From NCBI GenBank assembly GCA_000934665.2, contig JYFJ02002245.1, positions 1-60,269 on the forward strand: a stretch of DNA of 60,269 nt. Direction: 5' to 3'. Position numbers and translations under genes: made by a program. Below are positions 1 through 60,269 of this stretch, one piece after another. Below the pieces are notes generated by a model. The model saw only the letters and a list, made by a program, of their open reading frames with translations, was not told where the DNA came from and did no database searches. The DNA is from Catajapyx aquilonaris (Eukaryota). Each line of letters begins with the position of its first letter. Within the stretch, counting starts at the first letter, position 1.

Positions 1-257
1 CTACATTCTACATTTACTGCACAACCTTCAATTTTTCATTACATACTTTTGCTGGATTTTGGAGGTGCATTGTGTACTCTCTTACAATATGACATCCTTA
101 GTGTGTTGCTTGGACTTCATGTATACATGCAATGCTCCATGTTACAGGTATGCCGACATTGTATAGCCATAATTATTGCAAAGATTACTACCAAATCAAT
201 GGGTCACTCCTATGGAAAAGTATTTCATAACCCGAGCAACGCCGGGTATCCTGCTAG
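1..257 (+). mobile_element. Helitron 3' end (same family as 23791-26129), 5' part outside the window
   Basis: Ends in the hairpin CCCGAGCAACGCCGGG followed by ...CTAG|T at 254-258. Bases 1-257 match the reverse complement of about 23791-24040. Confidence 0.8.
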
Positions 258-329
258 TATACTAAATACTAAACGTAATATATGCAATTCTGTACAAGGA
301 AAAGTTCGTCATGCCAATTTCATGTGCCA

Positions 330-522
330 AATTTATACCCATTTCCTACCTAGTTCGTACCCATTTCGTAACCATTTTGTACCCATTTTATGGCAGTTCT
401 GTTCTAATTTCGTACATGTTTTACACCAATTCTGTACCCATTTCGTACCTATACCAATTGTGTACTAATTTCGTACATATGTTACACCCTTTTCGTACCT
501 AGTTCATACCCATTTCGTACCC
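330..522. repeat. Degenerate tandem repeat with a CCCATTTCGTAC-like unit
   Basis: Recurrent acccatttcgtac / accaattctgtac motifs. Confidence 0.7.
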
Positions 523-705
523 ACGATGCACTGTCACATATTTTTATCGTTTCTGCTTACCTTTTCCTTGCAATGAAATGGGAGTTATTTGATTAAATAT
601 TGTGCACACATTAGGCGTGTATGTTTCTGACATTATTAATTGACTTCATTGCATTGTTACAAGGGTTCGTGGTAGTGATGCTAAAACGTGCTCTGTGGTT
701 TTCAG

Positions 706-3166
706 TCCAGGAGGTTCAACAGGAAGGGAAGAAGGCGATTGATTCACCTGGAGGTCCGCTGGCCCCCGACTTGCCCCCGGAGGAGTATGAGCTCGGTGAG
801 AGGGAATTAATCCGTGTGTTTACATGCGAGCGATTTGATCAGGGATGTGCAGCGATGTCGAGTGATGAGACCAATTGTTTGGGGGCATATTGGTTACCGA
901 GGTTGTTACTTTCACTCAGCGATGCCATTGCTGATCGAATCGCAGCTTTATGCAGCTTGTAGGGTCGTATTTAATGGTTATTATTTTTTAGAGGAGAATG
1001 AGGAGAGGTCTATGATTGAGCCGAGGTCATTCGAGCACCCGAGGTTGAAGGAGCTGATCGACGTGCTGATCGAGTGGATCAACGATGAGCTGGCCAGCCA
1101 ACGGATCATTGTTAAGGACATTGACGAGGACTTGTACGACGGGCAGGTGCTGCAGAAGCTACTCGGTTTGTTGCGTCAGTGCGGCTTGATTATTACTCTG
1201 CGCTAACACCTGTCGCTTGCAGAAAAGCTGACGGAGAGCAAGATTGACGTGCCGGAAGTGACCCAGTCGGAGGAAGGGCAGCTGCAGAAGCTGGAGGTTG
1301 TTTTGGGGGTGGCCAACCAGATCCTGGGGCTCCCGCCGCAGTGGGCCACACTGTCACGCCGCAGCGGACGGACGGGGACCCCGACCCACCCGCCCACCCG
1401 CTACCACGCTGCGGGGCCTGCTGGGGCCCAGGGCCCCAAGTGGTCGGTGGAGAGCATCCACTCGAAGAGCGTGGTGGCCATCCTACACCTGCTGGTGGCG
1501 CTGGCCAGGCACTTCAGGGCCCCCGTGCGCCTCCCCGAGAACGTGAGCGTGCGGGTGGTCATCGTGCGGAAGAAGGACGGCGTCCTGTCCCACCACACCA
1601 TCACCGAGGAGATCACCTCCATGTACGACGACTTGGGAATGAGGTGCGAACGGGACGCTTTCGACACCCTCTTCGATCATGCTCCGGACAAGCTGCAGGT
1701 CGTCAAGAAGGTAGGCGCAATTTCTTTGTAACCTGTTGCCATGGACATACGGTTGCCATGTTCAGACACACTTGCCATGGACATACAACTACTATTGTCA
1801 GATGTAGACAACTGTTGCCATGTTCAGACACTGTCATATGTACAGACAGCTGTTGCCATGGACAAAACTGTTGCCATGTTCAGACACTGTCGTCATATGT
1901 ACAGACAGCTGTTGCCATGGACAAAACTGTTGCCATGGACAGTGTTGCCATGCACAGACAAACCACTGTTGCCATGCGCAGGCAGACTAGTGTTGCTATG
2001 GACCAAAAACAACTTGTCATAGGACAGACAACAGTTGTCATGTACAAACCGTTGCCATGGTCAGACAGACTTTTGTAATGGACAGACTAGTGTTGCCATG
2101 GACCGAAAAAAACAGCTGTTGCCATGCACAAACAACTTGTCATGCACAAACCATTGCCATGCACAGAAACAGTTGTTTGTGCATAGCAACAGTTGTCTCT
2201 GTTGCCATGGAACGAACATTGCCATGCACAAACAACAATTATTGCCGACTGTTGCCATGGACAAACAAACAACTATTTCTGTGGACACACGACTGTTGCC
2301 ATGCGGACTAGTGTTGACATGCACAGACAAACCACTGTTGCCATGATAAGGCAAACGGTTGCCATGCACAGACTAGTGTTGCCATGGACCAAAAACAACT
2401 TGTCATGGACACAAAATAACTGTTGCTATGCACAAACCATTGCCATGGACAGACATGCTAGTGTTGCCATGCACAGGCCGGGTAGTGTTGCCATGCACAG
2501 GCCGGGTAGTGTTGCCATGCACAGACAAAACTGTCGCCACGGACAGACAGCAGTGTTGCTATGGTCAGGCTAACAACTTTCCATGCACAGACAAACCGCT
2601 GTTGCAGTGATATGAAAACAGTTGCCATGCACAAACAAACAGCTGTTGACATGTCACAGACCCATTGCCATGGACAGACAAACTTTGCCTTTTATATATT
2701 ATACTTGTATAAATTGATTTCCAAGTGTGTCTAACTAACCCCGTCTTTTTTTTTCCCCTTCCGCGTCAGTCCCTGGTGACCTTCGTGAACAAGCACCTGA
2801 ACAAGGTCAACCTGGAGGTCACTGACCTGGACTCCCAGTTCAGCGACGGGCTGTACCTGGTCCTCCTGATGGGCCTTCTGGAGGGCTACTTCGTCCCGCT
2901 GTACGACTTCCACCTCACCCCGAAGGACTTCGAGAGCAAGGTCCACAACGTCCAGTTCTCATTCGAGCTCATGCAGGACGCGGGGCTCGCCAGGCCAAAG
3001 GCCAGGCCCGAAGGTCAGCTTACATCCCCCTCTCTACGTACCTATCGCTTTGTGGCAAGTCAACACTAATTGAAAGCGTGTCCTTGCAGATATCGTCAAC
3101 ACTGATCTGAAGTCAACCCTGCGTGTCCTGTACAACTTGTTCACCAAGTACAAGAACATCAGCTAA
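706..3166 (+). CDS. parvin: Parvin (two calponin-homology domains), 5'-partial; exons 706-795, 992-1165, 1223-1710, 2770-3013, 3090-3166
   Basis: Spliced translation gives EENEERSMIEP, WINDEL, DLYDGQVLQKLLEKL, KWSVESIH, ERDAFDTLFDHAPDKLQVVKKSL, LLMGLLEGYFVPL and DIVNTDLKSTLRVLYNLFTKYK. All introns are GT-AG and in phase. AATAAA at 3388. Confidence 0.95.
1733..2690. repeat. Degenerate minisatellite built on GTTGCCATG(G/C)ACA, filling a parvin intron
   Basis: Dozens of gttgccatg cores with variable spacers. Explains the repetitive spurious ORFs here. Confidence 0.9.
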
Positions 3167-3904
3167 ATGTTTACCTCCCCAACTATCTGTTAATTATCTA
3201 ATGTACATTTCGCGCTACTTTAACAATACTGCAACCGGCGTTCCGACGTCATAACATTAACGAGCAATTGACGGATATTTAACTGCCAACATTTTAATAG
3301 TATAGCGGCTGCTAATATATTTTTTAAGTGTGACACTAATTGTCGCGAACGTGCCTTGCCAGTTCATAAATTGTCTATGTACATGAAAATAAATTGTTCA
3401 TTACAAAGTGTAGCGTGTCATTTTTTTTCCGGGCCGAACTTGAATTTGCTTAGTAATTCCGCGTCGGTTTCAATTGTTATCGTGTTTCATAACTTGCAAT
3501 TTAGTTATAATTCTGGCGCCAATCGAATGTAAATCCGATGCCTGTCACTTCGGGTGTGTTCATGCCGACGACTTTATTCGGAGTTTGGCTTATGAAAAAT
3601 GGGCAGGGCCGGAAATCAAAATACGTGGCACATGTGTTACAATATAGAGGTTTAATTATCCGTTTCAACAGTACATAAACTTTTCCCTTTATTTCGGAGC
3701 AGGCGGTTGAACCGCTCCAAACCCTGTTACGGTTATGCAATCTTACAACAATTAAGACGAGTACGGTCCGAAGTGTACGAACATGATTACACGAGACAAG
3801 GCGGATGAATTTTTCCGCCACAATGTCCATCGATACGGAATGACGTTCAACGACAATACGGACAGTTCCAGTAATTCCAGTGGACCTGACGTGACTTGTT
3901 CTCA

Positions 3905-5193
3905 TTACCAGCTGCAGACCATTACGTCCAGGTGTGGCATCATGCGGCGTATGCGCTTCACTTTAATTTGCTGGCATCCGACCAGCTTGAGCCACTGCAG
4001 ATTCTTGCAGTTTGAAGCCATGTTCAGCAGGCCGCGTGTCGTTACCTTCGAAGTGTGAGTGCAGCCGAAGTAACGCAGCTCTGGGCAGCTTGACTCGATG
4101 GCGGTGAGGCAGGTGTCGTCCAGATTCGTGCACCAGCACAGCTCCAGCTTCTCCAGTCGGCCCACCGTCTGCTTCATGGACAGGAATGTATGGAAATCTT
4201 CGAGTGCGAGTTGATCCAGCGCACCGACTGACAGTGATTGGAGGTTCCGCTGGGTGCTGATGACTTCCAGGAACATCATCGGAGGAAGGCTGGTCTTAAT
4301 CTGAAATTCCAGGTCGTTCAGATTGGGGCATTGCAGAAGGAGAGGGAACGCAGCGGGCGTGTAGAACTCGGAGATGCTCAGCTTCTGCAGATGTGGTCCG
4401 CAGTTGTTGACGACGACCGTCACGTCCTGATCCAGCTGCGCCATTGACAGGGACAGCGTGACGTGGCTGATCATCGGCCATTTCCGCTTCAACTTTGGGT
4501 CGACTTGCAATCCGCAATTGAAGATCACCTTCAAGTCGATAATCTCCAGCGACTTGCAGCGTCGAAACGCATCCAACGGGTGCTTCACCGGCTTAGGCGG
4601 AAGAAACACATACTCCATACCCAGCATCTTCAGACTCTTGCATCTGTAACAAGTACTTGTTCGCTCACCGTTTTACACCCCGAGAAATTATGTACCTTCG
4701 AGCGACATGCTCCAGCGTTGCGTTTGATGTAATAGCAACTTTTTTCATTAGCAGCACCTGCAGACTGGGTCGATGCGACGCGAGCTCCAGAAGTTCGTCC
4801 ACGTGCTTCCAGTACTTTAGCCGTACTTTCCGCAGCTGCGTCATGCCGTGGAGCAAATGGATCGCCTTTGCCGGCAGCATGCAGCGGCCGTTCAGCTCAA
4901 CGGAGCGCCACAGACGGGGATCCTCGGACAGCCGTTTCCATCTGGCGCAAACCGGAGCCGCTCCGACCATCAGATCACGTTTGGGCAGAAATGTAAAGAC
5001 CGCAAGTAACATCTCCTCCGGAAACATGTTGATGATGTCTGCCGATGCCTGCGGTACACACGTTCAGAAGTCGTACGTAACGTTTAATTATTGCGAAGTT
5101 GCTAACCTCAGTACTAATACTGGTGATTTCTTCCGGCCCTTCAAATTCCAACCGATGAAGCTCCCAGTCCTTCTCGTTCAGCCTGTAATTTAT
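3905..5193 (-). CDS. F-box/LRR-repeat protein (FBXL-like), single copy; exons about 5193-5107, 5048-4696, 4643-3905; start uncertain
   Basis: F-box motif FPEEMLLAVFTFL...VCARWKRLSEDPRLW. Cys-containing LRRs (LEKLELCWCTNLDD, LQWLKLVGCQQI). GT-AG introns at 5106-5049 and 4695-4644 keep the frame. Confidence 0.85.
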
Positions 5194-5483
5194 CTGTAAG
5201 CAGAAATGTGTGCCGTATGTATTAAGCAACTGACGCAATTCGTGCCCCGATTTCATCTCCGCATAGATAATAACTCAAGATTGCATTAATCCGCCCCCTT
5301 TTTGTTATTCAAATGCCCTCAAAGGTTAAGTCAAAGGCAAATGTCCGACGCATCTTGAAACGGGAAAAACTGAAAAAGGTCCGGAGATTATAGCAGCCGC
5401 GGTTATAACGGGTCGATTCAGCTCCAGCCCACACAAAAAAAGAAAAGGTCTAAGAATATCACGAGCAGAACCACAAAGGATCA

Positions 5484-5584
5484 TGTCATGGCAACGGTCG
5501 TCCTGGCAACTGTCGTCATGGCAACTGTCGCCATGACAACGGTCGCCATGGCAACTGTCGTCATGGCAACTGTTGTCATGGTCA
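5484..5584. repeat. Short 15-bp tandem repeat with CATGGCAAC core
   Basis: catggcaacggtcgt / catggcaactgtcgt units. The core is the reverse complement of the parvin-intron repeat core. Confidence 0.75.
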
Positions 5585-6509
5585 CCCCCCCCCCCCTTTT
5601 TTTTTGTCTTCAGCTTGGGGTCAGAGCGATGCGCAGATGAGCATTTGGAGTATATTCATTATATTTGTACAGGATGTTATACCTGTATTGTATGGCTCGT
5701 TATGGTTATTAAGTCGGCATGATAATTATGGTTTACAGTGCGCTTTCACCTCTGTTAATAAAGAAGAAAAGTCTGCAACGAGACACTCGTGCAAAGTGTT
5801 CAGTGGCGGCAGTATGAGTTGCTTACCCTCACTGGGTGTTGGAACCACCGGTAGCGTGGCATTGCGGGCACCAAGCGTACAACTTTTTGGGGTATATACG
5901 GAGCAGCAGCAGCCACAAAGCGGCACCGCTTTAGTCGGCTGGCAGCAAAGCAACAGGCTGCACGGTGAGCTGAAAAGTGCGGCCCACTTATCCCTGCCGC
6001 CACCCTTGCAGGATAGACCTGGAGGAAGCTTCCACTTTGTCCAGCCACTCTATCCGGATGGGGGTGTCCACACACTCTTGTGCAGCAGATCCCAACCCCA
6101 CCCATCACCCTCAGCCGGGGTGGGGGAGGGGGATATCGCTATAGCAACATATGCCCCCCGCTAGAATCGATCCAAAGAAGAGCAACAAGTCTGTAGAGAG
6201 CAGCATCCGGGTTGGGGTTGTTTGTGTAATCATAATAGGGGGGCTGCTGGACCGCTCCCCCAACCTGATGATCCCAGACAGAATATCGATCGGGAAGAGA
6301 CATTATGGCGGCCTCAGATCGCGAGGAATCTGATATTAAAATCGCGATTTAATCCCAATTAAGATCGATCGAAAATGAGTCTTTCCCGCCCACGTTTTTT
6401 GAAATGTCCCGCGTAGATCAGGGTTGCCAACACGGGGATTTTTTTTTTTTTTTTTTTTGTAAAAATAATTTGAAAACCAGATACAGTACTGTATAGTTAG
6501 GTCGAAAGG

Positions 6510-7095
6510 TGTTTGGGCTGTCTGTTCGTTTGTTTGTCCATTTCACAGGTACTGTCTGCCTGTCAGTTTGTTTTATCATATTTTAATCAGTTTGCTTGTT
6601 TATACTGTATACATTTTTTAATGTTTGTTTATTAATTTTTTCAGGTTGTTTATCTATTTGTTTACTTATTTATTTATCTCTTTGTTCATTAGTTTGTTCA
6701 GGTTAGGTTTGTGTCATTTTTTATGTCTGTTTTCAAGTTGTTTTGTTTGTTTATCTGTTCATCAGTTGGTTTTTTCAGGTTGTTAATGTTTATTTGATTT
6801 TTTTTTATCTCTTTGTTTATTTATCTATCCATTTTGTCTGTATATTTTTCAGATTGTTTGTTTGTTTATTTATCTGTGTTTTTGTCTGTTTATCAGTTTG
6901 TTTTTCGGGACTTGCTTTTTAAAATGTTTGTTTGTTTTATACCCGTTTTTGTACCCAATTCACAAATTTCTTTAGGCAAAGTTGTCTGCTTGTTTGTCCA
7001 CCGTTTCATGCCCATCTCTAAACACGGGCAAGTTTGTTCGTTTGTTTGTCCAGGTTCAGCTGCCGTGAAATATCATGATGATGATGATGATAATT
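6510..7095. repeat. Low-complexity T-rich (TTTG/TTTA) tract ending in (GAT)n
   Basis: Visible composition bias. Confidence 0.7.
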
Positions 7096-7198
7096 AAACT
7101 TTCAGATTGATTGCGGCCCTTTATTTTGTGACTATTTACACAGTCTGACGGTGGCTGGGTCATTTCCAGAGCATTGCGGACATGTCGATGCGACTAGA

Positions 7199-7954
7199 CT
7201 AGTGGCAATGGGACTTCTTCAGGTGCTTCTTCAGAGCCCTTTTGAATCTGAAGGGCCTCTTGCAGGTCCTGCAGGTGTGGAGGACCACTCCGGGATGGTT
7301 CTTCCTGACGTGGTAGTCCAGGATGTGTTCCTTGGCGTAGGACTTCCCGCAGGTCTTGCAGCTATGGTGAGGCGTGCCAGGATGGTCCCTCATGTGATCG
7401 TTCAGCTTCTTTGGACTGTCGAACAGCCTGTTGCACAAGGTGCACGAAAAGCAGCACCAAATGTTGCTGGAATTTATGATGTGATTGCTCTTATGCTGGA
7501 TCAACTCGTCGGCGGTGGATGACTGCTCGTTACAGAACTCGCATTTGTAGCGATTCCACTGGCCATGGCCGCTCTTGTGCGTAGTCAGTTCGTCCTCGCT
7601 GCTGAACGACTCGTAGCAAACGTTGCATAGAAGCGGGCGTTCCTTCAAGTGCGACTTCATGTGCCAGGTTAAGGCGATACCGTTCGTAAGCATCTCGTTA
7701 CACAGCTTGCACTTGAACATGATTAGATGTAGGCCCCCATCCGGCTTATCAACGGCGGTGTCCTCCGCAGCTTCTGTGTCCACCAGCTGCGTCTTCCAGT
7801 CCTCCTCGACTGTCACCTCCTCCACCTTCAGCTGGAACATGCCTGGCTCCACCTTCAGCTGGAACGTCGTGGCTGGCTCCTCCTTCACCTGACTGATCCA
7901 TTCAGCCTCGAAGCAATGTTCCTCCACTTCTTGCTTCACCTGCACTCCACACAT
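7199..7954 (-). CDS. C2H2 zinc-finger protein (about 6 fingers) with acidic KxE-rich N-terminus
   Basis: CxxC...HxxxH units such as CKLCNEMLTNGIALTWHMKSH and CKTCGKSYAKEHILDYHVRKNH. Acceptor-like ttttccag just upstream of the ATG. Confidence 0.9.
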   Translation of the reverse strand: MCGVQVKQEVEEHCFEAEWISQVKEEPATTFQLKVEPGMFQLKVEEVTVEEDWKTQLVDTEAAEDTAVDKPDGGLHLIMFKCKLCNEMLTNGIALTWHMKSHLKERPLLCNVCYESFSSEDELTTHKSGHGQWNRYKCEFCNEQSSTADELIQHKSNHIINSSNIWCCFSCTLCNRLFDSPKKLNDHMRDHPGTPHHSCKTCGKSYAKEHILDYHVRKNHPGVVLHTCRTCKRPFRFKRALKKHLKKSHCH

Positions 7955-8519
7955 TGCGGCTGGAAAAAGAGGTCACAATGTTACTAGTCGTGTTACGGTG
8001 TCCTCCCAAATTAAACCAGTGCCGGCCGTACCTGCCATTCCCACGGTGCAAGTCGAGTTCCTTCCCAGACCAACAAGGGTGGCTGCGTGGACCTGCTCCT
8101 GACTTATTTAGAGCCAAAAAAGCCGGACAATAAAGAGACTCAACCTGTATCGATCAGCAGATGATGAAAGTATCGGAATATCGATATTTTAGTCCAAATT
8201 CGATACCTGACTGATATATCGTCAATTCTATTGTTGCGTTGTTGCATTGTTGCATTGTTGAAGGCCTGAGTGTACTTTCGTATGATTTAAGCAGCAGGTG
8301 TACTAACCAGGTTTCTTTGTTGTGCGCGGTGGCAACAATAATGTGGATATCGATATTTACAGCCGAGACGCGATGCGCATAATCGAATTTAGTCGCGTAT
8401 CGAAACATCACATATTATATTTTTAGAAATTTCCACATAAAATTGAATGTAATATGAAAATGTATGGAACATAAAAATATTGTTCAATTATTAATAAAAG
8501 TGTATGACTTAAAAAAATT

Positions 8520-8860
8520 GTGTTCAAGTATGTATCGACATTTGTATCGATACACGACAGGTAATTACATATCGACTTTCGATACTCAGAAAATATCGAA
8601 GTCGATATATCGAATATCGACATCGAAAAATATCGAAAATCGACAAATCGCGATATTCGATACATCGCCAAGCGTCGGCAGCTTCGATATTAGGGAAATA
8701 TCGAATCGAGGTCTATATATCGAATATCGACATCGAAAAATATCGAAAATCGACAAATCGCGATATTCGATACATCGCCAAGCGTCGGATATCGTAGCTT
8801 CGATATTAGGAAAAATATCGTATCGACAGTCGATGTATCGAAATATCGCACAGCCCTAGG
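8520..8860. repeat. TCGA-rich tandem repeat / non-autonomous element end
   Basis: Two near-identical copies of cgaatatcgacatcgaaaaatatcgaaaatcgacaaatcgcgatattcgatacatcgccaagcgtcgg. Ends in gcacagcccta. Confidence 0.65.
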
Positions 8861-8879
8861 TATTGATACATGTATCGAT

Positions 8880-9285
8880 ATGAGTGTTTTTCCATTCGAT
8901 TTGAGTTAAAAGTAAACTCTCTGCGGCGATAAATTCACTTAAAAATAGCATTCTTTCTTGCGAAATATTATTGCTCGCCTCGCTTGTATATTTGAGTGAA
9001 AAATCACTCGATCACCAGTCGAGTGAAATATTTTCACTCAAAACTGAGCCATCATTTCACTCAAATTGAGTGAAATTTCCGGCTCAATTTGAGTGAAATG
9101 GCCACTCAGAATCGAGCGAAAAACCACTCAAATTGAGTGAAAATGGATTTCACTCACTGAAAGATAGTAGCCCCACACTCATTCTCACTCTTCTTTCGAG
9201 TAATTTTCCACTCGATTTGAGTGCGGAGCGGAGAAATTTCACTCAAAAAAAGATTGATCATTTCTTGTGTGAAATTTTCACTTGA
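8880..9285. repeat. Dispersed inverted/direct TTGAGTGAAA - TTTCACTCAA repeat
   Basis: Many copies of the motif in both orientations. Confidence 0.65.
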
Positions 9286-9962
9286 ATTTTTTAATATACA
9301 GAGATACATGTGCCCTGTATTCCTGCTGCCCTGTGTGCATGGTATACATGTTTACGTATAGCGAAGCAATAACCTCGAATAATTGGCATTCCATCACAAT
9401 TGCGATTGACGTAGGTCATTCTAATTTCGTGACTGTTCGTATCCCCGCAGATCAAGCCCCACCTTATGGCATGTGGATAAATCAACAAATAGATTCGGAA
9501 ACAATTAATGCGGATCGATTGCACCTGTTGGGTCCATACAATCAGAGAAATAATCAAAAGGTTATTACGCTCGTTAAATAGGCACAACATGCACCATTGA
9601 TCTGTTGGAACAGCCAACGCTCTTGGAGTGTGGATGTGTGGTGCGGTGTCCTCGGATATAGTAGACCAAGAGTAGGCTCATTGGTCCGTATTTCATGGAG
9701 GGCAATTTAAATGGCGTTAAATACGTTCTTGACACACATTTTGCCAGAACTATATTGGGACAATGTGGTATCAACATAATTATGACGGGTGTCCGGCACA
9801 CAACGCACGTGTGGCTCGAGCGACATTAGGCGGTGATACCTGTCCACGGTCAGACGGACGGACATATATAGCCGTTCTAGAAGACCTTTTTTTTCGATGA
9901 GAAAAAGTTTAAAATTAATATGTGATCTGCTTGTGTCTAATTCGCAGAGGCAAATGCAACTC

Positions 9963-12787
9963 ATGATGATCCGGATGGTATTGTTGTCCGTCCTGGCCAG
10001 AGAGGTATGGAGTGCTCCATACCTCTCTCTGGCCGCTGGTGCCATGTCGGCTGACCCGGAGACATACGGAGAGTACGACTTCATTATTGTGGGTGCCGGT
10101 TCAGCAGGTTCTGTGGTGGCCAACAGACTGACCGAAGTGTGTGACTGGAAGGTACTTCTGATCGAGGCAGGAGGAGAGGCACCTCGCATCGCAAGTGTGC
10201 CGTACCTGGCACCATCCCTGCAGAAGACAAGGATTGACTGGGCCTACTACACCGAGCCGGACAATCGAACCTCGCAATCGATGGACAAGAAGACCGCGTT
10301 CTGGCCCAGGGGCAAGGTCATGGGCGGAACCAGCGTGCTCAACTACATGCAGTACGTCAGGGGAAACAGACGAGACTACGACGGTTGGGTAGAACTGGGC
10401 AACACCGGTTGGGGATACGACGACGTGCTGCCATACTTCAAGAAATCCGAGGACTTCCAAGGTAACATTGTAAAAATTGGCAACATTGCCTTATTTCCAA
10501 CGCTACACTCGTGGGGGAGGCGTTTGCGACGTTGCCAAGGCTCATACAGCTGTATGAGCCTTGGCAACGTCGCGTTGGAAATAAGGCAATGTTGCCAATT
10601 TTTACAAAGGCTACGGGTGCGAATGACTTGCATCTCAAAGCCAATTAGATCAATAACTGCTACTAAATCATGCGTTAACTGCTTTTAATAAAATAATCTG
10701 CATTAGCTGCATATCATCTTTAGTAACTATATTATCTTGTTTCTGAATAATCTGAAGGTAACGTGAGTGGCATCGACAAGGATTACCATGGCTTTGGGGG
10801 CTATTTGACTGTCCAGGGATTGGACGCGTTCAGGTCCCCACTGGAGCAGATGATCCTGGATGCTGGGAAGGAGCTGGGCTACGACACCAGGGATTGCAAC
10901 GGGGCCAATCAGACCGGGTTCATGGACCTGCAGAGGACCACTAGGAGAGGACAGAGATGCGACACGGACCTGGCCTTTCTGGACCCAATCTTAGGGAGGC
11001 AGAACCTGAAGATTGCAATGCTCGCGCAGGTCCATAAGATCCTCATTATTGGCTCAGGTAAGGCTGATCTTTTCTACCAGACGAAGGCTATATGCTAAAA
11101 TATTATTAATTTGGTAATTATTAATTATTTAAAATTATCGAGTAGTTAATTATAGTTATTAACTAATTAATCTATTGGTGATGATTTATTTGGCAATTAT
11201 TTTAGCGCTTATTATTGTGTGTTGCGATTGTGACCCAAAAAATTATCGTACGTTTTGTGGCCCCACAGGCCAACGAACGTTGTTGTGGCTTTGCCACGGC
11301 TAGATGCCCATTCGGACGCGCTCTCTGAACTGCCCCGCGCCTCCACCCCGACTCCCGACCCTTCATCGCGTAAGAAAGATCTTCCGATAAATAAGGAGAA
11401 CGGAGAAGTAGAAAGCCCGTCCCAAGGAGAAACACCCTATCTCCAAAACTAGTAAGGGTGACGTTTTTGAGATAGGGTGTTTCTCCTTGGGACGGCACGG
11501 TAGATGGCGCACACTGATTCTTTCCGGAATTTAGCGGCACGACATGACGTATGTATTTCTCATTTTGTCAGGTACGAAGCAAGCGCATGGAGTGTTGTTC
11601 AAGATGGGAGGTAAGATGTACGAAGCCCATGCACGTAAGGAAGTGGTGTTGAGCGCAGGCACCATTGCATCGCCCCAGATGCTGATGCTCTCAGGTGTAG
11701 GCGTAAAGGACCATCTGGAGTCAAAGGGTGTTCCAGTGGTCCTGGACCTTCCAGGAGTCGGAAAGAACCTGCACGATCACGTCGGAACACTCATGATCTT
11801 CACTGCTGAAACTGGAGGAAAGGTGGACCCTCCAACTGCACTGACACCACCAAATTTTCTGGTAATCTCTTTTCTTCCACGCATGATGTGCATTGACCCA
11901 ATCTGTGCCCTCTTTGACCTACAGGCATGGCTTGGCCAAGGTCCTAGCCCCCTGAACCTCCCTGGAGGCGCGGAGAACTTAGGATTCGTCCACACCCGGT
12001 ACAGCAAAGTGGGCGAAGATGCGCCGGACATTCAGCTGATCACCCTAAGCATGTCCTTCCTGGCCGATCCAACATCGATGGACATTCCCCCATTCTCTAT
12101 AGGCAAATCAGCGTACCAATCGGTGTACGAAGAAGCCATGGGACGAGAGGCCTTCGTAGCAGCGCCTGTCCTCTTGCACCCGAAGAGCAGGGGTTGCATA
12201 CTCCTCGAGAGCTCAGATCCAGAGGAATACCCTGCCATATACCCCAACTACTTCAAGGATGAGCAAGACATCAAGATAAAATTATTCAGCACTATTTTCG
12301 AATAGGCTATCTGAATCACTGCTACTTTCTACAGTTGACTAACAGCTTTTTCTCCCCCCTGAAGGCACTGACAGACGGAGCCAAGATAGTGATGAAGCTG
12401 TCTCAAACCGAGACCATGAAGAAGATAAACGCAACCTTCTGGTCCAAGCCTTACCCTGGATGCGAGGACTTGAATGATCCTGATCAGGACGAGTACTGGT
12501 CTTGCCTCTTCCGCCAACTGACCATCACTATGTATCACGCTGTGGGCACCTGCAAGATGGGGTACGACGGCGACTCAGTGGTTGACCCGCAGCTGAGGGT
12601 CAGGGGGATCAAGGGTCTGAGGGTGGTCGACGCCTCTGTGATGCCAACAGTGGTCAGCGGAAACACAAACGCAGCTACCATCATGATAGCAGAGAGGGCC
12701 TCTGATCTGATCAAGGATGCTTGGCCTCATCATAAGAACGTATGCAGCACATGCCTTCCCAGCAGCAATAAGTGGATATTCTTCTAG
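9963..12787 (+). CDS. GMC oxidoreductase (glucose dehydrogenase FAD-like); exons about 9963-10461, 10758-11057, 11572-11861, 11925-12275, 12365-12787
   Basis: [93 protein letters not shown] and [16 protein letters not shown]. Hydrophobic N-terminus. Start is uncertain and the last intron lacks a GT donor. Confidence 0.9.
10468..10608. repeat. Near-perfect palindrome (MITE-like) in GMC intron 1
   Basis: ttgtaaaaattggcaacattgccttatttccaacgc ... gcgttggaaataaggcaatgttgccaatttttacaa, with an inner palindrome centred on cagctg. Confidence 0.85.
11417..11495. repeat. Inverted repeat (about 33-bp arms) in GMC intron 2
   Basis: ccgtcccaaggagaaacaccctatctc ... gagatagggtgtttctccttgggacgg. Confidence 0.8.
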
Positions 12788-13336
12788 AGAGTTTCCGCCA
12801 CCTGTCCCGATACGAAAACGAAAACGTGAAAACCTCTTCCTACATGTTAAAAAAGTGGCCGACAAAAATATTTATTTTATAGGCCTATCTCCTTGAAGAA
12901 AAAAAAAAGGACAGCGTATCCAATGATGACAGTGCGAAGAGGAAACGGTGCTGCAGGATTTTGTAGGGAACCGCATGATGTGTGCAGGTAAATTGCAACA
13001 AAAAATTAAATGGCAATTAAATGACCCGATGCCAATCGTCTTATTTTTAGGACGTAGGCCTTAGATCTATTTGCAGTAGAATATTATCCAGCGTTTACTA
13101 GCGGAAACCCTATAAAGAAGGTAAGTGCACCTACCTTCTTATTGCAGAGAGCCCTTCAATTCTTCGTTTGCGAGACATAATTATTCTGTCGGAATTTAAT
13201 TTTTATTGGATTTTTTTGACGATGCACGGATAATCCGAAACATAGATAATCCGCGCTCTGATAATTGGGAGTACAGTGACCCTATGAACTAACAAACTTT
13301 GCCTTTTTGACGGGATGTCCGTATGTCAGCATATAG

Positions 13337-15403
13337 TTACGTAACATTGGCCACAGACACAATCGTTGTGTTGCTGAGGTGCATATCAGCTGCAGGTGGG
13401 ACTCTGCGCTTCATAATCCTCCAATTGTTGCGGCAACAACAACGGTTTTCCAGAATGAAGGCAGCCACACTAAATACAAGACCCATCAGCAACATGATGA
13501 ATGGCACCCTCAAATCAGCCAAGGAGTAGACGTCTTCCTGGATCATCCCCATCGCCTCCATTTCGTATTGTCCATTATTATTTATCCTCCTGAGCCACGG
13601 GGAACCGATTATCTGAAAGTCTCTCCATTGGGCCAACAAGTGAGATTCAACCAGGTGGCTGAAGAACTTCATCATGTTTGGAGCGGAGACTTCACCTCGA
13701 CCGAAACCACCTCCGACGAAGCCCTGCATGTATTCACCAGGATGTTTGGTCAGCTTGCTCTCACCCATGCTGTTCTCGTACATGGGCATCACATTTGATA
13801 GAAGGCCGCTGATCATTATGCAGGCAAAATCATGCTCGAGGGTGGCAGACAGGCATTTGAGGGCATCGGGATCGAAATTGGCATCAGAATACACGCGTTT
13901 GTACACTGGAATGGCCACGTCGTCGTATTTTAACTGCTCCCAAAATATGCGTGTATGAAAGGGAATGCCCCATTTGAACCCTGACCCCACCAGCTCCTCT
14001 AGGTTCGTGGGAAGGTATTCATCGGGTGGGGCCGTGATGAACTCGACCAGTTTGCTCCTGTATAAACAGCAAACAATGGTCGCAAACACCCAGAAGATCC
14101 CGACTGTGAATTGGTGCAGGAAGTGGGAAGGTCCGGTCAAAGGTTGCTCCAGAAGGATCCGGAGGAGGAAGGTCAGGGAGTGGACAAATTGGAATCGTCT
14201 CGGTCTGGCTTGCGACCAAGTGACGAATGTCAAGGAAAGGGCGCAAATCACAGTTGTCACCAACAGACCGATCCACATGGACGGTGTGAAAGGGTAGATC
14301 AGGACTTTCCAGGTCATTTCTGGACGAGCTTTGCGAGTGACCATGACTGAATATGTATGAACATAAGGTTGTGAGATTTCCAAATTCATAGCGTCATATT
14401 CAGTATTAAGCACAGTGTATGTGAAGTTGACCCTCTTCAAAACAGTGTCACCAATTTTGTTATCTCCCCAGGTTCCGTTATCATATTTCTTCGTAGCTGA
14501 TGTGAGCATAGGTTGGAAAAACAATCGTACCTTGCAGTTAAAAGTGTCTTCAATATGAAGTAGGAAGTTCGCATCAGGACCAATGTGGCCGACGGAGTCC
14601 CTCTTCTTTCTCAACAAGTATAATGGCGGAAGAGGGATTGATGATCCTACGATGAGCCTGCTTCCGTTGAGGTCACGGGTCATGTCCGGGAAGAGTGACT
14701 CCGCCGTGACCTCTTCCCCCTCCCTGTGGACCCCCATGTCCACCACTGAAGGGTGACCAGACCTGCAGTAGAAGCAGGCCGTGAAGAGACGGGTCAGATG
14801 ACCTCCTCCTCCTCCAGTGTCACCAGCAGTGGCCACCAGCTTGAACCTTATTCCCGAGAGAGTGGTGTCCGAGAGCCACTCGAGGTCATAGGTCGTGTTC
14901 GGGGTCATCCAGAAGAGGAAGGGGTCTCGGAGGTTCCTGACCCTGACCAGTGTCGCCATGTGGAGGACCAGTTGTGGGATGGATCCTGACCAGTGTGGAG
15001 CCAGCAGGTTGAAGGAGCATCCGGTCAGCGGGTAGGAATGAGATGACCCCGGGGGTCGGAGGTCAAGGGGCATGGAGGAGAAGTGTAGCAGGTCCTCCTG
15101 GTGCCTCAGGCCGCGGTAGTCCCCGTAGGACAGGGTCTCCCCTTCCTCCCTGAGAGATGTGACTACCGCCCTGTCCCCCGTCCGATGGATGACCCCAGCA
15201 AGCCAGTCCATGGGCACCCTTCGACCCTTGTCCCTGGCCACCACCAGTGGGCCGCACGGGTAGTTGGGCAGCAGCTGCTGCAACAGGTCCACTGTGGGTC
15301 CATCCCCAGCATCCTTCGTCTCAACCAAATGGATGTTGACCTCTCCACAAGTGACGATGACTGGCAGCAGCGCCGAGGTCAGCATGACCACCAATTGCCT
15401 CAT
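13337..15403 (-). CDS. Divergent ionotropic receptor (IR, iGluR-related chemoreceptor), intronless
   Basis: Signal-like start MRQLVVMLTSALL. S1 motif NGTWGD..IGD, pre-M1 LIYPFTPSMW, M2/M3 region YRSKLVEFIT, and a C-terminal TM (SLADLRVPFIMLLMGL..AFILE). Confidence 0.85.
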   Translation of the reverse strand: MRQLVVMLTSALLPVIVTCGEVNIHLVETKDAGDGPTVDLLQQLLPNYPCGPLVVARDKGRRVPMDWLAGVIHRTGDRAVVTSLREEGETLSYGDYRGLRHQEDLLHFSSMPLDLRPPGSSHSYPLTGCSFNLLAPHWSGSIPQLVLHMATLVRVRNLRDPFLFWMTPNTTYDLEWLSDTTLSGIRFKLVATAGDTGGGGGHLTRLFTACFYCRSGHPSVVDMGVHREGEEVTAESLFPDMTRDLNGSRLIVGSSIPLPPLYLLRKKRDSVGHIGPDANFLLHIEDTFNCKVRLFFQPMLTSATKKYDNGTWGDNKIGDTVLKRVNFTYTVLNTEYDAMNLEISQPYVHTYSVMVTRKARPEMTWKVLIYPFTPSMWIGLLVTTVICALSLTFVTWSQARPRRFQFVHSLTFLLRILLEQPLTGPSHFLHQFTVGIFWVFATIVCCLYRSKLVEFITAPPDEYLPTNLEELVGSGFKWGIPFHTRIFWEQLKYDDVAIPVYKRVYSDANFDPDALKCLSATLEHDFACIMISGLLSNVMPMYENSMGESKLTKHPGEYMQGFVGGGFGRGEVSAPNMMKFFSHLVESHLLAQWRDFQIIGSPWLRRINNNGQYEMEAMGMIQEDVYSLADLRVPFIMLLMGLVFSVAAFILENRCCCRNNWRIMKRRVPPAADMHLSNTTIVSVANVT

Positions 15404-16135
15404 GGTCAAACTTGAAATTGCAAAATATGTTTCCCTTCGACTGAAACAGTGCGTCCCTCTGCAACGACAGTAGAGTTGTTGCAATTGATCAGGCCAAAGT
15501 TAATAATGTAATAAGCTACGTGCCCCCATTTGATCTATCTGGAAACGGGCAGCAGTATTGTTCTGAGAAACGCGTCAATAACATGTTTGACTCATTCTCT
15601 TTGATCAACAACCGCGGCCCTTATAGGTATACACTACAGTACGTGTGTATAATAAATTATTGTGTGAATGCACTTCCCTCGCTGGCCCACACAACCTATT
15701 GCGTAAACAGTCATGTTTGTGTCCAGCACTATACAAATTAACTTCTTGTGTTGCAGCAAATATTATAGTACCGTTTTAGTTTGACATACTTTGTTACTGC
15801 TGCTACCTGAAGTCACAGAAGAAACACACCAAACCATGGTTCAATAGACACATTTAATAGACCGCCGTCAGAAGGTGCTTGAAGCAACTTAACTCTTTCA
15901 TAACTCGTCTCATTGACCGATTATATAAAGTGCACATAATTATATAGTTGACTCATCTAATACCTTTTTGATCATTTTTCAACGAATCATCAAAATGTAC
16001 CCTTTTAAAATCCCATCTCTGGCTTCGTTTCGGGTGGCAATTTCCGATAGACTAAGCCACCCAGGGGAGTTCACAAAATGACCAATTAACGACAGCGCAC
16101 ATGCACTTTGCGCATCCCCTCCTAACTACCTTGGA

Positions 16136-16616
16136 GTATACTAATAAGATTATTATTAACTCGCTCAAAAAAAAAAAAAACAATGGTGGTAATCCACCAC
16201 CCCCTATAGACCCAACAGGTCATCACGGGGTAATTTTTTTTAAAAAAATACCCTTTTAAAATCTCCATAACGTAGATGTACAATGTCCAACAACATATAC
16301 TCTCGGTTATAGATTAATAAATAGATTGTCTAATTTCATAAGTAAGTAAAAATGCTGGCTGCTGTCAAGAGCTCTTGCTACTGTATACACCCAGGCCACA
16401 ATAAGATGACAGTCATACGATGACGGTACTCATATGTGAAACATATTCAAACCAATCACTCCCGTGAACCCGAAACATTGGCATAATTATTATCATGGCT
16501 GGCTTACCTCACTGAAAATACTGCATAATTATTATGCCGATTATTATTTATGAGCTTCATTCATTTGCTCAATATAACTTCATGAATTCCCGTGCGAAGA
16601 ACGGGTTCCCTGCTAG
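16136..16616 (+). mobile_element. Short non-autonomous Helitron-like element; 5' boundary approximate
   Basis: 3' hairpin CCCGTGCGAAGAACGGG then CTAG|T at 16613-16617. Internal catcacggggtaattttt resembles the 5' region of the 23791-26129 element. Confidence 0.6.
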
Positions 16617-17686
16617 TACAAGAGTTTGCAGACTATACGAAATGAATGTGTCGAAATAATGTGCCTGAAATATGAACACAAAAGGCAGGAGAGAAATGCT
16701 TTAAAAAGGAAGTAGTGCCTCAGACGAGAGGTGCGAACGAGGGTCGACCTCTAGTGCCCCCACTGCTGGCTTTAGAACTAGTGTTTAGAACAAGCCAGCA
16801 ACATTTTTTTTTTTTTTAATAATTTTAAACAATTTAAACAATTTATTAAATATATGTTGTTGTGTACTGATTGTTGCTTAATAACAATGATACGCATTTA
16901 CTAAGTTGGCAGTTTTAAAATTATTTCTGGATCCAAATAATGTCCACCTAATTATGTATCCACGTGAAAGATTTACACGACAATAAAAATTTTCAAAAAA
17001 TCCTGAAGCCAACGAACTCCTTTCTCAGAAGCGCCTAAAATGCATAAAATGCTTTGTACAGGTGGCATATAATGGCACTTTTTATATGATGTGCTCCACA
17101 TTTGCGGAAATATCTATAGGAAACATTTCTGGTGCAATTTCAAGTGCCATTCAAAACAAATCGTATGTACGGGCGGTAGTTTATTAATGAGAAATGTGAA
17201 AAAAAATCATAATTTTTGACGTCATTTTGGATCCATTTTGGATTTGATTAAGATGAGAATACTCCATCTTACAGAGTGTGAAAATAATTAATTAATTTTG
17301 CATTAATCTTAATTTATTTGTTGGTGAGCTCATCACCTGCTGCAGTTACATCTCAGCAGATGGCAGCCAACAACCGACCCACTCTCGCCATCTGTTGGTA
17401 GGAAAAGGAACCAAACAGCATATTCGGACGCGACCGGGGAGACCGTCGCTTGCTATTCGGACTGGACCAAAATGGCCGAACGTTCCATCCTTTTCGTCCT
17501 GTCCTTTTCTGGTTGGAAAAGAGGCTTGGATTCTGCCCCTTTGGCTCTGAAAAGGGAGAATTAGGAAGGAAGACATTCGGGAGCAGGTAATGAGGAGCAC
17601 GGAGACTCCCAGTCTGCCCTCATAACATTATGCGAATGTTTCTTATTTGGGGTTCACTGGCCAGGTCCTATTGTTTTTGTCCAGTG

Positions 17687-20600
17687 ATGGATCCAACCTC
17701 CAGCACCCTGCACAGGTGCCGCTGCTGTCTCCAGACATTCCGGACTCACTTGGAGCTTCTGGTGCACAGCTTCACACACAGCAGATGGGACCAGGTCAGG
17801 GTAAGAGAGGAGGAGGAGGAGGAGGATGAGCCAGATGGACCAGGAGATGGCCACGTAAAGGAAGAAGAAGAAGGCCTGGAAGATGGAGGAGGACTCCAGC
17901 TGGACTTCAAAGTTGAGGTTGGTTGGGCATTGGAGACATTGTAATGGACTCTTTTAATTATTGGAATTGTCTTCAGGAGGAAGGCCCGGCTCTGTGGCCA
18001 TACCACGTCGAAGGAGATCAGGATGGGGCAACTGGCAAGGAAGGGCTTGAAACACCTGCGGATTCACCGTTGCAGAGAGGCAACTTGGCAGCAGAACACA
18101 ATGTCGTGGACCTACTACCTGGAGTAAGTAAATTGGGGGTGAATAAATCTCTGGCTTCCTCGCTAAAACCAATTCGGGAAAATTTGTGAACGCATCATTA
18201 GTGCCCCTCTATGTGCAATGAAAGATGCAGTACCGGTAGTTGAAGTTCATATTTGACATTTGCATAGTAACATGTTGGCTCATTTTTTTTCCTTCATTTA
18301 GGAACAACATGTCATTCCTGTCATCAAAAAGGATTCATCGTACTACTTTGTGCAAGGGGTGAGCTGCTGCACTTTGGGTTGCAATTTTATTTGATGAACG
18401 GAAATAGTGTCAGTAAATAACAACGTAATTTAAATTGCAGATTCAACTGAGGCGCTTCTCTATTGTGGTGGATCCCATTGTTTTTTGCCCAAAATGCTCC
18501 AAGACATTTGTGACTAAGCAGGAATTGAAGGAGCACGAGAGAGAAGAGCATACGGGAGGAAACGAACTAGAAATGGTGAGGAACAAATTTACCAACCATG
18601 AATTGGATGAGGAATAGGCCTACCTGAGATTACCAGTTACACTGTACAGTGCTGGACACATTAGCCGTCTCTGAATGGTTTTTTTTCCGTCGGCGACGGC
18701 GCTGCGTTACCTGGCAACCCCGACGAATGGAGACTATGCCCCGTATGTCAGACACCACGTCAGTATCGTAATTTGACCCCAAAGACGTCATATCTCAAAA
18801 TGGCTTCCGCTGTTCCTCATGTATGAGTACGTGTCGTTCACGTCATATTCGCGCCAGGAAGAGATACACGACTAACGCTTGTTGCAGGTGTTCATATTAT
18901 TGTGTCCAACCCCTGTACGTGTCATGTTAGTCGTGTCTCTCTTCCTGGTGCGAATATGACGTGAACGACACGTACTGGTATATGCGGAACAGCGGAAGCC
19001 ATTTTGAGATATGACGTCTTTGGGAACAAATTACGAGACTGACGTGGTGTCTGACATACAGGGCATGGTCTCTATTCGTCGGGGTTGCCAGTATTGTACT
19101 CCCTATTATCCATGTGAGACTTATCTGTGAATCGCCAAAACGTAACTTCAGAATTTCAAGTCCCAAAGACTGTCCAATATGTCTGACAAAAAAAAGCATG
19201 TAATAAAATGGCATTATCCTGATATGATTTACATCTTCTTCAGGATCGTATATCGACAACCAGGAAGGTCAAGAGGAAAGAGCAACTAGCTTGTCCTGAC
19301 CCTGGAAAAACCTTTCGCAAGAGGAAGCATTTACGGGATCACAGGAAGGAGCCCATCAAGTGTGAACACTGCGGGAGAGTATTTTCAAACAGGGGTAGTC
19401 TCGGTAATCATGTTCGTTCACAGATATGTCAAAAGTCATTAACTTGTGGTCAGTGCAACAAATTATTTCGTTCTCACTTGTACCTGTCTAGACATATGGT
19501 AGTTCACTCGGATGACAGGCGTTCCTTCAATTGTGACAGGTGCAATAAGTCATTCAAATCTCGTTACCATTTGAAATATCATCAGAGGGACCATATGGGG
19601 GAAGGTCTCATTGACGATCTCAAAAAAATACTAGGAGATGGAATAGGTGATGCTATTGGTGAAGATGGAAATTCCCTCCAACGTAGCAGCAGTACAGATG
19701 CACCGCTCTGCTGTCCATTTTGTGCAAAAAATCTGGCAACCAGGAGTAGTTTAATTTCCCATGTAAAGCGTTACCATGCCCGTGACAAGTCATTCGCTTG
19801 CAATTTATGTTCTGAAAAATTCAAATCTCATCATCATTTGGTTGTGCACAATAAGCATGTCCATAACATCGGGGCAGTGTACCCCTGCAAGTATTGTGAT
19901 AAAGTTTGCATTAACAAATGTAGACTTGCTGCTCATGAGCGTCGTCACACAGGTGAGAAGCCATTCAATTGTAGCATGTGTTCAAGGAGCTTCAGTTTTA
20001 AAAAGTCGATGCAGCGTCACGAACTCTTGGTACATTCTGATGTGACTCCTTTTATATGCGATAAATGTGGGAAGGGATTCAAATTGGAGTACACTCTGAA
20101 AGATCACATGGAAGTTCATGAAAGTGGTACTCATCACAAAGGCAAGGAGCAGCATGCTTGCAAACACTGCTGTAAGGTCTTAGGTTCTAGATATACTTTG
20201 CAGGATCATATGAGAAGTTTTCATGGAGCAGACATGTCCAAGCACAGTTGCCCTGATTGCTCACTTAAATGTGTCAGCGAAACAGCTCTACGCCGTCACA
20301 GACAAAAGGTTCATGGCTACAAAACAAGTAGATACGAGGAACATAAGTGTTCCATTTGCCATCTTGTTCTCTCTACTAAGAGCAATTTTGACCTTCATAT
20401 GAGACGTCACACTGGAGAGAGGCCATTCAAGTGCACTCGATGTGGCAAAGGTTTTATTCATCAAGGAGCTCTTACTAAACACGTGCACGGTCATACTTCA
20501 CAACACAGTTGCCCACATTGTTCGTATAAAAATGCTCAGAGAGCAAATCTAATACGACATATGCAAAGGTTACATTACAAGAAGGTATATAAATGTCTCA

Positions 20601-20941
20601 TTTGCCATCGTGTACTATTGTCTAAGAGCAAGTTTGACGTTCATATGCGAAGTCACACAGTAGAGAGACCACTCAGGTGCACTGAATGTAGTAAGGCTTT
20701 TGTTTCTCCTCAGCGTTTGCATAAACACATGTTGACACATGCGAAAGGGAGCTTTAGCAAGTGCAGTACTTGCTCTAAGAGTTTTAGTTCTGCAAATTTG
20801 AAAAATCATGAATGCGAACAATCAGATGAGAAGCAATTTGAATGTAATTGGTGTGGTAAGGTACTCAAGACACGTCGCAGTCTTAGAAGCCATTTGCGGA
20901 CATGCCAGGTTGAACATTCCGAAAAAAACCTTGTTACTTGA
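17687..20941 (+). CDS. Multi-C2H2 zinc-finger protein; exons 17687-17917, 17977-18123, 18302-18358, 18441-18575, 19244-20941
   Basis: GT-AG phase-0 introns. The last exon holds many fingers with HTGEKPF/HTGERPF linkers. Acidic N-terminal region. Confidence 0.88.
18711..19091. mobile_element. MITE-like foldback (about 165-bp arms) in the zinc-finger gene intron
   Basis: ctggcaaccccgacgaat...cacgactaac is mirrored by gttagtcgtg...attcgtcggggttgccag. Confidence 0.85.
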
Positions 20942-21988
20942 ATGGTTTGATGTGTTGTAACTTCACGGTTGTGCCTATAGTTCCCCAATTTTTAATTAAT
21001 TTAATATAATGTCTATTTTAGGAAGCACTATTACAATATTACCTGCTGTTGATTTTTTTTTCATCTGCCAGTGCTTTACCCTTCCCACTTAGGTAAGCTC
21101 TCTGGGCTGACTTTGAGAGGTCATAACTTTTTTAAGTGATGAAAGAAATGTTTAGTCCTTGGAAAAAAACTTTTCCCCGATCCCACAGAAGTTGGGGACA
21201 CCGAACTTGTAGATAACAATGCAGCAGTGAAAGTCTTTGGGGGTCATAAAGACATTGATGCAAGACATTGTAAGAAAAATATATGTATGGCCTTCCAAGT
21301 TGAATTTGAGAATTGCTTTGTACACAGCAGTTGATATAATATTATATCAACTGCTACCAGGACATATTTATTTTCCTACGCAATGCAATGGACACATTTT
21401 GAAAACGAGTACGAATGTACGCAATCTCTGTGAAGGTTTTCCACACAAGATTTACACCAATAAAGTGTGGGTGCAATCATTTCATATATCAAGAGTGTTT
21501 ATGGGGGGGGGGCACTTTATTTTTCTCAAAAAAAAAAAAAACAACTCGAATGGGAATTATTCCGAAATAAGCCATCACGATTTATTTTCAAGGAATAAAT
21601 TGGGAGCAACCCCAACATTGTCCTTCACGTTGATGGGCACTATAAACTTTGTACAGTACGTCCTTGGTTTTGTAATACTTTTGTATCCCACTTCTTTATC
21701 TGATGACAAGAAGCGGTAACATAATTATAGCCTAATAGTGTAATAAATTTGTTCACCTCTTTCCACTTGCGCATTAATGGGACACTGATCTGCCGAAATA
21801 AATGTTATTTTTTTTTGTTTACTAATGTGAAGTTCAACAATTATTTGTATCATACTCTGCTACACTGCAGGCCGTATTGTTGCAATGTTTAAATCTTGCA
21901 AATTGTTCAACATGTGTCTGACACATAAATGGTGGGATAGCAATATAAATGGAGAGGAAATGTGTCGTAAAGGTTCAGTTGAAGCAAG

Positions 21989-23593
21989 ATGGCTGTGTTG
22001 AATGTACTTGGTCCTTTGCTACTGCCATTCAACTCACTGGTGTGGATTACGGTGTTGCTGCCAGTCGTGTTTATCTTTGTGGTCCACTGGACTGTTTGTC
22101 GTGGGTTGGTGTGGTTTCAATACGGAAACCAGCGGAAGCAGTTGAAAGGGTTGGAAGTATTCTACCTCTGCGATGAGGAGAGTTGCAGGGGCATAATGAC
22201 CGGCTTCACCTCTATGAACGGCCCACATGGAGGCGACCCCGAAGAGTGCCAGAGGGTGTTCGATCAGATAATGGCGAATCATCCAGAACTCCACACTTTA
22301 ATATCCATCCCTGAAAAGATACACGGGTACTATTTCTGGAGGAAGGTGGACAAATGCTGTGTGCAAAACCACTGGGCATTGCTGGACGGGGTGGACCCCG
22401 AGAAGACCTACTCGCACTCCGATGTGATGAGGTTGTACGCCAAGGTGCACAACTCGCCTTTCCCGAAGGACAAGCCCATGTGGATGGTTTACTACGTTCC
22501 GAAATTCTTGTATGACGAAGAGGTTGGTAAGTCACGAGCGGAGCTTAAGAGCATCTACATCTCCAAAGCACATCACAGTCTTGGTGATGCCATTCCTTTC
22601 TTGAGATGCGTCATCAGGTTTGTTCGTACTCTTTAATTTTTGCAGATAATGTATTGGCCATTCTGTTTCAGATACTTCACCGATCAGAAGACAATAGCAT
22701 ACAACCCCGTTCCACCAGTTCACGACAATTTCCCCATCGGAACATTCATTTTGCGCTCATTAGCCATCATGAACTTACCTTCTACTTACGCATCAAATAA
22801 ATTAACGGACCTGTGGAACAACACCCATTTCCCTCGCCTCAGCGGACAAAAATTCCTTCACTCTTTCTTTGCCGACGTGGATTTGGTGCGTTTCATCAGA
22901 AGGAAGGCAGGTTGTCACTTCACCGATATAATCATGGCTGCTCTAAGTGCCTCCTTGCATGCTTTGTACGTGAGGGAGAAAGTCATCAGGACTTACATCG
23001 TGGTTGCCAATCCGAGCGAACCGGACGACTTCACCTTGGGCAACTACTATTTGGCTGGTGTACCATTTCCTGGGGAGGCCATGGGTCACCTGGAGCGGCT
23101 GAGAAACACCCAGCGCTTGATGAAAGAGGCCGGGACATCCCTAGAAGGATACTCCATGATGTGGTTGATTCAAGTGCTGGGAACCATCCTTCCCAAGAGG
23201 ATTTTCCATCCCATCTGTCGTCAAACGGGAGCCTTGGCCTTAGCGACCTACGTTCCTGTGGAGTTGGATCAAGACCTCACTTGCAACCAGAGGAAAATTG
23301 TGGGTTACCAGGGCGCATCCATTCACAGGCAAGGGTGCGGTGAGTATGTGCAACAAACACATCATTAACTATAGTAAATTGCCCGGAGTATGTTTAATTA
23401 TGTTGTGTGTTTTTCAGGGTTTCTGTTAGCTGTTACATCTTACCAGTCCCGGTTGGCAGTAACTTTCGTGGTGGACGGAGTCCTGGTTGATGGGAAAGAA
23501 AAAATGGTGCAGGACATTGCTGGCGAATTCCGGCATTATTTGGTACGATTAGGACACACACTGGATTACAAGTGGAAGAAGAACAGTGTATAA
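21989..23593 (+). CDS. WS/DGAT-like O-acyltransferase; exons 21989-22617, 22672-23339, 23418-23593
   Basis: N-terminal TM. PFPKDKPMWMVYYV and HHSLGDA match the HHxxxDG-type motif. FTDIIMAALSASL and a C-terminal SY..RL.V motif. In-phase GT-AG introns. Confidence 0.75.
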
Positions 23594-23790
23594 AGTAGTA
23601 ATGTGGCTCATCACACATCCCTAATGTTCAGGTTGGGGACACCGCAACAAAAAAAAAACAAGCTTGCTAATAAAGAACATTAATTATTATCCCTCAATAA
23701 ATTCTTCCTTGTTGAGATTCCAGGTCAATTACGAGTAATTGAGGTGTGCAGAGGGAGGTTGGCCAGGGAGGTAAGCATAATATTAATAAA

Positions 23791-26129
23791 CTAGCAGGAT
23801 ACCCGGCGTTGCTTGGGTTATGAAATACTTTTCCATAGGAGTGACTCATCGATTTGCAATAATTATGGCTATACAGTGTTGGCATACCAGTGACATGGAG
23901 CATATTGCATGTGCATGAAGTCCAAACAACACCCTGCGGATGTCGGATTGTAAGAAAATACACAGTACACCTCCAAAATCCAGCAAAAGTATGTAATGAA
24001 AAATTGAAGGTTGTGCAGTAAATGTAGAAGTAAATGTAGAATGTATAGAAGCTCCAGCATGGCAGAGCTTACAATCTGATATTCAATGTGTGGTTTCTGG
24101 ACTTGATGCACATGCAATATTTTTGGTATAGCCAATTACGTTCATAATTGCATAGATGAACCGTGTTGTCTCGAAGCTTCAACACAATATCCCTCTTATT
24201 ACCATGCTCCTGACCACTCATGATGACAGCAATCTCATTGCAAGAATAAGGTTGACTGAATCGACCACGATGCTCGCCTTGTGATCGCTTGTTTGTATAT
24301 CTATGAGTACTATGACCAAGTCAAATTCGAGAGGAGGAGGACTCTAAAGTGCAAGCTTGAAGCTTTTGACGTAAGTGTGAGTGGAATGGATCATCTCCTG
24401 AAGTTGCATTGTGATGTGGAGGCGTGTGCCGTTTAAGTAGGTGCAATGGTATTCCGCCTGCTGTTGCATGTTCCCCACGAAGTAAAGTTGCAGAAACCGC
24501 GGACTCTGATTTTTTGAAGGAAGGAGTGATCCCATGCGATGATAAAGGCCCTTGCACTTTGAATGTAGGCATGAAGCCCCCTTCTCTAACAACGTTGGCC
24601 CCAAAAGATGTCATCTGGAAGGCCTAATTGTAATTCCTGATGGTCTTCAGGAAATGTTTTGAATCGGGTGATGTGCCTATAAGAGGAGCATTTTAAGTAG
24701 CTGTGGAGGCTCAGCCAGTAGAGGAAGGCTAACCTTTCCAATGGAGCAACAGATCGTTTTTGTTTCACCATTCCACTTCTTTGCCTGGCAATGTGGTGGC
24801 ATACCTCTGACATATAGATCCAATTGCAACAACACCGGCAGAAGAATAGTCAATGTCTTCTGAGTAGTGGAAAGCGGCATGTAGGAGGTGGGTTGATGAA
24901 AATGGAGCTAATCTCCGACTGATGGCCCCTGTTTCTCATAGAGTGGAGACATGCTTGGTGTTCTTCCTCAGTCTCTTGGTCCCTCACCCTTAGCCGAACA
25001 TAACTCTGTGTGTATCCAATGTGCTTCTGCCAATGCTGCTATGTTTTTAGGCCCATGTTAAAGTCGGTGGGGCGTTGAGAATGGGGAGGTCCAAACGTTA
25101 GAAAGTGAAAAGACAAACAAATGCAAAAAAGATTGAAAACTGCATGACACAAACCTATGTAGACCACATTATGCCACACCTTATACCTTTATACCACGCC
25201 TTATACACCTTATACCTTTATACAACACCTTAAAGACGTTAAACCACATCCCATAACGACTTCTGAATATACACTGAGAATGTGGAGGTCCAAAATTTAC
25301 AAAGAGGGAAAAAACAAATAAAAGCAAAACGATTGAAAACTACATGACACAGAACGTAACACAGTTCGGAACAGGAGAATTAAGAAAAAAAGCACATGAC
25401 ACAGTATACGTAGAGGAAAAGGTATGGCAGAAAAAGTACGCCAAGAAAATCCCGACAGGCTGCCTGAACAAACAACCCAAAACCGCCTATCCTTACATAC
25501 AGCGCATTTGTATACCACCAGCTCGAACCCTGGGCCTGCCCCGAGGCCGTACCTGGACCGTGCCACCGTGTCTATAGGATAAACATGGAATAAGATACCA
25601 GCAGCAAGATATGGAACTCTTTGAATATTATGAACAAAACGTGATCATCACCAGTAGTCTCGTAACCAAGGCCAACAGTGTGTAATAAATTCCAAATTGG
25701 AACAATAAAGTACGCAGCCAATGTGAGTGCAAAAACACTGACCAAAGTACAGCCACCTCGTAGGAATGTAATGACACTGAGGGGCTGGAGGAGGCGGTGG
25801 CAGGTGGGGGGGGAGGAGGGAAGGGGACGGGAGGGAGNAAGGGGACGGGAGGGAGGGAGGGAGGGAGGGAGGGAGGGAGAGGAGGGAAGGAAATGGTTTC
25901 CAGGGCAACTGAACAGCATTATTAGAACACAGGGGGCCAACATCCAAAGTTCTTTTCGCCTCCTGTAGCCAAGGATGACCTCAGAGGTCAATTCCAATGT
26001 GCCTATGTTATTCCCGGTAAAAAACTACCCCTGGTGATACCCATGGGGCATATGTGGAGGCCTCCGTATGGATCTGTTTAGGTGACAAAAGACAGACAGA
26101 CAGATATATGTCTTGAAATATGTATTAGA
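23791..26129 (-). mobile_element. Defective Helitron with both termini and a degraded RepHel N-terminal fragment
   Basis: Minus-strand 5' end A|TCTAATAC...TCTGTCTGTCTGTC at 26129 and 3' hairpin plus CTAG|T at 23791 (A|T target). Frameshifted peptides HCQAKKW..CCSIGKVSLP, QMTSFGA..GFMPTFKVQG and GSLLP..FLQLYF at 24321-24880. Confidence 0.85.
25806..25891. repeat. (GGGA)n purine tract inside the Helitron
   Basis: Visible; contains one N. Confidence 0.8.
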
Positions 26130-26231
26130 TTAAAATCAAAAATGCTTCAATTGTATAGCATGTGATTGCATCTAAACATTAAAATACGTTGCTCAAGTAT
26201 TCGTTCCAGTTAAATATTTTAACTTGATCGA

Positions 26232-28572
26232 CTGTCATGGAGTTTTACGCAGAGAAAAACATGTCAAAATATTCGTGCAAGTCATTAGCCCAGTCTTGAA
26301 GCGATGGCGCCCTTTCTTTACAATAAGTACATGCTGGAGAGAGTGTCAGTATCGAAGTAGCGCGGTGGTCTAGTGGTTAAGACCCTCTCTTCGTAACCTG
26401 AAGGTTGGAGGTTCGAATCCTGAAAACGAAAGACGTCGTTTCTTTTTATCGCTATGGGCCTTTCTCGCTGTTACTTCATCTCTCATTTACACATTTATTT
26501 CTCTTCGAAGTGCATCTGGTAAATAGGCTAGACCCTTCCAACACTCACATTCTCGTTGCACCAGAGCGTGGCTCTGTGGTAGCGCATCAGACTCTCACTC
26601 GGGAGATGCGGGTTCAAATCCCGGATCTTCCATGGTTGAGAGTCAGAAAAATAATATTTGCAGCCGACATCTCTGGCCAAGATGGCGACTGTTCCTTCGC
26701 AGTTTCCCCAACACTTCTTCAGAAGGTGTCAGAGGGGCAGCGAAGAGGGGGGGGGGGGAGGAGTGGAGAGGGGAAGGACAGGGGGGAAGGGGAGAAAAAT
26801 TTATTGGAAAATTTTAAGACACCTGCTTAATGGGAGGGGGCGGTCACTTTTTTCGAAGAAAAAAGTTTTAAATTTAATCATTCAAAAATTGAAGAATTCC
26901 GGTTTGTGTGGGCCATCCCCAGCCCCCGCCCTACCACTGCCCAAGTGGGTGCATTTACCTTATACCTGGGAGTTCCATTCTCAAACCTATCAACCCCCCA
27001 ATAATTAGCTCCCAGAAATTTAACTGTCGTTCCCATAAAATCACAAGCACATGCAAATGATTCGGCACAATTTTTAGGTCATTTTCAATGGTTTGTTGCA
27101 GCCTGACCTTTGACCTGAAAGGCCCTAGTATTAGGTTTTTGGACTGGGGCCAGGCTCGAGCTCGGTCTCCATCTGTTGGATCTCTCGTAATGAGACTGTA
27201 CACAGCACAGTACATAGACATACAGTATATCCCTCCATGTGAACAAGTATGTCCCTAACCTACTAGCATATACTAGCGGGGCGGGGAATATGTAAGGTCA
27301 AAGAGACAGGAAGGTCACCAAGCCTACACGAAAATTTGCCAATGTAAAACCGCGTCAAACGATCTGCACATCTCCACCCACAGCAGAAGTGGGTGGGGAT
27401 TTATTATTTTATTTATCCATAGAGTGTGCCATACAGCAATGCCACGAAGCAGTGATGCCGAATGTCCGTCCTGGTGACCCCCAAGGAGGTGGACCACACT
27501 ATCGCCTACGTCACGTTCATACTGACACCAGCTAGCCAACTGGGACTGCTGCATTTGGCTAGGGGCATACTGTATATCTATGTACTGTGCTGTGTACAGT
27601 CTCATTACGAGAGATCCAACAGATGGAGACCGAGCTCGAGCCTGGCCCCGGTCCAAAAACCTAATACTAGGGCCTTTCAGGTCAAAGGTCAGGCTGCAAC
27701 AAACCATTGAAAATGACCTAAAAATTGTGCCGAATCATTTGCATGTGCTGCTGATTTTATAGGAACGATAGTTAAATTTCTGGGAGCTAATTATTGGGGG
27801 TTGATAGGTTTGAGAATGGAACTCCCAGGTATAAGGTAAATGCACCCACTTGGGCAGCGGTAGGGCGGGGGCTGGGGATGGCCCACACAAACCGGAATTC
27901 TTCCATTTTTTGAATGATTGAATTTAATACTTTTTTCTTCGAAAAAAGTGACCGCCCCCTCCCATTAAGCAGGTGTCTTAAAATTTTCCAAAAAAAATTT
28001 CTCCCCTTCCCCCCTGTCCTTCCCCTCTCCACTCCTCCCCCCCCCCCTCTTCGCTGCCCCTCTGACACCTTCTGAAGAAGTGTTGGGGAAACTGCGAAGG
28101 AACAGTCGCCATCTTGGCCAGAGATGTCGGCTGCAAATATTATTTTTCTGACTCTCAACCATGGAAGATCCGGGATTTGAACCCGCATCTCCCGATTGAG
28201 AGTCTGATGCGCTACCACAGAGCCACGCTCTGATGCAACGAGAGTGTGAGTGTTGGAAGGGTCTGGCCTATTTACCAGATGCACTTCGAAGAGAAATAAA
28301 TGTGTAAATGATGAGAGGTGAAGTAAGTAACAGCGAGAAAGGTCCATAGCGATAAAAAGAAACGACGTCTTTCGTTTTCAGGATTCGAACCTCCAACCTT
28401 CAGGTTACGAAGAGAGAGTCCTAACCACTAGACCACTGCGCTCCTTCGATACTGACACTCTCTCCAGCATGTACTTATGGTAAAGAAAGGGCGCCATCGC
28501 TTCATGATGGGCTGTAATGACTTGCAAGAATATATTTTGACATGTTTTTCTCTGCATAAAACTCCATGGCAG
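26232..28572. mobile_element. Large foldback: two about 1-kb inverted arms (26232-27234 and 27561-28572) with an about 325-bp spacer
   Basis: Arms are reverse complements along their length, and the ORF track gives matching peptides on opposite strands. Each arm has two tRNA-like A/B-box segments. Confidence 0.9.
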
Positions 28573-29269
28573 CAAAGTGTGCAAAACCGATTATCTCATT
28601 TCGGTTTGTAAAGAAACGTCGAACTCCTGCATATTTTGTCATCATCTCTATTTTGCTGAAAGTTGGCCTACAATAATGGACTTGAGGATCAGTAAATATG
28701 TCATTATTTCAATAATTGCACACATTAGAATCAAAAGTGATAAGGAACGCCACGATGCCATTATTTTCAAGCAGACTTTTTATTACTGCTTATGACGTCG
28801 ACATATTTTCCCAATTCAAGTCAGTCTCTCACAAAGTATAGGATATCCTGCCACATATACTTGACGGAAGACACGTTGCCTGACTGACAGGATGAAACTG
28901 ACCTTGAATATGTCATTATTGCCAAGTAATTGCCCTTACGTAGCTCTTCAATAATTATTTTCTAGAGAAGTACAGGTGTGGACTTGAAGATGGTCCAATT
29001 TTTGAAAACCTGAGAAGCAGGAGTGGAAAAGAGGGCAGCAAAATGACCCAGGCTGTCAACCTTGCCTCGGTGTCATCTGAGGTCAAAGTTCACAATCATG
29101 GTCCAAATAGACAACTATTTTGCATCCACGATGACATATGTTGGGAAATGCAACATAAGAACTTCATACTGGACATGATTGTTTCAAAAAGCAGATCTTA
29201 ACAATCTTTATCGAAGGGAAAAGAAAATAATGGCCGATATGGAATAGCTGTCCAGATGTAGAAAATAAT

Positions 29270-29490
29270 TATCGGCTGATGGTCAGCACTTGTGTGGTCA
29301 CCCCAAATCCATACAGCTAGATGACACCAACACAAATGTTCATTTTATTTTTCACCTTCTCCGTGGCTTCTCCTCCATCCCCCTGCCCATGTCCACCCTC
29401 TTCCTCTTCATGGCCCTTGTCTCCACAGTGTTTCAACCGTTCTCTTCAGATTCTGGCTTAACAACAAGCTAGTTACATCCGCCATCAGTT
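29270..29490 (-). pseudogene. Orphan exon-1/intron remnant of an F-box/LRR unit
   Basis: Matches the TVETRAMKRKRVDMGRG exon of other copies, has an in-frame stop, and has no downstream exons. Confidence 0.6.
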
Positions 29491-29931
29491 TAAAACTTCC
29501 CTTTCACGCCAGACATGTTATGATCCATTTTGATCTGCGTCATCATTAATTCATTTGCCCTGATGAAGCTCGCACTTGATTGTTCATGTACAAACTGGAG
29601 TCTTGTGTCCCCCAAAAAGGGCGCTGGCCTATAGCAAGGGGCTGTGAAATAAATGAATAAAAGGGAACTGTCCGCATATTAATCATTTTCAATCATCACC
29701 GCATATTACTTTAATTACAATCCCAGGAGTACATTTCCAACACAGCCAAATGTGCATACAGTGTACAAACTATTGCTGGTCTTCAGCATGTGGATTCAGA
29801 TACCATGCAGTATGGCAGTGATTGCCAATTTAATAAGGCACTGCAATCCTGCAAAGTGTTGCAATCACACGTTGAGCAAAGTGACAAACTGTATGTTGGG
29901 AAAGTACAACATGAGAAATTAACAATGGCCA
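29490..29931. repeat. About 0.4-kb inter-unit spacer repeated roughly ten times (also near 34050, 37905, 42600, 44260, 46785, 48310, 52560, 54135, 58160)
   Basis: Shared core ccccaaaaagggc...ctagcaaggggctgtgaaataaa...catgtggattcaga...gtacaacatgagaaattaa. Confidence 0.85.
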
Positions 29932-31217
29932 TTAATATGCATAAACTTTAATCTTGTTGTTTGCTGCCTGGAACTGAGCACAGCCCTCTGGGCTCGCGTC
30001 CAGCTTGCTGCAACAGTAGAGATAAAGGTACCGGAGGTTGTGGCATCTCCTCACCAGGTCTATGAGCGGGGATTTGGTGACCTCGTTGCTTCCCACCAAG
30101 CAGAAATCAGTCAGGAGAGGGCAGTTCATGGCAATGGCTGATATGCAACTGTCGTCAAGAATTGAGGAATAATAAAGGTAGAGCTTCTGCAGGCTACCCA
30201 CGACGTTCGGCTTGGAGAAAAATCTCTGCAGACCTTGTGCAGTGCAGGAGACGAAATTTATCAGGGTCAAGCTACGGAGGTTGTGCAGTTTCCCAATCCC
30301 GTCTTCCAGGCCAGCATCAGTTAGGTTCTCGCAGGATTGAAATTTCAGCTCCTCCAGCTGAGGGAAGTGTGCGAGGAGAAGGAAGGACTCCGGATTAATG
30401 AAGTGTTCGACCGTCAGTTTCCTCAGTTGGCCCCCTAGAGTGCAGCCGAGCACATCCACTTCCCTGTCAGCCATTTCCATGAGAAGCGACATACAGGTGA
30501 GTTTCAGCCAGTTTCTCCCAGTGGCCATGTCCGATGGTGGAGGAAACTCATCGCCAGATATGGTTATATCCTCCAGTTCCGGACAGGAATTCAAAATGTC
30601 CAGGGGATGCCTCGAATACTTGAGGCATAATATGCGGATGCGCTGCAGTTCACTGCACCTGCGTTGTAAAAATTAAATAACGAAATGTTGATAAATGACA
30701 CTTTAGGAGCCACTTCCCCCAAATATTAGTGTGTTATACTTACTTTCGTGTGATCAGTACCAGCATCTTCTGTGACACCACACTATCATGAATAATGAGG
30801 CCCTCCAGATGAGGAAGATTCTCCACTACGACTTTCTGCAGCGAATAAGCCTCCGCTCCATACCAGTTCATCAAAGTAACCGACTTCAGATGGGTTATGT
30901 TGCTGGTGACCACCTGCACCGTTTCCTCCAGAGTGAAGTGCTCGCGGTCAAAGGTCGCCTTATTCCTAATAAACCACTCCGTAGCCACCCTGCACCAATC
31001 CTCGCACACCAGTGGGACGGTGGTAAGGAGGGATTTCTTTGGCAGGTAGGAGAACACATTCGCCTTCATCTCGTCTGGCAGGTCGGCAAAGGTCTTGACG
31101 CTATCCTGCAATTGTCAAGATATTGCATATGTAAAAAGAGTAATGATCATTTTTAAGTGCAGGTATTGCGTGTCTGGGGCAGCCCCAGTTGGCTTCATGT
31201 CACCCTGCACTCACCAT
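29932..31217 (-). CDS. F-box/LRR array copy 1; exons ending ATG at 31215, 31105-30744, 30658-29932
   Basis: F-box FADLPDEMKANVFSYL..VCEDW, Cys-LRRs, conserved phase-0 and phase-2 GT-AG introns, open frame. Confidence 0.85.
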
Positions 31218-31534
31218 GGCTTCCACTTGACAGTGTCGCTGCCTTCCCTTGCTGTCCACCTTCCTCCTTGGCTTCTCCACCACTCTGCACAACAGGTGAA
31301 CAGGAGGACCCTCTTTGTCTTGGTGGAACTTGTCTTTGTCTCCTCAGCGATCCATCCAAAAAATTCGCTCGCCAACCCCCGTTGCCAAATTTCCCCCCTT
31401 TCGAAAACTTGCAGAACCCGGTTAAACCCTAAAAAATAGTGCAATAATACAAGATAATTAATCCAAATTGCATTTTGCAGGTTACATTAATTATGACAGT
31501 TCCTTTTTAGTGCAAATAATCCGAAATTTTGGTT

Positions 31535-31632
31535 GCGTCCGGATTTGCCGTGACGCGTTCTGTGGGTGTGTCCGAATATGGGCAGAAGGAACGGACCGGA
31601 AGCATAGGTCGGAACGCACCCAAGATGGCGGC
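31535..31632. promoter_or_regulatory. Conserved promoter-like block upstream of array copies; also at 33615-33710, 40399-40510, 50491-50587, 56216-56317
   Basis: CpG-rich gcgtccgga..gtgacgcg..gtgtccgaatat..ggaacgcacccAAGATGGCG. AAGATGGCG matches the YY1/Pho consensus. Lies 5' of exon 1. Confidence 0.55.
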
Positions 31633-31823
31633 TTGAGTTATCCATGAAAATTATATGCTATAATATTAATTTCTGGCCCTAATTAGAGCTCCTGCAGGGC
31701 GCCTGATGATCGGGACACTATGTTCATATTTCGTGAGCATAATAGGAGTTACATTCTCAGTAATTAGGGAAGCACTTGACCGCACATTTATCGTCCATTA
31801 CTGTTCTGTACTTTACGAACTCA

Positions 31824-33298
31824 TTACACGATGGAAATTTGGAGTGTGCTGCTGGCCGCCCGGAACTGACCCAGGGCCTCTGTGCTCAGCTTGTTGCACC
31901 AGATCAGCTGAAGTCGCCTGAGGTTGTGGCACCTCCTCACCAGGTCAAGGAGCGGGGCGTTGGTGACCTCGTCTGTTCTCTCCAAGCAGAGATGAGTCAG
32001 ACGAGGGCAGTTCGCAGCAATGGCTGATATGCAATTGTCGTCCAGAGTTGGGCAATGAGAAAGGCTGAGCGTCTCAAGGCTGCCGACAACGTTTGGCTTG
32101 GATAAAAACGCCTGCAACCCTTGTGCAGTGCAGTCGGATAAGTACAGCAGGGTCAAGCTACGGAGGTTGCGCAGTTTCCCAATCCCATCATGCAGAGCAG
32201 CGTCGGTTAGGTCACCACAGTATTGGATCTGCAGCTCCTCCAGCTGAGGGAAGCACCCAACGAGAAGGTAGGATTCTTGCTCACGGAATAAATCGATGCA
32301 GAGCTTCCTCAGCTGGCCCCCAAGAGTGCGGGCGAGCACTTCCACTTCCCTGTCTGCGCTGTCCATGATAAGAGACATTCTGGTGAGTTTCGGCCAGTTA
32401 CTCCCAGTGGCCATGTCCGATGGTGGAGGAAACTCGTCGCCAGATATGGTTATATCTTCCAGTTCCCAACAGGAATTCAAAATGTCCAGGGGATTCCTTG
32501 AATAGTTCAGGCATTCTAGATCGATGTGCTGCAGTTGGCTGCACCTGTGTCATAAAAATTAAATCATGAACTGAATGAAAAATGGTGCATTAAGCACTAC
32601 GTTCACCAAAAATACGCCCGTTACTTACTCTAGTGCAATCAGTTCCAGCATGTTCTGTGACACCGAGGTAACATCAACATTGAGATGCTTCAGATGAGGA
32701 AGATTTTGGGCTACTACTTTCAGCAGGGAATCTGAATCCTCTCCCTCCCAGTCAATCAGAGCAACTGACTTCAGACGGGTCCTGTTGCTGGTGACCACCT
32801 GCACCGATTCCTCCAGAGTGAAGAGCCAAAAGTCAAAGATCGCCTTATCCCTAAGGCCCAGCCACTCCGTAGCCACCCTGCACCAATCCTTGCACACCAG
32901 TGCGATGCTTGTACGGAGGGTATCATCCTCCAGGTACGAGAACACCTTTGCCTTCATCTCGTCAGGCAGGCTGGCAAAGGTCTTGATGCTAGTCTGAAAT
33001 TATCGTAATGATCATTTTCAGCACAGGTATCTTGTGTCTGGGCAGACCCGTCACCGAGATAATTAGCTTCATGTCACCCCGCACTCACCATGGCTTCTAC
33101 TGGACAATGTTGCTGGTTGCTGCCTGCCCTGTTTTCCACCTTTCTCCTTGGCTTCTCCTCCATCCCCCTGCCCATGTCCACCCTCCTTCTCTTCATGGCC
33201 CTCGTCTCCACAGTGTTCCTTCCCTTCTCCTCGGCCTCCCTCACCATCTTCGTCCTTCCAGTCTCCATCAATCCCCCTTCTTCCTTCCAACCTTCCAA
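31824..33298 (-). CDS. F-box/LRR array copy 2; exons 33298-33089, 32993-32629, 32544-31824
   Basis: Basic exon 1 (MKRRRV, NLS-like), F-box LPDEMKAKVFSYL, LRR exon, open frame. Confidence 0.88.
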
Positions 33299-33889
33299 TC
33301 ACTGGACCCGTAGGCCTCCAACAATCAACCCGCAACCCAACAAAGCCCGGCAACAATCGACCGGAATCAGGGGGAAAAAAGAATTCAAGAAAATAATTCA
33401 GAGGCGCCGAAATTCCATCGTTCCATTGTCGGCGGCCATCTTTGGATTTGCTCAACAAACCACTGTTGCCAAATTTCCCACAATTCGAAAACTATGCAGA
33501 CGCAGTTAAACCCTAAAAATAGTGCAACATTACGAGATATTAGCACAAATTGCTGGTTATGTCAATAATATAATAAAAGTTGCTTTTTAAGTTCAATAGA
33601 GCGAAATTTCGGTTGCGTCCGGAATTAGCGTGACGTGCCCTGTGGGTGTGTCCGAATATGAGCGGAAGGAACGGACCGGAAGCATAGGTCGGAACGCACC
33701 CAAGATGGCGCCCGACTCTTGAGCTATTATCCATGAAATTATGTGCGATGATATTAATTTCTGGCCCTAATTAGAGCTCCTACAGGGCGTCTGATGATCG
33801 CGACACGAAGTTAATATGTGGTAAGCATAGTAGGAGTTACATTCTCAGTAATTAGGGAAGCACAACATGAAAGCACATGTACGGTACGA

Positions 33890-34045
33890 ACTCATTGCAC
33901 GATGGAAATTTGGAGGGTGCTGCTGGCCGCCCGGAACTGACCCAGAGCCTCTGCGCTCAGGTCCAGCTGGCTGCAACTGATGAGCTCAAGGTGCCAGAGG
34001 TTGTGGGATCTCCTCACCAGCAGGGTGTTGGTGACCTCATCGCAT
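33890..34045 (-). pseudogene. Truncated 3' fragment of an LRR exon
   Basis: Homologous to 31824-31970 with deletions. Confidence 0.7.
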
Positions 34046-34310
34046 CTCACGCATCTGCGCCATCATTAATTCATTTGCCCTGATAAAGCTCGCACCAGAT
34101 TGTCCCCCAAAAAGGGCACTGACCTACAGCAAGGGGCTGTGAAATAAAAAAATAAAAGGGAACCGGCCGCATATTGATCATTTTCAATCATTACCACACA
34201 TTGCTTTAATGTCAATTCCAGGCGTACACTTTCAATACAGCCAAATGCGCATTGGGTGTACAAATTATCCCTGGTCATTCGACATGTGGATTCAGAATGT
34301 AAATTAAATA

Positions 34311-34542
34311 TAATAAATGGATACCCCGTGATAGGCCCCTTGGGCCGCTTAGGGGATCATCTTTTAAATAACCGACTTTAATCATTTGCCTGTAATGTGA
34401 TGGATTTTGATAGTGGGAGGAAACGGGAGAACCCGTCGAAACTCTATCCACATAAGTATATCCTCCGTCCGACCCGGGGATCGAACTCGGGACCTTAGAG
34501 GTGGAAGGCTGAGGCGCTAACCACTCCGCCACTGTGTCACCC
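34311..34542 (-). mobile_element. tRNA-derived SINE with 16-bp target-site duplication
   Basis: Minus-strand A box TGGCGGAGTGG and B box GAGTTCGATCC. Flanked by gaatgt(a/c)aattaaata at 34295 and 34543. Empty site at about 47030. Confidence 0.8.
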
Positions 34543-35662
34543 GAATGTCAATTAAATAAGGCACTGCAATCAGGCAAAGTATTGCAATCACAAGTTTAAC
34601 GAAAGTGACAATCAGTATGTACTATTAACCGCAAATGTAATGCAAATGGAACCACTAAAGGGATATGACCTGCCAAAATGACACGTAATTTTAATCGCAA
34701 TATTTTCTGGAGGTTATCTGCAGGTTCAGCGTTACATTGTAGAATTTAAAGCTACATTTTACATGTATGTGGGACGCATAATTAGAGAAATTATCTGGTT
34801 ATTGTAAACATCAGAATGGGAAAGTTCCCATTTTTTTACCTCGTCATTTCTCGTGACCCATAGCGGTTATCTTGTTAGAAAAATATGTCCCTGTGACCTT
34901 GACAAAATACGATCCTAAGTGCCAAATGTCGATTGTCTAGAGGAAAAAAATAATGTTGGGTGAACCGGTGAACCTAGTTGTATGATCTCACATGGAATTA
35001 CCCAAACTAGAAATAAAGTTGCACGAATAAGTAGTGCCGCCCTCAAACAGATACCAGGACTGTGCGGCCACTTGCGGGGACCATGCGGCCAAGGGACCGC
35101 GGCCGTGACCGGTGAGCAGAGGGTTGTGGATTCCGGACCATCGCCAAATAAACATATCCGTAACCTGCCAGCCCCCAGGATTACCAACGCATAAACACAA
35201 AAGCACATAAACAGTCGCGACATTACTTTTGCAGTTGATAGTACAGTACAACATAAGAAATGAATACTGGCCATGAAAACTGTCTGTTTCAAAAAGTAAG
35301 ATTATCTCGTAACAACTCAACCATCCTTACACATTGCAAATTCTATTAGGATTAGGATTAGCGTAACTGACGCAACAAACCTTGCCAAGTTGCGCCAGTT
35401 ACGACTTTCATATCTCGACTATTCCATGGCTCTGCTGCTATCTGGCAGCACAACGTTGCCATGCGCCTTCTTCGTCTGACAAAATGACATAATGATCTGC
35501 TTTGAATAAGTCATAGCCACCTCACAAGGGGCGACTGAATATTTGGATAGTGACTCTTCCGGAATGGAATTACCCTCCACCATAAGGGCTGTCCTTTTTT
35601 TTTTTTGGTTCATGTGCAACATGAAACTCTTAGGATGTGACGTTGTATCTGTGAGTGATGCG

Positions 35663-36972
35663 TCAATCAGGTGGAATCAGGCTGATGCATAAAATTTGAA
35701 GCTTGCTGTTCACAGCCTGGAACTGACCCAGGGCCTCTGCACTCACGTCCAGCTTCATGCACCACTTGAGTTGGAGGCGTTGGAGATTGCGGCACCTCCT
35801 CACCAGATCTAGGAGCGGGGCGTTGGTGACCTCGTGGCATTCCATCAAGTAGAAATGAGTCAGGAGAGGACAGTTTGCAGCAATTGCCGATATGCAACTG
35901 TCGTCCATAGTTGAGGAATCAAAAAGGCTGAGCTTCTGAAGGCTGCCGACCACGTTGGGCTTGGAGAAAAACCTCTGCAAACCTTGTGCAGTGCAGTGGT
36001 AGGAGTATCGCAGGGTCAAGCTACGGAGGTTGTGCAGTTTCCCAATCCCGTCTTCCAGGCCAGCATCAGTTAAGTGGAGGCAGAATTGGATTTCCAGCTC
36101 CTCCAGCTGAGGGAAGTGTGCGAGGAGAAGGAAGGACTGCGGCCTACTGAAGTATCCAACGATCAGTTTCCTCAGCTGGCCCCCAAGAGTGCGAGCAAGC
36201 ACTTTCACGTCCTTGTCTGTGTCGTCCATGGGGCAAAGCGACAAGCTCGTGAGCTTCGGCCAGTTTCTCCTGGTGACCTTGTTTGATGGCGCAGTAACCA
36301 CATAGCCAGATATGGTTAGATCCTCCAGTTTCTGACAGGACTTCAAAATGTCCAGGGGATGCCTCGAATAGTCACCCCAGCAGTAGGTGTCCAGCTGGAT
36401 GCGCTGCAGTTCACTGCACCTGTGATGTAAAAATTAAAATAATGAGCTAATGACACTTTAGGAGCTACTTCCCCCCAAAATTAGCGGGTTACTTACTCTC
36501 GTGTTATCAGTTTCAGCATATTCCATGACAGCGAGGTATTATGAATACTGAGGCGCCTCAGATGAGGAAGATTCTCGGCTACTACTTTCAGCAGCGAGGT
36601 ACAATCCTGTCCAAACCAGTTGATCATAGTAACCGACTTCAGATGGGTCCTGTTGCTGATGACCACCCGCACCGATTCCTCCCGAGTCAAGTCCCGACGG
36701 TCAAAGGTCACGTTATCCCTAACACCCAGCCACTCCGTAGCCACCCTGCACCAATCCTCGCACACCAGTATGATGATCGTACGGAGGGTCTTCTCTGGCA
36801 GGTAGGAGAACACCTTTGCCTTCATCTCGTCAGGCAGGTTGGCAAAGGTCTTCGCGCGGGCCTGCAATTGCAAAGGAATTGCTTATGTAAAAAAGAGTAA
36901 TGATCATTTTTTCAAGTACAGGCATTGCGTGTCTGGGGCAGCTGGCTTCATGTCGTATCCCGCACTCACCAT
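35663..36972 (-). CDS. F-box/LRR array copy 3; exons ending ATG at 36970, 36861-36497, 36419-35663
   Basis: F-box plus LRR exons open, conserved splice sites. Confidence 0.85.
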
Positions 36973-37029
36973 GGCTTCTACTGGACAATGTTGCTGGCTG
37001 CTGCCTTCCTTGTCCTCCACCTTCCTCCT

Positions 37030-37870
37030 ACGGAGTATTCCAGAGTGGCATTCCTCCAGGCAAAGACAAGTCAGGAGAAGGCAGTTCATGGCAATGGCTG
37101 ATGTGCAACCATCGTCCAGTGTTCGGCAATGAGAAAGGCTGAGCTTCTCAAGGCTACCCACAATGTTCGGCTTGGAGAAAAATCTTTGTACAGCCTGTGC
37201 AGTGCAGGACCTGAACGTTCCCAGGGTCAAGCTGCTATGGTTGCGCAGTTTCCCCATCCCGTCTTCCAGGCCAGCATCAGTTAAGTACTGGCAGGATTGG
37301 ATTTCCAGCTCCTCCAGCTGAGGGAAGTGTGCGAGGAGAAGGAAGGACTGCGGCTCATTGAAGGATTTAACCGTCAGTTTCCTCAGCTGTCCCCCCAAAG
37401 TACAGGCGAGCACCCCCACTTCCCTGTCTGCGTTGTCCATGGTAAGAGACACGTCGGTGAGTTTTGGGCAGTCTTGCCCGGTGGCCTTGTCTGATGGCGG
37501 AGGGATGTCCAGTGGATTCCTCAAGTAATATTATTCATCCTGTTGAAACAGCTCAGGTCGATTTCCTGTTGTTCGCTGCACCTGTGTCGTAAAAATAAAA
37601 GGAATGAACTGGCGATAAATGACACTTAACGCACCATATCAACCGTCCTTCACTCACTTTTGTGCAATCAGTTCCAGCATCGGCTGACGGTCAGCACTGG
37701 TGCGGTCACCCCAAAGCCATGCAGATGATACCAACACATATTTTCATTTTATTTTTCACCTTTTCCCGTGGCTTCTCTTCCATCCCCCTGCCCATGTCCA
37801 CCCCCTTCCTCTTCATGGCCCTTGTGTCCACAGTGTTTCAACCCTTCTCTTCAGATTCTGGCTTAACAAA
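37030..37870 (-). pseudogene. F-box-less, 3'-truncated LRR copy fused to exon 1 of copy 3
   Basis: ORF 36904-37524 reads from LRR into RRKVEDKEGSSQQHCPVEAM. Frameshift near 37530. F-box exon deleted. Confidence 0.75.
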
Positions 37871-38559
37871 ATAAATAAATAAATAAATAAATAAATAAAG
37901 CAACAAACTAGTTAGATCCGCCATCAGTTTGAAAATTCCCTTTCAAGCCAGACATGTTACGATCCATTTTGATCTGCGCCACCGTCAGTTCATTTGCCCT
38001 GATGGAGCTCGCACTTGATTGTTCATGAACAAACTGGAGTCTCGTGTCCCACAAAAAGAGCAGTGCCCTAGCAAGGGGCTGTGAAATAAGTGAATGAATA
38101 AATAAAAGGGAACTGGACGCATATTAATCACTTTCAATCATTACCGCACATTGCTTTAATTTCAATTCCAGGCGTACATTTTCAATACAGCCAAATGCGC
38201 ATACGGTGTACAAACTATCCCTGGTCATTCAACATGCGGATTCAGACACAACGCAGTATGGCAGTGATTGTCAGTTAAATAAGGCACTTCAGTCCTGCAA
38301 AGTATTGCAATCACACGTTGAACAAAGTGACAAACAGTGTGTTGGGAAAGTACAACATGAGAAATTAACAATTCCCATGAAAACTGATTGTTTCAAAAAG
38401 CATCTCAGTGACAACTGTTAACCTGAAGATTATCTCGTAAAAACTCAACCATCCTTACACATTTCAAATTCATACAGAAAATGAGTTTCACTTCCAACTC
38501 TTACATCCACCGTAAGGGCTGTACTCTTTTTTTGTTCATGTGCGACATGGAATTAGGAT

Positions 38560-40048
38560 TTAGGATACGTGACGCCGAGTGATGCGGTGCCCAGGTGCAG
38601 AAATGCGGAGGGTGCTGCTGGCCGCCCAGAACTGACCCAGGGCCTCTGCTCTGAAGTCCACCTTCCCGCAGTTGTTGAGTATGAGGTGCTGGAGGTTGCC
38701 GCATCGCCTCACCAGGTCAAGGAGCGAGGCATTGGTGACCTGGCTGCTTCTCATCAAGTAGAATTCAGTCAGGAGAGGGCAGTTCATGGCAATGGCTGAT
38801 ATGCAACTGTCGTCCACAATTGAGCAACGACCAAGGCTGAGCTTCTCCAGGCTACCCACAACGTTAGGCTTGGAGAAAAAAAATTTTAAAGCCTGTGCAG
38901 TGCAGGAGGGGAACTGGTACAGAGTCAAGCTACGGAGGTTGTGCAGTTTCCCAATCCCATCTTCCAGGCCAGCATCAGTTAAGTGGAGGCAGGAATATAA
39001 TTTCAGCACCTGCAGATGAGTGAAGTGTGCGAGGAGAAGGAAGGACTGCGGCTTCTTGAAGGATTCAACAGTCAGTTTCTTCAGCTGGCCCCCCAGAGTA
39101 CAGGCGAGCACCTCCACTTCCCAGTCAGCGTTGTCCATGAAAAGCGACACGTTGGTGAGCTTCGGCCAGTTTCTCCCGGTGACTTTGTTCGGTGGCAGAG
39201 AAACCTCAACGCCAGATATGATTATTTCCTCCAGTTCCCGACAGGAATTTAAAATGTCCAGGGGGTGTCTAGAATAGTCACTCCAGTGGAGGGCTCCTAG
39301 GTAGATGCGCTGCAGTTCACTGCACCTGCGATATAAAAATTAAATAATGAACTGATGGTAAATGACACTTTAGAAGCTACTTTAACCAAAAATTATCAGG
39401 TGACTTACTCTTGTGCAATCAGTTCTAGCACATTTTGTGACACCCGAGGTGACCCCAAATAATTGCTATAAATACTGAGGCGCTTCAGATGAGGAAGATT
39501 CTCGGCTACTACTTTCAGCAGCGAATCATGATCCTCTTCACTCCAGTTTCCCCTCAAAGTAACCGACTTCAGATGGGTCCTGTTGCTGGTGACCACCTGC
39601 ACCGATTCCTCCAGAGTGAAGTGCATGCGGTCAAAGGTGGCCTTACGCCTAATACCCATCCACTCCTTGGCCACCTTGAACCAATCCTTGCACACCAGCG
39701 TGCTCCTGTAGAAAGATTCCACGTCCAGGTACGAGAACACCTTTGCCTTCATCTCGTCAGGGAGGTGGGCAAAGGTCTTGACACTGGCCTGCAAAGAACA
39801 AAAATCAGTGCCACAGTTCCAGGCAAAAGGGTGATGGTCAGCACTGGTGCGGTCACCCCAAAGCCATGCACGTGACACCAGCATTTTTTTTTTTTTCTAT
39901 TTTATTTCACCTCTCCCTGTGGCTCCTCTTCTTCCTCCATCCCCCTGCCCATGTCCACCCTCCTTCTCTTCATGGCCCTCGTCTCCACCGTGTTCCAAGC
40001 CTTCTCTTCAGCATCCCTCACCATCTTCATCCTTCTGGTCTCCATCAT
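38560..40048 (-). CDS. F-box/LRR array copy 4; exons 40048-39911, 39788-39409, 39325-38560
   Basis: Open spliced frame, F-box HLPDEMKAKVFSYL..VCKDW, LRRs. Confidence 0.85.
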
Positions 40049-40559
40049 CTTGACTACCCTCCTCGCCCTTCCAACCACTGGATCCGGAGGCCTCCAACAA
40101 TCAACCCGCAACCCAACAACAAGGCCCGGCAGCAACAATCGACCGGAATAAGGGGAAAGGGGAATTTAAGAAAGTAATTCAGAGGCGCCGAAATTCGACC
40201 GTTCCATTGTCGGCGGCCATCTTGGACTTGCTCAACGAACCCCTGTTGCCAAATTTCTCGAAATTGGAAAACTATGGAGACGCAGTTAAGGCCTAAAAAT
40301 AATGCAATATTACGAGACAGTAACACAAATTGCCTCATGCAGGTTATGTAAATTATAACAGTTGCTTTTTAGTAGTGCAATAGAGCGAAATTTTGGGTGC
40401 GTCCGGAATTGGCGTGACGCGTCCTGCGGGTGTGTCCGAATATGAGCAGAAGGAACGGATCCAACGAGAACGGATCGGATGCATAGGTCGGAACGCGCCC
40501 AAGATGGCGGCTTGAGCTATCCATGAAATCACATGCGATAATAATTGTTCTGTGCCGTA

Positions 40560-40812
40560 CAAACTCATTACGCGATGGATATTTGATTCTCGAGGTTCCT
40601 TCGATAACGGAGGTAACCCCCAATCACTTACGGTTATTGTTGCTAGTTCGTGGCAAGGGCTCATAATGTCCCGGTAATGCTGCTTGGAGTAGCCTACTCC
40701 TCGAAATGATCTAGGTGGATGCGCTGCAGTTGGCTGCACCTGTGTCGTAAAAATTAAAATAATGAACTGATGATCAATGATGCTTTATGCACTACGTTCG
40801 CCACAAATCCGC
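40560..40812 (-). pseudogene. Internally deleted LRR exon plus intron 2 of a disrupted copy
   Basis: Acceptor and start of the LRR exon are joined directly to its 3' end. Confidence 0.7.
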
Positions 40813-42339
40813 TATCTTCATGTGTTTTTGTCATCAATGCCATATTCTCGTCGTGCTGCTTTTGCCCCTGCTGCAGCGCTTCTCTCTGTATGGCGATGAT
40901 ATCTTCCTTGACCCTTTCCGCTGCACTGCCTTTGAATTTCTTTTGCTTCTTGACTGGTCGATCAAGGTCTGAAATGATGGCACAGCACACTGTTATTTCA
41001 GTTAAGAGGATAGGCCTTAGACACTGCCTATTCAGTGTGTAAACATAATATGATGAGATTTTGCTGGGATTTAAATTAATACTGAAATTGTGGCTAAATT
41101 ATGGCCATACAGCATGTCACTTAACTGCATGCCTGCACATGCTGGTATCTCATATCTTCTGAAGGTAATGTCATGACTTCAGTCTTGCGCCGAGGTTACC
41201 TTTCACGTCTCAAATACAATTACATATAAAAAGATCCCTGTCTTGGAATACAGGTTATGCCCCTATAAATGAACCTGTCAAAGGAGGGCTTTGTCCCTTT
41301 AAGAAGGCGACTGACTGTGAGTCATACCAAGGTCATACCTGATGAGTCGCTTGGGCTAGCACTGGTTCTTTCACTGTTGTTGCTGCTAGCTTGGCTCCCT
41401 GTGGAGAGGAATGCATCAGTTGTAGCACTGTAACTTTAACCTTGGCCAATAAGGCAAGGAGCAAGCTTACCTCCAGCTCCAAGGATTGTGTCTTGGATTG
41501 CAAGTGGCTCCACGTTGGGCCTATCCCCCATTAACTCCTCCATCTCGTCCTCATATTCAAAATCCTTGCGCCCATTACCACTTGTGGAGTTGTGATCTCT
41601 TGTACGCTTAAATGCACTTTGGAGGGTCTTCCATCCGCCCATGACTTGATTGACTGAGAATTGCGTTCCTGCCGTGGCATTGACTGTCGTGGTGGTGAGC
41701 TGCCACAGGTTCTTTTTTTTGTACAGCGGGTTTTCCCACTTTTTACCCATCTCCTTTCTTGACTCCAGCAAAGCCAGTGTGGCAGAGCAATCCCAAACTA
41801 GAAAGAAAGGCAGCAACTTGTACTGTCAATTTTTAACACTCTCACTACAAGCATTCAGGCAACAGCATAATGCAGAGTGGCATGTAATGGGAATTTTTGT
41901 GACGACGTCTCGACTGACTCGACGCCCAATAAAATACAATGAATTAAATACGGCCTACCTGTGCCTGCTGACTGCCTTGTCGGTGTCCCTGCCTCGTCCG
42001 TCTCCTCACAATCACCTGCGAATAACAGGCCACGTGGTTAAAGGTTGCCTATAAATTTACTCATGTGCACTTACTTAGCTCATCGACTACGCCTTCCATT
42101 GAACTTGCGCCTTCTTCTGCCCCTTCTTCACTACTTGCACTCTGGGGGCGGCACTGGTGTTCCGCTTCATCAGCAATAAACTCCAGGCAAATAGCGCAGT
42201 ATTGGAACGCGTAGGACGCCATTGTCGGGTTCGGGAGCAGTCTTTCCCGTGGCCACTTCTTGTCACGAATCATGGAATCAGGCTCTGATTTTTCCGGTGT
42301 CTTTGCCTGGACCTCTGAGACACCCAACCCACCAGCAAC
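40813..42339 (-). other. Multi-exon Myb/SANT-like (trihelix/MADF-type) gene fragment, possibly from a PIF/Harbinger transposon
   Basis: VWDCSATLALLE...KKKNLWQ...FSVNQVMGGWKTLQSAFKRTRDHNSTSGNGRKDFEYEDEMEELMG at 41797-41471. Phase-1 exons at 42339-42075 and 42015-41959. Coiled-coil-like exon at about 40968-40813. Confidence 0.7.
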
Positions 42340-43056
42340 CTGAAACAAAATCAGATTGTCGCACATTGAATCATGGGGCCATGTGAAAATTAATGTGACA
42401 GTTCCATGCAAAATGATTGGCTGATGGTCACCACTGGTGCGGTCACGCCAAAGCCATACAGATGATACCATGACAAATTTTCATTTTATTTTCCACCTTT
42501 TTCCGTGGCTTCTCCTCCACCCACCTGCCCATGACTACCCTCTTTCTCTTCATGGCCCTTGTCTCCACAGTGTCCCAACCCTTCTCTTCAGCTTCTGGGT
42601 TAACAACAATCTAGTTACATCCGCCGTCAGTTTGAAAATTCCCTTTCACGCCAGACGTGTTATGATCCGTTTTGATCTGCGCCATCATTAATTCATATGC
42701 CTTGAAGAACCTCGCACTTGATTGTTCATGTACAAACTGGAGTCTTGTGTCCGCCAAAAAGGGCACTGGCCTAGCAAGGGGCTGTGAAATAAAATAAATA
42801 AAAGGGAACTGGCCACATAATAATAATTTTCAATCATTACCGCACATTGCTTTAATTTCAATTCCAGGCGTACATTTTCAATACAGTCAAATGTGCATTC
42901 CGTGTACCAGCACGTGGATTCAGACACCACACAGTACAGCAGTAATTGTCAATTAAATAAGGCACTGCAATCCTGCAAAGTATTGCAAGCACAAGTTTAA
43001 CAAAAGTGACAAACAGTATGTTGGGAATGTACAACATGAGAAATTAACAATGGCCA

Positions 43057-44280
43057 TTAAAAAGGATAAATTTGAACCTTGCTGTTCGCTGCCTGGAACT
43101 GAACCAGGGCCTCTGGGCTCAGGTCCAGCTTGCTGCACTGGTTGAGCTCAAGGTGGCGGAGGTTGCTGCATCTCCTCACCAGGTCTAGGACGGAGGCGTT
43201 GGTGACCCCGTTGGTCTTCACCAAGTTGAAATGAGTCAGAAGAGTGCAGTTCATGGCAATGGCTGATATGCAACTGTCGTAAAGAGCTGAGCAATAAGAA
43301 AGGCTGAGCTTCTCCAGACTACCCACAACGTTTGACTTGGAGAAAAACCTTTCTAAAGCCCAAGGAGTGCAGGACAGGAACATTCCCAGGTTCAACCTAC
43401 GAAGGTTGTGCAGTTTCCCAATCCCTTCTTCCAGGCCAGCATCAGTTATGTGGAGGCAGCATTGGACTTCCAGCTCCTCCAGCTGAGGGAAGTGTGCGAG
43501 GAGAAGGAAGTACTCCGGATTATGGAAGCATCCAAGCGTCAGTTTCCTCAGCTGGCCCCCTAGAGTGCAGGCGAGCACCTTCACTTCCCTGCCAGTCAAG
43601 CTGTCCATGAGAAGCGACATCGTAAAAATTAAATAATGAACTGATGATAAATTGACACTTTAGGAGCTACTTTCACCAAAAATTATTGGGTTACTTACTC
43701 ACGTGTGATCAGTTCTAGCACATTCTGTGACACGTAAGTATCACGAATACTGAGGCGCTTCAGCTGAGGAAGATTCTGGGCTACTACTTTCATCAGCGAA
43801 TCAGCCTCCTCTCCCTCCCAGTTCCTCAAAGTAACCGACTTCAGATGGGTCCTGTTGCTGGTGACCACCTGCACCGATTCCTTCAGAGTGAAGTGCTGAC
43901 GATCAAAGATCGCCTTGCCCCGAAGATCCAGCCACTCCGTAGCCACCTTGCACCATTCCTTGCACACCAATGCGATGCTCGTACGGAGGGTATCAGCGAA
44001 TTAGAATTTGCTACACTCCGGTCTATCAAAGTAACCCATTTCAGATAGGCCCTGCTTCTCTTGATCATACACACCCATTCTTTCGGAGTCAATTTCTGGC
44101 CGTCCAAGGTCGCCTTCTTCCTGAGACCCAGCCATTTCTGGGCCACCCTGCACCAGTCCTTGCACACCAGTGCGACACTCATCGTACGGAGGGTATTCTC
44201 CTTCAGGTCCCAACCCTTCTCTTCAGCTTCTCTCAGCATCTTAAGCTGGCTTAACAACAAACTAGTCACATACGCCATCA
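43057..44280 (-). pseudogene. F-box/LRR array copy 5, broken
   Basis: The LRR-exon acceptor and first codons are deleted at 43620. Two partial F-box exons are joined out of frame near 43990. Confidence 0.75.
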
Positions 44281-45230
44281 GTAAAATAATTCCCTTTCAC
44301 TCCAGACATGTAATGGTTCATTTTGATCTGCGCCATCATTAATTCATTTGCCCTGATGAAGCTCGCACTTGATTGTCCCCCAAAAAGGGCACTGACCTAT
44401 AGCAAGGGGCTGTGAAATAAAAAAATAAAAGGGAACTGGCCGCATATTCATCATTTTCAATCATTACCACACATTGCTTTAATGTCAATTCCAGGCGTAC
44501 ATTTTCAATACAGTCAAATGCACATTCGGTGTACAAACTACCCCTGGTCTTTCAGCATGTGGATTCAGAATGTAAATTAAATATACTAAATTTGCAACTT
44601 ATATTTATTGCAAATGGCAAATGTTAATGGGAAGGGAATTTAAAATGATTCGCATGCGGGTGCATCCTGGTAGCTTATTGCCATCTCTTTATCATTTTCC
44701 AACAGTAACTTGAATGGACTCTGTAAATAATTATTCATGTAATGTAACTGACCCAACATGAACAGGATAAGCTCTTTGGGGGGTGATGTAATGACGTGAA
44801 ACCCTGTCAGCCGAATGTGTTTAGAAGTAAAGTTACAACTGATATGCAATCTACTCCTCGGGAGCAATTTTGCGATTACTTTAGATCACGCCTGTTCTTA
44901 TTCATATTTTCAGGAGAAATTAGGATTAGCATAACTGACGCAACAAACCTTGCGAAGTTGCGTCATCTACGACTATCATATCTCGACTGTTCCATGGCTC
45001 TGCTGCTATCTGGCAGCACAACGTTGCCATGCGCCTTCTTCGCCTGACAAAATGACATAATGATCTGCTTTGAATAAGTCATAACCCCCTCACAAGGCGC
45101 GACTTAATTTTTGGATAGTGACTCTTCCGGAATGGAATTACCCTCCACCATAAGGGCTGTCCTTTTTTTTTTTTGGTTCATGTGCAACATGAAACTCTTA
45201 GGATGTGACGTTGTATCTGTGAGTGATGCG

Positions 45231-46533
45231 TCAATCAGGTGGAATCAGGCTGATGCATAAAATTTGAAGCTTGCTGTTCACAGCCTGGAACTGACCCAGG
45301 GCCTCTGCACTCACGTCCAGCTTCGTGCACCACTTGAGTTGGAGGCGCTGGAGATTGCGGCATCGCCTCACCAGGTCTAGGAGCGGGGCGTTGGTGACCT
45401 CGTGGCATTCCATCAAGTAGAAATGAGTCAGGAGAGGGCAGTTTGCAGCAATTGCCGATATGCAACTGTCGTCCACAGTTGAGTAATTCATAAGGCTGAG
45501 CTTCTCAAGGCTGCCGACCACGTTGGGCTTGGAGAAAAACCTCTGCAAACCTTGTGCAGTGCAGTGGCAGGTGTATCGCAGGGTCAAGCTACGGAGGTTG
45601 TGCAGTTTCCCAATCCCATCTTCCAGGCCAGCATCAGTTAAGTACAGGCAGAATTGGATTTCCAGCTCCTCCAGCTGCGGGAAGTGTGCGAGGAGAAGGA
45701 AGGACTGCGGCTTATTGAAGTATCCAACGATCAGTTTCCTCAGCTGGCCCCCGAGAGTGCGAGCAAGCACTTTCACTTCCCTGTCTGTGTCGTCCATGGG
45801 GCAAAGCGACAAGCTGGTGAGTTTCGGCCAGTTTCTCCTGGTGACCTTGTTTGATGGCGCAGTAACCACATAGCCAGATATGGTTAGATCCTCCAGTTTC
45901 TGACAGGACTTCAAAATGTCCAGGGGATGCCTCGAATAGTCACCCCAGCGGTAGGTGTCCAGCTGGATGCGCTGCAGTTCACTGCACCTGTGTTGTAAAA
46001 ATTAAAATAATGAGCTAATGACACTAGCTACTTCCCCCAAAAATTAGCCGGTTACTTACTCTCGTGTGATCAGTTGCAGCATATTCCGTGACACCGAGGT
46101 ATTATGAATACTGAGGCGCCTCAGATGAGGAAGATTCTCGGCTACTACTTTCATCAGCGAAGCAGCATCCTTTCCTTTCCAGTTCCTCACAGTAACGGAC
46201 TTCAGATGGGTCATGTTGGTGATGACCACATGCACCGATTCCTCCCGAGTCAAGTCCAGACGGTCAAAGGTCACCTTATCCCTAACACCCAGCCACTCCG
46301 TAGCCACCCTGCACCAATCCGCGCACACCAGTATGACGCTCCTACGGAGGGTCTTCTCTGGCAGGTATGAGAACACCTTTGCCTTCATCTCGTCAGGCAG
46401 GTCGGCAAAGGTCTTGACGATGGCCTGCAATTGTCAAGAGATATGTAAAAAGAGTAATGATCATTTTTTCAGGTACAGGTATTGCGTGCCTGGGGCAGCC
46501 CCAGTTGGCTTCATGTCACCCTGCACTCACCAT
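45231..46533 (-). CDS. F-box/LRR array copy 6 (recent duplicate of copy 3); exons ending ATG at 46531, 46424-46060, 45987-45231
   Basis: Open frame. The LRR ORF has the same length as copy 3 and is nearly identical. Confidence 0.85.
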
Positions 46534-47949
46534 GGCTTCTACTGGACAACGTTGCTGGTTGCTGCCTGCCTCGTTCTTCACCTTTCCTCCTTGGCTTCTC
46601 CTAACACGCTGGGTGCCAACTACTCGACGCTACGATGGAAAGTTAGAAACACTCTCCCAGTGACCTTGCAGTGACCCAGCACTTTATATAGGCAGCCATC
46701 TTGAATTCCTTCGACACACTCGAAAAATTCCCCCACCAAAACCAGGTGGTGATGGCCTTGGTGATGGCCTTGGTGATGGCCACCACTTGATTGTTCATGT
46801 AATACAAACTTGGGAGTCTTTCATCCCCCAAAAAGGGCACTGGCCTACCAAAGGGGCTCAGTCAGAAATAAATAAACAAATAAATAAAAGGGAATAACTC
46901 GTGGCATATTATATAATCAATTTCAATCATTATACCACACATTAATGTCAATTCCAGGCGTACATTTTCAATACAGCCAAAATGCGCATTTCGTGTACAA
47001 ACTATCCCTGGTCTTTCAACATGTGGATTCAGAATGTCAATTTAATAAGGCACTGCAATCATGGAAAGTATTGCAATCACAAGTTTAACGAAAGTGACAA
47101 AGAGTATGTACTATTAACCGCAGAAGTAATGTCGCAAGATGAGGAACATTTTGAAGGCAACCGTTTCAACATAGAGCGTACAATGGAAATACTAAAAAAT
47201 TCCCATTGTTGTGCAAAAAGGGCACATTTCAGGTGGCCCAATGAAATTGTTAGCCGCATGCTAAGAGTATGAAATTAAAGTGGTGAGTATACACACATGG
47301 TCATCTACTCATTACCCCTGAAGGGATATGACCTGCCAAAATGACACGTAATTTAAATCTCAATATTTTTTGGAGGTTATTTACGGGTTCGGAGTTACAT
47401 TGTAGAATATTAAGCCCCATTTTGCATGTATGTGGGACGCATAATTAGAGAAATTATCCTTGTAAACATCAGAATGGAAAGGTTCCCATTTTTTACCCCG
47501 TCATTTCTTGTGACCTGTAGCGGTTATCTTGTTAGAAAAATATGTCCCTCTGACCTTGACAAAATACGGTCCTAAATGACAAATGTCGATTGGCTAGAAA
47601 AAATATGTCGGGTGAACATAGTGGTATGATCTCACATGGAATTACCCAAACTAGAAATAAGTTGCACGAATAAGTAGCGGCGACATTACTTTTGCGGTTA
47701 ATAGTACAAAAGAAATTAATCCTGGCCATGAAAAGGATTGTTTCAAAAAGTAGATTAGTTACAACTGTTAACCTGAACATTATCTCGTAACAACTCAACC
47801 ATTTGTACACATTTCAAATTCCTACAGATAACCAGTTTCACTTCAAACGCATTACATCCACCATACGTGCTGTAATTTTGTTCGTTTGTTTGTTCATTTA
47901 TGCAACATGGAATTCTTAGGATGTGACGTTGTAACTGTGAGTGATCCGT

Positions 47950-48330
47950 CAAAGATGTCCAGTGGATTCCTCAAGTAATTATTCGTCCTGTCGAAACGGC
48001 TTAGGTCGATTTCCTGTAGTTCGCTGCACCTGTGTCATAAAAATAAAAGGAATGAACTGGCAATAAATGACACTTAACGCACCATATCAACCCTCCTTTA
48101 CTGACTTTTGTGCAATCAGTTCCAGCATCGGCTGATGGTCAGCACTGGTGCGGTCACCCCAAAGCCATACAGATGACACCTACACATATTTTAATTTTAT
48201 TTTTCACCTTTTCCCGTGGCTTCTCCACCTCCCTGCCCATGTCCACCCTCTTTCTCTTCATGGCCCTTGTCTCCACAGCGTCACAACCCTTCTCTTCAGC
48301 TTCTGGTTTAACAACAAGCTAGTTACATCC
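47950..48330 (-). pseudogene. Exon-1 plus partial LRR-exon remnant lacking the F-box exon
   Basis: Paralogous to 37500-37870. Confidence 0.65.
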
Positions 48331-48784
48331 GCCGTCAGTTAAAAAATTCCCTTTCACGCCAGACATGTTACGATCCATTTTGAACTGCGTCATCATTAAC
48401 TCATTTGCCCTGATGAAGCTTGCACTTGATCGTTCATGTACAAACTGGAGTCTTGTGTCCCCCAATAAGGGCACTGCCCTGGCTAGGGGCTGTGAAATAA
48501 ATGAATTATTAATTAATAAAAGGGAACATATTAATCATTTTCAATCATTACCGCATATTGCTTTAATTTCAATTCCAGGAGTACATTTCCAATACACCCA
48601 AATGCGCATACAGTGTACAAGCTATCGCTGGTCATTCAACATGTGGATTCAGACACCACGCAGTATGGCAGTGATTGTCAATTAAATAAGGCACTTCAGT
48701 CATGCAAAGTATTGCAATCACAAGTTGAACAAAGTGACAAACAGTATGTTGGGAAAGTACAACATGAGAAATTAATACTGGCCA

Positions 48785-50088
48785 TTATAATGCAGAAATT
48801 TGAACCTTGCTGTTCGCTGCCTGGAACTGAGCCCAGGCCTCTGGGCTCAGGTCCAGCTTGCTGCACCACCAGAGATGAAGGCCCTGGAGGTTGCGGCATC
48901 TTCTCACCAGGTCTAGGAGCGGGGCGTTGGTGACATGGTTGTTTCTCACCAAGCAGAAATGAGTCAGGAGAGGGCAGTTTGCAGCAATGGCTGATATGCA
49001 ACTGTCGTCAAGAGTTGAGCAATAAGAAAGGCGGAGATTCTCAAGGCTGCCGACCACGTTGGGCTTGGAGAAAAACCTTTGTAAACCCTGTGCAGTGCAG
49101 GAGGGGATCTCCGATAGGATCAAGCTACGTAGGTTGTGCAGTTTCCCAATCCCGTCTTCCAAGGCAGCATCAGTTAGGTACTCGCAGTATTGGATTTCCA
49201 GCTCCTCCAGCTGAAGGAAGTGTGCGAGGAGAAGGAAGCACTCCGGATTGGTGAAGTAATCAACCTCCAGTTTCCTCAGCTGGCCCCCCCAGAGTAAAGG
49301 CGAGCACCTCCACTTCCCTGTCAGGGTTGTGTCTGAGAAACGACACGCTGGTGAGTTTCGGCCAGTTTCTCCCGGTGATCTTGTTCGATGGCGGAGTAAC
49401 CACTTTGGCACATATGGCTATTTCCTCCAGTTCCCGACAGGAATTCAAAATGTCCATGGGAGGCCTTGAAAAGTAATTCATGCCGACTATATCTAGGTAG
49501 AAGTGCTGCAGTTCACTGCACCTGTGTTGTAAAAATTAAATAATGAACTGATGATAAATGACACTTCAGGAGCTACTTCCCCCAAAAATTAGCGGGTTAC
49601 TTACTCTTGCGCAATCACTTCCAGCATATCCTGTGACACCGGGGAATTATAAATACTGAGGCCCTTCAGATGAGGAAGATTCTCGGCTACTACTTCCAGC
49701 AGCGAGTCACCATCCTCTCCATACCAGTTCCTCAAAGTAACCCACTTCAGACGGGTCCTGTTGCTGGTGACCACCTGCACCGATTCCTCCAGTGTTAAGT
49801 CCAGATGGTCTAAGGTGGCCTTACGCCTAATACCCAGCCACTCCTTGGCCACCCTCAACCAATCTTTGCACACCAGCGTGCTCCTGTAAAGGGATTCCTT
49901 CTCCAGGTACGAGAACACCTCTGCCTTCATCTCATCAGGCAGGCTGGAAAAGGTCTTGGCGCTATCCTGCAATTGTCAAGAGATTGCTTGAGTACGTAAA
50001 AAGAGTTATAATTATTTTTTCAAGTACAGGCATTGTGTGTCTGGGGGGGCAGCCCCAGTTGGCTTCATGTCCACCCTGCACTCACCAT
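48785..50088 (-). pseudogene. F-box/LRR array copy 7 with a +1 frameshift in a C run (pseudogene or sequence error); exons ending ATG at 50086, 49966-49605, 49521-48785
   Basis: C7 at 49284-49290 versus C6 in copy 4. The frame switches at TLGG|QLRKL; otherwise intact. Confidence 0.75.
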
Positions 50089-50877
50089 GGCTTCCACTCG
50101 ACAATATGTTGCTGCGGTTTGCTGCCTTCCTTGTCCTCCACCTTCCTCCTTGGCTTCTCCAAACACCCTTGAACCCTGTGGGGGTTCCGGATCGACCTTC
50201 TGTCCTCCCAACAATCAAGCCTCAACCGATCTGCGGCTGGCCAACAATCAACCGAGACCCGAAAGAAGAAGAATAACAATCAAAAAGTTACAAACGAAAT
50301 TCGAACTGTCCATTGTCGGCGGCCATCTTTGGATATCATTCGGTACACTGTTGCCAGATAACCGGATAGAGTTAAACCCGACAAAATATAGTGCAATGAT
50401 ACAATCCGTTTTATAAAAATATGCAAATTTGTGCATTTAATAAATTAAATGGCTGCTCATTACCTGACTTCATTAGCGAAATTATGGACCGCGTCCGGAT
50501 TTGCAGTGACGCGTCGTGTGGTTGTGTCCGAATATAATGAGAAGGGAACGGACCGGATGCGGCGGTGGGAACGCGCCCAAGATGGCGTCCGATATATTTG
50601 TTGATTTTTTAAGTTGTCGCGAGGGTCTATTTAGCTCAAGAATCTGGTGATTTGCAAGGCCTTTTGGCACGGGTTTTGCACTATCGAAGAGTGGGACATG
50701 GTTTGCAAGATTGTACGTGATCCAGTTCGACCACTCCACAAGCCCTAGGAGCGCAAGATAGTAATGTACTAACACCAAGTCCTACCATCCGGCACGTGCC
50801 TCTTTGGTATGTAGTGTCAAACGTGTGGAAATGAAGATATTAATTTTTGTGGTCCTTGCATTTTACAGTGGTTTAAA

Positions 50878-52452
50878 ATGCCCACTTGCGGGATACCATT
50901 CTGCAGGTCCGGCTATGCTGGCACAACAGCAAAAAACAAGTGGAAAGGGATTCGCCATCCGTCACTTTTCAGACCAAAAAGTCAGGTACGTAAACACGTG
51001 TGTGGCTGCACCCAACTGAAATATTATTAAGAGTATTATTGCACTTGGAATAACAGCCATCGTTGTTACTTTCTTGGCTTCTATAAGCTTATCTACCTTA
51101 ACTTCGTGTGGAAGGAAAGGGGCTATTGAACCTTACGACGGAGGGAGGGAAATACATAATTTTTTCTCGTTTCAATGCAAACTTATCAGTTACGTAGGTT
51201 ACATTCAGTAAGGTATGTAGTCTGCGAGTTATTGACCAGTGCTCCAGATATTTTCCTTTTTGGTCGTGACGAGATGATCGGGAGAACCGCAAGTTCCACA
51301 AATTTTAGTTCAGCTTCTCTCCTAGGCTCTGGGAAGTTCGGGGGTAGGTCACGGAGGGTAGGCAGTAAGAGTCCCAGGGAAATGTCGTGATGGTGATCAT
51401 GATGATGAGGTTTGAACATTAACCTAACATTTTCTTCTACACTATAGATCCACAACTGAAGTGACAAAGACATGCACAAGCATATGTATATCGTCAGGTC
51501 GTGACTCAATGCAGGCCTTTGATAATTAGGAGTGAAGAAATAACATCCGGAAACAGAATGAAAACTTTGTTATGCATCTCATTATGTGCAAGACGCTAAC
51601 ACCGATCTTTACTATTTGCAGGATGAAGCTGACAGGTGGAACAGAAGGGCAAAGGTTGATCCTCCACTGACACTGAAAACATCTGTGTGTGGACTGCATT
51701 TCAGGGAGGAGGACATTAGAAGTCCATGCGACACGATAACAATAAAACCCGGCATCCGAGACAGGGAGGGTAATGTGGTCCCTCAAGGAACAGTTGTAGC
51801 GACGTTAAGTAGGGTAAAGAAATCCTTGGTACCAGGAGCTGAACCATGTATATTTGAAGGGTATCCACAATACCTGCTGAATCGGCCTCCGCAACGAAAG
51901 AGGAAAGCACCAAAAGTCCGCAATGCCACAGGCATTTAAAAAATTGCACTTCCACATCCCCAACTACCTCTTCCCACGGTCGCTGCTGAAAGTGACACAC
52001 GGATCCATGAACTGCAAGCACCCCAATCTGATGAATCTGTGGCCGGTGGGAATGGTGTTCCTTGGTCAACAGAAAAAGTGAAAATGTAAATGCGAAACCC
52101 TCAATGGAACACATTTGAGTTTGACAATCACGTGGCAATAATTCATCTCACGCCGAAACTCGTTATGGACAAGACAATTACCATTCAAGGAAACAAGCCT
52201 CCCATCGTAACTATAAATGGAGTGGAAGTTATTCAAGGGACCGCAAACAATGTGAAAACTGTGGAAGAGGTGTCGAAACTGCTGGAGAAGTTGGAAGAGA
52301 CGAGAGCCTGCATTGGAACTGGGTTACGGAACAATCAATTCAGCTTCTCTTGCTCAGGTGCTGTGGAGTCAAAGTGTAGACGAAGATGTGACCAGTGCAT
52401 GCTCTTGAAGGAAAGGGAAAGGAAATTGTCTGACAGGATAAAAAGAAAATGA
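50878..52452 (+). mobile_element. THAP-domain gene / truncated P-element-like transposase N-terminus, copy A; exons 50878-50985 and 51622 onward, stop at 51939 with degraded continuation
   Basis: Spliced MPTCGIPFCRSGY...SLFRPKSQ|DEADRW...VCGLHFREEDI...SLVPGAEPCIFEGYPQYL gives the C2CH THAP signature with an AVPTIF-like box. No catalytic domain seen. Confidence 0.8.
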
Positions 52453-54614
52453 AAAAAACATGCGGGTGCAAAGGAGAGGTGGCAGGATGAGATCACTAGC
52501 CGGAGCAAAGAAAACCTGCTACAGACTGTAAGTGATCGACATTCCAAATTTTATTTTTTTCATGTTAGCCCTGGTCATGCTACGGCATTTATTTTGTGTA
52601 AAACTGGAGTCTAGTGTCCCCCAAAAAGGGAACTGCCCTAGCAAGGGGCTGTGAAATAAATAAATAAATAAAACGGAACTAGCAGCACATTAATCATTTT
52701 CAATCATTACCGCACATTGCGTTAATTTCAATTCCAGGCGTACATTTACAATCCAGCCAAATGCGCATTGGTGTACAAACTATCGCTGGTCATTCATCAT
52801 GTGGATTCAGACACCACGCAGTATGGCTGTGAGTGTCAATAGAATAAGGCACTGCAATCCTGCGAAGTATTGCAAGCACAAGTTTAACAAAGCGACAAAC
52901 GGTACGTTGGGAAAGTACAACATAAGAAATTAATACTGGCCATGAATACTGGCATTGTCTCGTCTCTAAAAGTAGATTAGTGACAGCCTGTTCATGTTCA
53001 TATTTTCAGGAGGAATTAGGATCAGCGTAACCAAGAGCTAGCTAGTAATAATAAACAATCAGCGCAGCGATGCTCATCGCACATTGAAACGCTCACATGT
53101 AAAGGCGGCATTATTATCATGTCTGGCCTTTTTTACAACAATATTATGTCACATCGGATGTGATTGGTTGGGAATAAGGGTTGGAGAATATCACAGTGCT
53201 GCAAAGAACTGCAAGCAGGTTGGCACGATAAACACAGAAAGTATCTTTCAGTTACATTTCTTGTTGTGTACCAACACATTAATCTTATTACAACGTAAAT
53301 CATGGCTGTTCATACGTACATAGATGAACCAGAAGGACAACATAGCTTGTCTGAACTAGTGTTTAAGCATGTGCAAGGTCACATCTTTGCTTTGGATTAC
53401 CCTGAAACTGGATTCAGGACTTGGTGGATTTAACCCGTATGGCAATGATATGAGAATCAATTTGTGCAATGTTTGATTATTCAGAAGTTCACTCCAGATA
53501 AAACCGACTTCATGGGCCTGCAAAAAAAAAAGGCTGTTATAACCTAGATCTGTTATATAGCCAAACCGCCACTTTTTGGAACACATATACACATGTTATC
53601 TACCTGCTGTATGGCTATATTGCACACTAGGCCTACTGCAGACTGATTAATGAGAACGATCCACTAAAATAGCTCACCCGTAAATTATGCAGTACCCAAA
53701 TAATCAGCCATTTTCTTTTGCCGTCTCCTTTTTGCCAAATATACCAGGAAAATTGTTGCAATGTCAGTGGTAAATGGGACAACCACCCTCGCTCCAGCAT
53801 GCAGTGTTTTCCTACGTGTGAGAAATGGGCAATCGAAAGCAGCATATTTTCCCTCCCAGCCTCCCAGGGGCTTAGAAATTGTCTGTTATAGTCGCAGACA
53901 TGAGGTGATAAATGAGTCTGCTATAAGTTTTGAGGAATAAAAATACACAGGACGGCAGGGCCTTATGGAAGTATGCCGAAAGCTGCCTTGAGACTCTGTT
54001 ATAGGCAAGGCTATGATAGTAACCTGTAGTATCCTGACCAACCAGTATGTTATTACTCTTATTAGGTGCTACGCTCTGGTCAGGAATGACAATTCAATAC
54101 AACAACAACAATACAATATCAGAAAAGGGTCTCAAAAAGGGCACTGCCCTAGCAAGGGGCTGTGAAATAAATAAATAAATGGAAGGGAACTGGCCGCACA
54201 TTAATCATTTTCAATCGTCACCGCATATTGCTTTAATTTCAATTCCAGGCGTACATTTTCAATACAGCCAAACGCTCATTCGGTGTACAAACTATCGCTG
54301 GTCTTTCAACATGTGGATTCAGACCTATCGCAGTGATTGGCAATTAAATAAGGCACTGCAATCCTGCAAAGTATTGCAAGCACAAGTTTAACAAAAGTGA
54401 CAAACAGTGTGTTGGGAAAGTACAACATGAGAAATTAATACTGGCCATGAATACTAAGTGTTTCAAAAAGGAGATTAGTGACAACTTTTAACCTTAAGAT
54501 TATCTCGTAACAACTCAACCATCCTTACGCATTTCAAATTCCTACAGATCATGAGTTTCACTTCAAACTCATTTCATCCACCGTAAGGGCTGTAAAATTA
54601 CTTTTTTTGTTTGT

Positions 54615-55808
54615 TCATGTGCGACATGGATTTCTTAGGATTTGAAGCTTGCTGTTCACGGCCTGGAACTGACCCAGGGCCTCTGCTCTCAGGTCCAGCT
54701 TCCAGCACCACTTGAGTTGGAGGTACTGGAGATCGTGGCACCTCCTCACCAGGTCTAGGAGCGGGGCATTGGTGACCTCGCAGGTACTCAACAAGCAGAG
54801 ATGAGTGAGACGCGGGCAGTTTGCAGCAATGGCTGATATGCAATTGTCATCCACAGTTGGGAAATCCTCAAAACTAAGTTTCTCAAGGCTGCCGACCACG
54901 TTTGGCTTGGAGAAAAACATCAGCAAACCTTGTGCAGTGCAGCGGGAGGCGTATCGCAGGCTCAAGCTGCGGAGGTTCCGCAGTCTTCCGATCCCATCGT
55001 TCAGGCCAGCATCGGTCAAGTAAGTACATGTGATATTCAGCTCCTCCAGCTGCGGGAAGTGTGCGAGGAGAAGGAAGGACTCCAGCTTACGGAATCCACT
55101 TGTGAGTTTCCTCAGCTGGCCCAGAGTGTGGGCCAACAGCTCCACTTCCCTCTCGTCCTCGTGTGTTTGAAGTGACAGTTCGGTGAGTTTCGGCCAGTTT
55201 CTCCCAGTGGCCTCGTTCGATAGTGGAGGTAACAACACATTCCTTATGGTTATTGTTGCTAGTTCGTGGCAGGAACTCACAACGTCCAGGGGATGCTTGG
55301 AGTACTCTTCTTTCCAATAGAAAGTTTCTAGGTGGATGCGCTGCAGTTGGCTGCACCTGCGTCATAAAAATTAAAATAATGAACTGATGATCAATGATGC
55401 TTTATGCACTACGTTCACCAAAAATCCGCCGTTTACTTACTCTCGTGCAATCAGTTCCAGGACATTCTGTGACACCGGGGAACGACGAACACTCAGCCAC
55501 TTCAGATGAGGAAGATTCTCAGCTACTGCTTTCATCAATGAATCACCAATCACTCTACAATTCCAATTCATCACCGTAACTGACTCCAGATGGTTCTTGT
55601 TGCTCGTGATCATCTGCACCGATTCCTTCAGAGTCAAACGCCGACCGTTCAATACCATCCTCTTCCTAAGCCCCAGCCACTCCCTGGACACCCTGAACCA
55701 ATCCTTGCACACCCGCGTGCTATTATCGAGGGATTCCCAGTCCAGGTACGAGAACACCTTAGCCTTCATCTCGTCAGGCAGGCTGGAAAAGGTCCAGAAA
55801 TTGCGCAT
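54615..55808 (-). CDS. F-box/LRR array copy 8; exons 55808-55441, 55356-54615
   Basis: F-box and LRR exons are open. The normal acceptor is deleted, but an in-frame ATG lies at 55808. Confidence 0.7.
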
Positions 55809-56569
55809 GTAAACAAGTAATATTCTTTTAAAGTACAGGTATTGTGAGTCTCTGCGGCCCAGTCACCGAGGTAATTAGCTTCATGTCATCCCGCACTCAC
55901 CTTTGCTTCCACTCGACAACGTAGGTTGATGCCTCCCATGGCCCCACACGAGCCTCCTTCTCCTCCCGAGTCTTGGCCTCAGCTTCTGGTCTTCCTGTTG
56001 CCTTCCCCTAGCCCACATCCTGGGCACCCAACCCACCAGCAATAATCTGAAAAGGAAATCAGTGCAACTTGTGGCGGTCTGGATATTTCCTCGTAATGGA
56101 ACGGATCCGGTTGAACCGGACAAATGGTGCCCAATCATGCAATTCCAGATTTGCACATTACATTAATTAATGGTTGCTCATTACCTGACATTCATTATCA
56201 TCATAATTATGGGCTGCGTCCGGATTTGCCGTGACGCGCATATTATGTGGTTGTGTCCGAATATGATGAGAAAGGGAACGGACCGGATGCGGCGGTCGGA
56301 ACGCACCCAAGATGGCGTCTCATGTTGATTGATTTAGCTCGATTTAGCTCAATTGATTTGCACGGCCTTTTGGCACGGGTTTTGCACTATCGAAGAGTGG
56401 GACATGGTTTGCAAGATTGTACATGATCCAGTTCGACCACTCCACAAGCCCTAGGGGCGCACGATAGTAATGTACTAACAACAGTCCTACCATCTGGCAT
56501 GTGCCTCTTTGGTATGTCAAACGTGTGGAAATGAAGATATTAATTTTTGTGGTCCTTGCATTACAGTAA

Positions 56570-58105
56570 ATTCCCAGGTGCCGGATACCATTCTGCAGGT
56601 CCGGCTATGCTGACCCAAGAGCAGAAAACAAGAGAAAAGGGATTCGCAATCCGTCACTTTTCAGACCAAAAAGTCAGGTACGTAAACACGTGTGTAGCTG
56701 CACCCAACTGAAATATTATTAAGAGTATTATTGCACTTGGAATAACAGCCATCGTTGTTACTTCCCTGGCTTCTAAGCTTATCTACCTTAAATTCGTGTG
56801 GAAAGAAAAGGGCTATTGAACCTTACGACCGAGGGAGCGAAATACATAATTTTTTCTCGTTTCAATGCAAACTTATCAGTTATGTAGGTTATGTTCAGTA
56901 AGGTTTGTAGTCTGCGAGTGATTGACCTGTGCTCCAGATATTTTCCTCTTGAGATGATCGGGAGAACCGCAAGTTCCACAAATTTTAGTTCAGTTTCTCT
57001 CCTAGGTTCTGGGAAGTTCGTGGGTAGGTCACGGAGGGTAGGTAGTAAGAGTCCCTTGTAGGGAAATGTCGTGCGTGAATAGCGTGATGGTGATCATGTA
57101 TAGATCGACAACTAAAGTGACAAAGACATGCACAAGCATATGTATATCGTCAGGTCGTGACTCAATGTAGGCCTTAATAAACATAACAGCCAGAAACAGA
57201 ATGAAATCTTTGTTGTGCATCTCATTATGTGCAAGACACTAACACAGAGCTTTACTATTTGCAGGATGAAGCTGTCAGGTGGAGCAGAAGGGCAAAGGTT
57301 GATCCTCCACTGACACTGAAAACATCTGTGTGGGAAGTGCATTTCAGGGAGGAGGACGTTAAAAGTCCATGCGACACGATAACAATAAAACCCGGCGTCC
57401 AAGACAGGGAGGGTAATGTGGTCCCTCGAGGAACAGTTGTAGCGACGTTAAGTAGGGTTAAGAAAACCTTGGTACCAGGAGCTGAACCATGTATATATTT
57501 TGAAGGGTATCCACAATACCTGAATCGGCCTCCGCAACTAAAGAGGAAAGCACCAAAAGTCCGCAAAAATATTGCACTTCAACAGCCAGCTGTGGCCTCA
57601 ACTGCCCCACCCATTCCCCAACTACCCCACGGCCGCTGCTGAAAATGACACACAGATCCATGAAGCACCCCAATCTGATGAACCTGCTGCCGGTGGGAAT
57701 GGTGTTCCTTGGTCAACAGAAAAAGTGAAAAGGTTGAAAATGCGAAACCCTCAATGGAACACATTTGAGTTTGACTATCACATGGCAATAATTCATCTCA
57801 CACCGAAACTCTTTACGGACAAAACAATTACCATTCAAGGAAACAAGCCTCCCATCGTAACTATAAATGGAGTGCAAGTTATTCAAGGGAGCGCAATAAA
57901 CAATGTGAAAACTGTGGAAGAGGTGTTGAAACTGCTGGAAAAGCTGGAAGAGACGAGAGCCTGCATTGGAACTGGGTTACGGAACAAGCAATTCAGCTTC
58001 TCTTGCTCAGGTGCTGTGGAGTCAAAGTGTGGACGAAGATGCGACCAGTGCATGCTCCTGAAGGAAAGAGAAAGGAAATTGTCTGGCAGGATAAAAAGAA
58101 AATGA
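56570..58105 (+). pseudogene. THAP/P-element-like copy B, degraded
   Basis: Paralogue of 50878-52452. ATG lost, VCGLHF changed to VWEVHF, frameshift near 57600. Confidence 0.75.
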
Positions 58106-58941
58106 AAAAGAAAGATGCGGGTGCAAAGGAGAGCTGGCAGGATGAGATCACTAGCCACATTCCAAATTTTTTATTTTTCATGTTAGCCCTGGTCATGCTA
58201 CAGCATTTATTTTGTACGAACTGGAGTCTAGTGTCCCCCAAAAAGGGCACTTCCCTAGCAAGGGGCTGTGAAATAAATGAATATAAAAATAAAAGGGAAG
58301 TGGCTGCATATTGATCATTTTCAATCATTACCGCATATTGCTTTAATTTCAATTCAAGGCGTACATTCCCAATACAGCCAAATGCGGATTGGGTGTACAA
58401 ACTATCCCTGGTCATTCAACATGTGGATCACCACGCAGTATGGCAGTGATTGTCAATTAAATAAGGCACTGAGATCCTGCAAAGTATTGCAAACACAAGT
58501 TTAACAAAGCGACAAACGGTACGTTGGGAAAGTACAATAGAAGAAATTAATACTGGCCATGAATACTGACATTGTTTATAAAAGTAGATTAGTGACAGCC
58601 TGTTCATGTTCATATTTTCAGGAGGAATTAGAATTAGCGTAACTGACGCAACAAACCTTGCCAAGTTGCGCCAGTTACAACTATCATTTCTCGACTATTC
58701 CATGGCTCTGCTGCTATCTGGCAGCACAACGTTGCCATGCGCCTTCTTCGCCTGACATAATGACATAATGATTCTGCTTTGAATAAGTCATAGCCACCTC
58801 ACAAGGCCCGACTGAATATTTGAATAATTACTCTTCCGGAGTGGAATTACCCTCCACCATAAGGGCTGTCCATTTTTTTTTGGTTCATGTGCAACGTGAA
58901 ACCCTTAGGATATGACGTTGTAACTGTGAGTGATGCGTCAA

Positions 58942-60144
58942 TCAGGTGGAATCAGGGATATATGCATAAATTTGAAGCTTGCTGTTCAAGGCCTGGAACT
59001 GACCCAGGGCCTCTGCTGTCAGGTTCACCTTCACGCACCAGTTGAATTGGAGGTACCGGAGGTTGCTGCATCTCCTCACCAGGTCTAGGAGCGGGGCTTT
59101 GGTGACCTCTTTGGAACTCAACAGGCAGAAATGAGTCAGACCAGGGCAGTTTGCAGCAATGGCTGATATGCAACTCTCGTCAAGAGTTGAGCAAACCTCA
59201 AGGCTAAGTTTCTCAAGGCTGCCAACCACGTTTGGATTGGAGAAAAACATCTGCCAACCTTGTGCAGTGCAGCCGGTGGCGTATCGCAGGCTCAAGCTAC
59301 GGAGGTTCTGCAGTCTCCCGATCCCATCGTTCAGGCCAGCATCGGTCAAGAAAGTACAACGTGTGATATTCAGCTCCTCCAGCTGCGGGAAGTGTGCGAG
59401 GAGAAGGAAGGACTCCGACTTACTGAATGAACTAATTGCGAGTTTCCTCAGCTGGCCTCCCAGAATGCGGGCCAACTGTTCCCCGTCCCTCTCGCCCCTG
59501 AATGGGGTAAGTGACAGTTCTGTGAGTTTCGGCCAGTTACTCCCAGTGGCCTCGTTCGATAGTGGAGGTAACTCCACATTCCTGATGGTTATTGTTGCAA
59601 GTTCTTGGCAGGAACTCATAATGTCCAGGGGATGCTTGGAGTCCCCTGTATTCCAATAGATATTATCTAGGTGGATGCGCTGCAGTTGGCAGCACCTGTG
59701 TCATAAAAATTAAAATAATGAACTTATGATCAATGATGCCTTATGCAATACATTCACCAAAAATCCGCCGGTTACTTACTCTCGTGCAATCAGTTCCAGC
59801 ATATTCTGTGACATAGAGGTATCACGAATATTGAGACGCTTCAGGTGAGGAAGATTCTCAGCTACTGCTTTCAGCAATGAATCAGCATTCACTATTTTCC
59901 ATTTCTCCACAGTAACTGACTCCAGATGGGTCATGTTGCTCGTGATCATCTGCACCGATTCCTCCAGAGTCAAACCCCGACCGTTCAATGCCAGTCTCTT
60001 CCTTAGACCCAGCCACTCCCTGGCCACCCTGCACCAATCCTTGCACACCAGTACGACACTCATACCGAGGGTATGCTCCCGCAGGTACGAGAACACCTTC
60101 GCCTTCATCTCGTCAGGCAAGCCGGAAAAGGTCTTGACGCTAGC
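58942..60144 (-). CDS. F-box/LRR array copy 9, exon 1 outside the window; exons 60144-59780, 59695-58942
   Basis: Open frame, conserved splice sites. Confidence 0.85.
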
Positions 60145-60188
60145 CTGCAATTGTCCAGAAATTGCGTATGTAAACAAGTAATATTCTT

Positions 60189-60269
60189 TTAACCCTTAAC
60201 TACGTAGGTGGAGCCTGAGAGGCTCCAACGGTATATTTAAATTTCTGCTTATCAACTAAATTGTTATAT
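60189..60269. mobile_element. Probable piggyBac-type element end inserted at TTAA in intron 1 of copy 9
   Basis: Homology to copy 8 stops at TTAA, followed by CCCTT and the hairpin ggagcctgagaggctcc. Confidence 0.55.

Follow-up and report, generated by a model that had tools for sequence, protein, structure and literature searches.

A tandem array of F-box/LRR genes with a fast-evolving LRR surface as a candidate repertoire of SCF adaptors

Why should a genome carry a run of adjacent F-box/LRR genes that keep an almost fixed scaffold and yet differ from one another at a recurring set of leucine-rich repeat (LRR) positions? To address this question, we analyzed a stretch of DNA of 60,269 nucleotides (the window) using its stop-to-stop open reading frames and tblastn searches with one of the gene copies, copy C. 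Between 29932 and 60144 on the minus strand we find eight gene-length F-box + LRR genes, a further two copies that are truncated and three short fragments, all head-to-tail on one strand in a cluster of ~30 kb. A preliminary description of the locus had counted at least nine gene-length copies; the tandem copies are real, but eight are gene-length and two partial, the ten-entry lists of that description having included copies D and F. The gene model comprises three exons: a 5' exon ending in ATG, exon 1 with the F-box and first LRRs, and exon 2 with further LRRs. Both coding exons are present in A, B, C, E, G, H, I and J, and the frames are open in seven of these eight, the exception being H, with a 1-nt frameshift.

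Four copies, all on the minus strand like every feature below, are intact. Copy A (29932-31217; splice sites read in the sequence, tblastn) has its 5'-exon ATG at 31217-31215, exon 1 at 31105-30744 and exon 2 at 30658-29932, including the stop codon, which sets the lower edge of the array. Copy B (31824-33091) has its ATG at 33091, exon 1 at 32993-32629 and exon 2 at 32544-31824, and copy C (35663-36972), the reference copy for models, has its ATG at 36972, exon 1 at 36861-36497 and exon 2 at 36419-35663. Copy G (45231-46533; ATG 46533, exon 1 46424-46060, exon 2 45987-45231) is a young duplicate of C, with 93.5% nucleotide identity over 1686 bp. In copy E (38560-39788) exons 1 (39788-39409) and 2 (39325-38560) are open, and a search for a canonical 5' ATG exon found none. 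Copy I (54615-55808; exon 1 55808-55441, exon 2 55356-54615) has an open frame, its 5'-exon ATG having become AAG and its exon-1 acceptor having been deleted, with a new in-frame ATG at 55808. Copy J (58942-60144; exon 1 60144-59780, exon 2 59695-58942) is also open; the first base of its exon 1 forms the upper edge of the array, and its 5' exon lies at or past the window end.

Three of the ten copies (D, F and H) are disabled. Copy H (48785-50088; ATG 50088, exon 1 49966-49605, exon 2 49521-48785) carries a +1 frameshift in a 7-G run near 49290, where the matched other copies have 5-6 G; a contig of DNA run X1 over 49132-49534 agrees with the window, X1 possibly being the source sample. Copy D (37084-37527) is a pseudogene without exon 1, in which an internal exon-2 piece (aa 22-187) is joined directly to copy C's 5' exon region, and pseudogene F (43057-44206) has an exon 2 without LRR3-4 (aa 69-247 kept) and an exon 1 without the F-box start (aa 32-130 kept), with a second exon-1 fragment detected by tblastn at 44021-44206. 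The other fragments are a solo C-terminal piece of exon 2 at 33907-34050 (copy C aa 197-247; tblastn 57% identity, E=6e-10) and a weak match to the start of exon 2 at 47951-48043 (tblastn E=9e-4).

The joining of D to the 5' exon of C and the internal deletions of F point to birth-and-death evolution, and the duplicates differ in age, dS being 0.067 between C and G and 0.150 between I and J, and reaching as much as 0.53 in older pairs. In the older copies the best-matching partner shifts along the gene, which indicates exchange between copies. Three word-indexed protein searches returned no close relatives, and an exhaustive search of 1.84 billion representatives returned none above 37% identity, the best with the same architecture reaching 31%. 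Few relatives outside the array can be aligned along the greater part of exon 2; they include two hypothetical proteins from the cockroach Diploptera punctata (KAJ9589696.1 and KAJ9586673.1) and an unnamed protein, P0009, which have the same layout, 31-36% identity over matched stretches, and the F-box motif and scaffold motifs such as LTxQAL..F(L/F)..P and LDDxC(I/L)xAIA in common with the array, but are too distant for orthology with individual array members. Array anatomy and the absence of near relatives thus bear out the earlier proposal of a birth-and-death tandem family, and the array is most likely a lineage-specific family of this kind encoding FBXL-type F-box proteins.

Each encoded protein begins with an F-box at its N-terminus, after which come about 13 LRRs of the cysteine type. 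The Pfam LRR models all fall under cut-off for copy C, but the AF2 model of its exon 2 (pLDDT 88.2, pTM 0.88) contains 10 strand-helix repeats, and FBXL2 is the top match both by structure (Foldseek to FBXL2 in the SKP1 complex, 6o60_C, E=5.8e-10, TMq 0.76, followed by D3/MAX2, COI1, FBXL17 and SKP2) and by sequence (phmmer against PDB, 1.6e-14, with FBXL17 at 2e-11). Mammalian FBXL2, FBXL17 and SKP2/FBXL1 likewise have an N-terminal F-box and then a curved solenoid of ~26-residue cysteine-type LRRs. The array is, however, only 20-25% identical to them, and no orthology to a named FBXL could be shown. Mammalian FBXL genes are conserved and single-copy and have defined endogenous substrates, whereas the array has some ten paralogues in tandem, with ω≈3-5 along a single stripe.

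This elevated ω emerges from codon models run in our own implementation (F3x4 frequencies, posteriors computed by NEB instead of BEB, 7-10 sequences), with the seven intact copies and 376 codons as the main data set. A single-ratio model (M0) gives ω=0.85. Allowing a selected class improves the fit greatly, both for M2a over M1a (lnL -5081.32 vs -5133.83, 16% of sites at ω=4.37, 2ΔlnL 105.0) and for M8 over M7 (lnL -5081.97 vs -5141.89, 18% of sites at ω=4.13, 2ΔlnL 119.8). The M1a/M2a test is significant in seven of seven data variants, with 2ΔlnL of 33.4 for exon 1 only, 65.9 for exon 2 only, 43.8 for LRR6-11 only, 121.7 with 8 sequences, 134.2 with 10 sequences, 90.5 with gaps and tail removed and 97.8 under an alternative topology. 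Exchange between copies, as indicated above for the older ones, is known to inflate such likelihood ratio tests (LRTs). Tree-free counts over three phylogenetically independent pairs (C-G, I-J and A-E) give ω of 2.9, 5.1 and 4.0 at LRR register positions 7, 8, 10 and 11 and of 0.55, 0.84 and 0.68 at the remaining sites, with 97.8 nonsynonymous against 7.2 synonymous differences summed over the pairs at the four positions. There, dN reaches 0.15, 0.46 and 0.77 for the same pairs, against intron-2 divergences of 0.043, 0.075 and 0.24. A fixed-partition fit on the cross-validated set of positions gives ω=2.84 (LRT against ω=1, 80.3). Sites with dN/dS well above 1, as the preliminary description had anticipated, are therefore present, and we regard it as highly probable that this is a positively selected F-box/LRR family.

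Where does this selection fall? Over 11 LRRs, register positions 7, 8, 10 and 11 have a mean entropy of 1.3-2.0 bits and positions 13-26 one of 0.1-0.8 bits, a contrast between variable positions and fixed scaffold, noted beforehand, that lies far beyond chance. The residues after LRSLTL read as first listed: INFVS (A), LYLSD (B), RYSYH (C), GTFRS (D), YQFPS (E), GMFLS (F), RYTCH (G), SEIPS (H), RYASR (I) and RYATG (J); the strings quoted after LRKL and the scaffold motifs are likewise all present in the copies. Posterior P exceeds 0.95 at 22 of the 376 sites, four of them in the poorly aligned C-terminal tail and 16 within the LRR register, where 14 of the 16 occupy positions 7, 8, 10 or 11. 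This fast class was recognised in the very data analyzed here and then cross-validated between odd and even repeats (5/20 vs 0/108 and 9/24 vs 2/134). Placed on the AF2 secondary structure, as distinct from coordinates, the 15 selected exon-2 sites fall in strands (7/54) and loops after strands (8/61), with none in helices (0/86) or in loops after helices (0/50). Selected sites on the predicted fold are thus unevenly placed, outside helices and clustered at four register positions. At the fast positions Tyr (7.0% against 1.3%) and Trp (3.7% against 1.2%) are overrepresented, and Leu and Ala underrepresented. The variable residues had been equated with the ligand-binding concave face; the fast positions (7, 8, 10 and 11) are instead the ascending loop together with the residue that ends each strand, and do not make up the face as a whole: the classical concave positions 2, 3 and 5, at ω 0.40-0.57, are not fast.

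High dN/dS could instead reflect lost constraint in a decaying, recently amplified and functionless cluster. Whole-gene pairwise ω is indeed high (0.55-1.09), the disabled copies D, F and H are in keeping with decay, and so are copy I, without its initiator ATG and acceptor, and copy E, without a canonical 5' exon. This reading is nevertheless already disfavoured, and we consider it very improbable, as neutral models are rejected (M8a lnL -5133.84; M8a vs M8 LRT 103.7), ω is 0.14 for ~42% of sites, register position 1 is invariant, positions >=12 have ω=0.42, ω at fast positions is ~3-5 and not ~1, and seven frames of ~370 codons have stayed open with dS reaching 0.5. Splicing is, moreover, seen for two copies. 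Contigs of X5 (one run, library type not on record, the contigs carrying no expression level) contain joints at 32542>32627 (cut +2) and 39323>39407 (cut +2), both with CT..AC ends, or GT..AG on the minus strand. These skip exactly the predicted intron 2 of copy B (32545-32628) and of copy E (39326-39408) and are absent from DNA run X1, indicating that at least these two copies are transcribed and spliced, in agreement with the transcription expected for the array. The three observations named beforehand as speaking against a positively selected repertoire, namely no sites with dN/dS above 1, an even spread of variation and no transcription, were thus none of them made.

For the F-box itself, Pfam PF12937 (F-box-like) matches 11 of 11 exon-1 rows at E<=0.01 (eight array copies, a divergent paralogue K and two outside relatives), copy C scoring 27.3 bits against a cut-off of 24.3. 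In the AF2 model of copy C exon 1, three helices (residues 11-19, 23-32 and 35-45) directly precede the first LRR strand. Together with the Foldseek match of exon 2 to FBXL2, these results support the F-box + LRR architecture first described. Nonetheless, the F-box could be vestigial or re-used, the proteins acting as LRR binders (inhibitors, decoys or scaffolds) independent of Skp1-Cul1. The F-box region (alignment columns 1-74) has ω=0.94, showing no clear purifying selection, and two sites in its second helix (columns 23 and 32) have P>0.95. Exon 1 also resembles solved F-box structures only weakly: Foldseek gave no matches to the F-box exon model at E<=0.001, its weak top rows being TIR1, FBXL3, SKP2, MAX2 and KDM2A, and phmmer of exon 1 against PDB gave nothing meaningful. 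Such a loss of ligase function is nonetheless quite improbable in view of the Pfam matches, the three-helix bundle and a core F-box motif (LPDEMKAKVFSYL...LVCxDW) that is nearly invariant between copies, with P10, E12, V33, C34 and W37 common to the array and outside relatives. By analogy with known FBXLs, the array products are probably SCF adaptors.

As such adaptors, the proteins would dock on Skp1-Cul1 through the F-box and hold a substrate with the LRR solenoid, as do FBXL2, SKP2 and FBXL17. The helix (convex) side and hydrophobic core of each repeat are held constant, and a continuous stripe, formed by the last β-strand residue and the ascending loop, is driven to replace its amino acids at a pace above that of silent sites and introns. 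That the proteins bind Skp1 and act as E3 ligases, and what kind of targets they have, is our inference. In the likeliest working model, specificities would be continually renewed as genes duplicate, copies exchange sequence and point substitutions arise, so that the repertoire could track fast-changing targets, which would be proteins of pathogens or viruses, or selfish genetic elements, and mark them for ubiquitination. We assign this model as a whole moderate probability; that the targets are non-self or selfish is plausible, if somewhat short of probable.

The evidence for adaptors with a selected binding stripe also fits SCF adaptors that diverge to partition or co-evolve with the organism's own proteins, be these co-expanding substrates or factors in reproductive or self/non-self recognition as with plant SLF/SFBB, and that involve no pathogen or selfish element. 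Nothing in the window ties the array to immunity, and tandem F-box arrays used in collaborative non-self recognition (SFBB) exist in plants. Yet selection is sustained on young and old branches, with fast-site ω of 2.9 in C-G and 5.1 in I-J, and copy turnover is high, three of ten copies being disabled. This pattern is more in keeping with an open-ended arms race than with fixed substrates being divided up once, reproductive or recognition conflict still being compatible, and we view purely endogenous targets as unlikely.

Positively selected F-box adaptor families are already known in nematodes and plants, and the array is a further variant of that kind. According to PMC8120010, the Caenorhabditis fbxa/fbxb/fbxc families show tandem lineage-specific expansion with positive selection focused on the domain that recognises substrates (Thomas 2006, per PMC8120010), an anti-pathogen role has been proposed there for SCF adaptors, the nematode F-box domain is under purifying selection, and F-box genes are far less numerous in insects and vertebrates. 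The array resembles these families in tandem lineage-specific growth with gene death and in selection on the recognition domain, as seen for exon 2 alone, and differs in having LRRs in place of FTH/FBA-type domains and an F-box region without clear signs of the purifying selection reported there, though its core motif hardly varies.

A second likeness is to plant NLR/RLP proteins and lamprey VLRs, which also combine a fixed LRR scaffold and clustered, exchanging copies with diversity at exposed residues near the β-strand and next loop. The variable positions of the plant NLR/RLP xxLxLxx motif and of lamprey VLRs are solvent-exposed and lie around the β-strand and the following loop. In contrast, the effector module of the array is an F-box, for ubiquitin ligase recruitment, and not NB-ARC/TIR or a secreted/GPI-anchored receptor; the array has no somatic assembly, and its classical positions 2, 3 and 5 are slow. 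The two distant cockroach relatives, and the GMC-oxidoreductase and ligand-gated-channel genes that neighbour the array, hint at an arthropod. One might speculate that an animal, probably an arthropod, here possesses a germline-encoded intracellular "degradative receptor" repertoire, with VLR/NLR-style hypervariable LRR surfaces wired to an F-box, that would deliver paralogue-specific viral, microbial or selfish-element proteins to the proteasome and gain new specificities from tandem duplication and exchange between copies, a proposal that we put forward as doubtful.

Elsewhere in the window, the divergent paralogue K (3905-5063, minus strand), ~29-31% identical to the array, consists of an F-box exon (F-box-like E=1.1e-10) and an LRR exon, and its two frames meet, as judged by eye, at the aligned position of array intron 2. 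Neighbouring genes in the window encode a GMC-oxidoreductase and a ligand-gated channel.

Paralogous F-box/leucine-rich repeat (LRR) genes, here lettered A to J by rising coordinate, lie head-to-tail on the minus strand over 29.9-60.2 kb of the window (29932-60144). A base-by-base reading of copy A, combined with comparison of all copies, yielded a three-exon model: a 5' exon ending in ATG/GTGAGT, a first intron of ~100 nt, an exon 1 of ~365 nt that encodes the F-box and first LRRs and ends in AA/GTAAGT (phase 2), a second intron of 72-85 nt (intron 2), and an exon 2 of ~240-255 codons encoding the remaining LRRs. Both coding exons are present in eight copies (A, B, C, E, G, H, I, and J), of which seven have uninterrupted reading frames. 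The exception, copy H, has one G too many in a tract of 7 G, where the matched copies have 5-6; a contig from the DNA sequencing run X1, which is possibly the sample that the window was assembled from, agrees with the window at this run. In copy I the ATG of the 5' exon has become AAG and the exon-1 acceptor is lost, with an in-frame ATG gained, and the canonical 5' exon was not found for copy E. Copy D is an internal piece of exon 2 joined to the 5' exon of copy C, copy F is without the F-box start and LRR3-4, and three small fragments lie in the array besides copies A-J. Self-BLAST of the array shows duplication units of unequal age, with 93.5% identity over 1686 bp for C/G, 85.7% for I/J, and 83.4% over 2056 bp for A/H. 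A 2.6-kb spacer unit also occurs in two copies (50424-53031 and 56146-58643; 85.8% identity), one each 3' of I and of J.

Pfam F-box-like matched all 11 exon-1 rows examined (eight array copies, the divergent paralogue K, and two outside relatives), with copy C scoring above the curated cut-off, and the motif LPDEMKAKVFSYL...LVCxDW is almost unchanging across copies. The AF2 model of exon 1 (pLDDT 82.5) has three helices ahead of three strand-helix repeats; against solved F-box proteins, Foldseek gave weak matches with none at E<=0.001, and a phmmer search of the PDB with exon 1 yielded nothing beyond an LRR row at chance level (E=0.9). Exon 2 is modeled as a 10-repeat solenoid (pLDDT 88.2, pTM 0.88, from a 14-row alignment) that is closest by Foldseek to FBXL2 in the SKP1 complex, followed by D3/MAX2, COI1, FBXL17, SKP2, and TIR1, and by sequence, too, the top PDB matches are FBXL2 and FBXL17. 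The ESM Atlas returned generic F-box/LRR clusters (scores 0.92-0.95, <170 shared features), a lead consistent with LRRs.

Relatives of these genes are distant. A word-indexed protein search with copy C exon 2 gave no match, and an exhaustive search of 1.84 billion representatives found identities of at most 37%; the best match of the same architecture, the unnamed outside protein P0009, is 31% identical, and of the five matches looked up, two come from the cockroach Diploptera punctata and are hypothetical proteins. Within the window, 25 kb away from the array on the minus strand, paralogue K (3905-5063) is an F-box/LRR gene with ~30% identity to the array, in which two frames join, by eye, at the aligned position of array intron 2. 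A word-indexed search with K gave a single match (E=1.3e-4) and nothing close. K lies at least as far from the array as the outside relatives do, and it may be an older member of the family.

The preliminary description had read the LRR surface of these copies as hypervariable on a nearly fixed scaffold. Whole-gene ω, computed for all 28 pairings of the eight gene-length copies, ranges from 0.55 to 1.09, with unsaturated dS of 0.067-0.53. Site models were fitted to the codon alignment of the seven intact copies (376 codons) using our own Goldman-Yang likelihood program, giving lnL -5233.10 for M0 (ω=0.85), -5133.83 for M1a, -5081.32 for M2a (42% of sites at ω=0.14, 42% at ω=1, and 16% at ω=4.37), -5141.89 for M7, -5081.97 for M8 (18% of sites at ω=4.13), and -5133.84 for M8a. 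Likelihood ratio tests of M1a/M2a (105.0), M7/M8 (119.8), and M8a/M8 (103.7) support a class of sites with ω~4 (p 1e-23 to 1e-27). Simple decay of the array is rejected by the last of these tests together with the invariance of the scaffold. The M1a/M2a test was significant in all seven variants of the data set, with 2ΔlnL of 33.4 for exon 1 only, 65.9 for exon 2 only, 43.8 for LRR6-11 only, 121.7 with 8 sequences, 134.2 with 10 sequences, 90.5 for a gap-free alignment with the tail removed, and 97.8 on a less resolved topology.

The codon alignment was set in an LRR register over 11 repeats, L1xxL4xL6x7x8(C)9x10x11, and ω was pooled per register position over the seven intact copies. Values were 3.4 at position 7, 0.93 at position 8, 3.2 at position 10, and 5.8 at position 11, as against 0.41 at the core positions 1, 4, and 6, 0.40-0.57 at positions 2, 3, and 5, and 0.42 at positions >=12. 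Tyr and Trp are over-represented at the fast positions (7, 8, 10, and 11), and Leu and Ala under-represented. Under M2a, 22 of the 376 sites have an NEB posterior >0.95; the register holds 16 of them, 14 at the fast positions (14/44 versus 2/242 at other register positions), and the remaining six comprise two F-box-region sites and four sites of the C-terminal tail. Because this class of positions was first seen in the same data, we cross-validated it between odd and even repeats: the four most variable positions from odd repeats, tested on even ones, gave 5/20 versus 0/108 selected, and those from even repeats, tested on odd ones, 9/24 versus 2/134. In fixed-partition fits the cross-validated set has ω=2.84 (LRT against ω=1, 80.3), the a-priori classical xxLxLxx set ω=1.59 (LRT 16.1), and the helix side ω=0.53. 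When the 15 selected sites of exon 2 were placed on the AF2 secondary structure, rather than on coordinates, all fell in strands (7/54 residues) or in the loops after them (8/61), with 0/86 in helices and 0/50 in the loops after helices. Judged from standard LRR geometry, the stripe formed by the fast positions is predicted to run along the concave sheet at its C-terminal edge and to take in the ascending loops.

In the older copies the best-matching partner shifts along the gene, a sign of exchange between copies, and since such exchange can inflate site-model tests, we added three phylogenetically independent, tree-free pairs. At the fast positions ω was 2.9 for C-G, 5.1 for I-J, and 4.0 for A-E, versus 0.55, 0.84, and 0.68, respectively, at the remaining sites; taken together, the three pairs have 97.8 nonsynonymous versus 7.2 synonymous changes at the fast positions (binomial p=3.7e-4 against neutrality). 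Divergence of the 3' flanks was dropped as a neutral yardstick, as several flanks proved non-homologous (K2P >1), and intron 2 was taken instead. By this independent yardstick the pairs differ by 0.043 (C-G), 0.075 (I-J), and 0.24 (A-E), and dN at the fast positions is 0.15, 0.46, and 0.77, respectively.

High-posterior ω>1 is also seen at alignment columns 23, 28, and 32 (copy C residues 22, 27, and 31), in the second F-box helix and the loop preceding it. If these F-box-region sites are real, Skp1 paralogues or antagonists of SCF assembly might have co-evolved with them. Separately, a single low-depth contig from X5, a run of unrecorded kind, differs from the window by three bases within 9 nt (36084-36092), at positions 8 and 5 of copy C LRR7, with all three counted as falling on fast LRR positions; the contig stems either from an allele or from a close paralogue not otherwise seen, and hints at polymorphism on the selected stripe.

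Besides X5, a search for runs returned four DNA runs, all from one sample. Contigs from X5 omit exactly 32545-32628 in copy B and 39326-39408 in copy E, with joint ends CT..AC (GT..AG on the minus strand), and neither joint is present in the DNA run X1. As the predicted introns are skipped exactly, intron 2 is confirmed and copies B and E yield spliced transcripts, a result that concerns these two copies and the occurrence of transcripts rather than their level or tissue. X5 gave no cover at 34569-35235, 40572-42572, or 43240-43906. None of the three outcomes that the preliminary description named as refuting it was seen: sites with ω>1 exist, their placement is uneven, and at least two copies are transcribed.

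These data fit a birth-and-death family of predicted FBXL-type adaptors with a putative substrate-contacting stripe under diversifying selection. Fast-evolving F-box adaptor families, mostly from nematodes and plants, are the main evidence for ubiquitin ligases as an evolvable recognition system. The recognition module of this array is an LRR solenoid, and the literature searched (non-subscription journals, articles without their supplements) showed no comparable FBXL array from an arthropod. The stripe of selected residues is regular and predictable, with four register positions that recur in every repeat, and so offers a small, defined set to swap or mutate in the hunt for targets. That those targets may be pathogen or selfish-element proteins is an idea by analogy with nematode (PMC8120010) and plant F-box families. 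Were they viral or selfish, the array would defend the genome or the cell interior in a way undescribed for arthropods in the literature searched. Endogenous or reproductive co-evolution of the adaptors may instead account for the same stripe, and with endogenous targets the array would be a clear case of adaptor-substrate co-evolution.

Neighboring genes at 811-23368 comprise CH-domain (parvin-like) exons, two C2H2 zinc-finger genes, a GMC oxidoreductase, a single-exon ligand-gated-channel-like ORF of 720 aa, for which a word-indexed protein search gave no match, and an ORF pair at 21983-23368. Together with the two cockroach relatives, the CH-domain, C2H2, GMC-oxidoreductase, and channel-like genes hint that the source may be an arthropod. 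In the E-F spacer, a minus-strand ORF (41436-41825) with a Myb/SANT-like DNA-binding domain (PF13837, E=6.6e-7) is probably transposon-related. The plus-strand ORFs of the 2.6-kb spacer units (51562-52452 and 57205-58105) look THAP-like by eye (CxxH-F...PGAEPCIF) and had no Pfam match at E<=0.01. DNA contigs of X1 lead from exon 1 of one copy, at 36690, through 27-33 other letters into another copy, at 39654 or at 49826, which suggests either additional paralogues lying beyond the window or chimeras of the assembly graph. Finally, X1 word depth marks a very high-copy element at ~34320-34560 (~68,000 versus ~30-270 in most other bins); Rfam and ARAGORN made no call over 29000-60269, this element included, and by eye it resembles a reverse-complemented tRNA-derived SINE.

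Follow-up and report, generated by a model that had tools for sequence, protein, structure and literature searches.

Evidence for diversifying selection in an F-box/LRR gene family of Catajapyx aquilonaris and a probable young tandem pair within it

Related F-box systems

Unstable F-box gene families of Caenorhabditis and plants are described as being under positive selection in their substrate-binding part, and an anti-pathogen role has been proposed for them (Thomas 2006, as cited in PMC8120010; PMC8665587). The KSS/KSL F-box antidotes of Caenorhabditis tropicalis include 84%-identical paralogues that are target-specific (PMC12680543), and the SSGP-71 effectors of the Hessian fly are delivered into plants (PMC4617103). 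It is still debated whether rapidly evolving F-box families serve as immune receptors, act as selfish-gene antidotes or result from drift (PMC5041008, PMC12680543). For the FBXL receptors, substrate binding is placed mainly on the concave face of the solenoid in a review (PMC7729025).

The window analyzed here is a stretch of 60,269 nucleotides of C. aquilonaris (contig JYFJ02002245.1), and the two genes of main concern, named c35 (copy 3) and c45 (copy 6), belong to a large arthropod F-box/LRR family with a pattern of rapid change of the sort described earlier for worms and plants. Its tandem expansion, its birth-and-death turnover and its conserved F-box are shared with the Caenorhabditis and plant families as those are outlined in PMC8120010 and PMC8665587. 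Unlike the nematode FTH and FBA types, the present family is arthropod and has an LRR binding domain, and one Skp1 match was detected in the genome, compared with 20-23 skr genes in Caenorhabditis. The KSS/KSL proteins are likewise clustered, fast-evolving solenoid F-box proteins by description (PMC12680543), and SSGP-71 is also an F-box and LRR family, there in an insect (PMC4617103). Unlike a secreted effector of the SSGP-71 type, the c35 and c45 models showed no hydrophobic N-terminal segment in a hydropathy scan (the highest-scoring 11-residue stretch near the N-terminus reached -0.03 and 1.01, respectively). The FBXL receptors (FBXL2, FBXL17, SKP2/FBXL1, FBXL3, and FBXL5) likewise have an N-terminal F-box and a C-terminal LxxLxLxxCxxL solenoid, but c35 and c45 are orthologous to none of them and belong to a large lineage-specific family, whose variable stripe lies at the strand end and loop, in contrast to the main binding surface named in the review (PMC7729025). 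The literature searched, which covered few subscription papers, yielded no study of selection at the level of sites in an arthropod F-box/LRR expansion; the site-level signal reported below for an arthropod LRR family widens the known pattern.

Gene structure and organization of the array

The c35 and c45 genes were each modeled as three exons encoding 374 aa, with intact reading frames and splice sites (Table 1). GT-AG sites and intron phase are conserved in the genomic sequence of 35 copies, and no GT-AG joint was among the joints listed for the sequencing-run contigs. The 227-aa LRR ORFs described in an earlier note are present, but each covers only a portion of the final exon in a predicted spliced F-box/LRR gene (that of c35 is a TTG-started piece of exon 3, from 36346); the F-box exon, the introns, and the upstream loss in c35 had all been overlooked. 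No upstream in-frame ATG was found for c45 within 32 open codons. A one-codon first exon common to the whole family was considered and rejected, the ATG at the donor being confined to one subclade; most members have another codon at that site and a longer, coding first exon, and basic N-terminal extensions are present in family members.

Matches to the Pfam F-box-like family PF12937 scored 27.1 bits (c35) and 30.8 bits (c45), with a cut-off of 24.3. The LRR register comprises 12 repeats with the consensus LxxLxLxxN/CxxL, forming a C-terminal solenoid. The AlphaFold2 model of c45 exon 3 (pLDDT 90.6, pTM 0.89) alternates strands with helices, and its top fold match was FBXL2 (6o60_C). Profile matches in the PDB were likewise led by FBXL2 (1e-32; FBXL17, 9e-24), and identity in the fold alignments to FBXL2, SKP2, and FBXL17 was 18-22%. 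A word-based protein search with exon 3 examined 890 candidates, none of which reached E<=0.001; a profile search of 1.84 billion representatives returned generic LRR proteins, and among the best 150 matches one 386-aa protein (P0047) had the same end-to-end F-box/LRR layout. We regard c35 and c45 as probable adaptors of ubiquitin-ligase targets.

The family comprises at least 148 scored matches to exon 3, from 345 candidates, and at least 150 F-box matches were found in the genome, all 150 scored ones being above the cut-off. The match counts and the broken copies (in the window, one frameshifted copy, c49, and the fragments c34, c37, c43, c44, and c48) indicate tandem expansion with pseudogenes, as in unstable F-box families. 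The view that c35 and c45 are the youngest duplicates agrees with their being the closest gene pair in the window: positions 35351-37029 and 44919-46591 align over 1686 bp with 93.5% DNA identity, compared with 85.7% for the next-closest pair, and the proteins are 90% identical. Near-identity of the flanks holds for 312 bp downstream and for only 57 bp upstream, beyond which they differ. C13631, a candidate third close copy, was dropped, as it matches the flank of c59. No Rfam family was matched within 33000-48500.

The AAGATGGC box before c45 also occurs upstream of three other copies; we take it to be of YY1 type and presumably part of a promoter. Promoter-like motifs of the c45 type are absent in front of c35. 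Instead, the LRR exon of the c37 pseudogene continues in frame into the c35 ATG, the frame being open for 156 codons counted from an internal ATG (37440). The c35 gene may be silent, or may be read from the pseudogene in front of it.

Table 1. Coordinates of annotated features within the window
Feature	Position	Strand	Remarks
F-box/LRR tandem array	29932..60144	-	7 copies with open exons 2 and 3, rest broken
Duplicated block, copy A	34053..38360	-	About 4.3 kb, three collinear pieces, 87-94%
Duplicated block, copy B	44326..48775	-
c35 ATG	36970..36972	-	Adjoins splice donor; last codon of truncated exon 1 (remnant 37029-36970)
c35 exon 2	36497..36861	-	F-box and first three LRR strands; GT-AG boundaries conserved in family
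c35 F-box	36736..36846	-	PF12937 stretch
c35 exon 3	35663..36419	-	LRR solenoid through stop codon
c45 start ATG	46531..46533	-	Just before splice donor
c45 exon 2	46060..46424	-	F-box and first three LRR strands
c45 F-box	46299..46409	-	PF12937 stretch
c45 exon 3	45231..45987	-	LRR solenoid through stop codon; AlphaFold2 model, fold match
Promoter-like motifs before c45	46682..46703	-	AAGATGGC box; TATA-like box
c37 pseudogene	37030..37850	-	Lacks the F-box exon (deletion); stop codon in exon 1; 2-nt frameshift
c48 pseudogene	47857..48300	-	F-box-exon deletion common with c37; differing later deletion of exon 3
215-bp identical tract	35542..35756	-	Last 30 codons, stop, 3' flank; identical to 45110-45324
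Partner of 215-bp tract	45110..45324	-

Distribution of the differences and selection

All five motif pairs singled out in the earlier note (YFSRP/YFNKP, CLHLT/CLYLT, RYSYH/RYTCH, LSLFDSSTM/LSLMNYSTV, and WCMK/WCTK) are present; in the spliced model they begin at codons 212, 236, 260, 286, and 342, and they contain 10 of the 14 changed exon-3 codons. Its statement that the changes cluster was also borne out, as the 14 exon-3 changes fall in family-variable columns (mean entropy 2.11 vs 1.18, computed per column from 33 other family members; permutation p=1e-4). The 13 silent exon-3 changes show no preference for variable columns (p=0.89). Ten of 373 alignment columns (31, 186, and 367-374) were excluded from the counts. 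That the copies differ mostly at variable LRR positions is correct for exon 3, where 11 of 14 changes occupy positions 7-12 (the strand end and following loop) and 3 of 14 the classic concave-face positions (xxLxLxx strand), but it does not hold for the gene as a whole (16 of 36) because 22 of the 36 amino-acid changes sit in the F-box exon. There pN is roughly fourfold the exon-3 value (27/264 vs 15/540, p=3e-5).

Selection across the family was estimated from 33 copies with the pair left out; 15 of 50 exon-2 matches had been dropped before counting as broken, partial, or without exon 3. Positions 7, 8, 10, and 11 gave omega 2.67 relative to their own silent rate (LRT 92), with single-position values of 4.9, 2.4, 2.4, and 1.8, respectively, and core positions 1, 4, and 6 gave 0.44. 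Omega for the F-box was 0.51, so that selection appears purifying on the F-box and positive on positions of the binding domain. With segment-specific trees, omega was 5.2 (repeats 228-335) and 2.0 (127-205). In a tree-free check, pN at the four positions exceeded pS in 9 of 10 other sister pairs (p<=0.001 each), the pooled values being 0.292 and 0.114. Site-model LRTs (M1a/M2a and M7/M8, own implementation, not PAML) were about 500 (522 observed); we do not treat these as proof, since values of 67-280 also arose when neutral evolution with rates varying among sites was simulated (six null runs, five of which converged). When silent rates were left free at each site in a grid, the gain over beta<=alpha was only 9.6 log units. 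Given the omega of 2.67 at positions 7, 8, 10, and 11, measured against the silent rate of those positions, diversifying selection is well supported for the family.

The earlier suggestion of selection thus stands family-wide and, moderately, for the whole pair, but not for the LRR ORF alone, where the excess (0.109) is not significant (p=0.07 against silent divergence and 0.11 against the pooled neutral value). The excess expected on the concave face was not seen, classic concave-face sites giving 0.039-0.051. Over the whole gene, pN at positions 7, 8, 10, and 11 was 0.135 compared with a pS of 0.055, or about twofold (p=0.007-0.008), a class chosen from the family data and one of several pair tests with uncorrected p values. 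Sites picked by a model fitted without the pair gave a pair pN of 0.112 (p=0.025), and the a-priori exposed class (2, 3, 5, 7, 8, 10, and 11) gave no significant excess (p=0.10-0.15). The exon-3 scaffold of the pair is conserved (6/409). Whole-gene pN/pS is about 1 (0.052/0.054). From the pair alone, the sequence evidence of selection is modest.

It is unlikely, though worth weighing, that the family is selected while the pair merely drifted, its changes surviving at tolerant sites and being purged from the scaffold, with c35 promoterless and decaying. The exon-3 variable sites are not significantly above the neutral divergence of the pair (0.066) and the exon-2 scaffold is unconstrained (17/217; pN 0.078), both of which drift would accommodate. 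Drift would also fit the loss of all c35 sequence beyond the 57 bp that precede its ATG and the larger number of changes on its branch, where 14 nonsynonymous changes fall at conserved sites compared with 9 on the c45 branch; the c35 nonsynonymous/silent ratio is not raised, because its silent changes are also more numerous (10.7 vs 5.4). Drift is opposed by the twofold whole-gene excess, by stripe changes on both branches (10.4 nonsynonymous on one and 8.5 on the other, with about 1 silent change on each), and by the intact frames and splice sites of c35.

Recombination, allelism, and a proposed history

Patchy conversion from other copies, the earlier note's second suggestion, would have the clustered differences arise as short patches from other family members. 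Recombination does occur in the family, in which three segment trees reject one another (AU p<=0.001) as well as the tree of the whole gene (p<=0.007); several pair changes involve 2-3 nt in adjacent codons, and the copies sampled come from 148 scored candidates out of 345. No donor among the 33 paralogues explains the differences, however: in seven cluster windows the pair's own distance was never beaten by any of them (one tie, 258-266), and the rarer alleles are often private or common to differing sets of copies from site to site. None of 595 pairs reached significance in a GENECONV-like scan of silent sites, the two significant runs in an all-sites scan that involve c35 (codons 233-259) lie largely in a conserved stretch, and stripe silent divergence is not raised (0.035). 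Imported patches are accordingly a very improbable source of the differences. It is just as improbable that c35 and c45 are alleles placed in tandem by assembly error, even though their neutral divergence equals that of likely haplotigs of this assembly (92-95% identity; 5-8% different) and no aligned sequencing-run contig spans both, since they lie in a single gap-free contig, high identity is limited to 4.4 kb (it drops to 81% for the collinear genes that come next, c39/c49), the blocks carry differing deletions, and contig depth at the unique flanks (23.3 and 23.9) matches that of the spacer (17-27), a weak comparison from run X2, possibly the assembled sample; tandem paralogues are likelier than the uncollapsed haplotypes raised earlier.

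The history we consider probable is one of recent tandem duplication, a selected stripe, and divergence by point mutation. A 4.4-kb block would have been copied within a birth-and-death F-box/LRR array, giving rise to c35 and c45. The F-box would dock on the single Skp1 detected, and the LRR solenoid would select the substrate for SCF ubiquitination. The strand-end and loop stripe may form the edge that binds substrates, and repeated selection may have remodeled it as targets changed, the targets most likely being proteins of parasites, viruses, or selfish elements. The pair would carry a modest part of the family's selection, over a loosely constrained exon 2, and c45 would have retained a promoter-like region that c35 lost.

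From these sequences we infer that specificity may have changed after duplication. Such a shift at 90% identity is plausible because the 84%-identical KSS/KSL paralogues are target-specific (PMC12680543). More tentatively, and with some doubt, the hundreds of F-box/LRR adaptors might constitute an antibody-like intracellular repertoire that evolved apart from those of nematodes and plants and destroys foreign or selfish proteins through one Skp1; c35 and c45 would then represent an ongoing specificity switch at about 16 residues, with c35 a possible LRR-F-box-LRR chimera behind a pseudogene exon. The pair itself is an ordinary young duplicate and the interest rests in the family, but two 90%-identical proteins with 16 differing stripe residues offer a compact test of specificity shifts.

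Within this history of point mutation, conversion would only have erased differences at the 3' end. The length of the 215-bp identical tract is unexpected under a uniform distribution of differences (p=1.5e-4) and within exon 3 and its flank (p=0.005), and the tract probably reflects a recent conversion between c35 and c45.

Gene models and the differences between c35 and c45

The models of c35 and c45, the young F-box/LRR duplicate pair (copies 3 and 6, 93.5% DNA identity), are spliced and encode 374 aa each. The 227-aa LRR ORFs of the earlier note are present but are not whole genes; each lies within the last exon, and the 227-aa figure stems from a TTG start at 36346, internal to exon 3. 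Exon 2 of both copies encodes an F-box scoring above the Pfam cut-off, and the splice sites and phases are repeated in 35 open copies (window and 12 other contigs; 50 exon-2 matches examined). The N-terminal exons, longer and basic in most family members, are absent from both. Against solved structures, the exon-3 profile matched FBXL2 first (1e-32) and then FBXL17 (9e-24), and an AlphaFold2 model of exon 3 gave a confident LRR solenoid (pLDDT 90.6) with FBXL2 as top fold match. Strands in this model span repeat positions 3 to 7-9, so that each strand ends at positions 7-8 and the loop that follows holds positions 10-11; positions 7, 8, 10 and 11 are termed the stripe below. The closest end-to-end public relative among the matches listed was P0047, an unnamed 386-aa protein that shares this F-box/LRR layout and comes from a Logan contig of 1356 bases.

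All five motif pairs previously reported were found. Between the two proteins, 36 of 374 residues are different; exon 2 accounts for 22 of these changes and exon 3 for 14. Positions 7-12 hold 11 of the 14 exon-3 changes on 54 of 251 codons, the stripe 8 and the xxLxLxx strand positions 3; over the whole gene, positions 7-12 hold 16/36. Amino-acid changes favour columns that are variable in 33 other copies (all changes, p=3e-5; exon 3, p=1e-4), and silent changes show no such preference (p=0.89). The clustering is therefore real, but the description of changes as falling mostly at variable LRR positions is true of exon 3 only.

Duplication, allelism and gene conversion

Pseudogenes c37 and c48, located upstream of c35 and c45, have one F-box-exon deletion in common, and a third collinear piece (94%) lies downstream of both copies; judged from this arrangement, a 4.4-kb block appears to have been copied to ~10 kb away. 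Later deletions differ between the two blocks. Upstream of c45 are a AAGATGGC box, present before three other copies too, and a TATA-like box; the upstream sequence of c35 is lost beyond 57 bp from the ATG. The c37 LRR exon is now in frame with the c35 ATG; counted from an ATG at 37440, 156 codons are open, with a 2-nt frameshift in front of them. The junction is covered unchanged by one run X2 contig, which reaches 30 letters into the c35 side, one letter under the bridging threshold. The c35 branch carries more changes than that of c45, nonsynonymous and silent alike.

Identity by itself does not separate paralogues from alleles, since likely haplotigs elsewhere in the assembly are as alike as the pair (92-95%). 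Against c35 and c45 being alleles, both lie within a single gap-free contig, and high identity is confined to the duplicated block, adjoining collinear genes being 81% alike. Uncollapsed haplotypes, a possibility raised in the earlier note, are also disfavored by contig depth, which is the same over the two unique flanks as over the spacer (X2: 23.3 and 23.9 against 17-27); this argument is weak, and X1-X3 may be the assembled sample. In a second sample, X5, three contigs were identical to c45 and its flanks, and none to c35 among the matches listed. Short contigs collinear with longer ones at 92-98% (L021 (C13631) with window 57635-59020, L020 with L002, L016 with L011) are likely alternative haplotypes, which would place allelic divergence at 5-8%. 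The stripe is very different between L011 and L016 (ratio 3.7); if allelic, the two would be divergent alleles there.

The family is mosaic, trees of segments mutually rejecting one another. Patchy conversion from other copies, proposed earlier for the c35/c45 differences, was not borne out: none of 33 paralogues beat the pair's own distance in 7 cluster windows (one tie), and a run test detected 0/595 pairs at silent sites and 5/595 at all polymorphic sites. The two copies share an identical 215-bp tract that extends from codon 345 into the 3' flank (p=1.5e-4, or 0.005 when only exon 3 and flank are considered). Conversion of one copy by the other, a process that erases differences, is the probable cause; over this region the flank of array copy c59 differs from c35 at 16/206 sites. 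In its coding region c59 falls in a different clade, yet its 3' end and flank are ~92% like c35/c45, a likeness attributed to an older recombination.

Selection in the pair and in the family

Neutral yardsticks for the pair were pS (0.054), introns (9/100 and 3/72), the 3' flank (13/312), and the upstream pseudogene (66/811) and downstream (16/266) blocks; the pooled neutral rate including silent sites was 124/1870, or 0.066. Stripe pN was 0.135 over the whole gene (p=0.007 and 0.008 against these yardsticks) and 0.109 in exon 3 alone (p=0.07 and 0.11). Sites chosen by the model without the pair gave 0.112 (p=0.025), and 0.077 in exon 3 alone (p=0.26); the a-priori exposed class, at 0.088, was not significant (p=0.10-0.15), and the classic concave-face class had no excess (0.051; exon 3, 0.039). 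The scaffold was conserved in exon 3 (6/409) and not in exon 2 (17/217). Selection, as the earlier note proposed it, is thus favored by the whole-gene stripe excess, but no excess is significant in exon 3 or on the concave face; on these comparisons by site class the pair's evidence is modest, with uncorrected p-values.

Site models (own code) assigned an omega of 2.7 to some 19-20% of codons, with an LRT of about 500 whether the pair was included or left out and of 95-303 on segment trees. These LRTs are liberal, since data simulated under neutrality, with tree discordance and rates varying among sites, gave values of 67-280 and the gain shrank to 9.6 log units when per-site silent rates were left free. 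A firmer test, in which every position class in 33 copies had its own silent rate, gave a silent rate of 1.01 and a nonsynonymous rate of 2.70 at the stripe (LRT 92); omega was 0.61 at positions 2, 3 and 5, 0.44 at core positions 1, 4 and 6, and 0.51 in the F-box. Hypermutation would raise the silent rate at the stripe, which is not raised, and this speaks against it. The stripe was picked from the data, and p=1e-21 holds after the 495 possible choices of 4 of 12 positions. In a tree-free check, stripe excess was seen in 9/10 other sister pairs, the lone exception (L002/L020) resembling an allele pair. The selection signal of the family is strong and that of the pair itself modest.

The F-box of SCF complexes binds Skp1 and substrate is bound by the LRRs, mainly on the concave side (PMC7729025). 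In the c35/c45 family the selected stripe is displaced from that side towards the strand end and the loop, which may be the binding edge. The observation of the earlier note is real, partly as described, and the kind of pattern is already known: in nematodes and plants, F-box genes have expanded in tandem with the F-box conserved and the binding domain under selection, and an immune role has been proposed (PMC8665587, PMC8120010). F-box antidotes against selfish toxins were shown in C. tropicalis (PMC12680543), drift has been argued as well (PMC5041008), an expanded F-box family has been described from a springtail genome (PMC6389355), and the Hessian fly has a family of F-box/LRR effectors (PMC4617103). 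In our judgement, defence against parasites or viruses is a quite possible purpose of the present family, if somewhat short of probable; a role on host substrates is rather unlikely, and genetic conflict is doubtful.

Genomic setting of the array

The assembly comprises 286 Mb in 20,583 contigs, the window being one entire contig. The tandem array occupies the minus strand at 29.9-60.1 kb, with 7 open-frame copies, 1 frameshifted copy and 5 fragments. At least 150 F-box matches (150 scored among 371 candidates) and one Skp1 match were found in the genome. The Myb/SANT-like ORF piece may be a remnant of a Harbinger-type transposon. Summed DNA contig depth in the bin of the tRNA-like repeat was 52,000-93,000, against 20-50 for unique contigs. 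The best matches of the parvin exon (~57-67%) were in dragonflies, other insects and crustaceans, which points to an arthropod host that has no close database relative.

Features of the window, with positions and strand
Feature	Position	Strand	Remarks
Parvin	615-3069		array neighbour
Distant F-box/LRR gene	3905-5063	-	two exons; ~30% identity to array copies
C2H2 zinc-finger genes	7199-7972; 19223-20941
GMC oxidoreductase	9837-12787
Ionotropic-receptor-like gene	13337-15499		one long ORF; Lig_chan match under cut-off
ORFs	21983-23368		no match in Pfam
Inverted duplication	26232-27234; 27561-28572		1 kb, 95.6%
tRNA-like repeat	34320-34540		SINE-type (label by eye); no match in Rfam
c35	ATG 36972-36970; exon 2 36861-36497; exon 3 36419-35663	-
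Myb/SANT-like ORF piece	41436-41825		DNA-binding, PF13837 over cut-off; inside c39-c43 spacer (40754-42480)
c34, c43, c44			fragments in array
c45	ATG 46533-46531; exon 2 46424-46060; exon 3 45987-45231	-
c49	49260-49966	-	frameshift near 49285
Duplicated spacer	50424-53031; 56146-58643		2.6 kb, 86%
ORF pieces in duplicated spacer	51562-51939; 57205-57642	+	no Pfam family matched
c59 3' end and flank	58598-59020
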